This document shows, in pieces, positions 1 to 36,046 of a stretch of DNA of 36,046 nucleotides (positions within the stretch are counted from its first letter, which is position 1; every line of letters starts with the position of its first letter). The stretch spans positions 1 through 36,046 of the forward strand of contig CAZHMA010000001.1 of NCBI GenBank assembly GCA_964533555.1, read 5' to 3'. Position numbers and translations under genes: made by a program. Under the pieces are notes generated by a model. It did no database searches. It saw nothing but the letters and a program-made list of their open reading frames with translations, and was not told where the DNA came from. This DNA is from an uncultured Eubacteriales bacterium. GTDB lineage: Bacteria; Actinomycetota; Coriobacteriia; Anaerosomatales; PALSA-660.

Positions 1-643
1 CCTTGTACGCCTCGTACTCATAGCGCAGGCAGCACATGAGCCGGCCGCAGAGGCCGGAGATCTTGAGCGGGTTGAGCGGGAGGTCCTGCTCCTTGGCCAT
101 GCGGATCGAGACGGGCTGGAACTCCCCGCCGAAGCGCATGCAGCACAGCTGCTCGCCGCAGTGGCCCAGGCCACCGATCATGCGGGCCTCGTCGCGCACG
201 CCGATCTGGCGCATGTCGACGCGGGTGTGGAACTCCGCAGCCAGGTCGCGGACGAGGTCGCGGAAGTCCACGCGCCCTTCCGCGACGAAATAGAAGACGC
301 CACGGGTGCCGTCGAAGGAGAACTCGACGTCGGTCGGCTTCATGTCGAGCTTGTGCTTGGTGACGAGGCGACGGTAGACCGCCTTGGCCTCGCCCTCCTT
401 GCGGTGCAGCTCCGCCGCGGTCTTGAGGTCCTCCTCCGTGGCGACACGCACGATCCTGTTGGTCGGGTCCACCGAGGTGCCCGCGGCCTGCTCGGCGGGC
501 TCGGTCGCGACGCGCCCGAGCTCCTCACCGCGCTCGGTGTCCACCAGCACGATGTCGTCGGTCTTCAGTTCCGTGATCTCGCCTATATCGAACAACACCG
601 GCTTTGCCGGGTTCCTGAGCTTCACTCCCACGATCGTGGGCAC
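1..643 (-). CDS. ricT: PSP1 domain protein (RicT/YaaT-like), 3' end cut by window edge
   Basis: Absent from the ORF track because it runs off the window. Minus-strand GTG at 643 has AGGAGG 7 nt upstream. The translation is VPTIVGVKLRNPAKPVLFDIGEI...FYFVAEGRVDFRDLVRDLAAEFHTRVDMRQIGVRDEARMIGGLGHCGEQLCCMRFGGEFQPVSIRMAKEQDLPLNPLKISGLCGRLMCCLRYEYEAYK. This carries the PSP1 hallmark double GxCG..LCC motif. The tmk-holB-ricT order is classical. Confidence 0.85.
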   Translation of the reverse strand, partial: MPTIVGVKLRNPAKPVLFDIGEITELKTDDIVLVDTERGEELGRVATEPAEQAAGTSVDPTNRIVRVATEEDLKTAAELHRKEGEAKAVYRRLVTKHKLDMKPTDVEFSFDGTRGVFYFVAEGRVDFRDLVRDLAAEFHTRVDMRQIGVRDEARMIGGLGHCGEQLCCMRFGGEFQPVSIRMAKEQDLPLNPLKISGLCGRLMCCLRYEYEAYK

Positions 644-1764
644 GTTGTTGCCTCCTGTATGTCGAACAGCATGGCCTCGATGGCCAGCTGGGGGCTCACA
701 TTATACGAGATGCGGCGCCGGGCCTCCGAAACGGATGCAAGCGCCCTTGAAAGCTGTCGCGGGCCGATGCAGGACGCTGCCGCTGCCGTGTCGTCGGCCG
801 CGTCCCTGTTGGCCACGAGGTCGGTGGCCCCGGCGGACGTGGCCGCGACGTCGCGCAGCCAGCTCTCGGCGATGTTGACGAGTTCGCCGATCCCTTCTCG
901 TTCGCGAGCGGTCAGCTCGCGCTTGTGGCGCTCCTCGATGGGCTTCATGGAGCCGGCCGTCTTGCCCAGGAACTCGACCCGCTCCCGGATCTCGGCCTCC
1001 TGGCGCGTCCGGACCTCGTCCAGCGGCGCCTTGACCCCTGAGAGCAAGTCCCGGGCCGCATCGAGCACGTCGCGCCCGTCCATGACCGGCAGGTCGCGCA
1101 GGACCCCCAGCAGCCGGTCGCGCGCAGCGCGCCGGGCCGGCGAGGACACGAAGTCGATCGCGCGGGGAACCACGCCCCCCGACGCGGCCAGGGCGGCGAG
1201 CGCCTCGTCCGCGCCGACGCCGGTGCGCTCGCCGAGGATCACGACCGCGGTCGAAGGCGTGACCGGAGCGAACCGCACGACCTGACAGCGCGACGCGATG
1301 GTGGGGATGACCGCCTCCCACGAGGTGGTGAGCAGGACGAGCACGACGTCGTCCGGCGGCTCCTCCAGCGTCTTGAGCAACGCGTTGGCGGCGGCGGGAT
1401 TGAAGGCCTCGGCCCGATCGAGCACGTAGATCTTCTGCCGGGCCTCCGTGGGGCTCATGTTCGTGTCGTGGATGAGCTCGCGCACCTGGTCGACCATGTA
1501 GGTGGCGGCGCCCTCCGGCTCGATCACGCGGACGTCGGGGTGGACCCCCCTCTTGATGCGGGAGCACACCGCGCACGAGCCGCACCCACCGTCCTCGCAC
1601 AGGAGCGCGCACGCGAGCGCGCGGGCGGCGGTGCGCTTGCCGGCGCCGGGCGGCCCCACGAACAGGTACGCGTGCGTGGTCGTGCCTTCGGCCGCCGACT
1701 TCTTGAGGAACGCCGTCACGCGGTCCTGTCCGACGATGTCGTCCCAGACGCAGCGCGGAGTCAC
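622..1764 (-). CDS. holB: DNA polymerase III subunit delta prime
   Basis: AAA+ P-loop GPPGAGKRT, zinc module CGSCAVCSR and the LKTLEEPP signature. I prefer the GTG at 1764, which overlaps the tmk stop (GTGA). The track ORF extends to 1806. Confidence 0.9.
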   Translation of the reverse strand: MTPRCVWDDIVGQDRVTAFLKKSAAEGTTTHAYLFVGPPGAGKRTAARALACALLCEDGGCGSCAVCSRIKRGVHPDVRVIEPEGAATYMVDQVRELIHDTNMSPTEARQKIYVLDRAEAFNPAAANALLKTLEEPPDDVVLVLLTTSWEAVIPTIASRCQVVRFAPVTPSTAVVILGERTGVGADEALAALAASGGVVPRAIDFVSSPARRAARDRLLGVLRDLPVMDGRDVLDAARDLLSGVKAPLDEVRTRQEAEIRERVEFLGKTAGSMKPIEERHKRELTAREREGIGELVNIAESWLRDVAATSAGATDLVANRDAADDTAAAASCIGPRQLSRALASVSEARRRISYNVSPQLAIEAMLFDIQEATTCPRSWE

Positions 1765-2402
1765 GAGATGTCCGCCAGGTGCGGATCGCTTGCGACGACG
1801 GCGCACCAGATCGCTTCGGCGACTTCGGGCACGGTCAGCGAGCCGTCGATCACCACGTGGTCCGGCGATCGCGACAGCTCTAGGAAGCCCTGCCGCACGC
1901 GCTCGTGGAAGGCGATCTCCTCGGACTCGAGCCGATCGGCGTCTCCGCCGTCGGTCGCGCGGGCCACTCCGATGCGCGGGTCGAGGTCCACGTACAGCGT
2001 CAGGTCCGCGCGCAGGCCGCCGGTCGCGAAGTCGTCCAGCCCGCGGATGGCGTCGAGGTCCAGTCCCCGCCCGTAGCCCTGGTACGCGAGCGAGGAGTCA
2101 CTGAACCGGTCGCACACGACATAGTCGCCCGCTTCCAGGCGCGGCCGTATGACGCGCGCGACGTGTTCAGCGCGGCTGGCCTCGTAGAGCATCAGCTCCG
2201 CGCGCGGGTCCAACCCGGCCAGGGTCGGGTCGAGCAGCACGATGTCGCGGATGCGGTCGCCTGCCGGCGTGCCGCCCGGCTCGCGCACGCTCGTGACGTG
2301 CGCCCCGGCAGCGCGGAGGCGTTCGGCGAGAAGGCGGGCCTGCGTGGTCTTGCCGGACCCCTCGCCGCCCTCCAGGACGATGAAGCGGCCAACGCCCGTC
2401 AT
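1761..2402 (-). CDS. tmk: thymidylate kinase
   Basis: FIVLEGGEGSGKTT P-loop and the DRFSDSSLAYQG motif. The ATG at 2402 overlaps the upstream stop (ATGA). Confidence 0.93.
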   Translation of the reverse strand: MTGVGRFIVLEGGEGSGKTTQARLLAERLRAAGAHVTSVREPGGTPAGDRIRDIVLLDPTLAGLDPRAELMLYEASRAEHVARVIRPRLEAGDYVVCDRFSDSSLAYQGYGRGLDLDAIRGLDDFATGGLRADLTLYVDLDPRIGVARATDGGDADRLESEEIAFHERVRQGFLELSRSPDHVVIDGSLTVPEVAEAIWCAVVASDPHLADIS

Positions 2403-2953
2403 CGCGCACCTCCCGACCACTGGGCCGCGGCGTCGGCGTACAGGTCGCGACCGGCAGCGTCGATGGCCACGAACGCGGGGAAGTCCCGCAGCGTCATGCG
2501 CACGAGCGCCTCTGTCCCGAGCTCGGGGTACGCTACGGGCTCGACAGCCGTGACGTGCTTCGCAAGCAGCGCGGCCGATCCGCCGACCGCGGCGAAGTAC
2601 ACGGCCCCGTGCTCCGCGAACGACCGGCGCACCGCGTCGGAGCGAGCGCCCTTGCCGATCGCGCCGGAGATGCCCGCCGAGAGCAGCGGGGGCGTGAACG
2701 CGTCCATGCGCTTCGCCGTGGTGGGACCGACCGCGCCCACGGGGCGCCCGGCCGCCGGCGGCGTGGGTCCCGCGTAGAACAGGACCTGCCCCTCGAGCCC
2801 GTAGGGTAGCGCGCCATCGCGCTCGAGCTCGGCGATCAGACGCGCGTGCGCGGCGTCACGGGCGGTGTAGACGACGCCCGACAGGGCGACCTCGTCGCCC
2901 GCCGTGAGCGTCGCGAGCACCTCTCGTGACGCGGGAAGGGTGATCTCACGCAT
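2399..2953 (-). CDS. Fe-S hydro-lyase beta subunit (class I fumarate hydratase / tartrate dehydratase beta type)
   Basis: MREITLP...YTARDAAHARL...FYAGPTP...GPTTAKRMD...GKG...AVGG. The size (184 aa) and motifs fit the FumA C-terminal/TtdB family. The ATG at 2953 is an internal Met of track ORF 2399..3031. Confidence 0.85.
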   Translation of the reverse strand: MREITLPASREVLATLTAGDEVALSGVVYTARDAAHARLIAELERDGALPYGLEGQVLFYAGPTPPAAGRPVGAVGPTTAKRMDAFTPPLLSAGISGAIGKGARSDAVRRSFAEHGAVYFAAVGGSAALLAKHVTAVEPVAYPELGTEALVRMTLRDFPAFVAIDAAGRDLYADAAAQWSGGAR

Positions 2954-4475
2954 GGTCGGCCTCCACCGCGGCCTGACGGCCGTTTCCCTTGCGCCAGGGG
3001 ATGGCCCTTGAAGCGTACACCGCCGCGGCAAGGACTATCACCGACGCGATGATGAGCGTGATGCGCGAGCCGGTCAGGACCAGCTCGGCCGGATTGCCGC
3101 CGCCCTCCTGGACGAACTGCTGGACGCGGCCGCTCACGAGGTCGCCGAGGGGCGCCACGATCACCATGGACGCCAACAGGGCCACGCGCAGCACCGACTC
3201 GAGCGCCGTGAACACGCGACCGCGCACCTCGTCGGCGACCGTCTCGGCGATGAAGGTGTTGCCGGCGACCGTCACCTGCGCCACGCAGAAGCCCGAGCCG
3301 ATCGCGAAGAGCGCCGCGACCGCGTAGATGCCGGTGGTGGAGAAGCCCAGCATCGAGACGCCGAAGAGCGCCACGCCGGCGACGAAGAGCGCCTCGAGAC
3401 TCAGGCGCGCGGCGATCTTCGGCACGACCACCGCGCCGAGGAACATGCCCAGGGCGAGGAACGCCATCATGAAGGTCTGCGGGGCCTGGCTGGCGAGCCG
3501 CTGGAGCGGCGGCACGAGTTCCAGGAACGGGATGCCGCCGACGAGGTTCTGCTGCACGTACACGAGGCCGACCGAGACGATGGCCCCGCCGCCGAAGATG
3601 GCGAGTCCTATGCTGACGAGCAGGCCGCGCAGCTCGCGGTGCTCCTTGAGGACCGTGAAAGACTCCAGGACCTCCCGGCCGAAGAGCCGCATGGTCAGCT
3701 CGGCATGGCCAAGGTCCGGCTTCGCATAGGCCCGGATCCGCCAGATCAGCAGCGCGGACAGCGCGAACGACAGGCTGTCGAGCGCCACGCCGGCGAGAGG
3801 ACCGGTGAGGATCGCGAAGTAGGGCGCGGTCTCCAGCGCTGCAGAGAACCAGGGCACCTGCGCGCTGGCGAGTCCCCGTACCACGGCCACGAACGCCGCG
3901 ACGATGGCGCCTGACGCGAGCAGACCGATGAGCATGCTCGCCTGCTGGGTGGTGTAGGACAAGCCGTTGGCCGACGCCAGGTCGCGCTCGTCGACGATGG
4001 CGGGGATGAGCGCGTTCTTCGCGGGGACCACGAGCAGGTTGCAGATCTCCATCAGGAACGTGATGGAGTAGATGAGCGCGAGCGCGGCCGCAGGCGGGAT
4101 GCTGTACATGAACAGCAGGCCGAGGCACAGGACGCCGTTGATCAGGTCGCACGCGATCATGAGCTTGCGGCGGTCGAACCGGTCGACCAGCACGCCGAGC
4201 ACCCCGCCCAACAGCAGCGACGGGATGATCTTCGCGATCATGATGCCGGCGACCGCCATCGACGAGCCCATGGACAGCTGCGTCACGAGCGGGATGAGCA
4301 GGCCGACGACGAGCCAGTCGCCGACACCGGAGATGGTCTGCGCGACCCACAGGTTGCGGAAGTTCGCGTTCGTGAACAGCCGGCGATAGCCGCCGGAGGC
4401 GGCGCGTTCCGCGGTGGCTACGGCGTCGGGAACGCCGACGGATATCTCGTTCACGCCGTGCTTCTCGCGCGTCAT
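2946..4475 (-). CDS. MFS transporter (12-14 TM, DHA3/EntS-like)
   Basis: YRRLFTNANFRNLWVAQTISGVGDWL N-terminus and hydrophobic helices throughout. The ATG at 4475 overlaps the stop of the alpha-subunit gene (ATGA). The 3' end overlaps the beta-subunit start by 8 nt. Confidence 0.8.
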   Translation of the reverse strand: MTREKHGVNEISVGVPDAVATAERAASGGYRRLFTNANFRNLWVAQTISGVGDWLVVGLLIPLVTQLSMGSSMAVAGIMIAKIIPSLLLGGVLGVLVDRFDRRKLMIACDLINGVLCLGLLFMYSIPPAAALALIYSITFLMEICNLLVVPAKNALIPAIVDERDLASANGLSYTTQQASMLIGLLASGAIVAAFVAVVRGLASAQVPWFSAALETAPYFAILTGPLAGVALDSLSFALSALLIWRIRAYAKPDLGHAELTMRLFGREVLESFTVLKEHRELRGLLVSIGLAIFGGGAIVSVGLVYVQQNLVGGIPFLELVPPLQRLASQAPQTFMMAFLALGMFLGAVVVPKIAARLSLEALFVAGVALFGVSMLGFSTTGIYAVAALFAIGSGFCVAQVTVAGNTFIAETVADEVRGRVFTALESVLRVALLASMVIVAPLGDLVSGRVQQFVQEGGGNPAELVLTGSRITLIIASVIVLAAAVYASRAIPWRKGNGRQAAVEADHA

Positions 4476-5311
4476 CCTTCCAGCTCCCGGCTCGCGGAGC
4501 GGACGGCGCAGCAGCCCATGTTGACCGCGACGGGAAGAGCTGCGATGTGGCACGGCGCGGTCTCGACGTGCACTGCCAGCGCGGTCGTGGTGCCGCCGAG
4601 GCCGCCGGGCCCGATGCCCGTGGCGTTGACCGCCTCAAGAAGGCGGCGCTCGAACGCCGCCGCACGCGGGTCGCCCGGCGCGCCGATCTCGCGCAGCAGC
4701 GCGTGCTTCGCCAGTGCGCCCACCCGGTCGAAGGTCGAGCCCACCCCGACACCCACGAGCAGTGGCGGACAGGCGTTGGCGGCCCTGGCCCGCACGGCGG
4801 CCACGACGACATCCAGGACGCCGTCCTCACCCGCCGACGGATCGAGCATCGTGACGACCGAGGCGTTGTCGCTCCCGCCGCCCTTGAGCATCACGTCCAC
4901 GCGCGCGCCCGCGCCCGGGCGCGATGCGATCTCGATGAAGGCGGGGGTATTGTCGCCGGTGTTGGCGCGGTCCCACAGCGCATCCCGCACGACGCTCATG
5001 CGCAGGGCGTTCTGCTTGAAGGCCGTCGCGACCGCCGCGTCGACCGCGGCGTGCAGGTCACCGCCGAGCGCCTCGTCGGCGCCCAGCGTCACGCGGACCC
5101 AGACGGTGCCGGTGTCCTGGCACAGCGGCACGCGGTCCGCTGCCGCGATCGCGGCGTTGGCGAGCAGCTGGGCCAGGACCGCGCGGCCGCGCTCCGAACG
5201 CTCGCTCGACACGGCCGCGTCGAGCGCCGTCACCACATCCGACCGCAGCGTGAACGCCGCTTCGGCGATGCAGCCGCTGACGGCGGCCGCGATGCGGTCG
5301 CTCATGGGCAT
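4472..5311 (-). CDS. Fe-S hydro-lyase alpha subunit (class I fumarate hydratase alpha type)
   Basis: PLCQDTGT cluster-ligand motif, GGGSDN and CPP..VGVGVGST. The length of 279 aa is typical of the split FumA/TtdA alpha subunit. Confidence 0.85.
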   Translation of the reverse strand: MPMSDRIAAAVSGCIAEAAFTLRSDVVTALDAAVSSERSERGRAVLAQLLANAAIAAADRVPLCQDTGTVWVRVTLGADEALGGDLHAAVDAAVATAFKQNALRMSVVRDALWDRANTGDNTPAFIEIASRPGAGARVDVMLKGGGSDNASVVTMLDPSAGEDGVLDVVVAAVRARAANACPPLLVGVGVGSTFDRVGALAKHALLREIGAPGDPRAAAFERRLLEAVNATGIGPGGLGGTTTALAVHVETAPCHIAALPVAVNMGCCAVRSASRELEG

Positions 5312-5315
5312 GCCG

Positions 5316-6278
5316 CTAGCCCGCCGCCGCCACGGAGAACGCCTCGGCGATCCCCTCGGCCGACGTCTGGACCTTCGCGAGCTCTTCGGCGGTCAGCTCG
5401 AACTCGGGAACGCCGACCACGCCTCCGGCGCCGAGGACGGCAGGCACCGACATGTACGTGCCGCTCACGCCGTACTGCCCCTCGAGCAAGACGCACGACG
5501 GCAGCGTCACGAGGCTGTCGGTGAGCACCGCCTCGACCATGGAGGCGACGGACGCCGCCGGCGCGTAGTACGCGCTGCCGGTCTTGAGCAGCGCCACGAC
5601 CTCGGCTCCGCCGAAGACGGTGCGCCGCACGAGTTCGTCCACACGGTCGGCGGGCAGCAGCTCGGTGAGCGGGCGGCCTCCCACCGTAGAGAGCCTCGGC
5701 AGCGGGACCATCGCGTCCCCGTGCGCACCGACGACGAGCGCGTCGATGTCCGTGATGGCGGCGCCGGTCTCCGCGGCGATGAAGTAGGCGAACCTGGCCG
5801 AGTCGAGCACACCGCCCATGCCGAGCACGCGGGCACTCGGAAGACCGGAGAGCTGCCACGCGAGCTGTGTCATGACGTCGAGCGGGTTGGTGACGCAGAT
5901 GAACACGGCGTCCGGCGAGGCGGCCGTGGCCGCCTGGATGACCGATCGGACGATGCCCGCGTTGATGGCGAGCAGCTCGTCGCGCGTCATGCCGGGCCTC
6001 CGCGGCACTCCGGCGGTGATCACGACGACATCGGATCCGGCAGTCGGCTCGTAGTCGTTCGTGCCGGAGACAACGGGCCCGTACTTCAGGACCGAGCGCG
6101 CGTGCATCATGTCGAGCGCTTTGCCCTGCGGCAGGCCCTCGGCCACATCGACCAGCACCACATCAGCGACGTTACGGGTGCTCAGGATGAATGCGGCGGT
6201 CGCGCCAACATGGCCCGCGCCGACGACGGTCACTTTCGGATATGCCACGGGTGCTGCCTTTCGGGCGCTGTCGGACAT
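5316..6278 (-). CDS. mdh: malate dehydrogenase (LDH-like family)
   Basis: KVTVVGAGHVGAT Rossmann motif. ITAGVPRRPGMTRDELL has Arg at the substrate-discriminating position, which is MDH-type. Also NPLD and GAHGD. The ATG at 6278 is an internal Met of track ORF 5316..6428. Confidence 0.88.
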   Translation of the reverse strand: MSDSARKAAPVAYPKVTVVGAGHVGATAAFILSTRNVADVVLVDVAEGLPQGKALDMMHARSVLKYGPVVSGTNDYEPTAGSDVVVITAGVPRRPGMTRDELLAINAGIVRSVIQAATAASPDAVFICVTNPLDVMTQLAWQLSGLPSARVLGMGGVLDSARFAYFIAAETGAAITDIDALVVGAHGDAMVPLPRLSTVGGRPLTELLPADRVDELVRRTVFGGAEVVALLKTGSAYYAPAASVASMVEAVLTDSLVTLPSCVLLEGQYGVSGTYMSVPAVLGAGGVVGVPEFELTAEELAKVQTSAEGIAEAFSVAAAG

Positions 6279-6341
6279 GGAATGGGTGCCGCGTCCCCCC
6301 GGCAGAAGACGGGCGCCGTGTCGTGCTCGCGGACCCACCGG

Positions 6342-6350
6342 ATTGTAGCA
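6342..6350 (-). promoter_or_regulatory. extended -10-like element TGCTACAAT upstream of mdh
   Basis: The minus strand reads TGCTACAAT about 64 nt upstream of the mdh ATG, and there is no good -35. This is a sequence match only. Confidence 0.3.
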
Positions 6351-6390
6351 TGCGAGGTGGTCTCGGCCGCGTGGCCGCGGGCCTCCGCAG

Positions 6391-6462
6391 GTGTGCCGGT
6401 CGGGGGCCCTGTGGGGCCACCAAGACACTAAGGCGGCCCCACAGGGCCCCCGACCGGCACAC
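6391..6462. repeat. perfect 28-bp inverted repeat with a 16-nt loop (GC-rich hairpin)
   Basis: The arms are 6391-6418 (GTGTGCCGGTCGGGGGCCCTGTGGGGCC) and 6435-6462, its exact reverse complement. The symmetry makes both strands yield ORFs that begin MCRSGALWG. It lies 19 nt after the stop of the minus-strand gene ending at 6481. No U-tract follows. Confidence 0.85.
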
Positions 6463-6480
6463 CCCAGCAGCGGGCGGCCG

Positions 6481-7164
6481 TCAGTCGATGGTGGCCGGGT
6501 ACTCCGGGCGGATCTTCGTGCCGTGGTGCGCGGCGATCCGCTGAGCCAGCACCGGCGGCAGCACGGGGCGCGGCCCGCGCCGGGCCGGGAGCGGCACCGG
6601 GACCGGGACGCGGGCGATCAGGAGGTCTTCGCCGCTGCCCGCCTCGGCGAGGATCTCGCCCAGGTGCACGATGGCGCTGCCTCCGAACGACTTGACCCCG
6701 CGCGCCTCGCCGGTGAGGCAGGCGGTCAGCACGAGGCCGGCCTGGGACAGGCTCGCGTCCAGCGCGAACTCGAGGAGCGCCTCGGCCTGGAGCGGCGACT
6801 CGGTGTCCATCTGGAGGACGAGCGCCTCCAGGTCCATCGCCTCGACGGGCTGGAAGAAGAGCGGATCGATGCAGTCGTCCCCGGAGAGCAGGAGGGTGCG
6901 CCCGAGCCGGGTCAGTACGGGGAGCTGGTGGCCCGAGCGGTCCACCGCGGCGCACGACGCGACGATGGAGACCTGGGGAGCGCGCTCGACGACGTTCTCG
7001 GCGAACGCCGTCATGAGGCCGCTCTCGTAGGTGAGGCCCGGCACGCACGGGAAGACGATGACGTCCGCGCCCTCGTCCTCCGCCTGCTCGGCGAGCGACA
7101 GCAACGCGGCAAGATCCATCCGCTCGTGGGTGCGGATCCGGTGTTGTACGACCGCTATCCTCAA
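6481..7164 (-). CDS. carbon-nitrogen hydrolase (nitrilase superfamily)-like protein
   Basis: LRIAVVQHRI..., ADVIVFP, GDDCIDPLFF and GGSAIV..GEILAEAG.GEDLLIA match the CN-hydrolase fold pattern. The start is assigned to the TTG at 7164. The ATG at 7116 is an alternative. The track ORF to 7404 would overlap topA. Confidence 0.6.
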   Translation of the reverse strand: MRIAVVQHRIRTHERMDLAALLSLAEQAEDEGADVIVFPCVPGLTYESGLMTAFAENVVERAPQVSIVASCAAVDRSGHQLPVLTRLGRTLLLSGDDCIDPLFFQPVEAMDLEALVLQMDTESPLQAEALLEFALDASLSQAGLVLTACLTGEARGVKSFGGSAIVHLGEILAEAGSGEDLLIARVPVPVPLPARRGPRPVLPPVLAQRIAAHHGTKIRPEYPATID

Positions 7165-7210
7165 CGACTGACCTCTACGGTGCCGGATACCAACAGAGAT
7201 GTCGCCAATG

Positions 7211-9634
7211 CTACTTCGAGCCCTTGCGTCCGCGCGCGGGCGCCTTGGCCGCGGCTCGGCCCTTGCCCGCCTTGCCGCTCGCCTTGCCGGTCTTGCTCCC
7301 CCGGCCGTATCCGTTCGTGCGCGGCGGCTTCGCCGGGCACTCCGGGTCCACGCAGATGCGCCAAGGGCCCTTCTTCGTGTGGACCACGATCTTGGGCGCC
7401 CCACACGCCTCGCAGATCTCGCCCGTCGCCTCGATCTCCCCCGATTGAGGCAGCGGGTAGGACACGGGATGCGTCTTCGCGTCGTAGTTGTCGCAGCGGA
7501 TGTAGCGGCTCCCTACCTGAGAATACATCACTTTCAGGTCGCCGCCGCACTCCTTGCACGTGCCGACGGTGAGCTCCGGCCCCTTCTTGGTGGGGCAGTC
7601 GATGCTCAGGCACATGGGCCGCGGACGCTTCTTGAACTGGATGACCTTGACCTGCGGCGTGCCGCACACCGGGCACAGCTCGTCCATCGCCTCGAACTTC
7701 GCGTTCTTCGGCAGAGGATAGGTCTGCGGGCAGTCCGGGTAGCCCGTGCAGCCCACGAAGTAGCTGCGGTTCTGGGGCGAGAACTTGATGGCCAGGTCGT
7801 GGCCGGAGACCGGGCAGATGCCCACCTTGGCGTCCTCGTCGGTGGCGGTCTTGCGCGTCTCGCCCACCTCGTCGGCAAGCGGCAGCAGCGTGCCGATGAT
7901 GCTCGCCAGAAGGTCCCGCGAGTGCTGGACGACCTGCTCGCGCGTGGCCTTGGACTCCGCGATGGCGTCCATCTCGGCGTCGAGCTCGCTCGTCATCCCC
8001 GGCGTCGTGATGCGCTCCGCATAGCTGGCCAGCGCGCCGACGACGGTGATGCCCTTGCAGGTCGGCTCGATGGGCTCGCCGGTGACGTACTTGCGGTCCG
8101 CGAGCGTCTGGATGATGTCGTGGCGTGTCGCCTTCGTGCCGAGGCCGAGGCGCTCCATCTCCTGGATGAGCTTGCCCGCCGAATAGCGCGCGGGCGGCTG
8201 GGTCTGCTTGGCGTCCATGGCCGCGCCCAGGAAGTCGACGCTGTCGCCCTGCGCCAGCGGCGGCAGATGCTCGTCCTTCTTGAGCCCGTACGGGTAGACG
8301 GCGCGGAACCCCGGCACGTCCACGACGTCGCCCTTCGCGACGAACCGCTCGCCGTTGACGTCGATGTCCACGCGCGTCGCCTCGATGAAGGCGGGCCCCG
8401 AGAGCGTCGCCAGGAACCGGCGCGACACGAGGTTGTAGATCTTCCACGCCTGACCGTCGAGCTTGTCCGGGTCCCCGGCGCCCGTCGGGTGGATCGGCGG
8501 GTGGTCGGTGGTCTCCTTCGGCCCGCGGGTCGGCGTGAGCTTGCCGGCGGCGATGCGCTTCGCATGCTCGGAATAGGCGGGCACCTGCGCGAGGACCTTG
8601 AGGATGGCCTTCAGGTCGAGCGACGGCGGATACACGGTGTTGTCCACGCGCGGGTACGAGATGTAGCCGCTCATGTAGAGCGACTCGGCCACCTGCATCG
8701 TGCGCGCCGGCGAAAGCCCCTCGTTGGCCGCCGCGGCCATGAGCGACGTGGTGTTGAACGGGACGGGCGGATCGACCTTGCGCCGCGTCTCCTTGATCTC
8801 GGTCACGGTGCCGGACGTCGCGCCCTGCACCGCCGCCACGGCCGCGGCTGCCGCCGTCTCCGACGTGAACCGGTCGGTCCCGTGCCCGGCGCTGAACTCC
8901 TCGCCGCCGCTGGCGAAGCTGCCCTTGACCACCCAGTAGTCCTCGGGCACGAAGCGGTCGCGTTCGGCCTCGCGGTCCACGATCAGCTTCAGCGTGGGCG
9001 TCTGCACGCGGCCGGCCGACAGCACGTCGCCGAAGGGCTTGCGGGTCTTGGTCTGGTGGGCCAGCGTGAGGTAGCGCGTGAGGGTGGCGCCCCAGACCAG
9101 GTCGATGTCCTGACGGGACTCCCCTGCCTGGGCGAGCGCCTCGGAGATCTCGCTCGGCTCGGCGAACGCGCGCTCGATCTCGCCCTTGGTGATGGCCGAG
9201 AAGCGCACCCGCGTGACGGGGACGTTCTGATTCGCCGATCGGACGATGTCGCGCGCATCGGCGCCGATGAGCTCGCCCTCGCGGTCGAAGTCGGTGGCGA
9301 TGATGACGTCGTCGGCCTTCTTTGCCAGGCTCTTGAGCGACTGGATGATGCCCTTCTCGGCGGGCAGCTTCTCGATGGGAGCGCCCACGAGGGTCGGCAG
9401 GGACGCCAGCGACCACTTCTTGAGGTCGACCTCCGCGCCGTCCACGGTGACGCTCTCGGGGAAGTCGACCGCCATGATGTGGCCCTTGAGGCCGATGGAG
9501 ACCCACTCCTCGCCGTCACGGCGGAAGGTGTACACCGGCGTGGTGTAGACCTTGCTCGCGGTGGACTTGCCCACGGCGAGGATCTCGGCGATACGCTTCG
9601 CGGCTATGTTCTTCTCGGAGACGATCAAACGCAC
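7211..9634 (-). CDS. topA: DNA topoisomerase I
   Basis: TOPRIM N-terminus MRLIVSEKNIAAKRIAEIL, acidic TDFDREGE, and the active-site Tyr region YMSGYISYPRVDN. The C-terminus has four Cys4 zinc ribbons and a Lys/Gly/Ala-rich tail. Confidence 0.93.
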   Translation of the reverse strand: MRLIVSEKNIAAKRIAEILAVGKSTASKVYTTPVYTFRRDGEEWVSIGLKGHIMAVDFPESVTVDGAEVDLKKWSLASLPTLVGAPIEKLPAEKGIIQSLKSLAKKADDVIIATDFDREGELIGADARDIVRSANQNVPVTRVRFSAITKGEIERAFAEPSEISEALAQAGESRQDIDLVWGATLTRYLTLAHQTKTRKPFGDVLSAGRVQTPTLKLIVDREAERDRFVPEDYWVVKGSFASGGEEFSAGHGTDRFTSETAAAAAVAAVQGATSGTVTEIKETRRKVDPPVPFNTTSLMAAAANEGLSPARTMQVAESLYMSGYISYPRVDNTVYPPSLDLKAILKVLAQVPAYSEHAKRIAAGKLTPTRGPKETTDHPPIHPTGAGDPDKLDGQAWKIYNLVSRRFLATLSGPAFIEATRVDIDVNGERFVAKGDVVDVPGFRAVYPYGLKKDEHLPPLAQGDSVDFLGAAMDAKQTQPPARYSAGKLIQEMERLGLGTKATRHDIIQTLADRKYVTGEPIEPTCKGITVVGALASYAERITTPGMTSELDAEMDAIAESKATREQVVQHSRDLLASIIGTLLPLADEVGETRKTATDEDAKVGICPVSGHDLAIKFSPQNRSYFVGCTGYPDCPQTYPLPKNAKFEAMDELCPVCGTPQVKVIQFKKRPRPMCLSIDCPTKKGPELTVGTCKECGGDLKVMYSQVGSRYIRCDNYDAKTHPVSYPLPQSGEIEATGEICEACGAPKIVVHTKKGPWRICVDPECPAKPPRTNGYGRGSKTGKASGKAGKGRAAAKAPARGRKGSK

Positions 9635-9665
9635 GCCGGCACGGCCTTCCTTGGATTGGGCAGCG

Positions 9666-10217
9666 TCAGAACCCGAGTTCCGACGCTCGCCCCTGCATGG
9701 CGGCCAATGATAGCGCGAGAAACTCGTCTCTCGTCAAACCCATCTCTGAACAGGTGTCCATCTGCTCCCGGCTGGCTCCTCGAGCGAAGGCCTTCTCCTT
9801 CCACCGCTTCAGGAGGCTGCGCACCTCCACCGCGGCGAGGTCCTTGTCGGGCCGCCCCAGCGCCGCGGCCACCACGAACCCGGTGGTCGGATCCGCCGCG
9901 TACAACGCCTTGTCCATGAGCGTCTCGCGCTCGACCTTGTCCGCATGCCCGAGGATCGCGTGGACGATCTCGTCGTCGACCCGCCCGGCAAGCGCCTCCG
10001 CCGTCAGCAGCCCGTGCCGCGCCGGGTCCTCCGCGGTCTCCGCGTAGTCCAGGTCATGCAGCAGCCCCGCCAACGCCCACCGCGCAACGTCCTCCTCCGG
10101 GAGTCCGAACCGCTTCGCGAGAGCCTCCATGATCACTTCCACAGCGACCGAGTGGTTCACCAAGTTCGCCTGCGGGATCCGCTCGGCAACGAGCGCGAAC
10201 GCCTCTGCCCGGTCCAT
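9666..10217 (-). CDS. HD-domain phosphohydrolase
   Basis: NHSVAVE....AGLLHDLDY is an H...HD metal motif, followed by ILGHAD. The ATG at 10217 is an internal Met of track ORF 9666..10307, whose GTG start lies inside the hairpin. Confidence 0.8.
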   Translation of the reverse strand: MDRAEAFALVAERIPQANLVNHSVAVEVIMEALAKRFGLPEEDVARWALAGLLHDLDYAETAEDPARHGLLTAEALAGRVDDEIVHAILGHADKVERETLMDKALYAADPTTGFVVAAALGRPDKDLAAVEVRSLLKRWKEKAFARGASREQMDTCSEMGLTRDEFLALSLAAMQGRASELGF

Positions 10218-10234
10218 AGGTTCGTCCTCTCGTA

Positions 10235-10300
10235 GGGATGTCGGGGGCCCCGGAGCATCGACTTTGTGTCTCGGAGATGCGCAGGGGCCCCCGACATCCC
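10235..10300. repeat. 17-bp inverted repeat with a 32-nt partly self-pairing loop
   Basis: The arms are GGGATGTCGGGGGCCCC (10235-10251) and GGGGCCCCCGACATCCC (10284-10300). Inside the loop, GCATC and GATGC pair. It sits between the hypB stop (10317) and the HD gene start (10217). It shares the core GTCGGGGGCCC with the 6391 palindrome. Confidence 0.75.
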
Positions 10301-10316
10301 CGCGCACCGGCGGCGC

Positions 10317-10973
10317 CTAGGCCCGAGCTGCGTCGATCCGCTCGCTCAGCCAATCGGTCCACGCATCCACGCCGTCGCCGGTCTTCGCCGAGATCACGAA
10401 TATGGGCGCGCCCCCGTTGAGCCTGCGGACGGACTCGCGGAACTCCGTCTCGTCGAAGTCGAACACGTGCATCGTGTCGTACTTGTTCAGGATGATGGCG
10501 TCGGCCTGGGCGAAGATCGCCGGATACTTCACCGGCTTGTCATGCCCTTCAGGCACGGAGAGGATCACGATCCGCGCGCCCTGTCCGAGGTCGAACTCCG
10601 TCGGGCACACGAGGTTGCCGACGTTCTCCACGATCACGAGGTCGAGCTCGCCGATGGGCAGGGCGCCCAGCGCGCGGGCGATCATGTCGGCCTCGAGGTG
10701 GCACGCTCCGCCGGTGTTGATCTGCACGGCCGGGATGCCGTGCGCCTTGACCTTCTCGGCGTCGACCTTGCTGGCGATGTCGCCCTCGATGACGGCGATG
10801 CGGTAGCGCTCGCGCAGGCGGTCGATGGTGGCCAGGATCGTCGTGGTCTTGCCCGCGCCGGGAGAGGCCAGGACGTCGAGGGCGAAGACCCCGGACGTCC
10901 CGAGGAGGTTGCGGTTGCGTGCGGCCAGCTCGTCGTTGCGCTGCAGGATCGGCCGCGAGATGTCGATCTCCAC
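10317..10973 (-). CDS. hypB: hydrogenase/urease nickel incorporation GTPase HypB
   Basis: SPGAGKTT P-loop, CHLEA and ENVGNLVCP metal-site motifs, and NKYD. The GTG at 10973 starts one base after the hypA TGA. Confidence 0.9.
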   Translation of the reverse strand: MEIDISRPILQRNDELAARNRNLLGTSGVFALDVLASPGAGKTTTILATIDRLRERYRIAVIEGDIASKVDAEKVKAHGIPAVQINTGGACHLEADMIARALGALPIGELDLVIVENVGNLVCPTEFDLGQGARIVILSVPEGHDKPVKYPAIFAQADAIILNKYDTMHVFDFDETEFRESVRRLNGGAPIFVISAKTGDGVDAWTDWLSERIDAARA

Positions 10974-10974
10974 G

Positions 10975-11361
10975 TCAGGTCTCCATCCCGGCCGAGGCAG
11001 CGGCCGCCACATCGTCGGGCAGGTCGACATCGACGTTGTCGATCCTGAGCTCGTTGCCGGCGATCGCTTCGCACATGAAGTTGCCGCACTTCGGGCACAC
11101 GCGGTCGTACTGGTCGTGCTCGAACTCGGTGCCGCACTCGCCGCAACGGGAGCGCGCGGGGACTTCCACGATCTCCAGGACCGCGCCCTCGACGATGGTC
11201 CCGGGGGTGAGCGTGTCCCACGCGAAGTTCAGCGCGAACGGCATGATGGCCGTGAGCTCGCCGATCGTGATCGTGACGCGGTTCACGCGCACGGCACGCG
11301 ACGTCTCGGCGGCAGATGTGACGGCGGCGAGCACTTCGGCGACGATGCCCATCTCGTGCAT
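10975..11361 (-). CDS. hypA: hydrogenase nickel insertion protein HypA
   Basis: MHE N-terminus (the Ni site) and zinc motifs CGECG...CPKCG. Confidence 0.88.
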   Translation of the reverse strand: MHEMGIVAEVLAAVTSAAETSRAVRVNRVTITIGELTAIMPFALNFAWDTLTPGTIVEGAVLEIVEVPARSRCGECGTEFEHDQYDRVCPKCGNFMCEAIAGNELRIDNVDVDLPDDVAAAASAGMET

Positions 11362-11369
11362 GGTGGCTC

Positions 11370-12134
11370 CTATGCTTCCTCGAGCGCGCCCGCGGCCTCG
11401 CGGGCCTTGATGCGCTTGCGGAGCACGACCCGTACCAGCGCGAGCGACACCTCGTACAAGACGATCATCGCCGCCGACAGCGCCAGCATGGACACCGGCG
11501 AGAAGTCGGGAGTGATGCCTGCCGCGATGATCACGATGGCGACGTAGACGACACGCCAGTTCTCGCGCAGCTTCTCATACGGCACGACGCCGAAGTAGAC
11601 GAGGTAGAACACCACGACCGGCGTCTGGAACGCCAGGCCGAAGCCCAGCAGGAAGAACTCGACGACCGTCAGCATGTCCTCCGCCGTCGGAGTCAGCCGG
11701 ATGAAGTCCCCCGACTGCTGCGCGAGCCACGAGAACGACGCGTTTAGGATCAGCGTGTAGCAGAACACGATGCCGATCACGAAGAGCACGAGCATCGCGA
11801 TGAAGGTCGGTATGACCCACTTGCGCTCCTTTGGCCGCAGCGCCGGGAGCAGGAACGCGAGCGCCTGCCAGATGATGAGCGGGCTGCACACCACGACGGA
11901 CGACCACAGCGACAGGGAGAAGCGCACCATCATCGGCTGCAGCCAGCCCGTGGCGATGGGCTTCTGCCCCTGGAGGATCGGCCACACCGGAGCCACGACG
12001 AAACGGTAGATCGGCTCCGTGAAGAAGTAGGTCACGATCGTGGCCACCAGCAGGACGCCGACGACCAGCATGATCCGCTTGCGGAGCTCGCCGAGGTGGC
12101 TGAGCAGGGGCATCTTTGCGGGACCGATGGGCAT
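11370..12134 (-). CDS. tatC: twin-arginine translocase subunit TatC
   Basis: MPLLSHLGELRKRI start and six hydrophobic segments, with a length typical of TatC. The ATG at 12134 is an internal Met of track ORF 11370..12521. Confidence 0.9.
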   Translation of the reverse strand: MPIGPAKMPLLSHLGELRKRIMLVVGVLLVATIVTYFFTEPIYRFVVAPVWPILQGQKPIATGWLQPMMVRFSLSLWSSVVVCSPLIIWQALAFLLPALRPKERKWVIPTFIAMLVLFVIGIVFCYTLILNASFSWLAQQSGDFIRLTPTAEDMLTVVEFFLLGFGLAFQTPVVVFYLVYFGVVPYEKLRENWRVVYVAIVIIAAGITPDFSPVSMLALSAAMIVLYEVSLALVRVVLRKRIKAREAAGALEEA

Positions 12135-12171
12135 GTTCGCGTCTCGAGGCTTGGACGGCCTTGGGCCGGTC

Positions 12172-12564
12172 CTAGACCTCGTCCTCCTCGTCTTCATCGG
12201 TCGCGAGTGCGGGCGGCTGCTCCGGCGTGCTCGCGGGCACGGGCGCGGGGACCGCGTCCGCCCCTGCCGCGGCGGCTGCCGCAGCGTCCTTCGCCTGCTG
12301 CTCGGCCACCAGGTCCGATACGGCGCCGGCAGCTTGCGAGATGCGGTCGGAGCTCGACTTGCTGTCCGGCTGGCCGGCGTCCTTCGTCCACTCGTCCTTG
12401 TAGATCTCGGCCCGGACGGTGGACTCCATGATGTCCTTGTACTTGTTGAACTCGCGCATGAAGCGGCCGATGGTGCGCGCGATCTGCGGCACCTTGTCCG
12501 GGCCGAACAGCAGCAGCGCAACGACGCCTATGAGAAGCAGTTCGGTGCCGCCCAGTGAGAACAC
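12172..12564 (-). CDS. tatA: twin-arginine translocase TatA/TatB family protein
   Basis: MFSLGGTELLLIGVVALLLFGPDKVPQIARTIG is the TM-hinge-amphipathic helix signature. The tail is long and acidic. Confidence 0.85.
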   Translation of the reverse strand: MFSLGGTELLLIGVVALLLFGPDKVPQIARTIGRFMREFNKYKDIMESTVRAEIYKDEWTKDAGQPDSKSSSDRISQAAGAVSDLVAEQQAKDAAAAAAAGADAVPAPVPASTPEQPPALATDEDEEDEV

Positions 12565-12565
12565 C

Positions 12566-12901
12566 CTAGACCGCCTGCGCCTCTCCGAGCGTCGCGACGA
12601 TGTGGAAGACCTTGTCGAGCCCGGTGATGCGGAAGATCTTCAGCACCTGCTCGCGGTCGCATACCACGCGAAGGTCGTCTCCCCGCTCCTTCATGCGGCG
12701 CAGGGCGCCGACGAGGACGCCCAGGCCGGACGAGTCGATGAACCCCACTCCGTCGAGCACGATGATCAGCCGGTCGCAGCCGCCGTCGATGGCCTCGACG
12801 AGCCTGGCCTTGAGCGCCGGCGACGTGTAGACGTCGACCTCACCGGCGACGGTCACGAGACACGCACCGCCGTCGCGCTCGGTCTTGATGTCGAGTTCCA
12901 T
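12566..12901 (-). CDS. STAS-domain anti-sigma factor antagonist
   Basis: GEVDVYTSPALK...LDGVGFIDSSGLGVLVG is SpoIIAA-like, with a phosphorylatable Ser in DSSG. The ATG at 12901 has GGAGG 7 nt upstream. The track starts one codon earlier at a TTG. Confidence 0.85.
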   Translation of the reverse strand: MELDIKTERDGGACLVTVAGEVDVYTSPALKARLVEAIDGGCDRLIIVLDGVGFIDSSGLGVLVGALRRMKERGDDLRVVCDREQVLKIFRITGLDKVFHIVATLGEAQAV

Positions 12902-13077
12902 CAACGATCCTCCTTCACCGCGATCCCGCCGGAGGCGGGGCGTTCATTGTAGCGCCGCACGCCACCGATGCGTCGAACGTGAGACGCGCACCATTGTATC
13001 AGCAGCCCGCGATGCGACGGCGTGTACGCCAATGGGTAGATACTGAGACGTCATTCCCATGAGCAACGGAGCTGCGC

Positions 13078-13437
13078 ATGGCTGTATCCATCGAACTCGA
13101 ACAGGCCGAGTACGTCTGGACGCTCACGGTCGCGGGTGAGCTGGACTACAGCGAGTGTGCGGGCTTCCGAATGCAGATCGATCGTGTGCTCAAGGCGATG
13201 CCGCCGGGCGCGATCGTCGACATGTCGGGCATCGAGTACCTGGACAGTTCGGGACTCGGTCTTCTGCTGAGCCTGTCCCGCGAGTATGGCGCCCATGGGG
13301 GCCGCCTCGTCCTCATCACCAACGCGACGGTGGACAGCATCCTGGATCTGACCCGGCTGACCGGGATCTTCTCCATCGCCTCGGACCGCGCCCAAGCGCT
13401 CGAGCTCCTAGAGGACATCGCGCACGCCGCGCACTGA
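13078..13437 (+). CDS. STAS-domain anti-sigma factor antagonist
   Basis: GELDYSECAGFR...MSGIEYLDSSGLGLLLS. GGAG lies 8 nt before the ATG. This is the only convincing plus-strand gene in the window. Confidence 0.85.
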   Translation: MAVSIELEQAEYVWTLTVAGELDYSECAGFRMQIDRVLKAMPPGAIVDMSGIEYLDSSGLGLLLSLSREYGAHGGRLVLITNATVDSILDLTRLTGIFSIASDRAQALELLEDIAHAAH

Positions 13438-13467
13438 GTCCCCGGGCCCGCGCCGCGTCCCCGTCAC

Positions 13468-13499
13468 AGAAGAGGCCCCTCGGCGAGGGGCCTCTTCTT
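13468..13499. terminator. bidirectional intrinsic-terminator-like hairpin
   Basis: AGAAGAGGCCCCTC-GGCG-GAGGGGCCTCTTCT is a 14-bp stem with a 4-nt loop and T/C-rich flanks. It lies between the convergent genes ending at 13437 (+) and 13538 (-). Confidence 0.6.
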
Positions 13500-13537
13500 C
13501 TGCCGCGCCATCGCAGGTTCTACCCTGCAGGTGAGCG

Positions 13538-14230
13538 CTACGGGGTCGTGGTGGTGGTCTGCGCGGGCTGGGCCTTGAGCGACGCGATGCGCGTCTTGGC
13601 CTCGGCCACGAGCTCGCCGGTCGGAGCGAGCTTGATGTAGGCCTCGTACTCCGCGATGGCCTTCACGTTGTCGTTCGAGAACGAGTAGAAGACGCCCATG
13701 TTGAAGTGCACCGGAGCGAACGTGGGGTCGGCCTTGACCACGGCCTGCGCGGTGGCAAGGGCGCCCGCCGTGTCGTTCGAGTAGAACTGCGCGATGGACA
13801 TGTCGGTGGCCACGTTGGAATCGCCCGGCTTGATGGCGAGCGCGCGCTTGTAGAAGTCCACCGCGAGCAGCCACAGCGGCCGGTCGGCGCCACTGGCGCC
13901 CTTGTCCGCCTGCGCGATCGTGCCGGCCCAGTCGTGGTAGGCCTGCGCCTGCTTGACGAGCAGGTCGTAGTTGTCCGGGGTCTTCGCGATCTCGAGGTCG
14001 TTCGCCTTCGTCTCGGCGCTGTACCGGGCGTTGGCGGCCGCGATGGTGCCCGATGCGTCCGTGCTGCCGGTCTGGCCGGTCGTCGTGCTGGTCGCGGGCG
14101 CCGTCGGGTTCAGGATCGCCTCGAGCAGCGGCACGATCGCCGTGCCGGCGATGCCGAGGACGAGCATGATCGCGAAGAAGATGATGACGCCTTTCACGAA
14201 GGGCGACGTGCGGCTCTTGTCGATTGCCAT
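13538..14230 (-). CDS. membrane-anchored TPR-repeat protein
   Basis: One N-terminal TM segment (VKGVIIFFAIMLVLGIAGTAIVPLL) is followed by TPR-like helices (YHDWAG..., FYKRALAIKPGD, GVFYSFSNDNVKAIAEYEAYIKLAP). The ATG at 14230 is in frame within track ORF 13538..15223. Confidence 0.7.
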   Translation of the reverse strand: MAIDKSRTSPFVKGVIIFFAIMLVLGIAGTAIVPLLEAILNPTAPATSTTTGQTGSTDASGTIAAANARYSAETKANDLEIAKTPDNYDLLVKQAQAYHDWAGTIAQADKGASGADRPLWLLAVDFYKRALAIKPGDSNVATDMSIAQFYSNDTAGALATAQAVVKADPTFAPVHFNMGVFYSFSNDNVKAIAEYEAYIKLAPTGELVAEAKTRIASLKAQPAQTTTTTP

Positions 14231-14313
14231 CAGACGGTCTCCAGTATCTCGATGCGCAGCTGCGCCCGGGTGCGCCAGGTCGAGCGGGCGGACTCGGGCG
14301 GACGCGACTGTCG

Positions 14314-14727
14314 CTACGGTGTGGTGGTGCTCGTCGCGCCGCCGGTGTTGACGGGGACGTGGCCGGCGGGCAGACCCTGGTTCAGCTGGTCGGGCGAGAG
14401 CGGGCCGGGCTGCGCGCCGGTGCCGGCCCCGGTCGCCGCGGGCACGGTGGCCGCGGGCACGTCGGCCGTCGTGGCGGGCGCCGCCATCGACTGGCCGAGG
14501 AAGAAGCCCAGGATGACGCCGATGAGCAGTGCGATGACCATGAGCAGCGCTGCCACGGTCATGGTGAGGTTCTGGTCGAAGAACGAAGGTGCGGCCGGCG
14601 CGGCAGCCGTGACCGCGGGCGCCTTTGCGGGGGCCTTCGGGGTCTTGACGCCCGAGTCCTTCGTGGCAGCCTTGGCCGGGGCCTTGGCCGAGTCGTCCTC
14701 GTCGAAGAAGAAGTCCTGGTCGCTCAC
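14314..14727 (-). CDS. hypothetical single-pass membrane protein with a Lys/Ala/Pro-rich N-terminus
   Basis: The GTG at 14727 has GGAGG 10 nt upstream. The product is VSDQDFFFDEDD..AKAPAKAATK.., then a TM segment (TVAALLMVIALLIGVILGFFLG), then a Thr/Ala/Pro-rich tail. I recognise no family. Confidence 0.5.
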   Translation of the reverse strand: MSDQDFFFDEDDSAKAPAKAATKDSGVKTPKAPAKAPAVTAAAPAAPSFFDQNLTMTVAALLMVIALLIGVILGFFLGQSMAAPATTADVPAATVPAATGAGTGAQPGPLSPDQLNQGLPAGHVPVNTGGATSTTTP

Positions 14728-14787
14728 GTGTGTCCCTACCTCCAGTGGTTCCCCGCCGGGCGGCGGGTCGTGTGTCATCGGGCGGTG

Positions 14788-15243
14788 CTAATCCGCCCGG
14801 GATGGACGAGCGCGCACCATGATAGCACGCACCTTCGGCCTGAATCGGTCGGACGAGAGCACCTTGCGGGCCCTCGATCGCATCCCCAGCATCCCGCCCG
14901 CAACGCCGATGATGCCGAGCGCGGCGCCGGTCAGATCCGCGTCCCAACCGGCCAGACGGCCGACCGTGTAGCCGATCAGGTAGCCCACGAGAAGCGCTGC
15001 GACCGGCAGGATGTAGGCGTACATGCCCGCCCTGAGGTCGGTGCCCGCGGGGATCTCCACCTCGACCTGGTCGCCCTCTTGCGCGCCGATGTCGTTGCCC
15101 ACGTCCGTGATGACCATGCCGTCCTTGTCGACCTTGGAGCAGTGGCTGCAGTTGGCGCAGGCATCGGTGCGCCTGACGCGGACGTCGACCGAACCCGGGC
15201 CGACGCCGACCACTTCGCCACACTCGATGAGATCTTGCTCCAT
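14788..15243 (-). CDS. RseC/MucC-like (SoxR-reducing system) membrane protein
   Basis: MEQDLIECGEVVGV...ACANCSHCS is the N-terminal Cys cluster, followed by two TM helices (MYAYILPVAALLVGYLIGY and GAALGIIGVAGGMLG). The ATG at 15243 is in frame within track ORF 14788..16377. Confidence 0.65.
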   Translation of the reverse strand: MEQDLIECGEVVGVGPGSVDVRVRRTDACANCSHCSKVDKDGMVITDVGNDIGAQEGDQVEVEIPAGTDLRAGMYAYILPVAALLVGYLIGYTVGRLAGWDADLTGAALGIIGVAGGMLGMRSRARKVLSSDRFRPKVRAIMVRARPSRAD

Positions 15244-15257
15244 GCCGGCTCCGGACC

Positions 15258-16619
15258 CTAATCGCGCAGCTTGCCGCGGATCTCCTGCGCGCGAGCGAGC
15301 GCGCGCTCCTTGTCGACGGTCAGGTACTCTCCCCGGTCGAACAGCATGCGCCCTGCCACCATGGTGGCGAGCACGTCCTTCTGGTTCGCCGTGTGGACGA
15401 GCGCGCTGTACGGGTCCTGGGTCGGCACCATGTGCGGGCTCGACGACAGGTCGACGGCGATGATGTCCGCGCGCTTGCCCACTTCGAGTGAGCCGATCTC
15501 GTGCTCGAGGCCCAGGGCGCGCGCGCCGTGGATGGTGGCGAGGCGGATGAAGGTCCGCGCCGTGAAGTAGCGGTAGAAGTCGGTCTCGCCCGCCACGCCG
15601 CGCTGGAGCAGCAATCCGATGCGCATCTCGTCGAAGGGATCGACGGTGTTGTTCGACGCCGGCGAGTCCGTTCCGAGCCCGACGGTGAGGCCGTGCTCGA
15701 AGAACGACCGCAGCGGCGCGATGCCCATCCCGAGCTTCGCGTTGCAGCGCGGGCAGTGGGCCACGGCGACGTCGCTGGCGGCCAGCACGTCGATGTCCGC
15801 GTCGTCGACCTGGACGCAGTGAACGGCCATGACCCGCGGAAGGTCGAACAGGCCCCACTGCAGCACGTACTGGACCGGGCTCACGCCGGTGGGCATCCAC
15901 GCGACGTCGCGCCAGCCCGACTGCTCGCGGAAGTCCTGCGCGAGGTTCGAGGAGCCGTACTTGACGAAGTCGTACTCGTCGCGCGAGCCGGCAAGGTGGA
16001 TGGCGGCAGGCAGGCCGCGCCGCTCGGCGAGCGCCGCGGCCTCCGTGAAGAGCGAAGGATGACAGGTGTACGGGGAGTGCGGGGCGATGCCGATCTCGAT
16101 GGGCGCGCCGGACGCGACCTCGCCCCAGGCCTCGATGTCTTCGGCCGCGGCCTGCATGCGCCCGGCCACGAGCGCCTTGTCCATCGTGGAGACCTCGCGG
16201 TACACGACGCCGCCCAGGCCCATGCCCTTGGCAGCGAGCACGGAGTTCCCCGAGTTGGTGATGTCGGCGATGGTCGTGATCCCCGAGCCGGCGGTCTCCA
16301 TCGCGCCCAGGAGGGCGGAGTCCATCCAGTCCTCTTTGCTGAGGCGCGACTCCTTGTTCTGGACCTGCATCTTCCACGCGGTGTAGGGCGCGTCATCGAC
16401 CGCGCCGCGGAAGACCGAGTACTCGAGGTGGGTGTGCAGGTCGACGAATCCCGGCATGAGCACCGCCAGGCCGAAGTCCCGCACCTCCTCCTCGGGATAG
16501 GCACCGGCGAGCTCCGCGCGGAGCCCGACCGCCACGATACGGTCTCCGCGCACGAGCACCGCGCCGTCCTCGAGGTGAGGCCCGGAGATCGGAAGGACAT
16601 ATCTGGCAGTCAGCAGCAT
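15258..16619 (-). CDS. metal-dependent amidohydrolase (MtaD/aminofutalosine-deaminase/chlorohydrolase family)
   Basis: GFVDLHTHLEYS (HxH), AIHLAGS, AVHCV and GLGTDSPASNN match the subtype-I amidohydrolase ligand pattern. Confidence 0.85.
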   Translation of the reverse strand: MLLTARYVLPISGPHLEDGAVLVRGDRIVAVGLRAELAGAYPEEEVRDFGLAVLMPGFVDLHTHLEYSVFRGAVDDAPYTAWKMQVQNKESRLSKEDWMDSALLGAMETAGSGITTIADITNSGNSVLAAKGMGLGGVVYREVSTMDKALVAGRMQAAAEDIEAWGEVASGAPIEIGIAPHSPYTCHPSLFTEAAALAERRGLPAAIHLAGSRDEYDFVKYGSSNLAQDFREQSGWRDVAWMPTGVSPVQYVLQWGLFDLPRVMAVHCVQVDDADIDVLAASDVAVAHCPRCNAKLGMGIAPLRSFFEHGLTVGLGTDSPASNNTVDPFDEMRIGLLLQRGVAGETDFYRYFTARTFIRLATIHGARALGLEHEIGSLEVGKRADIIAVDLSSSPHMVPTQDPYSALVHTANQKDVLATMVAGRMLFDRGEYLTVDKERALARAQEIRGKLRD

Positions 16620-16628
16620 GGCGTCATC

Positions 16629-17357
16629 CTACTTCGTCGCGACGTGGAGAGCGACCCCGCCGAACAGCAGGTCGACCCAGTGCACTTCGGAGAAGCCGGC
16701 TCGCACCAGCTCCATCTCGAGGGTCCCCTGCCGCGGGAACGCATGGATGGAGTCGTTGAGGTACTGGTAGGAGGCGCGGTCGCCGGCCACGATCGCCCCG
16801 AGCAGCGGCACGACATGGCCGGTGTAGAGGTCGTAGAAGGGCCGGAACCACGCGTGCGGGTGGCTGAACTCCAGGATCACGTAGCGCCCGCCCGGCTTGA
16901 GCACGCGCATGACCTCGCGGAAGTTCGCATCGCGGTCCGGCATGTTGCGCAGGCCGAAGCCCACCGTCACGACGTCGAACGTCTCGTCGGGCAGCGTGAG
17001 CGCCTGGGCGTCCTGGATGTCGAAGCGCAGCTGGGTGCGACCGTCCCAACCCGCGGCCTTGGCCTTCGCGATGTCGAGCATCTCGGGCACGAAGTCCGTC
17101 GCGAGCACGTACTCGGGGACGCCCGTGCGCGCGATCTCGAGGGCGAGATCGCCGGTGCCGGCCGCCAGGTCCAGGACCGCGCAGCCACGCGTCAGCCCAG
17201 CCTCGCGCACCGCGCGCCGGCGCCACCGGCCGTGCATGCCCAGGCTCGTGAGGGCGTTCAGCCGGTCGTAGTCGCGCGCGATGTTCGAGAAGATGTGCTG
17301 CACCTTCTCGGTGGTCGGAACGCCCCGCTCTTCCTCGCCGTCGCCGACACGTGGCAT
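16629..17357 (-). CDS. menG: demethylmenaquinone/ubiquinone methyltransferase (UbiE/MenG)
   Basis: VQHIFSNIARDYDRLNALTSLGMH, SAM motif VLDLAAGTGD, GFGLRN and LKPGGRYVILEFS. The start is the ATG at 17357. Alternatively it is the GTG at 17372, which overlaps the upstream stop (GTGA). Confidence 0.9.
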   Translation of the reverse strand: MPRVGDGEEERGVPTTEKVQHIFSNIARDYDRLNALTSLGMHGRWRRRAVREAGLTRGCAVLDLAAGTGDLALEIARTGVPEYVLATDFVPEMLDIAKAKAAGWDGRTQLRFDIQDAQALTLPDETFDVVTVGFGLRNMPDRDANFREVMRVLKPGGRYVILEFSHPHAWFRPFYDLYTGHVVPLLGAIVAGDRASYQYLNDSIHAFPRQGTLEMELVRAGFSEVHWVDLLFGGVALHVATK

Positions 17358-17368
17358 GCGCTCGTCGC

Positions 17369-19147
17369 TCACAGCAGCGCCTCCGGCTTCTCGCGGTGCA
17401 CGCCGAACTTGCGCCGGCCCGTCACGATCGCCCAGTTCTCCGAGAACCACAGCGCGATCACGTTGAAAAGGTGCCGCGGACGCGTGTAGGCGGGCCAGTT
17501 CAGCTCGGACTTCTCGCAGACGGTCGATTCGTTGAGCCGGTCGATCTCCACCCGGAAGTCGGCGAGCGCGGCGGCTCGCTGTGCCGGGTCTCCGGCCACG
17601 ATCTCGTCGATGCGTTCCATGGCGAGCGTGGCCTGGGCGATCCGGGCCTCGGTCTGCGGCGCCTGGTCGGCGGGGATGGCTCCGACCGCGGCCTTCACCC
17701 GGTTCACGCCGATGGCCGCCTGGTACGTGGCGTCGATCAGCTCGCCCTTCGACAGCGAGGTCGACTCGTAGTTCATGATGTAGCGCCACGAGGGCTCCAG
17801 GAGCAGCTGACGGTGCTCCTCGAGCGTGGTCGCCAAACGCTTGTAGCCGTACTTCTCCGGGTTGTCGAACGCGAGCGAGCCCGGGTCCAGGAACGGCGCC
17901 ATGGGGCTGATGAACGGCAGCAGGCGGCAGTCGTTGCCCGTGCGCTCGTAGAGCCCCTTCACGTACTCCGGCGTCTCGAGCACGGACGCGGCGGTCTGCC
18001 CGGGGATGCCCGTCATGAAGTAGAGGTCGAACCGCTTGCACCCGTGGCGCAGCGCGGCGCGGATGGACTCCTCCACCTGCTCGGTCGTGTAGTGCTTCTT
18101 GCCGAACGCCGCGCGCACGTCGTCGTCGTGGCTTTCGGCCGAGATCTCGACCGAATAGTCCGTCAGGTGGGCGTCCAGGAACTCGTAGAGCTCCTCGTCG
18201 GGCGGGGTGAAGAACTCGAACCCGATGGGGTTGCGCAGGTTGATGCGCGAGAGCCCCTTCACGAACGTCTCCATGTAGTCCCGCCCGGCCTGCAGGAAGT
18301 CGTTCAGCACGAACACGGGGCCCGGAATGTACTTCTGGATGTGCTGGATGTCGCGGACCAGCAGCTCGGGGTCGCGGAAGGCGATCCTGTCCCGGCCGAA
18401 GTGCTCGCGAAACGCGTAGGCGCTGCCGCCGCAGGTCACGCAGTTGTGCGTGCAGCCGCGGCAGGTGAGCGATGCGCAGACCGGGTACTGCAGCCAGTCC
18501 TTGAACGGGACGAAGCCCATCATGTCCCGGTACCGGATGACCGCGCGCATGTTGAACGAGTAGTCGAGGCTGATATCGTCCATGTCCGCCGGCACCCATG
18601 ACAGCTCGTTCACCACGATCGCGCCGGTCGCGTCCCGGTAGGTCAGGTTGGGGACGTCATCCAGGCTCCCCTTGCGCCTGAGCGCCATCATGAGGCGCCG
18701 CAGGGGCTCTTCGGTGGAGTCGCCCCTGAGCACGTAGTCCACGCAATCGTACGACGCGAGCTCCTCGTGGAAGTAGCTGGACGACAGCCCGCCGAAGATC
18801 ACGGGCGTGCCCGGGTGGTGCTTCTTGCAGATCTTCGCGATCTCCACGGAGCCGTGGGCGTGCGGCAGCCAGTGCAAGTCGATACCGAAGGCCAGCGGGT
18901 TCATGTCCGCGATGGCCTTCTCTACGTCGAAGTCCGGCCGGTTGAGCATGAGCACCGCAAGGTTCACGATGCGCACGTTCAGGCCGTTGCGCTCCAGGTA
19001 CTCGGCCATGGTCGTGAAGCCGAGAGGGTACATCTCGAACACGGGCGTCGAGGGCACCATGTCCGACACGGGGCCGAACATGATGGAGCGCTCGCGGAAG
19101 TCGTACACGCTCGGGGCATGCAGGAGCACAAGATCCATGCGGGCCAT
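17369..19147 (-). CDS. B12-binding-domain radical SAM protein (class B rSAM, TIGR04190-like)
   Basis: The N-terminus has a Rossmann-like cobalamin-domain pattern (DLVLLHAP...PLGFTTMAEYLERNGLNVRIVNL...VIFGG). The rSAM cluster is LTCRGCTHNCVTCGG, i.e. CxxxCxxC. Confidence 0.85.
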   Translation of the reverse strand: MARMDLVLLHAPSVYDFRERSIMFGPVSDMVPSTPVFEMYPLGFTTMAEYLERNGLNVRIVNLAVLMLNRPDFDVEKAIADMNPLAFGIDLHWLPHAHGSVEIAKICKKHHPGTPVIFGGLSSSYFHEELASYDCVDYVLRGDSTEEPLRRLMMALRRKGSLDDVPNLTYRDATGAIVVNELSWVPADMDDISLDYSFNMRAVIRYRDMMGFVPFKDWLQYPVCASLTCRGCTHNCVTCGGSAYAFREHFGRDRIAFRDPELLVRDIQHIQKYIPGPVFVLNDFLQAGRDYMETFVKGLSRINLRNPIGFEFFTPPDEELYEFLDAHLTDYSVEISAESHDDDVRAAFGKKHYTTEQVEESIRAALRHGCKRFDLYFMTGIPGQTAASVLETPEYVKGLYERTGNDCRLLPFISPMAPFLDPGSLAFDNPEKYGYKRLATTLEEHRQLLLEPSWRYIMNYESTSLSKGELIDATYQAAIGVNRVKAAVGAIPADQAPQTEARIAQATLAMERIDEIVAGDPAQRAAALADFRVEIDRLNESTVCEKSELNWPAYTRPRHLFNVIALWFSENWAIVTGRRKFGVHREKPEALL

Positions 19148-19271
19148 GCGGGTTCCTTTCCGGCAGTCCGCTTAGGTTACTTGTTCTTCGCCGCCGGCGG
19201 TATCTTGTCCTGCGCAAGTTCGCGTGCGTCGACCACGACCCAGCGGCCGCCGGCGGGATCGAACGCGGTCA

Positions 19272-19715
19272 CTAGCGCGTCTTGAGCGGCTTCGGGATCG
19301 CGCCCGTGGCGACGTCCTGGGCGTCTGAGATGACCCAGCCGGCGGCGTCTCGTCTCAGCGCGAACAGCGTCGCTGACGCCCACCCGGGGTGCGTCTTGTC
19401 GACGACCCAGACGACCACGACCTCCGCCCGGGCGGTCTCTTCCTTACTGACGTACGGCGCCTGCCATTCGGGGATCGGCGCCACCGTGGTTGTGGAGGCC
19501 TTCGCGGCGTCGGCGAGTGCGGTCGCCACGGCCGACTCCTCGAACCGCGGCGCGTACGAGGCCACGTCCTTGACCTGGTCGCGACGCAGCTCCAGCGCCT
19601 TCTGAACGGTCGCCGCGGCCGGGTCCGTGACCGTGGCCGCGGCACAGCCGGCAAGGGCCAAGACAGCGGCGGCCAACACCACCAGCGCGGATCGTGCGAC
19701 CCACGTCCCGGCCAT
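19272..19715 (-). CDS. small lipoprotein, unknown function
   Basis: The signal peptide has the lipobox LALAGC (MAGTWVARSALVVLAAAVLALAGCAA). The ATG at 19715 shares one base with the ccsA stop (TGATG). Confidence 0.65.
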   Translation of the reverse strand: MAGTWVARSALVVLAAAVLALAGCAAATVTDPAAATVQKALELRRDQVKDVASYAPRFEESAVATALADAAKASTTTVAPIPEWQAPYVSKEETARAEVVVVWVVDKTHPGWASATLFALRRDAAGWVISDAQDVATGAIPKPLKTR

Positions 19716-20554
19716 CAGAACCCCCTCATGTACGCGGCGTGTATCGAGTTGTACAGGATGGGCACCACGGCGAAGGAGAAGACCATGAGCGGCAGTGCCA
19801 AGATGAGGACCCACGCCGAACGCCGGTCGCGCCAGCCCAGTGTGAGCCTCAGGTGCAGATAGAGGGCGTAGACCAACCACACGACGAGCGACCACGTCTC
19901 GATCGCGTCCCAGCCCCAATAGCGGCCCCAGGACTCGTTGGCCCAGATGGCACCCGCAGCGATCATCACGCTCAGGAAGATGAGACCCACCGCCGCGAAC
20001 CGGAACGACAGCTCGTCCACCACCGGCTGGGAAGGCAACTTGTCGAGGAACGGCTTGAGGCGCCCGCCGCCGGATCGATCCCGGATCAGGTATGCCACGG
20101 CCAGCGCGAAGGCGACCACGAACGAGGAGTACGCCAGCCTCGCGAAGAGCACGTGCACCGTGAGCCACCAGCTCGCGAGCATGCCGGTGACGAGCTCGTC
20201 GGACTTGTCCGCAAGCATGGCCGCGCCGAGGCCGAGGAGCGCCACCGGCATGAGCACCATGCCGAGGGGACGGAACACCGGGCGCACGAGTGCCACGACC
20301 AGGAGCATGGCCACTGTGGCGAACGCGTAGGCAGATACGACCTCGTAGAACCCGAGGAACGGGGCGTGCCCGACCCGCACCCAGCGCACGATCGTGCCCG
20401 CCCCGTGCAGCGCCAGGCCGACGCCGGCGATCCAGGTTCCGGCACGCATCAGTCCGGCCCGGACGAACACGCCGCCGGCTATGAACGCCACGCTGGCTGC
20501 GGCGTAGACCAGCACCGTCGCCCACATCAGCACGATCTCGATGGACAGGCTCAT
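19715..20554 (-). CDS. ccsA: cytochrome c biogenesis (system II) haem-handling protein CcsA/ResC
   Basis: WWD motif WGRYWGWDAIETWS, conserved His residues and multiple TM helices. The ATG at 20554 overlaps the resB stop (ATGA). Confidence 0.88.
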   Translation of the reverse strand: MSLSIEIVLMWATVLVYAAASVAFIAGGVFVRAGLMRAGTWIAGVGLALHGAGTIVRWVRVGHAPFLGFYEVVSAYAFATVAMLLVVALVRPVFRPLGMVLMPVALLGLGAAMLADKSDELVTGMLASWWLTVHVLFARLAYSSFVVAFALAVAYLIRDRSGGGRLKPFLDKLPSQPVVDELSFRFAAVGLIFLSVMIAAGAIWANESWGRYWGWDAIETWSLVVWLVYALYLHLRLTLGWRDRRSAWVLILALPLMVFSFAVVPILYNSIHAAYMRGF

Positions 20555-21966
20555 GACGCCTCCTCCGAACCCGCTGCTGCGCGCAAGACCGCCTCGATCC
20601 GTTCGTGGAAGATCGGGTCGCGCCGGGCGTGCCAAACCCTCGCCCGCAGGATCACGGCGCCATCCTCTGTTGCGATGGTGACACCCACACGACGCAGCGG
20701 GGCGAGCACCGCCACGCCCAGACCGCCGACCGCGACCACAAAGATCCCGTATAGGAACGGAACGGACCAATCGTTCGCCACGGAGACGCTGGCCCAGTCC
20801 TTGACCTGAACCAGCCGCAGCCGTTCCCCGCCTGGCAGCGGCACGGTGTCGCCCTCCGCCACGACCGTCGACGTCGACGCACCGGATTCGGGCGTGAGCA
20901 CCTCGACGAGGGCACGGCTGCGTCCCGGCGTTTGAGTCGCGGCGACCGATGACGCTCCCGTGAGCACCTGAAGGCGCACCTCGACGGCGGTGCCCCCGGT
21001 GCTCGACGCCGCAACGAACGACTGCGGAACGGTTCCGCTCTCGGTGCTCGTACTCCGATCCAGGAGGAGCGTGCCGCGGGCGATCTCGCCACCGTACGGT
21101 CGCTCGACCGCGACGACGGCAGCGGGTCCGAAGTCGACCATGTGAACGAGCAGGCTTCCTACCCGAAGCGGGCTGTTGGGATACACGCGACCCGAAGCGA
21201 TCTCGTCTCCGTCGCGCCAAGCCGAGATACGAGGCGCAGCGCCATAGTCGACGTTGCCGACGCGATAGTGGCGGACGATGTCGGTAGCCACCAACTCGAT
21301 GCCCGTGAATCTCGCGCCGAACAGCGGCGACTCAGCGATGCTCCGGTAGTTGGCGCGCTCATCCGCGACGCGCTCGCCCTCTGGAAGGCCCATGACGCCT
21401 TCGGCGCGCGTCGCCTGTCCTGCGGCAGCGACCAGGATCAGGCCGACGATCGCCCAGTGAAAGACGGCGCTGGCCACCGGGCCGGCGCCCCCCGCCCTGC
21501 CGTACGCAAGGCCGTCTCCGCTGTCGACTCGCAGTCTCAGGCGCCGCAGACGGCGGGCCGCGTCGAACAGGACGTCTTCGGCGTCACGGGTATCAGCGAC
21601 CTGTAGCACGATCTGCGCGTGTTCCGTCACATGGCCGGCGAGACCCTCCGGCACTCGTGTCACCGACTGGATGGAGCGGCGCGCACGGACAGTGCGCTCC
21701 GTGGCGCATGCCGCGGTGGACGCGACCAGAAGCGCCATCGTCGCCATGAAGAGCGGCGACGCAAATCCTCTGAACAGGCCGAGCGGTCCGGCGATCGCGG
21801 CGGCAACCGGGTGCGCCGTGGACCATGTCCTCACTGAGGGGTCGGTTGCGGCGCCACGCGGCACCAGTGTGCCGATGACGGCGTAGGCGAGCAGTCCCGT
21901 GATCAGGACCGCCGCGAGGCGCCTGGATCTCAGCGCCCGCACAAGGCGCTTCCACGCCCCTGACAT
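20551..21966 (-). CDS. ccsB: cytochrome c biogenesis (system II) protein ResB/CcsB
   Basis: N-terminus WKRLVRALRSRRLAAVLITGLLAYAVIGTLVP, a large extracytoplasmic loop and a C-terminal TM. It is coupled to ccsA. Confidence 0.8.
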   Translation of the reverse strand: MSGAWKRLVRALRSRRLAAVLITGLLAYAVIGTLVPRGAATDPSVRTWSTAHPVAAAIAGPLGLFRGFASPLFMATMALLVASTAACATERTVRARRSIQSVTRVPEGLAGHVTEHAQIVLQVADTRDAEDVLFDAARRLRRLRLRVDSGDGLAYGRAGGAGPVASAVFHWAIVGLILVAAAGQATRAEGVMGLPEGERVADERANYRSIAESPLFGARFTGIELVATDIVRHYRVGNVDYGAAPRISAWRDGDEIASGRVYPNSPLRVGSLLVHMVDFGPAAVVAVERPYGGEIARGTLLLDRSTSTESGTVPQSFVAASSTGGTAVEVRLQVLTGASSVAATQTPGRSRALVEVLTPESGASTSTVVAEGDTVPLPGGERLRLVQVKDWASVSVANDWSVPFLYGIFVVAVGGLGVAVLAPLRRVGVTIATEDGAVILRARVWHARRDPIFHERIEAVLRAAAGSEEAS

Positions 21967-22487
21967 CAGGGCGTCTCCGGAGCGAGTGTGCCCACCTGGC
22001 TCGCGGGCACGGTAGCCGTCGCACTGATCGCCCTGACGTCGGTCACCTGCCAGGACCCGTCACCGACTCGTGTCAGGTCCCAAGACAGGTCGTAGACCAG
22101 GCCCTCCTGAGTCAGCACCAGCGCGCCCGTCTTGCGGGAGTAGTGCCTGTAGTCCCACGTCTCCCGGGTCTCAGCGAGCGCCGAGGTGCCCTCCACGCTC
22201 ACCTTGACGAATCTGAGGTCGCGCAGCGTCGGGTCCAACCGGACACCCCCCTCCGCGAGCGATGACATGTGTATGTACTCATCCTCCGCCTGAAGCTGGG
22301 ACGCCACTTCGCGCATGCCGTTCATGTTCAGCGAGCGATACCCGTCGGCGAGTATCTCGTCGTAGCGCTGGATCGTGGAGCGGATCGCGCGCTCGTCCGG
22401 GGACAGCGATGAGCAGCCCGCCAGCACGAAGGCGGCAAGCAGCAGCGCGGCCGTGAGTCGCCGGGTGCGAGCGATGACTAGGGTCAT
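21966..22487 (-). CDS. small lipoprotein, unknown function
   Basis: MTLVIARTRRLTAALLLAAFVLAGCSS has the lipobox LAGC. The stop shares one base with the ResB ATG (TGATG). I chose the start at the Met at 22487. The track ORF begins at 22529. Confidence 0.65.
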   Translation of the reverse strand: MTLVIARTRRLTAALLLAAFVLAGCSSLSPDERAIRSTIQRYDEILADGYRSLNMNGMREVASQLQAEDEYIHMSSLAEGGVRLDPTLRDLRFVKVSVEGTSALAETRETWDYRHYSRKTGALVLTQEGLVYDLSWDLTRVGDGSWQVTDVRAISATATVPASQVGTLAPETP

Positions 22488-22562
22488 TTGTTCTACCTCG
22501 TTCACGCCATGGGGCCGCGCGAGCATCATGCCACGCTTGGCGACGAACGCGTCAGTAGGGCG

Positions 22563-25500
22563 CTACCACGACTCGGCGTTGACGTTCGTGGACGACGCCG
22601 AATGCTGCCCACAGCTACGCTGACCGCAGTCGGCGGCCTGCCAGTTGATATCCGCTCGCTTGATGTACCACGTTAGCCAGCCGCCACGGGATCCTTGCGT
22701 TCCGCGGTTGCCCTGGCCATCGGCTGTGTACCGCAGCGGCAGGTTGCCCGGGTAGCCCGTCACGGTCGCGTCCTTGCCGGTTGCGCTCAGAAGTCGAGAT
22801 ACCTTGCCCCCATGTGGGACTCGGATGTGGCAGGCAACGCAAGGCTCGTTGTGGTCGCCGCGGGCGTGGAGATCCTGGCCCGAAGCTGCGCTGTCGATGT
22901 TGTGACAGTTACGGCAGAAGAGGCCGTCCGCGGTGTCCAGACTCGTGTCCCATCCGCTGTAGCCGGTCCCAGCCGCGGCCGTCGATTGCCGGAAGCCGGT
23001 CAGCGCACTCGAGCCGTTAGCCGCCGCGGTACTGTAGGGCCACGCCTGGTTGGGGCCCTTCAACATCCACTTCACGGAGCTCCCGTGTGGTCCGAGCGAG
23101 CCCGCGTTGCTCTCTGCGTGACAATCGGAGCAGTACATGGTGCTGCCGCGCGTCCAACCACCGTAAGAGACGCCCCCGACCGTGAACGCAGGGCGCAGCT
23201 GGGCGGCCTGGCTGAGCTGGCTCGACCCGTTCGCGCCGGGGTCCGTCGCCGGAAGTGCTGCGATGACCGGATGATAGGACTGATTGCTCGTGGAGAACTC
23301 GAGTCCGACATCGGTCCATGCCGTCGAACCCGTGCCGCCCCAGGTGATGAGCGTCGTCTGCCCCTGTGCACTCGTGTTCTGGTTGAATCCTGAGTGGCAT
23401 CGGAAGCAGATCTGATACTCCTTGGTGGCCGGATCGACCGTGGTGTACCCGGTCGGCGAAGTCCAGTTGCCGGTGGCGAGCGTCGGCTCTGCCCCCTGCA
23501 CTCCCTGGAGAGCGCCGGAGACTGCGTTGGTTCCGCGACTGTGACGCGTAGCCTGCGCGGCGTGCACATCGTGGCAATCGGCACACTCGACGTGGCGGTT
23601 GGCGCTCAGGTACGCCCTTGTCTCGTCCGTCGGCGACGGACGATGGATGCCATCGTAGCTGCCGACCAAGTGCGCCCATCCCCCCGAAGACGCCCATGTC
23701 CAGGGGATCGCGGTGGGCGCCCGCAGGTAGCCGGGGGCCGTGGTTCCCCATGAGTAGGTGAGGCCGTAGTTGCCGGCGGTCGTGACCGCGTTGGTCTGCA
23801 CGCCGAGGTCGACGACTATCTTGTCGCCCGGGTTGAGCGTCACAGCCACGCCGTTGGCCGTTGCGAACGTCTGCACCGTACCCGGAACCGCGGTGGTTCC
23901 CATCTCGGTGGTCGCGTATCGTTGCGCAGTCACCACGTCGGTCTTCGTGGCGTTGTCCGCACGCCACACGTATATGTAGTAGAAGACGTACGCGTTGGCG
24001 TTGGCGCTCGACTCGCGGTCAAAGACCGATACGTTCCAGGCACCCGCGGCGACGTTCGTGGTCGATGCCACCGGCGGCGAGACCAGCCGCAGCCTGCGCC
24101 AGTTCTGGGTGCCCGCAGGCACCGCGTACGTCGCGGTATCGAAGCTCTCGACCGCGACCGACGCCGCGCTCGGAGCCATGAGCCGCTGGGTGAACGCTCC
24201 GCTCACGTTGTAGTACGTGACACCCTGGTCGCCGGTCGGCGCGTTGCCGGACACCGATCCGTCGGTATTCGGACGGAAGTAGAGCGTCGCGTTGCTGGTG
24301 GTCGCTTGGGGCGTCCCGAGCTGCATGAGGTCGTAGATGTTCTCGGCCGTGACCGACGTGGCGATCATGTTGTACCAGTCGCGGCCCGCGGTCGCCTTGA
24401 AGCCGTCCGCGCTCTGGCTGTGGCACTTGTAGCAGTTGTCCTCCTCGTGCGGAGGCTCGGTCAGCGCCACGCCCATGGCGGCCAGGATCCGGCGCTGAGC
24501 ACTGTAGTGTGTGCTGAACTTGTTGACGGAGCTCTGGAAGCCGACGGTCTTGGTGCCGACCTCCATGCCGCCGTTGTTCGACTCGTCGTCGTGGCACTTC
24601 ACACAGTTGCCGTTGAACGTGGACGCGTCCGAGCCGAATGTCGAAGGTGCGGTGTAGTCGTGCGCGGAGACGTTGTAGCCGGCCGACGTGATGATCGGCA
24701 GGGTCGTGGAGTTGGTCTCCGCCTTCTGGTCCGCGTTGTCGCGCGTCAGCGCCGTGCTGTGGCAGCTCAGGCAGACGCCGCCGTTCACGTTGTTGTAGTC
24801 GGTGTTGGTGTCGTCCGCTGCGGTCGGCGTCGCGGCGCCGATCGTCGAGCGCAGGTTGCTGGCCCGCGTGTAGGTGCCCACGACGTTCGGGTCGAACAGG
24901 TCGTGGTCGACATGACACGACAGGCAGAAGACCTCCTGGCGGAAGTTCGCGTCGCCGCTCAGGGGATAGGTGAGCGTGTCGCCGCTGCGCGTGGCGTTGC
25001 CCATCACGTGATGGTACGACGAGGCACGGCTCGGGCCGACGGTGGCCAGAACGCTGTCTTCCATGTAGTTCTGGTACACGGTGTGGCACGTGTAGCACGG
25101 GATCTTGCCCTTGGACTCGCCGCCCGTCGGGTTGTGCACGTTGGCCGAGGTCGAGAGGGCGAAGTCATCGCCGTGGCACAGGTAGCACGAGTACGTGGTG
25201 TCGCCGACACGGTGGCCGACATAGGCCGGGAGCTTCAGCACGCCGCCCGTGCGCGAGATGCCGAGTACCTGGTCGGCGGGCAGCGCGACCGTGAAGCCAC
25301 CGGCGCCGTTGTACCCGGCTCCCGTGTCGGAGGTCGTGTGGCAGCTGAAGCAGAAGTTGCGCACGTTGCTGGCGGTCACCTGGCCGAGCGCGGTCATGTT
25401 GAGCTGGCCGGCGGTGGCCCCGACAGTGAGCGAGGCGCCGTTGAGCTGAGTCGGCACGAGGAGCCCGTATCCGTTGCCGGCCCCGTGCGGGTTGTGGCAT

Positions 25501-28500
25501 GCGCGGCACGGCACCGCGCTTCCGGCGGCCATCGTCCCGGCGGTCTTGGTCCGGTGGCCGTAGCGCGAGCCTCCGCCGCCCGCGGCACCCGGCAGCGCCA
25601 CTGACTGGACCGCTTCGCCGGTCACGCCGGTCGGGTAGTAGCGGGCGATGTTGGCGCTCGCCGCCGCGCCGCCGGTCCGGTGACACGCCAGGCACTGCGC
25701 CTCGTCAACCGTGTCGCTGTAGGTGGCCACGCTCTGCCCGTTGACGGACGTCTTGAGCAGGTGCACCAGGGAGGACCCATGCTGCTCGTGGCAGGTACGG
25801 CACGACACCGAGGCCGCCGCGCTGCCGTGGCCGTCGACGGCGTAGTTGGCGTCCACGTCCGCCGACGCGCCGGCGGTGACGGTCCACGGGATGAGCGTGG
25901 TTCCGTTGACCGTCTGGGTCGGCAACCCACCGTCATGGCACTTGAGACAGTAGACGTTGGCCGTGGCCGTGGTGGTCAGCGAAGCCGTGTTGTAGATGTT
26001 GTCCGGGTCCGCCGCGGGAACGGCGGCCGTGGCCGCGTGCACGTTGTGGCAGTTCTCGCAGGTGACCTTGGTGAGGTCGTGCTTCGAGGTCATCGCGAAC
26101 TCGGCCTGGGTCGCGTTCGCAGGCGCAGGCAGCACCGCGCCGTACGGCTGCGAGGTCGCGTTGTGACACTTCAGGCACGCCTCTTCGTGCGGCAGGTTGG
26201 AGGTGAACACGCCCAGCGCGCTCAGGATGCCGGCCGAGGCGCTCCAGTGGGTCCCGAACCGGTAGGTCGACGTCTGGAAGCCCTTCGTCTGCTCATCGCT
26301 GTGGCACTTCGAGCAGTTCGCGTTGAACGTCGATGTCCCGAAGCTCGACGCGACCGTGTAGTCGTGCGCCGACGCGTCGAAGACCGCGCCGCCGATCACC
26401 GGAGTGTTCGCCGCCCCGAGGCTGGCCTGATCGGTCCCCGGGTTCTGCTTGGCCAGCGAAGTCGCGTGGCAGCTGACGCAGATGCCCGTCCCGCCGGCGA
26501 TGAAGTCGGTGTTGGCCGTGCTGTTGCCCGCGGCGGCGATGCCGGTGCGCAGGTTCGCGCCCTTGGTGGCGTTGAAGTAGTTGTGGTCGGTGTGACAGCT
26601 CACGCAGTAGACGTCGGTCTGGGAGGTCGGGTACGAACCGAGCGTGGCGTTGGGCGCGATGTCGCCGTCGCCCAGGGCGCCGCCCATCACGTGGTGGACC
26701 GATGCTGCCCGGCCGGGGCCGATCTTGGGAGCGACCCCGTCCTCCAGATTCGTCTGATACGCGATGTGGCACGCGTAGCAGGGACCGCCGCCGGTCGACA
26801 CACCGCCGCTGGGGTTGTGCACGTTGTTGCCGGTCGGGCTGTAGTCGTTGCCGTGGCACACGTAGCACGACTGCGAGTCGGCCGCGTGGTGGCCGTTGAC
26901 GTCCGGAAGCCGAAGGACCTGGCCCGTGGTGGTGGTGACGCGGCTGATGCCCTCGACCTTGTCGGTGGCCAGGACGTTCGCGACCATCGCCGAGCCGTTG
27001 TAGCCCTGCGCGGTCGCATCGCTCGTCGTGTGGCAGACGAAGCAGTAGTTGCGGACGTTGACGGCGGTCGCCTGGTCCGTCGGGCTCATGCGGATCTGGT
27101 TCGCCGTGGCACCGACGGCCACGGTGTTGCCGTTGATCATCGTCCGCACCTGCAGGCCGTACGCGGAGCCCGACCCGTGCGGGTTGTGGCAGTCGTAGCA
27201 CGGAAGTGCGGAGCCTGCCGGCAAGTTGCCCGCGGAGCGCGTCTTGTGGCCGTAGCGCGTGGACGCGGTCTGGACCCCGGTGCCGCCGACGGTGGTCGGG
27301 AAGTACGCGCTCATGTCGCGCCCGGGAGTGCCGTCGTGGCAGTTGAAGCAGAAGCCGGAGTCGGCCTGGTTGTAGTGGTACTGGTCCGCGACGCCGGCGG
27401 CGTTCTCGGTACGCAGCTCGTCGTAGGTGTTGGCGGTCCCGTGGACGTCGTGGCAGTTCTTGCAGTCGCCGCCGGGGTAGAGCTTGCCGGGCCACGTGGC
27501 CGTGGCGGTGGTGTGGAAGCTGCCTGTGTGCGCACCGTTGGCGTCGTACGTCGTGGTGTACACGCCCTGGCCCGGCCAGGTGCCTGCGGTCGGGTAGCCG
27601 GAAGTGGTCAGGCTCGGCACCGGGAACGGCGCCAACGAGGTCGCGTGGCAGGCGTAGCACACCGTGTTGTCGTTGGCGGTCACCACGACGCCGTCGATCT
27701 GGCTGTTCTTGGCGACCCCGTCGTAGTCGCCGAGGAGCTTCGGCGCCTTCGACCCGTGCGCGTCGTGGCATATCAGGCAGGTCGTGGCCGAGTAGAGCGA
27801 GGCGTACCCCGTCAGCGACCAGTGCCCGCGCGCGGCGTTGGTGGACTTGTTCATGTCCGGCTTGACCATCGTGACGGAGACCGGCACGAACGTCGTGTCG
27901 GTGCTGCCGGCGACCGGCGTGGTTCCGTCATGACACTTCAGGCACAGCGCGGCCTCGTCGGACGACGTCCACGCGGCGAGCTTCAGCGTGTTGTCCGGGT
28001 CGGTGGGCGCGTTATTCGCCTTGGTCACGTGGGGGTTGTGGCAGCTCGAGCACTCCACACGTCCCGTGGACAGCGGGTGCGTGGAGACCATCGAGCCTTC
28101 GAAGTTCGCGTAGATGTACTCGGAGGGCGCGCCCATCGCATGACCGGCGCTTCCGTACACATCGAAGCCGTTGCCGGCCTTGCCTCCGGCCAACTCACCC
28201 GCGCGCGAGTGGCAGCGATAGCAGAACTTCTCCTCCATGGGATCGGCGACCGTCGCACCGAGCGCGGCCACGATCCGCCTGCTGGAACTCTCGTGCGTGC
28301 CGAACCGGTACGTCGAGGTCTGGTAGTCCTTGGCCTTGGCGTCGTTGTGGCACTTGGAGCAGTTCGCGTTGAACGTCGCGGACACGCTGAACGACGACAC
28401 GACCGAGTAGTCGTGCGCGGAGACATCGAACGCCGCACCGCCGATGACCGGGGTGATCGTGCTCGGGTCGGCGGTGGCCGAGTTGGCCGATGAGGCCTGG

Positions 28501-31500
28501 TTGGCCGTGTCCTTCGTGATCGCCGTGGAGTGGCAGCTCACGCACACGCCGTAGGTCCCGCCGGACATGAAGTCGGTGTTGGTGGTCGTGCTGCCCGCCG
28601 CGGCGATGCCGGTGCGCAGGTTCGCGCCCTTCGCCAGGTTGAAGTAGTTGTGGTCGGTGTGGCAGCTGACGCAGAAGACGTCGGTCTTCGAGGTCGGATA
28701 CGGGTCGGTTCCCGGTGCCAGGTCGCCCGTGTAGCTGACCGTGTCCGTGCCCACCACGTGGTGGTACATCGAGGTCTTGGCCGGGCTCGCCGCGTCCATG
28801 GTCTGGTACTGCGCGTGACAGGCGTAGCAGCCGATCGCGCCCGGTGAGACGCCCGGGCCCGGACGGTGGACGTTGTAGCCTTCCACGCCGTAGTCGTTCA
28901 TGTGGCACTGGTAGCAGGACTGCGCGTCCCCCATCGCGTGGCCGTTGACGACCTTGAGGCGCAGCCAGTTGTAGCCGCCGTCCGGCCCGGAGGTCGCCCC
29001 GCCGCCGGCCCGGCCGAGGCCGGCGACCTTCATCGTGTTGTTGACGACCGCGTAGGCGCCGCCGACGCTGTCCCATCCGTAGGGGGTCGCGTCGGAGGTG
29101 GAATGGCAGGTCAGGCAGAAGCGGCGAACGCCCGCGGGCCCGGCCGCCGTGCTCAGGTTGGCCCCGAGCGTGTCGCTGATCATCGAGGCGTTGCCGCGGC
29201 TCGAGCCGTGCGGATTGTGGCACTCGTAGCACGGCAGCGGCGCATTGACGGGCAGCGATGCGTCGATGGACTTGATCCGATGCCCCGAGTTCTCGCCGTT
29301 CTGTGCGCCCAGGTACGTGGCGAAGCTCTTGATGTCCGGCGCGCCCATCCGCTGACCGGTGTCATGGCAGGCGAAGCACGACGCGGCGTAGGTGCCGTTG
29401 GCGCGATCGTCCGCCACGGTGGCCGTGGTCGACGGGCCGTAGGTGGTCAGCAGGCTGTCGTACTTGCTCGGCCCGCGGTGCGCCGCGTGGCAGTAGAGGC
29501 AGTCGCCGTCGACCCGCACGTCCGGCGAAGTGGACGCCGGCATCAGCACGTGCGCGTTCTTCGCGCTGTCGTTGTAGACGCTCGCCCCGGGGAACGTGCC
29601 GAAGACCGGATAGCCCGAGGCGTCACGCGTCGGGGCGGCGAGCGCCGGATACGCGGTCCCGTACTTCTGCACGTACCAGTCCTGCGCGTCGTTGTGGCAG
29701 GCCAGGCACCAGGTGTTGTTCTGCCCGGTCACGTTGTTGCGGGTGACCGAGTTGATGGTGGAACGCCACAGCACCGGCCTGGTCTTGAAGTCCATGTGCG
29801 GGGAGTGGCAGGCGGAGCAGGCGTTGGTCAGGTCGCTCGGAGTCGTCGTGTCGACCAGGCTCTCCAGGGTGTGCCCGCTCCGGAGTGCGAAGGAGTTGGT
29901 GGCGCCGGTCTTGATGTTCGTCGTGGACCCGGATCCGTCGTGGCACGCGTAGCACAATGGGGCTTCGCCGGAGCCCGAGCCGAGCGCCGTGAACAAGCCC
30001 TGGTACGTCGCGGCCACGTGCACCTTGTGGCACGTCTTGCACATGCTGGTCGCGGTGTACGTCGTGTGCGGGGACGGCGTCCACGTGGCGGTGACCGGGC
30101 CGACGGCCGCGGACGGCGCCGACTCGTTCGCTGCCGCGTCGTACGCCGAGACCTTGTAGTAGTAGGCCTGCCCGGTCACGCCGGACGTGTCGGCGAAGGC
30201 CGTCGTGGTGGTCGTGCCGATGGAGGCGTAGGTACCGGCCAGGGTGGTCGAACGCCATACGCGGTAGCCGGTCACGGCCACGTTGTCGGTTGACGCGGTC
30301 CACGTGACGCGCGCGATGGTCGGCTCCGTGACGCCCACGCTCACGGCCACCGAACCCGGGACGGTCGGCGCCGTTGCGTCAACGCCGAAGCCCGTGAAGC
30401 CCTTGGTGGCCAGGACGTTGGCGTTGCCCGCCAGGTCGAGCACGGAGTGGCCGACCCCCGGGTCGATGGTGAGCGTGTACGCCGTGAGGATGCCCTGTGT
30501 GCTCGTCGTCAGGCGCACCGTCTTGTTGTCGGCCTGGAGCACCGCCGCGCTGACCGTGAGGCCGTTGTTCATGGCGAAATCGGAAGCCGCGATGCTGCCG
30601 CTCTGGAGCGCCTCGGAGAAGACCACGTCCACGCTCGTGGCGCTGAGCGCTGTGGCGGACACGATGGTCGGCGGCGTGTTGTCGACCGTGATGCCGGTGC
30701 GCGTGGCGGTGGTGGTGTTCGCCACGTTGTCGATCGCCCGCGCGATGAGGGTGTAGGTCGGGGACCCGTTCTGGCCGGCCGGGCTGAAGGCCCACGACAT
30801 CGTCCAGTCCGCCCACGCGTTGGCGGTGGACGCGGGGTTCCACGTCTGGCCGGCGGCCCATGTGCTGCCGGCGGCGTTCCAGTACCAGTTGTCGCCGCTG
30901 CGCTGGATCGACACCGCGACCGCGCTCACGCCCGAGCCGCCGGTGTCGACGGCCGTACCGGTGACGGTGTACGGCCCGGCGGCCGTGAGCGCCGCGTTGT
31001 TGGCGGCGGGCGCCGTGACCGCGACGGTCGGACCGCTGGCGTCGACCGTGAACGTGTTGCCCGCGACCGCCTGGTTGTCCAGCGCCGTCGCGCCGCTGGA
31101 GACCGAGAAGACGGCGCTGCGCTCGACGGCCCCGTTCGCGGCCGTACCGGAGATCACGTACACGATCCAGTACTTGGTGCCGTCGCTGGCCGGGAAGATC
31201 GGCGCCGGGATCAGCGAGACCACCGAGTCGGTACCCGTGAATGTCCCGGTGCCCATGAGCGTATCGGCCACGGTGTAGACGTTGTCGCCATTGTCCTGGT
31301 AGATGCGCACGCCGCTGACGCCGACCGCGCCTGAGTCACGCACCGTCACGAAGGGGGCGCTGAAGCTGGTGGCGCCCGCCACCCGCGACATGGTGAAGCC
31401 ATCGACCCAGACCATCGCGCCCGGCACGACGTAGGCGGCAGCGGGCTGGTTCACCGACTGCACGCGCAGCTTGGTCCCGAAGCCCGTGAAGGTCGTGGTG

Positions 31501-34097
31501 CTGGCGGCGACGATGGCGTTGCCGGCCGCGTCGGTGACGTTGTTGACGGTGATGGTGTAGAGGGTGCCCGGGTCCTGAGTCGCGACCGTGAGGCGCACCG
31601 TCTTGTTGTCGGCCTGCAGCGCGGCTGCGCTCACGGCCAGGTTCGGCCCCGTGATCGAGTAGTTCGTCGACGTGTTGGCCGTGGCGGCGGTCAGGTTCTC
31701 GGAGAAGAGCACGTCGACGTGCGTCGAGTCGACCGGCGTGGCCGAGACGATGGTCGGCTTGGTGTTGTCGATCGTGATGCCCAGCCAGCCGGCCGAGTTC
31801 GTGTTGCCCACGACGTCGGTGGCCCGGGCGGTGATCACGTACGCAGGGGACCCGTTCTGGTTGGCCGGGTTGAAGGTCCACGAGGCGGTCCAGTTGGCCC
31901 ACGCGTTCGCGGTGGTCGCCGGGTTCCAGGTCTGCGTCGACGTCCACACGCCTCCGGCCTGGTCCCACCAGAGGTTGTCGCCGGTGCGTTGGATGGTGAC
32001 GGCCACCGCACCCACGCCGGAGCGAGCGTCGCCCGAGGTACCGGTCACGCTGTACGGACCGGCCCCGGTGATCACCGCGTTGTTCGCGGCGGGTGCCGTG
32101 ACAGCCACCGTCGGGTTCACGGCGTCGACGGTGAAGATGTTGCCGGCCGTCGCCGGCACGCCGGCCAGCGTGTCGACGTTGGCGGTGGTCATGGCCTGAA
32201 CGAGAGCGGTGGCTGTGGCGCCATCGGTCGCACCCGCGGCGAACGTGTAGACGACGAAGTACGTGCGGAGCGTGGCGTCCACGGCCTCGGCGGCCGTGAG
32301 CGTGACGGGCGCGTCGGTGCCCGTGAAGGTGCCAGATGTGGTGTTGAGCTTGGTGTCCGTGCCGGCGTCGTAGGTGCCGTTGGCGTTGGCGTCCCGATAG
32401 ATGTCGACCGCCGAGACGTTGGTGGCGGGAGCCGTGCCGCCGTTGCGGATCGTGATGGCGCTGACGGTGGACGCCTTGGACCCGCTGCGCTGCATGGTGA
32501 ACGCGTCGACTGCCACGGACTGCGACCGCGCCACGAAGGCCGCGGCGGGGTTGGTCCCGTTGCCCACGGTCACGACTGTGGACGAGTTGCTGATCGTCAC
32601 GCCGGTGATCGAGGCCGAGTTGCCTGTGTGCGCGACCCCGTCAGTGGCGCGGGCGATGATCGTGTAGCTGGGCGTGCCCGTCTGGTTCGCGGGGTTGAAG
32701 TTCCAGGTGTACGACCAGCTGGTGGTTCCCGATGTCACCGGGTTCCATGTCTGGGCGGCCGCCCACGTGCTCGTCCCGCCGTTCCAGTACCAGTTGTCGC
32801 CCGTGCGCTGGATGGAGACGGCCACGGAGGCCACACCCACAGAGTCAGCCGCTGTGCCGGTGATGGTCCCGGGGCTGGCCGTCGTGTACTGGAAGTTAGT
32901 GGTCGGCGCGGTCACGACTGCGGTCGGGTTGTTGACGTCCACGGTGAACGTGTTGCCGGCGGTAGGCGGGACACCAGTCACGTTCGACGTGTTCGTGGTC
33001 ATCGCCACCAACTGAGCCGAAGCCGTGGCGGCATCAGCCGCAGTCGCCGAGAACGTGTAGACGACGAAGTACGTCCGTAGCGTCCCGTCCACTGCCTCGG
33101 CTGCGGTCAGTAGAACGTCCGCGTCTGTACCAGTGAACACACCCGATGTCGTATTGAGCTTGGTGTCAGTGCCGGCGTCGTAGACGCCGTTGGCGTTCGC
33201 GTCCCGGTAGATGTCAACTGCAGCCACCGTGGACGCCGGTGTCGTTCCCGGGTTCCGAACCGTCATAGTCCAAACCTGCGTCGCCTGCGTTCCGACCGTA
33301 CGCTGCAGACGGAAGGAGTCGACGGCGACCGCCTGTGATCGAGCTACGGCGGCACTGGCAATCGCGACCGCGCCGTCCGTCACCGCGACGGTCGAGGTGA
33401 AGGCGGGAGTGTAGTCGACCACGACGTACATCTCGGTGATCGACAGGGTGCCGGTCGTGCCGGTGTCGATTTGGATCCCCGCATTGAGCGTGTTGATGTC
33501 CGCCCACGTCCACGCACCACCGGCCGGACGTGCCGTGCTCGTGATGGAATAGAGGGCGTACGTGTCGGTCAGCGCCTGACCGGTGACCGTAGTTCCATTG
33601 GTCGTGCCAGTCCTCACACGCATACGGGCAGTCGCAGTGTTCCCGGTATCCTTCCGCATGCGGTAGTAGACAGTCACCGAATTGATCGTGCCAGCAATAT
33701 TCGTGTCCACCTGGTCGAGATTCATGTATAGCCAGCTGGCAGCGGTCGTGGTCTGGCCCCTGGTCGCGTCCCCGTCATTGGACCGCAGATCGGTCGTTGC
33801 ACTGCTCGACCATGTCCATGCCGCGTTCGCCGTGTACATGCCCGTGGGATGCAGCGACCACGTCGTAGCGGCGAAGGCCGAGAAGATGTTCGCGCAGGTC
33901 ACGGCCACGAGCACGGCCACCATGACCAGGGCGGTGATCGCCTTGCCGCGCCGGCTCCCCCAGACAGCCCGAAACAGGCTTGCGGGAACCCCGCTCACCG
34001 TATCGGAACGTGCACTACTAGAGGCCTGTGGTGCCGCTCGGTTCAAACGCGTCCTCCCGGCTGCTGCCGTTGGGGCACGGATGCGTCTATCACGCAT
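22563..34097 (-). CDS. giant secreted multihaem c-type cytochrome (3,844 aa, 45 CxxCH motifs) with N-terminal Ig-like/Big_5/FN3 surface modules
   Basis: One uninterrupted ORF. The N-terminus is Sec-type: RRGK, then AITALVMVAVLVAVTCANIFSAFA|ATTW. I hand-counted 45 canonical CxxCH motifs, many of them as CxxCHxxH (the doubled-CXXCH style). Two starts are possible. The ATG at 34097 lies 6 nt after a TAGAAT box, which suggests a leaderless transcript. The TTG at 34046 has GGGAGG 6 nt upstream. Confidence 0.9.
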   Translation of the reverse strand: MRDRRIRAPTAAAGRTRLNRAAPQASSSARSDTVSGVPASLFRAVWGSRRGKAITALVMVAVLVAVTCANIFSAFAATTWSLHPTGMYTANAAWTWSSSATTDLRSNDGDATRGQTTTAASWLYMNLDQVDTNIAGTINSVTVYYRMRKDTGNTATARMRVRTGTTNGTTVTGQALTDTYALYSITSTARPAGGAWTWADINTLNAGIQIDTGTTGTLSITEMYVVVDYTPAFTSTVAVTDGAVAIASAAVARSQAVAVDSFRLQRTVGTQATQVWTMTVRNPGTTPASTVAAVDIYRDANANGVYDAGTDTKLNTTSGVFTGTDADVLLTAAEAVDGTLRTYFVVYTFSATAADAATASAQLVAMTTNTSNVTGVPPTAGNTFTVDVNNPTAVVTAPTTNFQYTTASPGTITGTAADSVGVASVAVSIQRTGDNWYWNGGTSTWAAAQTWNPVTSGTTSWSYTWNFNPANQTGTPSYTIIARATDGVAHTGNSASITGVTISNSSTVVTVGNGTNPAAAFVARSQSVAVDAFTMQRSGSKASTVSAITIRNGGTAPATNVSAVDIYRDANANGTYDAGTDTKLNTTSGTFTGTDAPVTLTAAEAVDATLRTYFVVYTFAAGATDGATATALVQAMTTANVDTLAGVPATAGNIFTVDAVNPTVAVTAPAANNAVITGAGPYSVTGTSGDARSGVGAVAVTIQRTGDNLWWDQAGGVWTSTQTWNPATTANAWANWTASWTFNPANQNGSPAYVITARATDVVGNTNSAGWLGITIDNTKPTIVSATPVDSTHVDVLFSENLTAATANTSTNYSITGPNLAVSAAALQADNKTVRLTVATQDPGTLYTITVNNVTDAAGNAIVAASTTTFTGFGTKLRVQSVNQPAAAYVVPGAMVWVDGFTMSRVAGATSFSAPFVTVRDSGAVGVSGVRIYQDNGDNVYTVADTLMGTGTFTGTDSVVSLIPAPIFPASDGTKYWIVYVISGTAANGAVERSAVFSVSSGATALDNQAVAGNTFTVDASGPTVAVTAPAANNAALTAAGPYTVTGTAVDTGGSGVSAVAVSIQRSGDNWYWNAAGSTWAAGQTWNPASTANAWADWTMSWAFSPAGQNGSPTYTLIARAIDNVANTTTATRTGITVDNTPPTIVSATALSATSVDVVFSEALQSGSIAASDFAMNNGLTVSAAVLQADNKTVRLTTSTQGILTAYTLTIDPGVGHSVLDLAGNANVLATKGFTGFGVDATAPTVPGSVAVSVGVTEPTIARVTWTASTDNVAVTGYRVWRSTTLAGTYASIGTTTTTAFADTSGVTGQAYYYKVSAYDAAANESAPSAAVGPVTATWTPSPHTTYTATSMCKTCHKVHVAATYQGLFTALGSGSGEAPLCYACHDGSGSTTNIKTGATNSFALRSGHTLESLVDTTTPSDLTNACSACHSPHMDFKTRPVLWRSTINSVTRNNVTGQNNTWCLACHNDAQDWYVQKYGTAYPALAAPTRDASGYPVFGTFPGASVYNDSAKNAHVLMPASTSPDVRVDGDCLYCHAAHRGPSKYDSLLTTYGPSTTATVADDRANGTYAASCFACHDTGQRMGAPDIKSFATYLGAQNGENSGHRIKSIDASLPVNAPLPCYECHNPHGSSRGNASMISDTLGANLSTAAGPAGVRRFCLTCHSTSDATPYGWDSVGGAYAVVNNTMKVAGLGRAGGGATSGPDGGYNWLRLKVVNGHAMGDAQSCYQCHMNDYGVEGYNVHRPGPGVSPGAIGCYACHAQYQTMDAASPAKTSMYHHVVGTDTVSYTGDLAPGTDPYPTSKTDVFCVSCHTDHNYFNLAKGANLRTGIAAAGSTTTNTDFMSGGTYGVCVSCHSTAITKDTANQASSANSATADPSTITPVIGGAAFDVSAHDYSVVSSFSVSATFNANCSKCHNDAKAKDYQTSTYRFGTHESSSRRIVAALGATVADPMEEKFCYRCHSRAGELAGGKAGNGFDVYGSAGHAMGAPSEYIYANFEGSMVSTHPLSTGRVECSSCHNPHVTKANNAPTDPDNTLKLAAWTSSDEAALCLKCHDGTTPVAGSTDTTFVPVSVTMVKPDMNKSTNAARGHWSLTGYASLYSATTCLICHDAHGSKAPKLLGDYDGVAKNSQIDGVVVTANDNTVCYACHATSLAPFPVPSLTTSGYPTAGTWPGQGVYTTTYDANGAHTGSFHTTATATWPGKLYPGGDCKNCHDVHGTANTYDELRTENAAGVADQYHYNQADSGFCFNCHDGTPGRDMSAYFPTTVGGTGVQTASTRYGHKTRSAGNLPAGSALPCYDCHNPHGSGSAYGLQVRTMINGNTVAVGATANQIRMSPTDQATAVNVRNYCFVCHTTSDATAQGYNGSAMVANVLATDKVEGISRVTTTTGQVLRLPDVNGHHAADSQSCYVCHGNDYSPTGNNVHNPSGGVSTGGGPCYACHIAYQTNLEDGVAPKIGPGRAASVHHVMGGALGDGDIAPNATLGSYPTSQTDVYCVSCHTDHNYFNATKGANLRTGIAAAGNSTANTDFIAGGTGICVSCHATSLAKQNPGTDQASLGAANTPVIGGAVFDASAHDYTVASSFGTSTFNANCSKCHSDEQTKGFQTSTYRFGTHWSASAGILSALGVFTSNLPHEEACLKCHNATSQPYGAVLPAPANATQAEFAMTSKHDLTKVTCENCHNVHAATAAVPAADPDNIYNTASLTTTATANVYCLKCHDGGLPTQTVNGTTLIPWTVTAGASADVDANYAVDGHGSAAASVSCRTCHEQHGSSLVHLLKTSVNGQSVATYSDTVDEAQCLACHRTGGAAASANIARYYPTGVTGEAVQSVALPGAAGGGGSRYGHRTKTAGTMAAGSAVPCRACHNPHGAGNGYGLLVPTQLNGASLTVGATAGQLNMTALGQVTASNVRNFCFSCHTTSDTGAGYNGAGGFTVALPADQVLGISRTGGVLKLPAYVGHRVGDTTYSCYLCHGDDFALSTSANVHNPTGGESKGKIPCYTCHTVYQNYMEDSVLATVGPSRASSYHHVMGNATRSGDTLTYPLSGDANFRQEVFCLSCHVDHDLFDPNVVGTYTRASNLRSTIGAATPTAADDTNTDYNNVNGGVCLSCHSTALTRDNADQKAETNSTTLPIITSAGYNVSAHDYTAPSTFGSDASTFNGNCVKCHDDESNNGGMEVGTKTVGFQSSVNKFSTHYSAQRRILAAMGVALTEPPHEEDNCYKCHSQSADGFKATAGRDWYNMIATSVTAENIYDLMQLGTPQATTSNATLYFRPNTDGSVSGNAPTGDQGVTYYNVSGAFTQRLMAPSAASVAVESFDTATYAVPAGTQNWRRLRLVSPPVASTTNVAAGAWNVSVFDRESSANANAYVFYYIYVWRADNATKTDVVTAQRYATTEMGTTAVPGTVQTFATANGVAVTLNPGDKIVVDLGVQTNAVTTAGNYGLTYSWGTTAPGYLRAPTAIPWTWASSGGWAHLVGSYDGIHRPSPTDETRAYLSANRHVECADCHDVHAAQATRHSRGTNAVSGALQGVQGAEPTLATGNWTSPTGYTTVDPATKEYQICFRCHSGFNQNTSAQGQTTLITWGGTGSTAWTDVGLEFSTSNQSYHPVIAALPATDPGANGSSQLSQAAQLRPAFTVGGVSYGGWTRGSTMYCSDCHAESNAGSLGPHGSSVKWMLKGPNQAWPYSTAAANGSSALTGFRQSTAAAGTGYSGWDTSLDTADGLFCRNCHNIDSAASGQDLHARGDHNEPCVACHIRVPHGGKVSRLLSATGKDATVTGYPGNLPLRYTADGQGNRGTQGSRGGWLTWYIKRADINWQAADCGQRSCGQHSASSTNVNAESW
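22827..23585 (-). other. C-terminal 5-haem module (residues 3505-3757)
   Basis: Motifs: CADCH (CHDVHAA, the same module-opening pattern as in modules A-C), CFRCH, CSDCH, CRNCH, CVACH. Confidence 0.75.
23586..24419 (-). other. haem-free, beta-rich insertion of about 278 aa (residues 3227-3504)
   Basis: It contains no Cys-x-x-Cys-His. It is rich in T/A/V/G/N with alternating hydrophobic patterns (VFYYIYVWRADN, IVVDLGVQTN), which is consistent with a beta-sandwich. Confidence 0.6.
24420..26060 (-). repeat. haem module C (residues 2680-3226, 12 CxxCH)
   Basis: Motif order: CENCH, CLKCH, CRTCH, CLACH, CRACH, CFSCH, CYLCH, CYTCH, CLSCH, CLSCH, CVKCH, CYKCH. This is a shortened copy of A and B. 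Confidence 0.8.
26061..28052 (-). repeat. haem module B (residues 2016-2679, 14 CxxCH)
   Basis: Motif order: CSSCH, CLKCH, CLICH, CYACH, CKNCH, CFNCH, CYDCH, CFVCH, CYVCH, CYACH, CVSCH, CVSCH, CSKCH, CLKCH. The order and flanking residues match module A. Confidence 0.8.
28053..30041 (-). repeat. haem module A (residues 1353-2015, 14 CxxCH)
   Basis: Motif order: CKTCH, CYACH, CSACH, CLACH, CLYCH, CFACH, CYECH, CLTCH, CYQCH, CYACH, CVSCH, CVSCH, CSKCH, CYRCH. Confidence 0.8.
30093..30374 (-). other. fibronectin type III domain (about residues 1242-1335)
   Basis: APTVPGSVAVS...ARVTWTASTDNVAVTGYRVWRS...YYYKVSAYDAAANES is the canonical bacterial FN3 pattern. Confidence 0.75.
30384..33395 (-). 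repeat. three tandem beta-sandwich/Ig-like modules (about residues 235-1238); modules 2 and 3 end in Big_5/SbsA-type Ig domains
   Basis: The anchor motif (V)DIYRDANANG[VT]YDAGTDTKLNTTSG[VT]FTGTDA occurs at residues 295 and 565. A diverged copy, RIYQDNGDNVYT, is at residue 932. Each module then has FTVD..PTVAVTAPAANN...SIQR[ST]GDNWYWN...TWNP. Modules 2 and 3 add DNT[KP]PTIVSAT...VD[VL][VL]FSE.L...LQADNKTVRLT. Confidence 0.8.
33870..33959 (-). other. signal peptide / N-terminal anchor of the giant cytochrome (about residues 47-76)
   Basis: Positively charged WGSRRGK, a 23-residue hydrophobic core, and an AFA|A cleavage-like site. Confidence 0.6.
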
Positions 34098-34103
34098 GCC
34101 ATT

Positions 34104-34109
34104 ATTCTA
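34104..34109 (-). promoter_or_regulatory. -10-like hexamer TAGAAT immediately upstream of the giant cytochrome ORF
   Basis: The minus strand reads TAGAAT-AATGGC-ATG, within the only clearly AT-richer stretch of the window (34098-34184). The -35 is weak (CTCCCT at 17-nt spacing). Confidence 0.35.
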
Positions 34110-34184
34110 CAGGCTTTGAGCATGAAAGGGAGTGACTTGACGCACTTCACGACATCAATTTCCGCGTTCAGAATGGTTCATCCA

Positions 34185-34793
34185 TTACCGAGCTTCTTCC
34201 AGTAGTCTCTGGGCACGCGGGTACGCGGGAATCAGCTCCAATGCCGCCTTCAGATCCGTGCGTGCTGTCGGGCGGTCGCCGGCCTCCAGACGAGCCTGCG
34301 CAGCGTCGGTCAGCCACCCCGCGCGAAGGTCCCTGCTCGCGTCCGAGCTCCCCAGACGTTCCCATTCGGCGGCGGCGTCCGCCGCGCGCCCCAGGCTCAC
34401 GTACTGCCGCGCGAGCGCGTCGCTATAGGCGGCCGTTGACGGTTCCAGCCTCACAGCTCGGGCCAGGTGGTCGGCCGCCTGCGAGGCCTTCCCCGCCTCG
34501 GCCTCCTTGAGACCCAGCTGGTACCAGCCCTCAGCGTAGCCGGGGCGGTCCCGGGTCACTTGCGTCCAGTACGCCACCGCGCCCGCGAGGTCCGAAGGCA
34601 CCTTGCCCACCGGCGCCGATCCCCACGGGCGCCAACCAGCGGCGACGGCGAAGGCCCCGGCCGCCACGGCCAGCAGGACAAGCGCGATCGCGGCGACCTG
34701 CCACGCACGGATGCCGGCTACGCGACGTCCGACCGGGCGGCGCCCGGCTCGCTTGGCAGGACGGCGGGCAGGCTTCGGCGCGTGGTCGCCCAT
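34185..34793 (-). CDS. membrane-anchored TPR-like protein
   Basis: Arg-rich N-terminus and one TM segment (AWQVAAIALVLLAVAAGAFAVAAG). TPR-like helices follow (GYAEGWYQLGLKEAEAGKASQAADHLARAVRLEP...). The ATG at 34793 lies 2 nt after the NHL gene stop. Confidence 0.7.
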   Translation of the reverse strand: MGDHAPKPARRPAKRAGRRPVGRRVAGIRAWQVAAIALVLLAVAAGAFAVAAGWRPWGSAPVGKVPSDLAGAVAYWTQVTRDRPGYAEGWYQLGLKEAEAGKASQAADHLARAVRLEPSTAAYSDALARQYVSLGRAADAAAEWERLGSSDASRDLRAGWLTDAAQARLEAGDRPTARTDLKAALELIPAYPRAQRLLEEAR

Positions 34794-34795
34794 GG

Positions 34796-35788
34796 CTACT
34801 TCGCGCCAGTCAGGGTGAGCCCCTTGATGGTGCCCGATCCCACGTCGCTGACGAAGAGCTCGCCCGACGCGGCGTCCACGGTGATGCCCTGCGGGGACTC
34901 GATGGTCCCGCCACGGATGGTGGTGGCGCCGATCGTGAGGACGAGCCGGCCGTTCGCGTCGAACTGCAGGATCGCGCGACCGAAGCGATCGCACACGAAC
35001 ACGGTGCCGTCGGGGCCGGCGGCAACGGCGCGCGGCAGCTGCATGCGTGCCTGCAGGGATCCCGCGAGCCCTCCTGACCTGGCATCCAGGATGAGCCCCC
35101 GGCCCGCGTTGGAGTCGGTCACGTACAGCCGGCCACCGGACACGGCCATGCCGCCCACGAAGGTCAGCGGCGGCTCCAGGTCGCTGCCGATGGCTCGCTT
35201 GAACCGCCCGTCGGCGGCGAAGACCTTGATGTCGTGATCGACGCCATCCGCCACGAAGACCTCGCCTTCGGCGACGGTGACGGCCGTGGGCTGCTTCACG
35301 ATGGCGCCCTTGGCCGAACTGCCGAAGACGAGCGGCTTGGCGGGCGACTTCGGATCGATCGCGACGGTGACCACGCGGTTGCCGGCGGTATCGGCGACCA
35401 CAAGGCGATCCGCGTCGAGCACGGCCAGGGCGACCGGGTAGGCCTTGGAGGCCCCGGCGGCCACGGGAACGGTCAGGCGGCCGGCGGCCTCGCCCTCCGG
35501 GGTGAACAGCGCGATGGCGCCGGCGTCCGCCTCCGCCACCGCCAGGACCTTGCCGGTCCACGCGATGCCGAGAGGGCTCGCCAGCGGGACCGCGGGCGAC
35601 AGCGGGAACTCGTCACGCAGGGATGCTGTGCCGGTGGTCTCGACCGAGGGCTCAGTGGCCGGCTGCCGGGGCGCGGGACGACCGACGAGCAGCCACACCA
35701 CGGTGGCCACCGCGGCCAGCAGGATGACGATCGCCACAGCGGTGAGGGTCTTCGGGGAGACTCCCCGACGCGGTCCACGAGCGGGCAA
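34796..35788 (-). CDS. NHL-repeat six-bladed beta-propeller protein with N-terminal TM anchor
   Basis: The TTG at 35788 has GGAGG 5 nt upstream. The TM segment is LTAVAIVILLAAVATVVWLLV. Six repeats follow of the form P.gia.d..g.l.V.D..n.ri..f, for example RLVVADTAGNRVVTV, EVFVADGVDHDIKVF, RLYVTDSNAGRGLIL, TVFVCDRFGRAILQF and ELFVSDVGSGTIKGL. Confidence 0.8.
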   Translation of the reverse strand: MPARGPRRGVSPKTLTAVAIVILLAAVATVVWLLVGRPAPRQPATEPSVETTGTASLRDEFPLSPAVPLASPLGIAWTGKVLAVAEADAGAIALFTPEGEAAGRLTVPVAAGASKAYPVALAVLDADRLVVADTAGNRVVTVAIDPKSPAKPLVFGSSAKGAIVKQPTAVTVAEGEVFVADGVDHDIKVFAADGRFKRAIGSDLEPPLTFVGGMAVSGGRLYVTDSNAGRGLILDARSGGLAGSLQARMQLPRAVAAGPDGTVFVCDRFGRAILQFDANGRLVLTIGATTIRGGTIESPQGITVDAASGELFVSDVGSGTIKGLTLTGAK

Positions 35789-35900
35789 GTGTGCCTCCAG
35801 GGGCGCGGATGGTGCGGGTGCGGTACGGTGCGGCGGCTCGGCAGTGCCGACGCGCTATGTTCCTAGCACGCGACGCGCCAGTCAACGGCGCTGGTGCGGG

Positions 35901-36046
35901 CTACCGCCCCATCGGCGAGCCGTGGCAGAGGATGCAGAAGTCACGGGCGACCTCGATCCGATGACACCTGCAGTCCGGCGGATACTGCCGGTGAGCCGTC
36001 TGCCAGTCCGGCGCGTGGACGCCGCTCCCGTCCGCCTTGAAGCGAT
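35901..36046 (-). CDS. c-type cytochrome, C-terminal fragment (5' part outside the window)
   Basis: The minus-strand frame reads RFKADGSGVHAPDWQTAHRQYPPDCRCHRIEVARDFCILCHGSPMGR*. It has a canonical CxxCH (CILCH) 7 residues from the stop, plus an odd CRCH. It is not in the ORF track because no start lies in the window. Confidence 0.55.
   Translation of the reverse strand, partial: RFKADGSGVHAPDWQTAHRQYPPDCRCHRIEVARDFCILCHGSPMGR

Follow-up and report, generated by a model that had tools for sequence, protein, structure and literature searches.

A probable System II maturation cassette tied to a family of secreted multihaem cytochromes, with an expanded 3,844-residue client

Client-dedicated System II cytochrome c synthases are established in Wolinella, where NrfI serves CXXCK and CcsA1 serves CX15CH (PMC12285233). 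In Coriobacteriia, the cultured Parvivirga hydrogeniphila (order Anaerosomatales) depends obligately on Fe(III) reduction, and cytochrome c biogenesis genes accompany part of its multihaem genes in clusters (PMC9686372). NHL propeller partners have been reported in electron uptake in Desulfovibrio ferrophilus (PMC5815863) and in the Uet electron-uptake pathway (PMC10734462).

The stretch of DNA analysed here, 36,046 nt in length and referred to as the window, carries a group of eight minus-strand ORFs in which a giant multihaem cytochrome lies upstream of a System II pair, ResB and CcsA. Our preferred reading, held at a probability of about 0.55, is that this is a specialised System II maturation cassette tied to a secreted multihaem cytochrome family with a five-haem C-terminal domain, the client here having expanded to 45 haems and 3,844 residues. 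Close homologues occur in Coriobacteriia metagenome-assembled genomes, including a 90%-identity-cluster partner of the neighbouring radical SAM protein, and place the source in that class. Coriobacteriia are single-membraned, in agreement with an initial annotation that had supposed a Gram-positive-type cell.

Layout of the locus

The features, from the window edge in the direction of transcription, are:

35901-36046, minus strand: 3' end of an ORF cut by the window edge, 47 codons plus stop (translation, motif scan)
34796-35788, minus strand: NHL-repeat beta-propeller protein, 330 aa (Pfam NHL, 1.7e-19)
34185-34793, minus strand: membrane-anchored TPR protein, 202 aa, TM segment at about aa 25-56 (TPR_2, 4.3e-06)
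34104-34109, minus strand: TAGAAT hexamer, 6 nt before the ATG of the giant cytochrome (read from intergenic sequence)
22563-34097, minus strand: giant cytochrome, 3,844 aa, 45 CXXCH
33861-34097, minus strand: giant aa 1-79, basic N-terminus, hydrophobic segment (aa 50-76) and A-F-A/A signal-peptidase-like site
30078-33860, minus strand: giant aa 80-1340, with no haem sites and no Cys, made up of an N-terminal domain, three Ig-like modules in repeat and FN3
24411-30077, minus strand: giant aa 1341-3229, 40 CXXCH in three super-repeats of 14, 12 and 14 haems (motif scan, repeats)
23601-24410, minus strand: giant aa 3230-3499, haem-free insert (283-residue gap between CXXCH motifs)
22563-23600, minus strand: giant aa 3500-3844, five-haem C-terminal domain of 345 residues, conserved across homologues
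21966-22487, minus strand: lipoprotein 1, 173 aa, LAGC lipobox (alternative start 22529)
20551-21966, minus strand: ResB (CcsB), 471 aa, System II cytochrome c synthase subunit (PF05140, 8.7e-34)
19715-20554, minus strand: CcsA (ResC), 279 aa, WWD motif (PF01578, 1.8e-35)
19272-19715, minus strand: lipoprotein 2, 147 aa, LAGC lipobox, starting in a TGATG overlap with CcsA
17369-19147, minus strand: neighbouring TIGR04190 B12-binding radical SAM protein (644 bits against a cut-off of 500)

All eight ORFs from the fragment at 35901-36046 through lipoprotein 2 at 19272 are co-directional, as had been claimed, though the minus-strand run spans nearly the whole window and the shared direction is not peculiar to them. 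The four tight junctions described earlier were all recovered: a 2-nt gap between NHL and TPR (TAG CC ATG), TGATG overlaps at lipoprotein 1/ResB and CcsA/lipoprotein 2, and an ATGA overlap at ResB/CcsA, which leaves lipoprotein 1, ResB, CcsA and lipoprotein 2 translationally coupled. Wider gaps separate the ORF fragment from NHL (112 nt), TPR from the giant (87 nt) and the giant from lipoprotein 1 (33 nt, or 75 nt to the start used by the database protein). The synthase pair had been placed directly downstream of the giant; it is downstream, but lipoprotein 1 sits between. Neither a Shine-Dalgarno sequence before the giant ATG nor a match in a consensus promoter scan around its start region was found, and the TAGAAT hexamer is a candidate for the -10 box of a leaderless transcript. 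The ORF fragment, labelled a cytochrome c in the initial annotation, contains one CXXCH (CILCH), and with that single motif in 47 residues its product may be a cytochrome c; no homologue was detected in the fetched loci or proteins. A second apparent motif in this fragment, CRCH, is CXCH and was set aside.

The window's likely genes include no thioredoxin-like or DsbD/CcdA gene, its coding frames contain no WCxxC besides haem motifs, and it has no porin gene, so the reported absence of a thiol-reducing partner and of a porin component stands. The description of the locus as self-contained does not, since no quinol dehydrogenase or intermediate carrier was identified in the window, further conserved partners occur in relatives (Wzy_C/PMT-TPR membrane proteins and a B12 radical SAM), and a cassette is missing beside one of the related giants.

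The giant cytochrome and its five-haem domain

A motif scan counts 45 CXXCH in the giant, with 90 of its 93 cysteines inside motifs, which bears out the 90 haem-binding cysteines first proposed; CX3-4CH and CXXCK motifs are absent. The protein matches MtrC/MtrF domain II/IV (1.6e-55 over nine stretches), and its super-repeats contain units of this type. Residues past the putative cleavage site (ATTW...) are kept in the homologue at L008, one of the compared loci, which are numbered with the prefix L. The haem-free region at aa 80-1340 is 25% Ser+Thr, matches Pfam Big_5, Big_7 and Big_13 along with an FnIII match to 1k85, contains internal repeats of 37-66% identity, and occurs in some homologues only (L008 and L005); it is a putative stalk or adhesin. 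Full-length homology to the haem-free insert was found in L007 only.

The five-haem C-terminal domain has 300 database homologues and is 46-59% identical to that of every lipoprotein-1-linked giant, while the N-terminal parts of these giants vary. It terminates in C-x4-C-x2-H...W-COOH, where C325, C330, H333 and W345 hardly vary from phylum to phylum and the spacing takes the form C-x(3-6)-C-x(1-3)-H. No solved structure was found for it by sequence or fold. The cassette tracks this domain rather than haem number, joining proteins of 7-9 haems and giants of 31-51 haems alike, and on comparison of the loci the conserved unit is the last 345 residues plus ResB and CcsA rather than the whole giant.

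Synthase, neighbours and synteny

ResB has four TM segments, a large external loop and a conserved His in an FHW transmembrane motif, and CcsA keeps WGRYWGWD and its flanking His residues. Both matches lie above Pfam cut-offs; among NCBIfam models, however, ResB has no hit and CcsA scores 176 bits against TIGR03144, slightly below the 187.6 equivalog cut-off, so that both are divergent. L004 carries a second CcsA gene immediately before its giant, an indication of paralogous synthases, and L005 has two ResB-like genes. Because ResA/CcdA were found in none of the cassettes examined, these are not complete stand-alone systems.

The two lipoproteins each have an L-A-G-C lipobox, and searches of Pfam and NCBIfam assign neither to a family. 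Lipoprotein 1 is confidently predicted to adopt an NTF2-like cone fold (AF2 pLDDT 93.8), with ARC6/PARC6 intermembrane domains and Tim44 as top Foldseek matches; these domains are themselves membrane-tethered NTF2-like modules. Its family comprises 669 50%-identity clusters, and we propose that it acts as an extracytoplasmic partner of ResB/CcsA or as a cytochrome receptor. It is not obligatory, since the cassettes of L017 and L020 lack it. Lipoprotein 2 is fast-evolving, with five database homologues; those in two compared loci (L002, L004) occupy differing neighbourhood positions, and this poorly conserved gene is only partly co-conserved with the cassette.

The NHL protein, with a TTG start after GGAGG and an N-terminal TM anchor at about aa 9-40, has homologues in the cassette neighbourhoods of L002, L003, L004, L017 and L020, and is likewise only partly co-conserved. 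The TPR protein matches generic TPR families only, not the CcmH/CycH TPR model PF23914, and has a clear homologue in only one relative (L002, E 4.6e-09); the CcmI analogy once suggested for it finds no support. The TIGR04190 gene, followed by UbiE/MenG, sits at the cassette end, a place filled in L003, L004, L018 and L021 by the B12 radical SAM proper to the cassette. The two types are of different families with remote similarity (E about 1e-6), and whether the TIGR04190 gene counts as a cassette member is uncertain.

Starting from lipoprotein 1 homologues, ResB was found in the same cassette in 16 of 16 other, independent loci, in most of them directly downstream; other DNA intervenes in L008 and L013, and in L018 and L021 lipoprotein 1 is placed after CcsA. 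Of the 12 such loci with enough flanking DNA, 11 also have the C-terminal-domain cytochrome in the cassette. Starting instead from the C-terminal domain, ResB-CcsA lay within a few genes in four of five contexts, three of these four with a B12 radical SAM gene and two with a lipoprotein 1 homologue. Thermodesulfobacteriota and other low-GC contigs encode cytochromes of 450-580 aa that carry the five-haem domain, followed by ResB-CcsA; these double-membraned-lineage cassettes often include a lipoprotein 1 homologue, plus the B12 radical SAM gene. Flanking genes differ completely between Coriobacteriia and Thermodesulfobacteriota, and the core synteny holds, so that by gene order the cassette crosses phyla. 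Co-conservation of the neighbours with the cytochrome is thus upheld for ResB, CcsA and lipoprotein 1 and only in part for NHL, TPR and lipoprotein 2, and the notion of a Gram-positive, giant-specific module fails. Against a dedicated cassette stand the related giant in L019, which has no cassette adjoining, and the absence from the window of the B12 radical SAM found in most relatives.

Proposed mechanism and alternatives

Under the specialised-cassette reading, Sec would export the apocytochrome through its N-terminal signal sequence, and CcsA (WWD motif and His ligands) with ResB would carry reduced haem to the external face of the membrane and attach it through thioether bonds at every CXXCH. 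The cone-shaped, NTF2-like lipoprotein 1, tethered to the outer leaflet and translationally coupled to ResB, would be accessory, either holding the client's C-terminal domain or tail at the synthase or anchoring the finished cytochrome to the membrane. The mature giant, an Ig-like/FN3 stalk followed by three 12-14-haem repeats, could string its haems out within the cell wall or past it and so hand electrons from respiration to an acceptor outside the cell, for instance an Fe(III) mineral. Lipoprotein 2, the TPR protein and the NHL propeller would be looser assembly or scaffold partners. We infer both the dedication of ResB/CcsA to this client and the extracellular electron transfer, with its direction and purpose. 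An N-terminus serving as anchor would put the haem region far from the membrane, a point against this reading.

It might be supposed that this is the organism's sole ResB/CcsA pair, brought next to a strongly expressed client through chance or co-regulation, among unrelated envelope proteins (the lipoproteins, NHL and TPR). The exclusively canonical motifs, the lack of ResA/CcdA in all cassettes examined and the weak conservation of TPR and lipoprotein 2 would fit, but such an arrangement is very unlikely given the synteny of lipoprotein 1, ResB, CcsA and cytochrome across two phyla with wholly different flanks, the extra synthase genes of L004 and L005, and the divergence of the pair. Another possibility, that a non-canonical site in the C-terminal domain (the tail, or a residue that the B12 radical SAM modifies) needs a motif-specific ResB/CcsA like NrfI or CcsA1, draws on those System II precedents (PMC12285233), on the near-invariant tail, on the tracking of the domain across small and giant cytochromes, and on the cassette-type B12 radical SAM co-conserved in L003, L004, L005, L008, L010, L018, L020 and L021. 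However, that enzyme is missing from two cassette-bearing loci, the window and L002. In all known haem c sites, His immediately follows the second Cys, whereas the tail interposes one to three residues and varies in Cys-Cys spacing, features better fitted by a disulfide loop with a distal His ligand. A motif-specific synthase is possible, though improbable.

The same cassette could also mature a cytochrome with another job: an electron-uptake wire (oxidising Fe(II), a cathode or a partner cell), a redox capacitor, or a redox-active part of the surface layer or of an adhesion system. Large Ig-like/FN3 regions such as that of the giant are typical of adhesins, and the direction of electron flow is not readable from sequence. 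NHL propeller partners have been reported in electron-uptake systems (PMC5815863; PMC10734462), but the cultured coriobacterium whose genome has multihaem clusters is an Fe(III) reducer (PMC9686372) and nothing in the window is specific to uptake, which makes such a job doubtful.

The core gene set is present in unrelated double-membraned bacteria also, and so looks like a conserved kit for one electron-carrying protein family. With all 45 motifs canonical, there is no obvious chemical need for a dedicated synthase.

Gene order and boundaries of the locus

The initial annotation had read eight genes at 19272-36046 as a self-contained, dedicated maturation module for a surface electron conduit. 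That proposal stands in part; the boundaries of the module, its key accessory and its taxonomic reach differ from those proposed. The window has a G+C content of about 69 per cent, almost every plausible gene in it lies on the minus strand, and the eight genes are arranged as follows.

35901-36046, minus: 3' end of an ORF truncated by the window edge (last 47 codons), with one CXXCH
34796-35788, minus: NHL-repeat protein (Pfam NHL, 1.7e-19)
34185-34793, minus: TPR protein, matched by generic TPR models only
22563-34097, minus: giant cytochrome of 3,844 residues, with 45 CXXCH and MtrC/MtrF domain II/IV-like stretches
21966-22487, minus: lipoprotein 1, 173 residues, L-A-G-C lipobox
20551-21966, minus: ResB (Pfam, 8.7e-34)
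19715-20554, minus: CcsA (Pfam, 1.8e-35)
19272-19715, minus: lipoprotein 2, 147 residues, L-A-G-C lipobox

All eight genes are co-directional, as had been noted, but the same orientation reaches well past them. The junctions first described were recovered in full: a 2-nt gap between the NHL and TPR genes, TGATG overlaps at lipoprotein 1/ResB and at CcsA/lipoprotein 2, and an ATGA overlap at ResB/CcsA. The remaining gaps are 112 nt (fragment to NHL gene), 87 nt (TPR gene to giant) and 33 nt (giant to lipoprotein 1). The edge fragment had been called a cytochrome c, and it does carry one CXXCH, but its second motif, 'CRCH', is a CXCH, and a homologue search with 35901-36046 detected none. Promoter and terminator scans of the window gave results at or below shuffle expectation, and an Rfam search returned no match. 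The 87-nt spacer upstream of the giant (34098-34184, minus) is relatively AT-rich, with TAGAAT 6 nt before the ATG, and contains no Shine-Dalgarno sequence; this composition is compatible with a separate leaderless giant transcript.

Beyond lipoprotein 2 the window contains several further groups of genes.

15258-19147, minus: directly past the cassette, a TIGR04190 B12 radical SAM protein, a UbiE/MenG demethylmenaquinone methyltransferase and an amidohydrolase
13538-14245, minus: a second small membrane-anchored TPR protein of ~235 residues, five genes downstream of the cassette
11370-13437: two STAS-domain genes on opposite strands (12566-12904 minus, 13078-13437 plus)
2399-5311, minus: fumarate hydratase genes of alpha type (4472-5311) and beta type (2399-3031), apparently split by an MFS transporter ORF (2946-4553)

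The amidohydrolase falls in the deaminase group (matches include 5'-deoxyadenosine and aminofutalosine deaminases), and the trio to which it belongs may be a quinone-modification unit. Its menaquinone methyltransferase, two genes downstream, is the sole hint within the window at a point of electron entry. The longer ORF at 13538-15223 was considered as a 561-residue Wzy-like protein and rejected: by codon-position GC most of it does not code, 14314-14778 holds a separate ORF with high GC3, and a plausible gene (TM plus TPR) is confined to the final 235 codons. The STAS genes adjoin tatA (12172-12564) and a tatC ORF in which the TatC domain begins only at residue 141. The MFS ORF overlaps both fumarate hydratase genes, an unusual arrangement that may stem from wrong start calls.

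The giant cytochrome and its terminal domain

At its N-terminus the giant is basic and has a single hydrophobic segment (aa 50-76) that ends A-F-A/A; a homologue keeps the residues that follow this site, a sign that the protein may be cleaved there. The export signal is of the Sec type and not a lipobox. The remainder of the protein is modular.

aa 80-1340: a 150-residue domain, three Ig-like repeat modules (37-66% mutual identity) and an FN3 domain
aa 1341-3229: three super-repeats with 14, 12 and 14 haem motifs
aa 3230-3499: haem-free insert
aa 3500-3844: final domain with five motifs
aa ~3820-3844 (22563-22640, minus): tail, found also at the C-termini of the comparison proteins P0098, P0150, P0099 and P0176

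The N-terminal stalk (aa 80-1340) has no cysteine, four histidines and a Ser+Thr content of 25%. A motif scan places 90 of the 93 cysteines of the giant in 45 CXXCH motifs, the other three being C68 in the signal peptide and a pair in the tail, and a pattern scan found no CXXCK and no CX3-4CH; because every cysteine is accounted for, longer CXnCH motifs are ruled out. PF22113, the MtrC/MtrF domain II/IV family, matches nine stretches (Pfam; 187.8 bits, 1.6e-55). Neither an LPXTG-like motif (pattern scan) nor an SLH domain (Pfam) that could anchor the protein was found. The mature giant would, we infer, serve as an outward electron conduit: it is large and rich in haems, it carries an export signal and a stalk, and a cultured representative of its class is physiologically an Fe(III) reducer. 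Pfam and motif scans of the window revealed no porin or MtrA-like gene, in agreement with the porin-free architecture first described.

The conserved part of the giant is at its C-terminus. Among Coriobacteriia-type giants the last ~345 residues are 46-59% identical to those of the window, while N-terminal parts differ; the Ig-like stalk, for example, is present in the giants of loci L008 and L005 and absent from those of L003, L004, L006 and L007. Used as a query, the domain retrieved 300 proteins, mostly cytochromes of 450-580 residues from Desulfobulbaceae, Thermodesulfobacteriota, Anaeromyxobacteraceae and Geobacter MAGs, with 37-47% identity over the full domain. A tail of the form C-x(3-6)-C-x(1-3)-H-x(6-12)-W-COOH, in which the histidine is not adjacent to the second cysteine, is nearly invariant from the Coriobacteriia giants to the 450-residue Thermodesulfobacteriota cytochromes, and tryptophan is almost always the last residue of proteins carrying the domain. 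The AlphaFold2 model of the domain has moderate confidence (pLDDT 71.5); Foldseek against the PDB gave chance-level matches only (6QVM at E 9.7), and the only match in a PDB profile search was to the CXXCH stretch of NrfH.

The conserved cassette and its accessory proteins

The neighbourhood of the giant was compared across about 20 loci, on which the synteny statistics rest. The lipoprotein 1 profile contributed five loci in GTDB representatives and six mostly short metagenome contigs, and the full lipoprotein 1 set comprises 16 independent loci besides the window (L002-L008, L010-L016, L018 and L021). ResB is part of the cassette in 16 of 16 and lies directly downstream of lipoprotein 1 in most, the exceptions being L008 and L013, where DNA intervenes, and L018 and L021, where the lipoprotein follows CcsA. 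CcsA succeeds ResB wherever the contig goes on, except in L005. Twelve loci have enough flanking DNA to judge, and in 11 of them the cassette includes a multihaem cytochrome, with 31-51 motifs in those of Coriobacteriia type. From the side of the C-terminal domain, five contexts were examined.

L017: four cytochromes, ResB, CcsA, with an NHL protein further along
L018: cytochrome, ResB, CcsA, lipoprotein 1 homologue, B12 radical SAM
L019: frameshifted Coriobacteriia-type giant with no cassette nearby
L020: NHL protein, two C-terminal-domain cytochromes, radical SAM, PMT-like TPR protein, B12 radical SAM, ResB, CcsA
L021: cytochrome, ResB, CcsA, lipoprotein 1 homologue, more genes, B12 radical SAM

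These gene orders, together with those of the lipoprotein 1 loci, define the conserved unit as a C-terminal-domain cytochrome with ResB and CcsA, usually accompanied by an NTF2-like lipoprotein and a B12 radical SAM protein, and this unit spans single- and double-membraned phyla. In L019 the giant seems to be broken up into some eight ORFs that overlap and differ in frame (3943-11260), probably through frameshift error or pseudogenisation, and has no lipoprotein 1, ResB or CcsA beside it. The cassette of L010, a 'Geobacteraceae bacterium' contig, consists of a lipoprotein 1 homologue, ResB, CcsA, a radical SAM protein and a PMT-like TPR protein; an AbiEii-like nucleotidyltransferase gene (233-1129, read by eye) precedes it and no cytochrome is found there, so the client gene must be elsewhere or lost.

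Co-conservation of the other neighbours is uneven. It holds for ResB/CcsA and lipoprotein 1, and partly for NHL propellers, which recur in five loci besides the window (L002, L003, L004, L017 and L020, those of L003 and L004 being 1,300-1,700 residues long), and is weak for the small TPR protein, with a clear homologue in L002 only, and for lipoprotein 2, whose homologues among the loci are confined to L002 and L004 and number five in the database (word-index search). Polytopic membrane proteins with Wzy_C (O-antigen-ligase-like) or PMT-like regions, most of them with C-terminal TPR repeats, also recur near the cassette; along with the Ser/Thr-rich stalk of the giant, their family assignments hint at glycosylation of the cytochrome.

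Table. Coordinates of cassette B12-binding radical SAM genes and of Wzy_C/PMT-like proteins in the comparison loci
L003: radical SAM 12819-14045; Wzy_C/PMT-like 19700-20537
L004: radical SAM 12859-14169; Wzy_C/PMT-like 18859-20594
L005: radical SAM 15861-17198; Wzy_C/PMT-like 9530-10771
L008: radical SAM 9115-10458; Wzy_C/PMT-like 16475-18631
L010: Wzy_C/PMT-like 5585-7645
L018: radical SAM 14003-15511
L020: radical SAM 13358-14671; Wzy_C/PMT-like 11120-13216
L021: radical SAM 14586-16088

The cassette-type radical SAM gene lies inside or adjoins the ResB/CcsA cassette in most relatives and is absent from the window and from L002. Those of L003, L004 and L005 score above no NCBIfam cut-off, the best match being TIGR04013 at ~75 bits against a cut-off of 251. 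The radical SAM protein of the window itself was ruled out as their counterpart, being a TIGR04190 member (644 bits) with only remote similarity to them (E about 1e-6); at 90% identity it clusters with a Coriobacteriia MAG protein.

Both synthase proteins carry the defining features of System II, namely topology, WWD motif and conserved histidines, and both are divergent in sequence. ResB matches PF05140 over aa 16-447 (117.6 bits against a cut-off of 24.6) and no NCBIfam model; its hydrophobic segments (16-37, 64-89, 160-186 and 400-427) fit the expected pattern of TM helices at the N-terminus, one more at the C-terminus and a large loop outside the membrane between them. The histidine of its FHW motif is invariant in five aligned ResB proteins, and from its position, not from a reference alignment, it is taken to be the canonical haem-ligand histidine. 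CcsA matches PF01578 at 123 bits and TIGR03144 at 176.4 bits, slightly under the equivalog cut-off of 187.6, and WGRYWGWD and the histidines of LHLR, GH(A/W/G)P and TVHV are conserved in five cassette CcsA proteins. The thiol-reducing partner said to be missing is indeed absent from the window, with no thioredoxin-like or DsbD/CcdA gene in a Pfam search of likely genes and a motif scan, and no ResA/CcsX or CcdA lies inside any related cassette examined. In Bacillus, the sole need for ResA and CcdA is to reverse the oxidation that BdbCD causes, and both are dispensable when that pathway is absent. A strict anaerobe may therefore have no need of them, and their absence beside the synthase is not in itself odd in such an organism. 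A System I contribution, suggested earlier in the form of a CcmI/CycH-type chaperone role for the TPR protein, did not hold up: that protein matches generic TPR families only at E<=0.01 and not PF23914; that model gave a single sub-threshold match (33 bits against a cut-off of 42), to a PMT-like TPR protein of L010 that is unrelated. There is likewise no CcmF or CcmH in the window, where CcsA gives only weak cross-matches to CcmF/NrfE and CcmC models.

The group has paralogous synthases: in L004 a further CcsA gene directly precedes the giant, and two ResB-like genes occur in L005; this lends indirect support to a separate general-purpose synthase in the source genome. The idea of a strictly 'dedicated lyase' is opposed by the canonical form of every haem motif in the giant, by the lack of a visible housekeeping pair in the 36 kb covered, by L019, which lacks the cassette, and by L017 and L020, which lack the lipoprotein. 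By analogy with known synthases, the most economical reading would be a client-linked synthase like NrfI/CcsA1 of Wolinella, with the lipoprotein as an added accessory.

Lipoprotein 1 has no sequence-level match to solved structures or to Pfam, and neither it nor lipoprotein 2 matches an NCBIfam family (or, for lipoprotein 2, a Pfam family); like the C-terminal domain, it has no solved relative detected by sequence-level PDB search. Its AlphaFold2 model (22-sequence alignment, pLDDT 93.8) is an NTF2-like alpha+beta cone behind a lipoprotein signal, in which three helices (30-52, 56-60 and 64-79) pack on a curved antiparallel sheet with four long strands, and nearly all of its 40 PDB structure matches at E<=1e-3 are NTF2-like. 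R83, E109, W111 and Y132 are invariant and lie near the pocket of the cone. In Foldseek, ARC6/PARC6 (intermembrane-space domains) and Tim44 (C-terminal domain) come out on top, with E about 6e-7 to 1e-4, a TM-score on the target of 0.7-0.78 and 10-18% sequence identity; scytalone dehydratase and ketosteroid-isomerase-like proteins come next. The family is large: a profile search of 1.84 billion representative proteins gave 669 clusters (250 at E<=1e-10), and eight of ten more distant members inspected have a lipobox-like cysteine after a hydrophobic N-terminal segment, while two are tandem duplications. Of 77 database homologues, every organism-named one is from a Coriobacteriia, Coriobacteriaceae or Actinomycetota MAG, as are four of the five matches in species-representative genomes; these names, with the 90%-identity cluster of the neighbouring radical SAM protein, place the window in Coriobacteriia. 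Part of the sequence is also assembled from reads of SRR13723394. ARC6, PARC6 and Tim44 resemble lipoprotein 1 as membrane-tethered NTF2-like cones, although their biology is unrelated (plastid division and mitochondrial import). ARC6 and PARC6 each use the cone to bind a peptide from the C-terminus of a partner, PDV2 and PDV1 respectively. Among System I components, CcmI and NrfG are TPR proteins to which apocytochromes bind through their C-terminal region (PMC12285233). These analogies and the invariant Trp-COOH tail of the client suggest that lipoprotein 1 may recognise that tail.

Taken as a whole, the window may represent one version of an undescribed cross-phylum cytochrome-assembly cassette, a tentative reading to which we assign a probability of roughly 0.3. 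It would comprise a specialised ResB/CcsA pair, an NTF2-like lipoprotein family and usually a B12-dependent radical SAM protein, serving clients that share the five-haem domain and its C..C..H…Trp-COOH tail. Lipoprotein 1 would bind the tail as ARC6/PARC6 and CcmI/NrfG bind the C-termini of their partners and apocytochromes, either to hand the client over to the synthase or to fasten the finished wire to the membrane. The radical SAM protein, where present, would add a modification to protein or haem, and Coriobacteria would have fused repeats onto the ancestral module to produce cell-wall-spanning wires of 31-51 haems.

How dozens of haems are inserted in one polypeptide, and how such a protein is held at a thick-walled cell surface, is poorly understood, and few electron conduits of Gram-positive cells have been studied so far. 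The locus yields a testable set of defined parts, namely a client domain, a small lipoprotein of confident fold and a specialised synthase pair. The same set is found again among the uncultured Coriobacteriia that are common in metagenomes from the subsurface and from sediments, and in Geobacter-related and sulfate-reducer lineages. Should the lipoprotein and synthase pair be client-specific, they would be a new accessory class in cytochrome c biogenesis and could ease heterologous production of very large multihaem wires; if they are not, the locus is still a clear, but ordinary, example of a 45-haem protein in Actinomycetota.

Comparison with known systems

Our literature search found no description of the five-haem C-terminal domain together with ResB/CcsA, an NTF2-like lipoprotein and a B12 radical SAM protein, nor of a cassette of ResB/CcsA, radical SAM and NHL proteins. 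One close parallel is System II ResBC/CcsBA, including NrfI and CcsA1 of Wolinella succinogenes, with which the window shares ResB and CcsA, the WWD motif and the conserved histidines. The pair also adjoins its presumed client, as nrfI does in nrfHAIJ (PMC12285233). In contrast to NrfI and CcsA1, ResB and CcsA are separate genes and not a fusion, no non-canonical client haem motif is evident, ResA/CcdA do not lie alongside, a translationally coupled gene for an NTF2-like lipoprotein comes in between, and most relatives have a B12 radical SAM gene.

Clusters of multihaem and biogenesis genes in Anaerosomatales have already been noted, but not dissected (PMC9686372). The genomes of the cultured members Parvivirga hydrogeniphila and Anaerosoma tenue each hold 17-18 multihaem genes, some of which lie in clusters with genes for cytochrome c biogenesis; P. 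hydrogeniphila is an obligate Fe(III) reducer, and these genes have been linked to dissimilatory Fe(III) reduction (PMC9686372). The clusters belong to the same class as the window and were compared by published description, not by sequence; that description includes no 45-haem protein, conserved C-terminal domain, lipoprotein or cross-phylum cassette (PMC9686372).

Against solved cytochromes the giant has no sequence match at E<=1e-3. It shares the pentahaem domains II/IV (PF22113) of the MtrC/OmcA-type decahaem cytochromes; it departs from their four-domain architecture with beta-barrel domains I/III, having no sequence match to solved MtrC, OmcA or MtrF chains, a Sec-type signal in place of a lipoprotein anchor, and no MtrAB partners in the window. 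Coriobacteriia are single-membraned Actinomycetota. In Gram-positive metal reducers, the cell-surface cytochromes OcwA of Thermincola potens and the S-layer undecahaem OmhA of Carboxydothermus ferrireducens (PDB 6QVM) are also secreted, porin-free multihaem proteins proposed to carry electrons across or past a thick wall, as proposed here for the giant, but the giant is far larger, has an Ig-like stalk and carries no SLH or LPXTG.

The companions of the giant have parallels in double-membraned bacteria, where NHL/beta-propeller, TPR and glycosylation proteins accompany extracellular multihaem cytochromes in Desulfovibrio ferrophilus (PMC5815863), in the Uet pathway (UetHI/UetB; PMC10734462) and in the OmcE cluster (bioRxiv 10.1101/2025.10.22.684050). 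NHL-type propellers and TPR proteins sit beside the cytochrome there as in the window, and the Wzy_C/PMT-like TPR membrane proteins of the relatives resemble the glycosylation companions of those systems. Those systems have a beta-barrel porin and propeller lipoproteins, whereas in the window the propeller is TM-anchored, there is no porin, and the synthase pair lies inside the cluster.

Follow-up and report, generated by a model that had tools for sequence, protein, structure and literature searches.

A 3,844-residue, 45-haem cytochrome with Ig-like surface modules beside a ResB-CcsA pair in an Anaerosomatales genome: a candidate conduit for extracellular electron transfer

How do electrons leave a cell that is enclosed by a wall tens of nanometres thick? 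To our knowledge, the only known means of passage across such a Gram-positive wall are a few small cytochromes of Firmicutes. The question is raised again by a 36,046-nucleotide stretch of DNA (contig CAZHMA010000001.1, here called the window) from an uncultured bacterium of the Anaerosomatales, which encodes a very large multihaem protein that we refer to as the giant cytochrome. The original prediction, made from the letters alone, had described it as a possible N-anchored electron wire with S-layer-like modules in an apparently monoderm, high-GC organism. A high-GC Gram-positive lineage is supported, as the named relatives of TopA all belong to the Coriobacteriia and cultured Anaerosomatales have Gram-positive walls (PMC9686372).

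The reading frame at 22563-34097 has an ATG start, 3,844 codons and zero internal stops, in agreement with the single uninterrupted ORF of the original prediction. Its GC3 of 0.90, maintained throughout, is typical of coding sequence in this window of 68% GC. The mature protein amounts to ~389 kDa plus ~28 kDa of haem. It is built from a signal peptide, an array of beta-sandwich domains, three haem units, an inserted beta-sandwich and a 5-haem C-terminal module, in this order:

22563..34097, minus strand: whole ORF, 3,844 aa including the signal peptide, 45 CxxCH; intact gene
33870..34097, minus strand: N-terminal leader, residues 1-76, with an Arg-rich n-region, a hydrophobic core (~54-72) and the AxA site SAFA|ATTW
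33399..33869, minus strand: N-domain, residues 77-233, with GTINSVT and PAGGAWTW as motifs; a beta-sandwich, family unknown
32586..33398, minus strand: surface repeat 1, residues 234-504, a beta-sandwich of ~165 aa followed by a Big_7-like Ig domain
31449..32585, minus strand: surface repeat 2, residues 505-883, the domain pair of repeat 1 plus a Big_5 Ig-like domain (residues 777-871)
30378..31448, minus strand: surface repeat 3, residues 884-1240, the three-domain set of repeat 2, including the second Big_5
30099..30371, minus strand: putative FN3 domain, residues 1243-1333, matching the solved FN3 domain of chitinase A1 (PDB 1k85)
27828..30080, minus strand: haem unit 1, residues 1340-2090, 16 CxxCH
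26118..27827, minus strand: haem unit 2, residues 2091-2660, 12 CxxCH
24321..26117, minus strand: haem unit 3, residues 2661-3259, 12 CxxCH
23631..24320, minus strand: inserted haem-free beta-sandwich, residues 3260-3489, with weak jelly-roll/CBM-like Foldseek matches only
22566..23630, minus strand: conserved C-terminal 5-haem module, residues 3490-3844, with SYHPV, GPHGS and PHGGKVSRL among its invariant motifs

The start codon of the gene is ambiguous. Besides the ATG at codon 1, candidates are a TTG at codon 18 behind a GGGAGGA Shine-Dalgarno and a GTG at codon 34; the last is the start called for the public protein P0266, which is identical to the giant cytochrome from this codon on. The same mature protein results whichever of the three is used. 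We found a single hydrophobic segment in the protein, at the N-terminus (residues ~50-80), and because the AxA site ends the signal peptide, the leader is probably cleaved rather than retained as an anchor. Comparable sites occur in the leaders of relatives (FQASA|AT, VAVA|AT, PAMG|DT). The N-terminal anchor of the original prediction is therefore not supported. Such a geometry could not carry electrons in any case, because ~1,260 cofactor-free residues would separate the membrane from the first haem.

The gene is internally repetitive and the assembly is of the metagenome type, so we considered that repeat expansion, repeat collapse or a chimeric join had produced an ORF that does not exist. 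This is extremely unlikely. The internal DNA repeats are only 63-87% identical, which argues against collapse, and the frame is open at an even GC3. Both termini are kept in relatives, and termini and domain order match independent proteins of 2,000-4,600 aa, one of which comes from an isolate genome.

We next describe the haem region. The 45 canonical CxxCH motifs lie at residues 1353-3753, with zero CX3CH or CX4CH motifs anywhere in the protein; 90 of its 93 cysteines are inside CxxCH, and 2,000 shuffled versions contained on average 0.07 such motifs (maximum 2). Residues 1353-3226 hold 40 of them, which is the density of about one per 47 aa given in the original prediction. Self-comparison showed that this region consists of three diverged copies of a 12-16-haem unit, the first of which is 44% identical to residues 5-732 of P0071, a syntenic cytochrome of 935 aa. 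The aligned core of the unit contains 10 invariant CxxCH and 11 further invariant histidines. As read from the alignment, these histidines suffice for bis-His ligation of every haem, which is a signature of electron transfer and not of catalysis.

Family matches were judged against curated Pfam cut-offs. The MtrC/MtrF domain II/IV model PF22113 matched 10 stretches (187.8 bits, cut-off 30), and Paired_CXXCH_1 (PF09699, 139.5 bits, cut-off 20.6), Cytochrome_C7 (PF14522, 136.3 bits, cut-off 24.8) and the doubled-CXXCH model TIGR01905 (70.4 bits, cut-off 25.2) matched as well. Of the 45 motifs, 15 read CxxCHxxH, the doubled-CXXCH style that had been noted earlier. Two decahaem models remained below their curated cut-offs, TIGR03508 for DmsE/MtrA (108.5 versus 192.2 bits) and NF041028 for GSU2203 (69.1 versus 325 bits).

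The inserted beta-sandwich that follows the haem units is present in locus L001 and in P0273, and missing from the shorter relatives P0001 and P0003. The C-terminal module has 270 relatives at E <= 1e-5, among which sequence searches found no solved structure, and 14 histidines for its 5 haems. In the pentahaem polysulfide reductase MccSep the active site has a conserved Sec/Cys residue, and one haem is Cys-ligated. We rejected this identity for the module, as there is no free cysteine in its haem part and the signature peptide …HSIPDGUPTPNR is absent. The C-terminal part was modelled by AlphaFold without haem, with no more than moderate confidence (pLDDT 69.6), and a Foldseek search with this model returned no cytochrome match; the continuity of the haem chain is for these reasons an assumption.

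The ~1,260 aa that follow the signal peptide are haem-free beta-sandwich domains, including Big_5 twice and one putative FN3. In the whole-protein search Big_5 (PF13205) matched 2 stretches (35.4 bits, cut-off 23.6), and the copy in surface repeat 2 scored 41.3 bits (E 2.9e-10). The FN3 region matched 1k85 over 91 residues (E 2.6e-6) and scored 20.5 bits with Pfam fn3, for which the cut-off is 25. In the Pfam check proposed with the original prediction, PF22113, PF09699, PF14522 and Big_5 exceeded their cut-offs, and fn3 fell below its own. Surface repeats 1 and 2 share 61-66% self-similarity; the Big_7 match of repeat 1 is weak, its AlphaFold pLDDT is mostly 80-95, and Foldseek related it to tandem Ig/FN3 arrays. 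The N-domain (residues 77-233) has no Pfam match, is modelled as beta-strands, and is kept in P0121 and P0123 and also in haem-free proteins on loci L005-L015. The other N-terminal modules fall into no Pfam family and are predicted by AlphaFold as tandem beta-sandwiches (pLDDT 79). The earlier view of a secreted multihaem cytochrome fused to haem-free Ig-like/FN3 modules is supported.

We then asked how the protein might be held at the cell. SLH gave no match at E <= 0.1, and no archaeal S-layer domain, including the DUF1608 type, was matched in Pfam. The protein has neither an LPXTG-like motif (L[PA]xT[GAS]) nor a C-terminal hydrophobic segment, and no lipobox, the cysteine near the signal peptide being part of VTC. 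The domain and motif searches therefore agree with the original prediction that SLH, LPXTG and a C-terminal anchor are missing, and none of the known wall anchors that we sought (SLH, LPXTG, lipobox, C-terminal helix) was found; the cell might simply shed the protein. The description as S-layer-like was not upheld. It reflects a generic fold resemblance, since adhesins, alpha-2-macroglobulin, titin and one archaeal S-layer protein (7ptu) match about equally in the Foldseek and Big_5 comparisons. We rejected an S-layer protein identity because there is no SLH or lattice domain, Big_5 is not S-layer-specific and 7ptu is one among many unrelated Ig arrays.

The giant gene is the first of an overlapping operon, in which it is followed by genes for a lipoprotein, for ResB, for CcsA and for a second lipoprotein. 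In System II, ResB and CcsA are the proteins that attach haem. Stop/start overlaps join the four smaller genes to each other, and the giant gene stops 34 nt before the first of them. The neighbours are:

34796..35788, minus strand: NHL-repeat beta-propeller protein with an N-terminal transmembrane helix (PF01436, E 1.7e-19)
34185..34793, minus strand: membrane-anchored TPR protein directly upstream of the giant gene, 87-bp gap
21966..22529, minus strand: 187-aa lipoprotein of unknown family, lipobox LAGC, stop overlapping the resB start
20551..21966, minus strand: ResB/CcsB, System II cytochrome c synthase subunit (PF05140, E 8.7e-34)
19715..20554, minus strand: CcsA, System II cytochrome c synthase subunit (PF01578, E 8.2e-35)
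19272..19715, minus strand: second small lipoprotein, 147 aa, lipobox LAGC, ATG overlapping the ccsA stop

The inferred ATG start of ccsA overlaps the resB stop and is preceded by a GGAGGAGG Shine-Dalgarno. The same arrangement occurs elsewhere: TPR and/or NHL genes upstream and ResB-CcsA downstream were found in the window and in loci L001, L016 and L017, and an NHL gene adjoins related cytochromes in L003, L004 and L016. In L001 a 2,755-aa cytochrome with 44 CxxCH is followed by a lipoprotein, ResB and CcsA, which are 69%, 51% and 66% identical to their counterparts in the window; the 187-aa lipoprotein is also 34% identical to an ORF of L016. Synteny with L016 covers NHL, a 935-aa cytochrome, ResB, CcsA, B12-rSAM, UbiE, amidohydrolase and STAS. 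The 935-aa cytochrome (18 haems) occupies the slot of the giant gene and corresponds to one haem unit plus the C-terminal module. Upstream in L016 there are a NapC/NirT-like cytochrome and small cytochromes; here these lie off the edge of the window, within which we found no quinol dehydrogenase or partner cytochrome.

Whether close homologues had already been described was left undecided by the original prediction. They are numerous and annotated: 470 representatives were found at E <= 0.001, of the best 150 about 29 reach 2,000 aa or more, and the architectures range from 31 to 76 CxxCH. The closest known systems are a protein of Parvivirga hydrogeniphila Es71-Z0120 (P0267; MCL4079188.1 / WP_267192627.1; 4,629 aa, 61 CxxCH), which is 43% identical to the giant cytochrome over 2,227 collinear residues, and, grouped with it, the metagenomic relatives P0268-P0286, of which P0268, P0270 and P0274 are 41-43% identical over 2,000-2,550 aa. 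The Parvivirga protein is annotated as 'Ig-like domain-containing protein' or 'cytochrome c3 family protein', and the species description does not single it out. Like the giant cytochrome it has the N-domain, repeated beta-sandwich/Ig/Big_5 sets, FN3 and repeated haem units; the TPR gene upstream, ResB-CcsA downstream and the class of organism are also shared. It differs in having more haem-unit copies, and hence 61 rather than 45 CxxCH, a different and longer C-terminal module, and no inserted beta-sandwich before it. Judged by these comparisons, the giant cytochrome is a further member of an existing family that is known so far from annotated sequences alone.

P. hydrogeniphila has a Gram-positive wall, oxidises hydrogen or formate and is obligately Fe(III)-reducing, and it forms thin appendages only when grown on ferrihydrite (PMC9686372). 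Anaerosoma tenue has a similar number of multihaem cytochromes yet does not reduce Fe(III) (PMC9686372), and such proteins are therefore not sufficient for iron reduction. Coriobacteriia-related Actinobacteria of iron-reducing sediments and anodes are rich in large multihaem cytochromes (PMC5520028, PMC7399161). The Horonobe subsurface genomes (PMC5520028) and the anode-biofilm Coriobacteriales S27 (PMC7399161) share with our organism the lineage and the inferred role in iron or electrode reduction, and are rich in cytochromes with at least 10 haem motifs; the likeness is one of description, as these papers give motif counts per genome and not an Ig-like fusion, architecture or operon.

The haem region of the giant cytochrome matches the pentahaem domain II/IV model of MtrC, OmcA and MtrF of Shewanella, and it probably shares their close-packed bis-His haem arrangement for extracellular electron transfer. 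MtrC is a four-domain lipoprotein of ~670 aa that docks on the MtrAB porin complex of a diderm. The giant cytochrome has six times that length and belongs to a Gram-positive lineage; it is no lipoprotein and lacks a porin partner. We rejected an MtrC/OmcA-type outer-membrane decahaem cytochrome on account of the 45 haems in repeated units, the missing lipobox and the lineage. OcwA of Thermincola potens and OmhA of Carboxydothermus ferrireducens are, like the giant cytochrome, secreted multihaem cytochromes of monoderms without a recognised covalent anchor; they take part in the reduction of Fe(III) oxide at the cell surface, where OmhA is held so loosely that shearing removes it (PMC7829351). 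They carry 9 and 11 haems, compared with 45 here, and lack an Ig-like stalk, and a sequence comparison of the tested modules with solved structures including OcwA found no detectable similarity. The cytochromes MHC-A, MHC-B and MHC-C of ANME archaea also combine haem-free surface domains with long arrays of 20-86 haems, adjoin a dedicated cytochrome-maturation paralogue, and are proposed to pass electrons through an outermost proteinaceous layer in cells that have no outer membrane (PMC9012536). MHC-A and MHC-B, however, carry a DUF1608-type S-layer domain and a C-terminal transmembrane helix, both absent from the giant cytochrome, and the ANME maturation factor is CcmF, of System I, in place of the System II pair ResB-CcsA. 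We regard them as analogues and not as homologues.

A role in extracellular electron transfer, as originally predicted, is the best supported reading because of the MtrC-type haem domains, the adjacent ResB-CcsA pair and the collinear homologue in an obligate Fe(III) reducer, and we consider it probable that the giant cytochrome is a wall-spanning or surface electron conduit. Sec would thread the apoprotein out unfolded, the leader would be cut at SAFA|ATTW, and the adjacent ResB-CcsA pair would attach the haems. Electrons from menaquinol would arrive through a membrane NapC/NirT-type cytochrome and small cytochromes. The 40-haem chain and the 5-haem end module would then relay them over tens of nanometres, and the haem-free Ig-like array, itself carrying no electrons, would either fix the protein within the wall or a surface layer or bind mineral. 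A bolder version is doubtful: a Gram-positive counterpart to cytochrome nanowires, in which a single polypeptide of ~100 nm (extended) has a stalk of ~12 Ig-like domains in a surface layer or fibril and a continuous wire of 45-76 haems through and beyond the wall, the ferrihydrite appendages of Parvivirga could be these proteins, and ResB-CcsA is dedicated to threading and loading a 400-kDa apocytochrome.

Other roles have to be weighed against the outward conduit. Haem chains of MtrCAB-type systems are reversible in principle, and the sequence gives no indication of which way electrons flow. The protein might draw them into the cell, from Fe(II), metallic iron, a cathode or a syntrophic partner, or work both ways. 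We regard this as rather improbable, given that the only cultured holder of a collinear homologue is a hydrogen- or formate-oxidising obligate Fe(III) reducer and that Fe(II)-oxidation markers were not found in the window. It is unlikely that the haems serve mainly as a capacitor or redox buffer, holding charge at the surface without contact to an acceptor. Other very large multihaem cytochromes have been suggested to act as capacitors (PMC7399161), and 45 haems per molecule, with as many as 76 in relatives, would suit such a role. An elongated, modular architecture with surface domains and a conserved end module speaks instead for transfer through space, and storage and wiring are not mutually exclusive.

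The C-terminal module could also be a terminal reductase fed by the chain, acting for example on sulfur, selenium or nitrogen compounds in soluble or colloidal form. It is haem-sparse (5 in 355 aa), has the invariant non-haem motifs GPHGS and SYHPV, and has free-standing relatives among sulfur cyclers, for example Desulfobulbaceae and Persephonella. Even so, catalysis seems quite unlikely in a module that has ample histidines for its haems, no free cysteine except two at the extreme C-terminus, no CxxCK or other unusual haem motif, no MccSep signature and no match found among solved enzymes, NrfA and OcwA included. Least of all these roles do we expect a mainly structural surface-layer protein or adhesin with haems of secondary importance, which is very improbable: one third of the protein does consist of tandem Ig-like/FN3 domains as in adhesins and S-layer proteins, and P0123, a haem-free homologue of the N-terminal part, is located in a cytochrome cluster, but the strongly conserved haem domains make up the other two thirds, a cytochrome synthase pair adjoins in four independent loci, and SLH or a known lattice-forming domain is lacking.

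The window contributes one more member to this family and no new principle. The locus nevertheless records how such a protein may grow: the family would derive from an 18-haem ancestor, a single haem unit with the end module, enlarged by tandem duplication of the unit and by the gain of surface domains. The hosts of the family, Coriobacteriia, are common in iron-reducing subsurface habitats and on electrodes. Because the cultured P. hydrogeniphila carries a collinear homologue, the wiring hypothesis is directly testable. For the crossing of a Gram-positive wall, the family would represent a different solution from the small Firmicutes cytochromes, namely a very long single polypeptide into which a surface stalk is built and which has haem-attachment genes of its own.

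The giant gene is the longest open reading frame (ORF) of the window:

34097 to 22563, minus strand, ORF starting with ATG, 3,844 codons, no internal stops.

Its third-position GC content (GC3) of 0.90 is coding-like for a window of 68% GC. By motif count, the translation contains 45 CxxCH motifs within residues 1353-3753, 15 of them in the CxxCHxxH form, and no CX3CH or CX4CH variants. Nearly all cysteines (90 of 93) lie within CxxCH, while 2,000 shuffles of the protein gave a mean of 0.07 and a maximum of 2 such motifs. Pfam profiles matched as follows:

PF22113, MtrC/MtrF domain II/IV, 10 stretches, 187.8 bits (cut-off 30)
PF09699, doubled CXXCH, 139.5 bits (cut-off 20.6)
PF14522, Cytochrome_C7, 136.3 bits (cut-off 24.8)
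PF13205, Big_5, 2 stretches, 35.4 bits (cut-off 23.6)

The doubled-CXXCH and Big_5 matches proposed in the original prediction thus exceed the Pfam cut-offs, and NCBIfam also supports the doubled-CXXCH domain; scores for the NCBIfam decahaem models DmsE and GSU2203 fell far under their cut-offs. The proposed FN3 domain matched the solved FN3 of chitinase A1 (1k85, E 2.6e-6) but stayed under the Pfam cut-off. At the DNA level the internal repeats of the gene share only 63-87% identity, which makes assembly collapse or expansion unlikely, and we consider an assembly error to be in practice excluded. The giant haem ORF is therefore real and was correctly outlined by the original prediction.

Self-comparison and motif mapping gave the following domain order for the protein:

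residues 1-76, leader
residues 77-233, beta-sandwich N-domain without Pfam family
residues 234-504, 505-883 and 884-1240, three surface repeats, 37-66% identical
residues 1243-1333, FN3
residues 1340-2090, haem unit 1, 16 CxxCH
residues 2091-2660, haem unit 2, 12 CxxCH
residues 2661-3259, haem unit 3, 12 CxxCH
residues 3260-3489, haem-free insert
residues 3490-3844, C-terminal module, 5 CxxCH

Each surface repeat consists of a beta-sandwich of roughly 165 residues and a Big_7-like Ig domain, with Big_5 present besides in repeats 2 and 3. AlphaFold modelled residues 77-510 as all-beta (pLDDT 79), and the model matched tandem Ig/FN3 arrays of many kinds in the PDB, including alpha-2-macroglobulin, the SiiE adhesin, the FN3 modules of CbhA, titin and a Haloferax S-layer protein. 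The modelled fold confirms the Ig/FN3-like class of the N-terminal modules but has no S-layer-specific feature, and the 'S-layer-like' description is not supported beyond a general resemblance of fold.

The start of the gene is ambiguous (33990-34110, minus strand). The first candidate, ATG at 34097, has a TAGAAT box 6 nt before it, which would possibly give a leaderless transcript; the second, TTG at codon 18, lies five bases behind a strong GGGAGGA; the third, GTG at codon 34, is the choice of the public gene call. Scans for promoters and terminators found no signal above chance. The mature protein is identical from all three. The protein has a single hydrophobic segment (residues about 50-80), whose core is followed by SAFA|ATTW, and relatives have equivalent AxA-type sites, so that we read the leader as a predicted cleavable Sec signal, not an anchor. 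An N-anchored protein, as originally proposed, also fails because about 1,260 cofactor-free residues would separate the membrane from the first haem. The absence of SLH and LPXTG was borne out, with no match to either in a Pfam search and a motif scan. System II-matured c-type cytochromes are exported unfolded; a Tat signal (SRRGKA) was rejected for this reason and for its poor motif.

On the same strand, the giant gene is followed by genes for a 187-aa lipoprotein, ResB, CcsA and a 147-aa lipoprotein, with overlapping start and stop codons from the 187-aa lipoprotein gene onward that couple both lipoprotein genes tightly to resB and ccsA. The flanking features are:

34185-35788, minus strand, membrane-anchored TPR protein and NHL-repeat propeller with N-terminal helix, upstream of the giant gene
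21966-22529, minus strand, small lipoprotein 1, 187 aa, lipobox LAGC, no Pfam family
19272-19715, minus strand, small lipoprotein 2, 147 aa, lipobox LAGC, no Pfam family
15258-19147, minus strand, B12-binding radical SAM protein, UbiE/MenG methyltransferase and amidohydrolase, next beyond lipoprotein 2

The last three genes, which may form a quinone-related block, recur in unchanged order downstream of the operon in a second Coriobacteriia genome (L016, 17145-21070). The remaining genes of the window have housekeeping roles (DNA polymerase III delta', fumarase, malate dehydrogenase, topoisomerase I, TatC and STAS proteins), and the window encodes no second cytochrome. A monoderm, high-GC host had been proposed. 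This agrees with the topoisomerase I, whose best relatives are 88% and 81% identical and whose every named match is a Coriobacteriia metagenome-assembled genome (MAG), and with the Gram-positive walls of cultured Anaerosomatales (PMC9686372).

Scanning species-representative genomes, we found one true relative, in a Coriobacteriia MAG (L001). Its ORF of 2,755 aa has 44 CxxCH and shares its last roughly 880 residues with the giant protein at 46% identity; it is followed by the same lipoprotein, ResB (51% identical) and CcsA (66%). The 187-aa lipoprotein is more conserved than the giant cytochrome (69% identical in L001, 34% in L016). An Aminicella locus (L002) was dropped as a relative, as it has the FN3 segment alone in common. 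The syntenic L016 reads TPR, cytochrome, TPR, NHL, three cytochromes including a NapC/NirT-like one, NHL, a 935-aa cytochrome with 18 CxxCH (P0071), ResB, CcsA, small ORFs (one a lipoprotein homologue), a Rex-like regulator, the radical SAM protein, UbiE, amidohydrolase and STAS. P0071 aligns to haem unit 1 (44% identity) and to the C-terminal module (41%). This alignment and the synteny therefore place the giant gene in the slot of the 18-haem protein, and from sequence the giant protein looks like that protein with a triplicated unit, an inserted beta-sandwich and, in front, surface modules of about 1,260 aa. At all loci examined (the window, L003, L004, L016 and the Parvivirga locus L017), a membrane-anchored NHL propeller and/or TPR gene precedes the related cytochrome genes.

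Haem unit 1, searched against 1.84 billion representative proteins, had 470 relatives at E <= 0.001, 196 of them at E <= 1e-30. Among the best 150 of the 470, about 29 reach a length of 2,000 aa or more. The top match (P0266, source record NCBI) is the giant protein itself from codon 34. The 19 other relatives retrieved have 13-76 CxxCH each, and many share the full order of N-domain, Ig sets, FN3 and haem units. The C-terminal module (22566-23630, minus strand) is strongly conserved and widespread, with 270 matches at E <= 1e-5. These include proteins that consist of the module on its own scale (about 350-1,040 aa, free-standing) in Desulfobulbaceae, Persephonella, Ignavibacteria and other groups. 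With its invariant motifs GPHGS, SYHPV and PHGGKVSRL, it defines a large unnamed family without a solved relative. The module was rejected as the pentahaem selenoenzyme MccSep, whose defining residues are absent.

A search with the N-terminal modules returned a partial Coriobacteriia protein (P0121), preceded by an NHL gene, in which N-domain and repeats lead straight into haem motifs. A 761-aa haem-free homologue of these modules (P0123; L003, 5654-7939) lies within a cluster of TPR, NHL, 7-haem cytochrome and TPR genes. P0123 stops abruptly inside a domain on a contig of 1.2x coverage, and no frameshifted haem continuation was found in L003; it may represent a genuinely split form or a break in the assembly. 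The N-domain (GTINSVT, PAGGAWTW; 33399-33869, minus strand) also occurs, sometimes in tandem, in haem-free proteins of unrelated, mostly low-GC (31-46%) metagenome contigs (L005-L015); some of these proteins resemble phage or surface proteins. Judged by these matches, it is a general surface domain.

Among the homologues is a protein of the cultured obligate Fe(III) reducer Parvivirga hydrogeniphila Es71-Z0120 (MCL4079188.1/WP_267192627.1; 4,629 aa, 61 CxxCH), annotated as "Ig-like domain-containing protein" or "cytochrome c3 family protein" and 43% identical to the giant protein over 2,227 collinear residues. Its gene follows a TPR gene and precedes ResB-CcsA, and a few genes further on comes another ResB-CcsA pair. 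Both fall within 8 kb of the cytochrome on its downstream side (JAMCCO010000002.1, 23988-31509). The species paper treats other cytochrome clusters without singling out the giant one, its supplement does not mention MCL4079188, and it describes thin surface appendages on ferrihydrite growth only (PMC9686372).

Aligning the core of all three haem units with the corresponding stretch of P0071, we found 10 CxxCH and 11 further histidines to be invariant. The aligned histidines are enough for a predicted bis-His ligation of every haem, which is the pattern of electron transfer. Sequence searches with the whole protein, one haem unit and the C-terminal module found no solved cytochrome relatives. 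Foldseek, run with an AlphaFold model (without haem) of the last 601 residues, also returned no cytochrome; its weak beta-sandwich matches came from the inserted domain only and are uninformative on haem packing.

Our preferred reading is a wall-spanning or surface conduit for extracellular electron transfer. Sec would export the giant apoprotein, whose leader would be cleaved, and the adjacent ResB-CcsA would attach the haems. Menaquinol electrons would enter via membrane cytochromes and small cytochromes encoded outside the window, and the chain of roughly 40 haems with its 5-haem end module would relay them; electron flow in reverse or in both directions seems unlikely. In MtrA/MtrC, ten haems cover roughly 7-8 nm; with the same spacing, a line of 45 haems could reach across some 30-40 nm, similar to the thickness of a Gram-positive wall. 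We regard charge storage by the haems as slightly less likely again than reversed flow, and a catalytic rather than relaying end module as less probable still. The Ig-like array would be non-redox, serving either to keep the protein in position or to bind the acceptor; that the whole protein is mainly structural is a very improbable alternative. Candidates for retaining the conduit at the cell are the two conserved lipoproteins, which may tether or chaperone it, and the NHL and TPR membrane proteins.

Large multihaem cytochromes of Coriobacteriia-related Actinobacteria from deep sediments (PMC5520028) and an anode biofilm (PMC7399161) were taken in both studies as signs of iron or electrode reduction. 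The Gram-positive Firmicutes surface cytochromes OcwA and OmhA are small, and OmhA is attached loosely (PMC7829351). In ANME archaea, giant cytochromes occur as fusions with S-layer or other haem-free domains, next to a maturation paralogue dedicated to them (PMC9012536); these cytochromes are a close functional parallel and not homologues. By analogy with the extra CcmF beside them, the paired Parvivirga ResB-CcsA suggests dedicated cytochrome synthase paralogues. Our search of the literature on Ig-like/FN3 multihaem fusions in monoderm bacteria found no paper describing the bacterial family. The giant protein adds to a family that already exists, is itself already public and has a homologue in a cultured iron reducer; this family is unstudied and mechanistically attractive.

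Follow-up and report, generated by a model that had tools for sequence, protein, structure and literature searches.

Gram-positive bacteria have a wall tens of nanometres thick, and little is yet understood of how their respiratory electrons cross it. A stretch of DNA from an uncultured Eubacteriales bacterium (36,046 nt, hereafter the window, to which all nucleotide coordinates refer) encodes a single polypeptide with 45 haem-binding CxxCH motifs. How did such an array arise, and what might it be for?

The giant cytochrome and its parts

The gene occupies positions 22563 to 34097 and, like all other genes and protein features described here, lies on the minus strand. It is one uninterrupted open reading frame of 3,844 aa with a GC3 of 0.90; the public gene call (P0121) starts at V34 and gives 3,811 aa. 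The mature holoprotein would have a mass of about 417 kDa. A motif scan of the reading frame found the 45 CxxCH motifs, while the variants CxxxCH, CxxxxCH and CxxCK are absent. Motifs 1 to 40 occupy aa 1353-3226, corresponding to window 30041-24420, exactly where the original prediction had placed 40 consecutive motifs. The haem region does not end there, however. After a haem-free gap of 283 aa come motifs 41 to 45 (aa 3505-3757, window 23585-22841), on which the prediction was silent, and these form a conserved five-haem cap that belongs to the same design.

The first 40 motifs fall into three modules. Module A (aa 1341-2003, window 28089-30077) and module B (aa 2004-2667, window 26097-28088) carry 14 motifs each, while module C (aa 2668-3240, window 24378-26096) carries 12. 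Distances from first cysteine to first cysteine are 663 and 664 aa, and the last module spans 547 aa, so that both the sizes and the haem counts first proposed were reproduced. All cysteines of the three modules fall within CxxCH motifs. BLASTP comparisons gave 39% identity between A and B (E 2.7e-116), 40% between B and C (E 8.6e-118) and 34% between A and C (E 5e-74). In a MAFFT alignment the modules are collinear far outside the haem motifs, sharing the segments GANLRTGIAAAG, SAHDY, TFNANCSKCH and YRFGTH as well as 12 invariant histidines outside the motifs; the possibility that nothing but CxxCH is held in common can thus be set aside. The ordered signatures that had been proposed, taken as 13 literal patterns, stood in part: every match keeps the same order, but only six patterns occur in all three modules, the other seven being confined to two, several with a near-match in the third.

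Each cassette is itself composite. Profile self-alignment shows a two-haem periodicity, and the cassette is built from two-haem 'paired CXXCH' units that recur in the protein (TIGR01905, 53-75 bits against a cut-off of 25.2; PF09699, Paired_CXXCH_1, 57-91 bits against 20.6). The same block is common in long multihaem proteins of Geobacter. The cassette also splits into a nine-haem and a five-haem part, the former of which stands alone elsewhere. Module C is a conserved subtype that has lost exactly one of the two-haem units, the one between motifs 4 and 6, with the junction at motif 4 (window 25680-25694).

The sole hydrophobic segment of the protein is N-terminal (aa 50-80, ...RRGKAITALVMVAVLVAVTCANIFSAFA/ATT, window 33858-33950) and resembles a Sec-type signal peptide or signal anchor, which may be cleaved; the 3,844-aa protein contains no second membrane segment and no sortase motif. 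There follows a haem-free region (aa 77-1240, window 30378-33869) with no cysteine and four histidines; it contains Ig-like domains (Big_5, Big_7, Big_13) and three copies of a 270-360-aa super-repeat, 50-75% identical. An FN3-like domain (window 30078-30377) sits immediately before the first haem module, and many relatives have one at the equivalent position. Between module C and the cap lies a 234-aa insert (aa 3241-3474, window 23676-24377) lacking both cysteine and histidine, which is predicted, with low confidence, to be all-beta; it is common to L024 and corresponds to the C-terminal domain of the nine-haem proteins P0074 and P0080. The cap itself (aa 3475-3844, window 22566-23675) has about ten conserved histidines in addition to its five CxxCH motifs, and ends in a conserved CxxxxCxxH (window 22602-22628). 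Over residues 3474-3790, identity to the C-terminal ends of other members of the family is 30-58%. All of these members keep the cap, and its five CxxCH motifs are each retained in at least 98% of 162 caps.

A family of graded length

Nearly all matches to this protein come from Coriobacteriia or Actinomycetota assemblies, and they differ in the number of cassettes. Relatives carry one, two, three, four or five module copies, with 19, 33, 45-49, 60-61 and 75 haems, respectively. The haem count is therefore approximately 14n+5 for n modules, although totals such as 46, 49 and 60 occur. Among one-module proteins 19 haems is the mode (59 of 128). Some relatives have about 1.6 modules and 22-23 haems. 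One relative with four modules and 61 haems, WP_267192627.1, comes from Parvivirga hydrogeniphila. This Gram-positive organism is available in culture and is an obligate Fe(III) reducer (PMC9686372). Coriobacteriales with many multihaem cytochromes became enriched on an anode (PMC7399161).

Comparison of these proteins identifies the 45-haem protein as a giant c-type cytochrome of a '14n+5' family centred on Coriobacteriia and Anaerosomatales. The family blueprint comprises a signal peptide, an optional Ig-like/FN3 region, a 14-haem head, zero to four 14-haem extensions and the five-haem cap. Module A is of the head type, orthologous to the sole or first modules of relatives, including the single module of a common 19-haem family in Coriobacteriia/Anaerosomatales (e.g. 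P0007-P0055). Module B is of the extension type and lies nearest to the second modules of P0125, P0126 and L001. With two extension modules, the last of them the 12-haem subtype, the total becomes 14+14+12+5, or 45 haems.

The locus is as regular as the protein. One-, two- and three-module loci, the last represented by the window's own gene, have the genes for the NHL protein, the cytochrome and the lipoprotein in the same order, with B12-radical-SAM, UbiE and amidohydrolase genes further on. In tblastn searches with the window's neighbour genes this order was kept in L001, L003, L008, L015, L016 and others, and it includes ResB/CcsA downstream. Within the window, the NHL-repeat beta-propeller protein (34796-35788), which has an N-terminal membrane anchor, is upstream of the cytochrome; in many related loci its counterpart lies directly upstream. 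A 187-aa lipoprotein with the lipobox LAGC (21966-22529), for which a family search gave no match, lies downstream, as it does in 14 related loci. The System II cytochrome c maturation genes ResB (20551-21966) and CcsA (about 19715-20550) are directly downstream.

Could the three modules be a recent tandem duplication, or even an artefact of contig assembly? At the DNA level there is a stretch that suggests so. As had been predicted (copies near 28650 and 26560, a period of about 2.07 kb and a diverged third copy near 24900), a 148-nt segment of module A (28555-28702), encoding TDVFCVSCHTDHNYFN...GANLRTGIAAAG, is 87% identical to one in module B (26488-26635), at a spacing of 2,067 nt, and a third copy (CLSCH) lies at 24926. 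The spacing is 2,031-2,049 nt for other A/B pairs and 1,680-1,704 nt for B/C pairs. Within the 148-nt segment module A has module B as its closest relative, and 28 of the 32 identical residues use the same codon, against 19.6 expected. Over whole modules, however, DNA identity is only 56-60%, synonymous sites are saturated, and same-codon use at identical residues (177 observed, 156 expected) hardly departs from what codon bias predicts. Strong constraint or a short tract of gene conversion would suit the local excess; a recent duplication would not.

Phylogeny points the same way. Modules A, B and C were monophyletic in none of 100 bootstraps, whereas the split between head and extension modules was recovered in all 100, with A in the head clade and B and C in the extension clade. 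A 'last-module' clade and a 12-haem clade are present in the unbootstrapped NJ tree. Over some 650-700 aa, module A is 48-58% identical to first or sole modules of the family, and it is nearer to those of other species (50-58%) than to B (39%) or C (34%). Moreover, the architecture recurs in independently assembled relatives, namely P0125 and P0126 (both 14-14-12-cap), P0146 and L055. The bootstrap tree, the DNA and codon comparisons and the positional orthology of the modules together refute recent tandem duplication or misassembly, to which we assign a negligible probability. Since A is nearer to the first or sole modules of other species, B and C fall among extensions and synonymous sites are saturated, the copies are old; on the evidence of tree and codons, they are internal duplications that were later inherited with their positions kept. 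The proposal that the array grew by duplication of a cassette therefore holds, the cassette of about 660 aa and 14 haems being a real evolutionary unit present in one to five copies among relatives.

Haem ligation and comparison with known cytochromes

Across 123 modules, the 14 motif histidines and 14 further histidines are each at least 90% conserved, so that each of the 14 cassette haems has a conserved candidate distal histidine. No methionine reaches 90% in these modules, the best two columns standing at 72% and 61%. Motifs at module junctions are 39-57 aa apart here and 48-73 aa apart in relatives, within the 21-77 aa range found inside modules. An AlphaFold2 model was of moderate quality (pLDDT 71, pTM 0.66). 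Foldseek found no PDB match to the predicted fold, and PDB chains searched with the module profile gave no sequence match at E up to 1. By profile and predicted fold, the cassette appears to resemble no solved structure.

Several known systems share features with this protein. The filaments formed by OmcS, OmcE and OmcZ have the same proposed job, long-range electron transport along stacked extracellular c-type haems, but they are open-ended, non-covalent polymers of 4-8-haem subunits, whereas length here would be genetic, set by cassettes in one chain. Homology to them was rejected, there being no PDB sequence or fold match. In Shewanella, the decahaem proteins MtrA/DmsE and MtrC/OmcA move electrons across or at the envelope by chains of bis-His haems, though with an outer membrane and porin partner that a Gram-positive host lacks; membership of the MtrA/DmsE family was also rejected (TIGR03508, 46-51 bits against a cut-off of 192.2). 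Giant cytochromes of ANME/Methanoperedens archaea, which resemble the 45-haem protein by description in joining very many haems to non-haem surface-type domains, include fusions to S-layer domains. We know of no cassette arithmetic reported for them. They have 50 or more motifs and are inferred to cross a thick non-conductive envelope (PMC5520028). In the accessible part of a report on Desulfuromonadia, extracellular single-chain 'nanowire' cytochromes with up to 75 motifs are predicted (PMC11492766). These, too, are very haem-rich single polypeptides and predicted long wires, in another phylum with another cell envelope; that part of the report does not describe a 14-haem cassette series, a head/extension/cap design or syntenic copy-number variation.

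GSU1996-type cytochromes of Geobacter (12 haems in four c7-type three-haem domains; PDB 3OV0) are also single polypeptides of repeated homologous haem domains, and their domain number differs between paralogues. Their repeat, however, is about 80 aa with three haems as against about 660 aa with 14, while the protein studied here has a Gram-positive host, is some ten times larger and has distinct head, extension and cap parts. Each c7 domain has three haems, one of them His-Met ligated. Although PF14522 scored above its cut-off, a c7 polymer was rejected, as the 123 modules contain no conserved His-Met haem, 3OV0 is unmatched and the unit is 14 haems rather than three. GSU1996-type haems form a linear array, 3-5 Å edge to edge, and such single-chain arrays in the Geobacter dodecahaem proteins have been described as possible capacitors (PMC10138318).

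The present protein might similarly be an electron store rather than a conduit, its haems buffering electrons from respiration while an acceptor is out of range. One chain with 45 bis-His-type haems would suit that task, and the neighbouring genes include none for a partner reductase or oxidase; the window contains no quinol dehydrogenase or other cytochrome to feed a wire. Yet storage alone does not account for whole-number insertions between a constant head and a constant cap, for the positional orthology of modules or for Ig-like and FN3 domains of surface type, and we regard it as unlikely. Storage and conduit roles are not mutually exclusive.

The cassettes could instead multiply mineral-contact sites on a large-area cell-surface terminal reductase or adhesin, as in MtrC/OmcA or OcwA, with the Ig-like region serving to anchor or attach. 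The Ig-like and FN3 domains suit this reading, as do the longer non-haem N-terminal regions of multi-module relatives (Spearman 0.25, p 0.012, uncorrected for phylogeny). The last third of each cassette also matches, at domain level, the Pfam entry MtrC-MtrF_II-IV_dom (PF22113, 63-81 bits against a cut-off of 30). Against it, MtrC, MtrF, OmcA, UndA and OcwA, all of them represented in the PDB, were unmatched by sequence (E up to 1) or by fold. Every cassette haem has its conserved distal histidine, so no open site is evident, and junction spacing like that inside modules argues for one continuous array over separate reductase units. A reductase or adhesin role is accordingly rather improbable.

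A proposed covalent wire of encoded length

A haem wire for extracellular electron transfer, exported by Sec as a single chain, is the role that we consider most likely, and probable overall. The unfolded chain would cross the membrane via Sec, and haems would be attached outside it by the products of the adjacent ResB/CcsA genes. The cassette haems would then all be low-spin and bis-His ligated, forming one continuous chain without flexible linkers between cassettes. Electrons could hop along it between a partner close to the cell and an acceptor outside, for example an Fe(III) mineral, crossing the thick Gram-positive wall or reaching past it. The conservation pattern suggests that the protein as a whole has fixed interfaces at its two ends, the head module and the cap, while the extension modules look like spacers whose number would set its length. 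Solved haem wires advance 0.8-1.0 nm per haem; at that rate a cassette would measure about 11-14 nm and the full set of 45 haems about 35-45 nm. Two features sit less easily with this scheme: the long Ig-like region separates a possible anchor from the haems, which agrees badly with a model that simply places the head at the membrane, and the chain might be broken by the 234-aa insert without haems that precedes the cap.

We speculate, tentatively, that cassette number is a genetically encoded ruler of a covalent haem wire. Head and cap would be fixed input and output, the extensions interchangeable spacers of about 11-14 nm, and lineages might gain or lose cassettes to fit the distance between membrane and acceptor across the Gram-positive envelope. 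If so, the 19, 33, 45-47, 61 and 75 haems found at one syntenic locus would constitute a ready-made length series for following conduction against distance in a single protein.

The blueprint of head, n extensions and cap provides an annotation rule for the hundreds of proteins that at present carry the labels 'cytochrome c3 family' or 'hypothetical'. Having no solved structural relative, the cassette is a useful target for structure determination, and it is a potential building block for designed protein wires. To our knowledge, the haem wires described so far are of two kinds, single proteins that are short and polymers that are open-ended. This family represents a third design, a single chain that is lengthened or shortened by whole 14-haem steps while its end pieces are conserved. 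With one to five cassettes among Gram-positive Coriobacteriia, its members look like a naturally occurring series of 'electron wires' that differ stepwise in length, available from relatives, and the presence of one in a cultured obligate Fe(III) reducer makes the idea testable.

Three homologous haem cassettes in one polypeptide

The giant cytochrome is encoded by a single open reading frame of 3,844 codons (22563-34097, minus strand), whose third-position GC of 0.90 is like that of the adjoining genes. Its 45 haem motifs are all of the CxxCH form, with no variants among them. Motifs 1-40 span residues 1353-3226 (window 30041 to 24420), exactly where the original prediction had placed 40 CxxCH motifs. 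Motifs 41-45, absent from that list, lie at residues 3505-3757, beyond a gap of 283 residues, and belong to the five-haem C-terminal part that we call the cap. On the plus strand opposite the gene lie many long open reading frames, such as 25680-28493, that seem to be a side effect of high GC content.

The 40-motif region was cut into modules A (residues 1341-2003), B (2004-2667) and C (2668-3240), which carry 14, 14 and 12 haems. Their 28, 28 and 24 cysteines all fall within CxxCH motifs, and cysteine is absent from both the 1,264-residue N-terminal region and the 234-residue insert between module C and the cap. BLASTP aligns A with B at 39% identity (E 2.7e-116), B with C at 40% (E 8.6e-118) and A with C at 34% (E 5e-74). 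In a MAFFT alignment, the three are collinear beyond the haem motifs themselves, sharing long stretches outside these motifs and 12 invariant histidines that belong to none of them. This confirms the earlier observation of three tandem modules. The signatures said to recur in a fixed order were written as 13 literal patterns; six occur in all three modules and seven in two, and the order holds in every match.

The DNA copies expected at a period of about 2.07 kb correspond to a 148-nt A/B pair of 87% identity (26488-26635 and 28555-28702, spacing 2,067 nt), which is the most similar stretch between these modules. Further pairs are spaced 2,031-2,049 nt apart between A and B, and 1,680-1,704 nt apart between B and C. 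Whole-module DNA identity is only 56-60%, and equivalent modules occur in the related proteins P0125, P0126 and P0146 and at the related locus L055. On both grounds, we reject an assembly artefact as the source of the repeats.

Age, ancestry and copy number of the cassettes

A three-module profile matched 145 proteins in a word-indexed collection, and an exhaustive profile search returned 758 cluster representatives (260 at E <= 1e-30). Among species-representative genomes, 77 loci were matched. Almost all matches come from Coriobacteriia, Anaerosomatales or unclassified Actinomycetota assemblies. Module A shares 50-58% identity with first or sole modules in other proteins, versus 39% with B and 34% with C, its neighbours in the same chain. 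Likewise, B is 46-50% identical to second or internal modules elsewhere. Neighbour-joining trees place all first and sole modules in one clade, the head modules, and B and C in a second clade of extension modules. The split of A from B and C was recovered in 100 of 100 bootstraps, while monophyly of A, B and C, or a sister relationship between B and C, never appeared.

With fragments merged, a single neighbour-joining tree, built without bootstraps, sorts the extension clade by position and includes a clade of last modules before the cap. In this tree, P0125 and P0126 supply the neighbours of B (their second modules) and of C (their 12-haem third modules), and the second module of P0146 also groups with C. 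The 12-haem subtype is also present at L055, at 56-66% identity. A separate triplication has occurred within one lineage (L043/P0129).

The growth by cassette duplication originally proposed therefore stands as regards duplication, with the qualification that these are old copies conserved in position. Synonymous sites are saturated, since same-codon use at identical A/B residues (177 observed) is close to the 156 expected from codon bias. A recent tandem duplication is rejected because of this saturation, and because A, B and C never form a monophyletic group. Within the 148-nt A/B pair, the same codon occurs at 28 of 32 identical residues against 19.6 expected from codon bias, and the nearest relative of A is B rather than the orthologues of A. 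This weak local signal would be consistent with a possible short gene-conversion tract (26488-26635 / 28555-28702).

Haem motifs were tallied in complete proteins carrying the cap. One-module proteins have a mode of 19 haems (59 of 128 proteins), and seven two-module proteins have 33. Three modules give 45, 46, 47 or 49 haems, four give 60 or 61, and five give 75 (three proteins). Haem number is thus about 14n+5, an approximate rule rather than an exact one, with exceptions such as proteins of around 1.6 modules and 22-23 haems. With only 12 haems in module C, the giant cytochrome totals 45. Stand-alone nine-haem proteins, matching only the first 420 profile positions, also exist.

The non-haem parts of these proteins vary as well. 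The non-haem N-terminal region is generally longer in relatives that carry more cassettes (Spearman 0.25, p 0.012, with no phylogenetic correction), the median rising from 14 residues with one module to 152 with two and about 820 with three; P0125 and P0126, which have 45 haems, lack such a region. In the giant cytochrome, this haem-free region has its own repeats of Ig-like domains (30378-33400, residues ~234-1240), with three blocks at residues 234-505, 505-880 and 884-1240. Each block spans 270-360 residues, and the copies are 50-75% identical. As they are far more alike among themselves than the haem modules are, they are probably younger. The insert (23676-24377, minus strand, residues 3241-3474) lacks both cysteine and histidine. 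It is missing from most relatives, is present at L024, and corresponds to the C-terminal domain of the nine-haem proteins P0074 and P0080 (43-47% identity). AlphaFold2 predicts it to be all-beta, at a pLDDT of 44 that is too poor for a fold search.

Haem ligation, internal periodicity and structural resemblance

In an alignment of 123 modules, conservation of 90% or more is seen at 14 motif histidines and at another 14 histidines, and no methionine reaches that level. All 14 cassette haems can consequently be bis-histidine ligated. The cap combines its five motifs with about 10 conserved extra histidines. We also considered a catalytic haem, and rejected it: the giant cytochrome has no CxxCK motif that would be a sign of one, and aligned modules and caps provide a conserved distal histidine for every haem. 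At the far C-terminus lies a CxxxxCxxH sequence (CGQRSCGQH; 22602-22628, residues 3824-3832) that 81-87% of 162 caps retain; it could form a disulfide, bind a metal or serve as an unusual haem site.

Steps between successive motifs are nearly fixed, at about 29, 44, 35, 68, 41, 50, 38, 60, 29, 55, 43, 57 and 46 residues. Across a module junction, the step between the two flanking motifs is 39-57 residues in the giant cytochrome and 48-73 in relatives. Such junctions are no longer than the gaps within modules, which argues for one continuous array and against flexible linkers.

The cassette itself is internally periodic. Profile self-alignment gives shifted matches at about 75, 172, 272 and 374 residues (96-99% probability). 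Odd-numbered haems are mostly CxxCHxxH, and even-numbered ones CxxCH followed by D, N or S. These pairs are the paired-CXXCH unit (TIGR01905, PF09699), for this substructure the only curated family above cut-off. Between motifs 4 and 6, module C has lost a single paired unit: motifs C1-2 and B1-2 have DPDN, CLKCHDG and TT[FL][VI]P.[ST]VT in common, C3 resembles B3, and the sequence past C4 matches that past B6. BLAST and the 123-module MAFFT alignment instead leave C without haems 1-2; this reading is rejected on the flank signatures in the three sequences and their own MAFFT alignment, and we attribute the one-pair slide to internal periodicity.

A structural model of one cassette, as earlier suggested, could be made for module A at moderate confidence (AlphaFold2, pLDDT 71.4, pTM 0.66), and Foldseek with this model found no fold match in the PDB, even at E <= 10. 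By sequence, the module profile retrieved from the PDB only noise (reaction-centre cytochromes at E 0.3-0.45), and the cap retrieved nothing. The MtrA/DmsE profile scores 46-51 bits, where its cut-off is 192. MtrC/MtrF domain II/IV and c7 Pfam models do exceed their cut-offs, a domain-level resemblance only, since no solved member matches. In kind, the nearest counterpart is GSU1996, whose single chain comprises four domains of three haems each and forms a linear haem array (PMC10138318). The long single-chain 'nanowire' cytochromes that have been predicted in Desulfuromonadia (PMC11492766) come close as well.

Gene neighbourhood and putative role

All genes adjoining the giant cytochrome lie on the minus strand. 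Upstream are a TPR protein and a membrane-anchored NHL beta-propeller (34796-35788), the latter flanking the cytochrome at 25 related loci. Downstream lie a 187-residue lipoprotein of no family (21966-22529), flanking it at 14 related loci, and ResB (20551-21966) and CcsA (longest reading frame 19715-21220) of System II cytochrome c maturation. The propeller and lipoprotein are candidate docking or assembly partners. The longest CcsA frame overlaps ResB by ~670 nt, and its true start is probably just past the ResB stop, since the Pfam domain begins only at residue 299. Further downstream (15258-19147), a B12-binding radical-SAM protein, a UbiE-type methyltransferase and an amidohydrolase follow. 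The first and last are 63-73% identical across related loci, in the same order and far above cytochrome conservation; a link of this group to quinone biosynthesis is a guess. Beyond these genes come tatC, a cobW-family gene and topA, tmk and holB, the last three in an order typical of Actinomycetota. The window contains no second CxxCH-bearing reading frame. The same gene order surrounds one-module proteins (L003, L008, L015, L021, L054) and two-module proteins (L001, L016), so the number of modules varies from one orthologous locus to another.

Very haem-rich reading frames without a cassette match also occur among the loci retrieved: a 2,002-residue, 50-motif frame adjoining the family member at L014 (562-6567), and, at L069, L071, L073, L075 and L077, 42-motif frames of ~1,050-1,240 residues in Eisenbacteria, Zixibacteria, Gemmatimonadota and Ignavibacteria assemblies.

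One relative, P0122 (WP_267192627.1; 4,629 residues, four modules, 61 haems), belongs to Parvivirga hydrogeniphila Es71-Z0120, a cultured Gram-positive obligate Fe(III) reducer (PMC9686372, a paper in whose main text this protein is not discussed). Coriobacteriales rich in multihaem cytochromes have been enriched on an anode (PMC7399161), and large cytochromes noted in subsurface Actinobacteria (PMC5520028). Our searches of the literature on giant multiheme cytochromes and on particular haem counts found no published account of this cassette series.

The giant cytochrome has a single hydrophobic segment, at the N-terminus (residues 50-80), no sortase signal, and a computed mature holoprotein mass of ~417 kDa. 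It would be exported by Sec and receive its haems from ResB/CcsA, and these may then form a continuous bis-histidine chain. From the per-haem rises of solved wires, one cassette would measure 11-14 nm, and it might be a rod segment with defined entry and exit haems, as first suggested. Among single-chain modular haem wires, already known as a class, the protein is a well-defined, new form. Its role is probably extracellular electron transfer, in which head module and cap would act as fixed interfaces, and extension cassettes as spacers that set the length of the wire.
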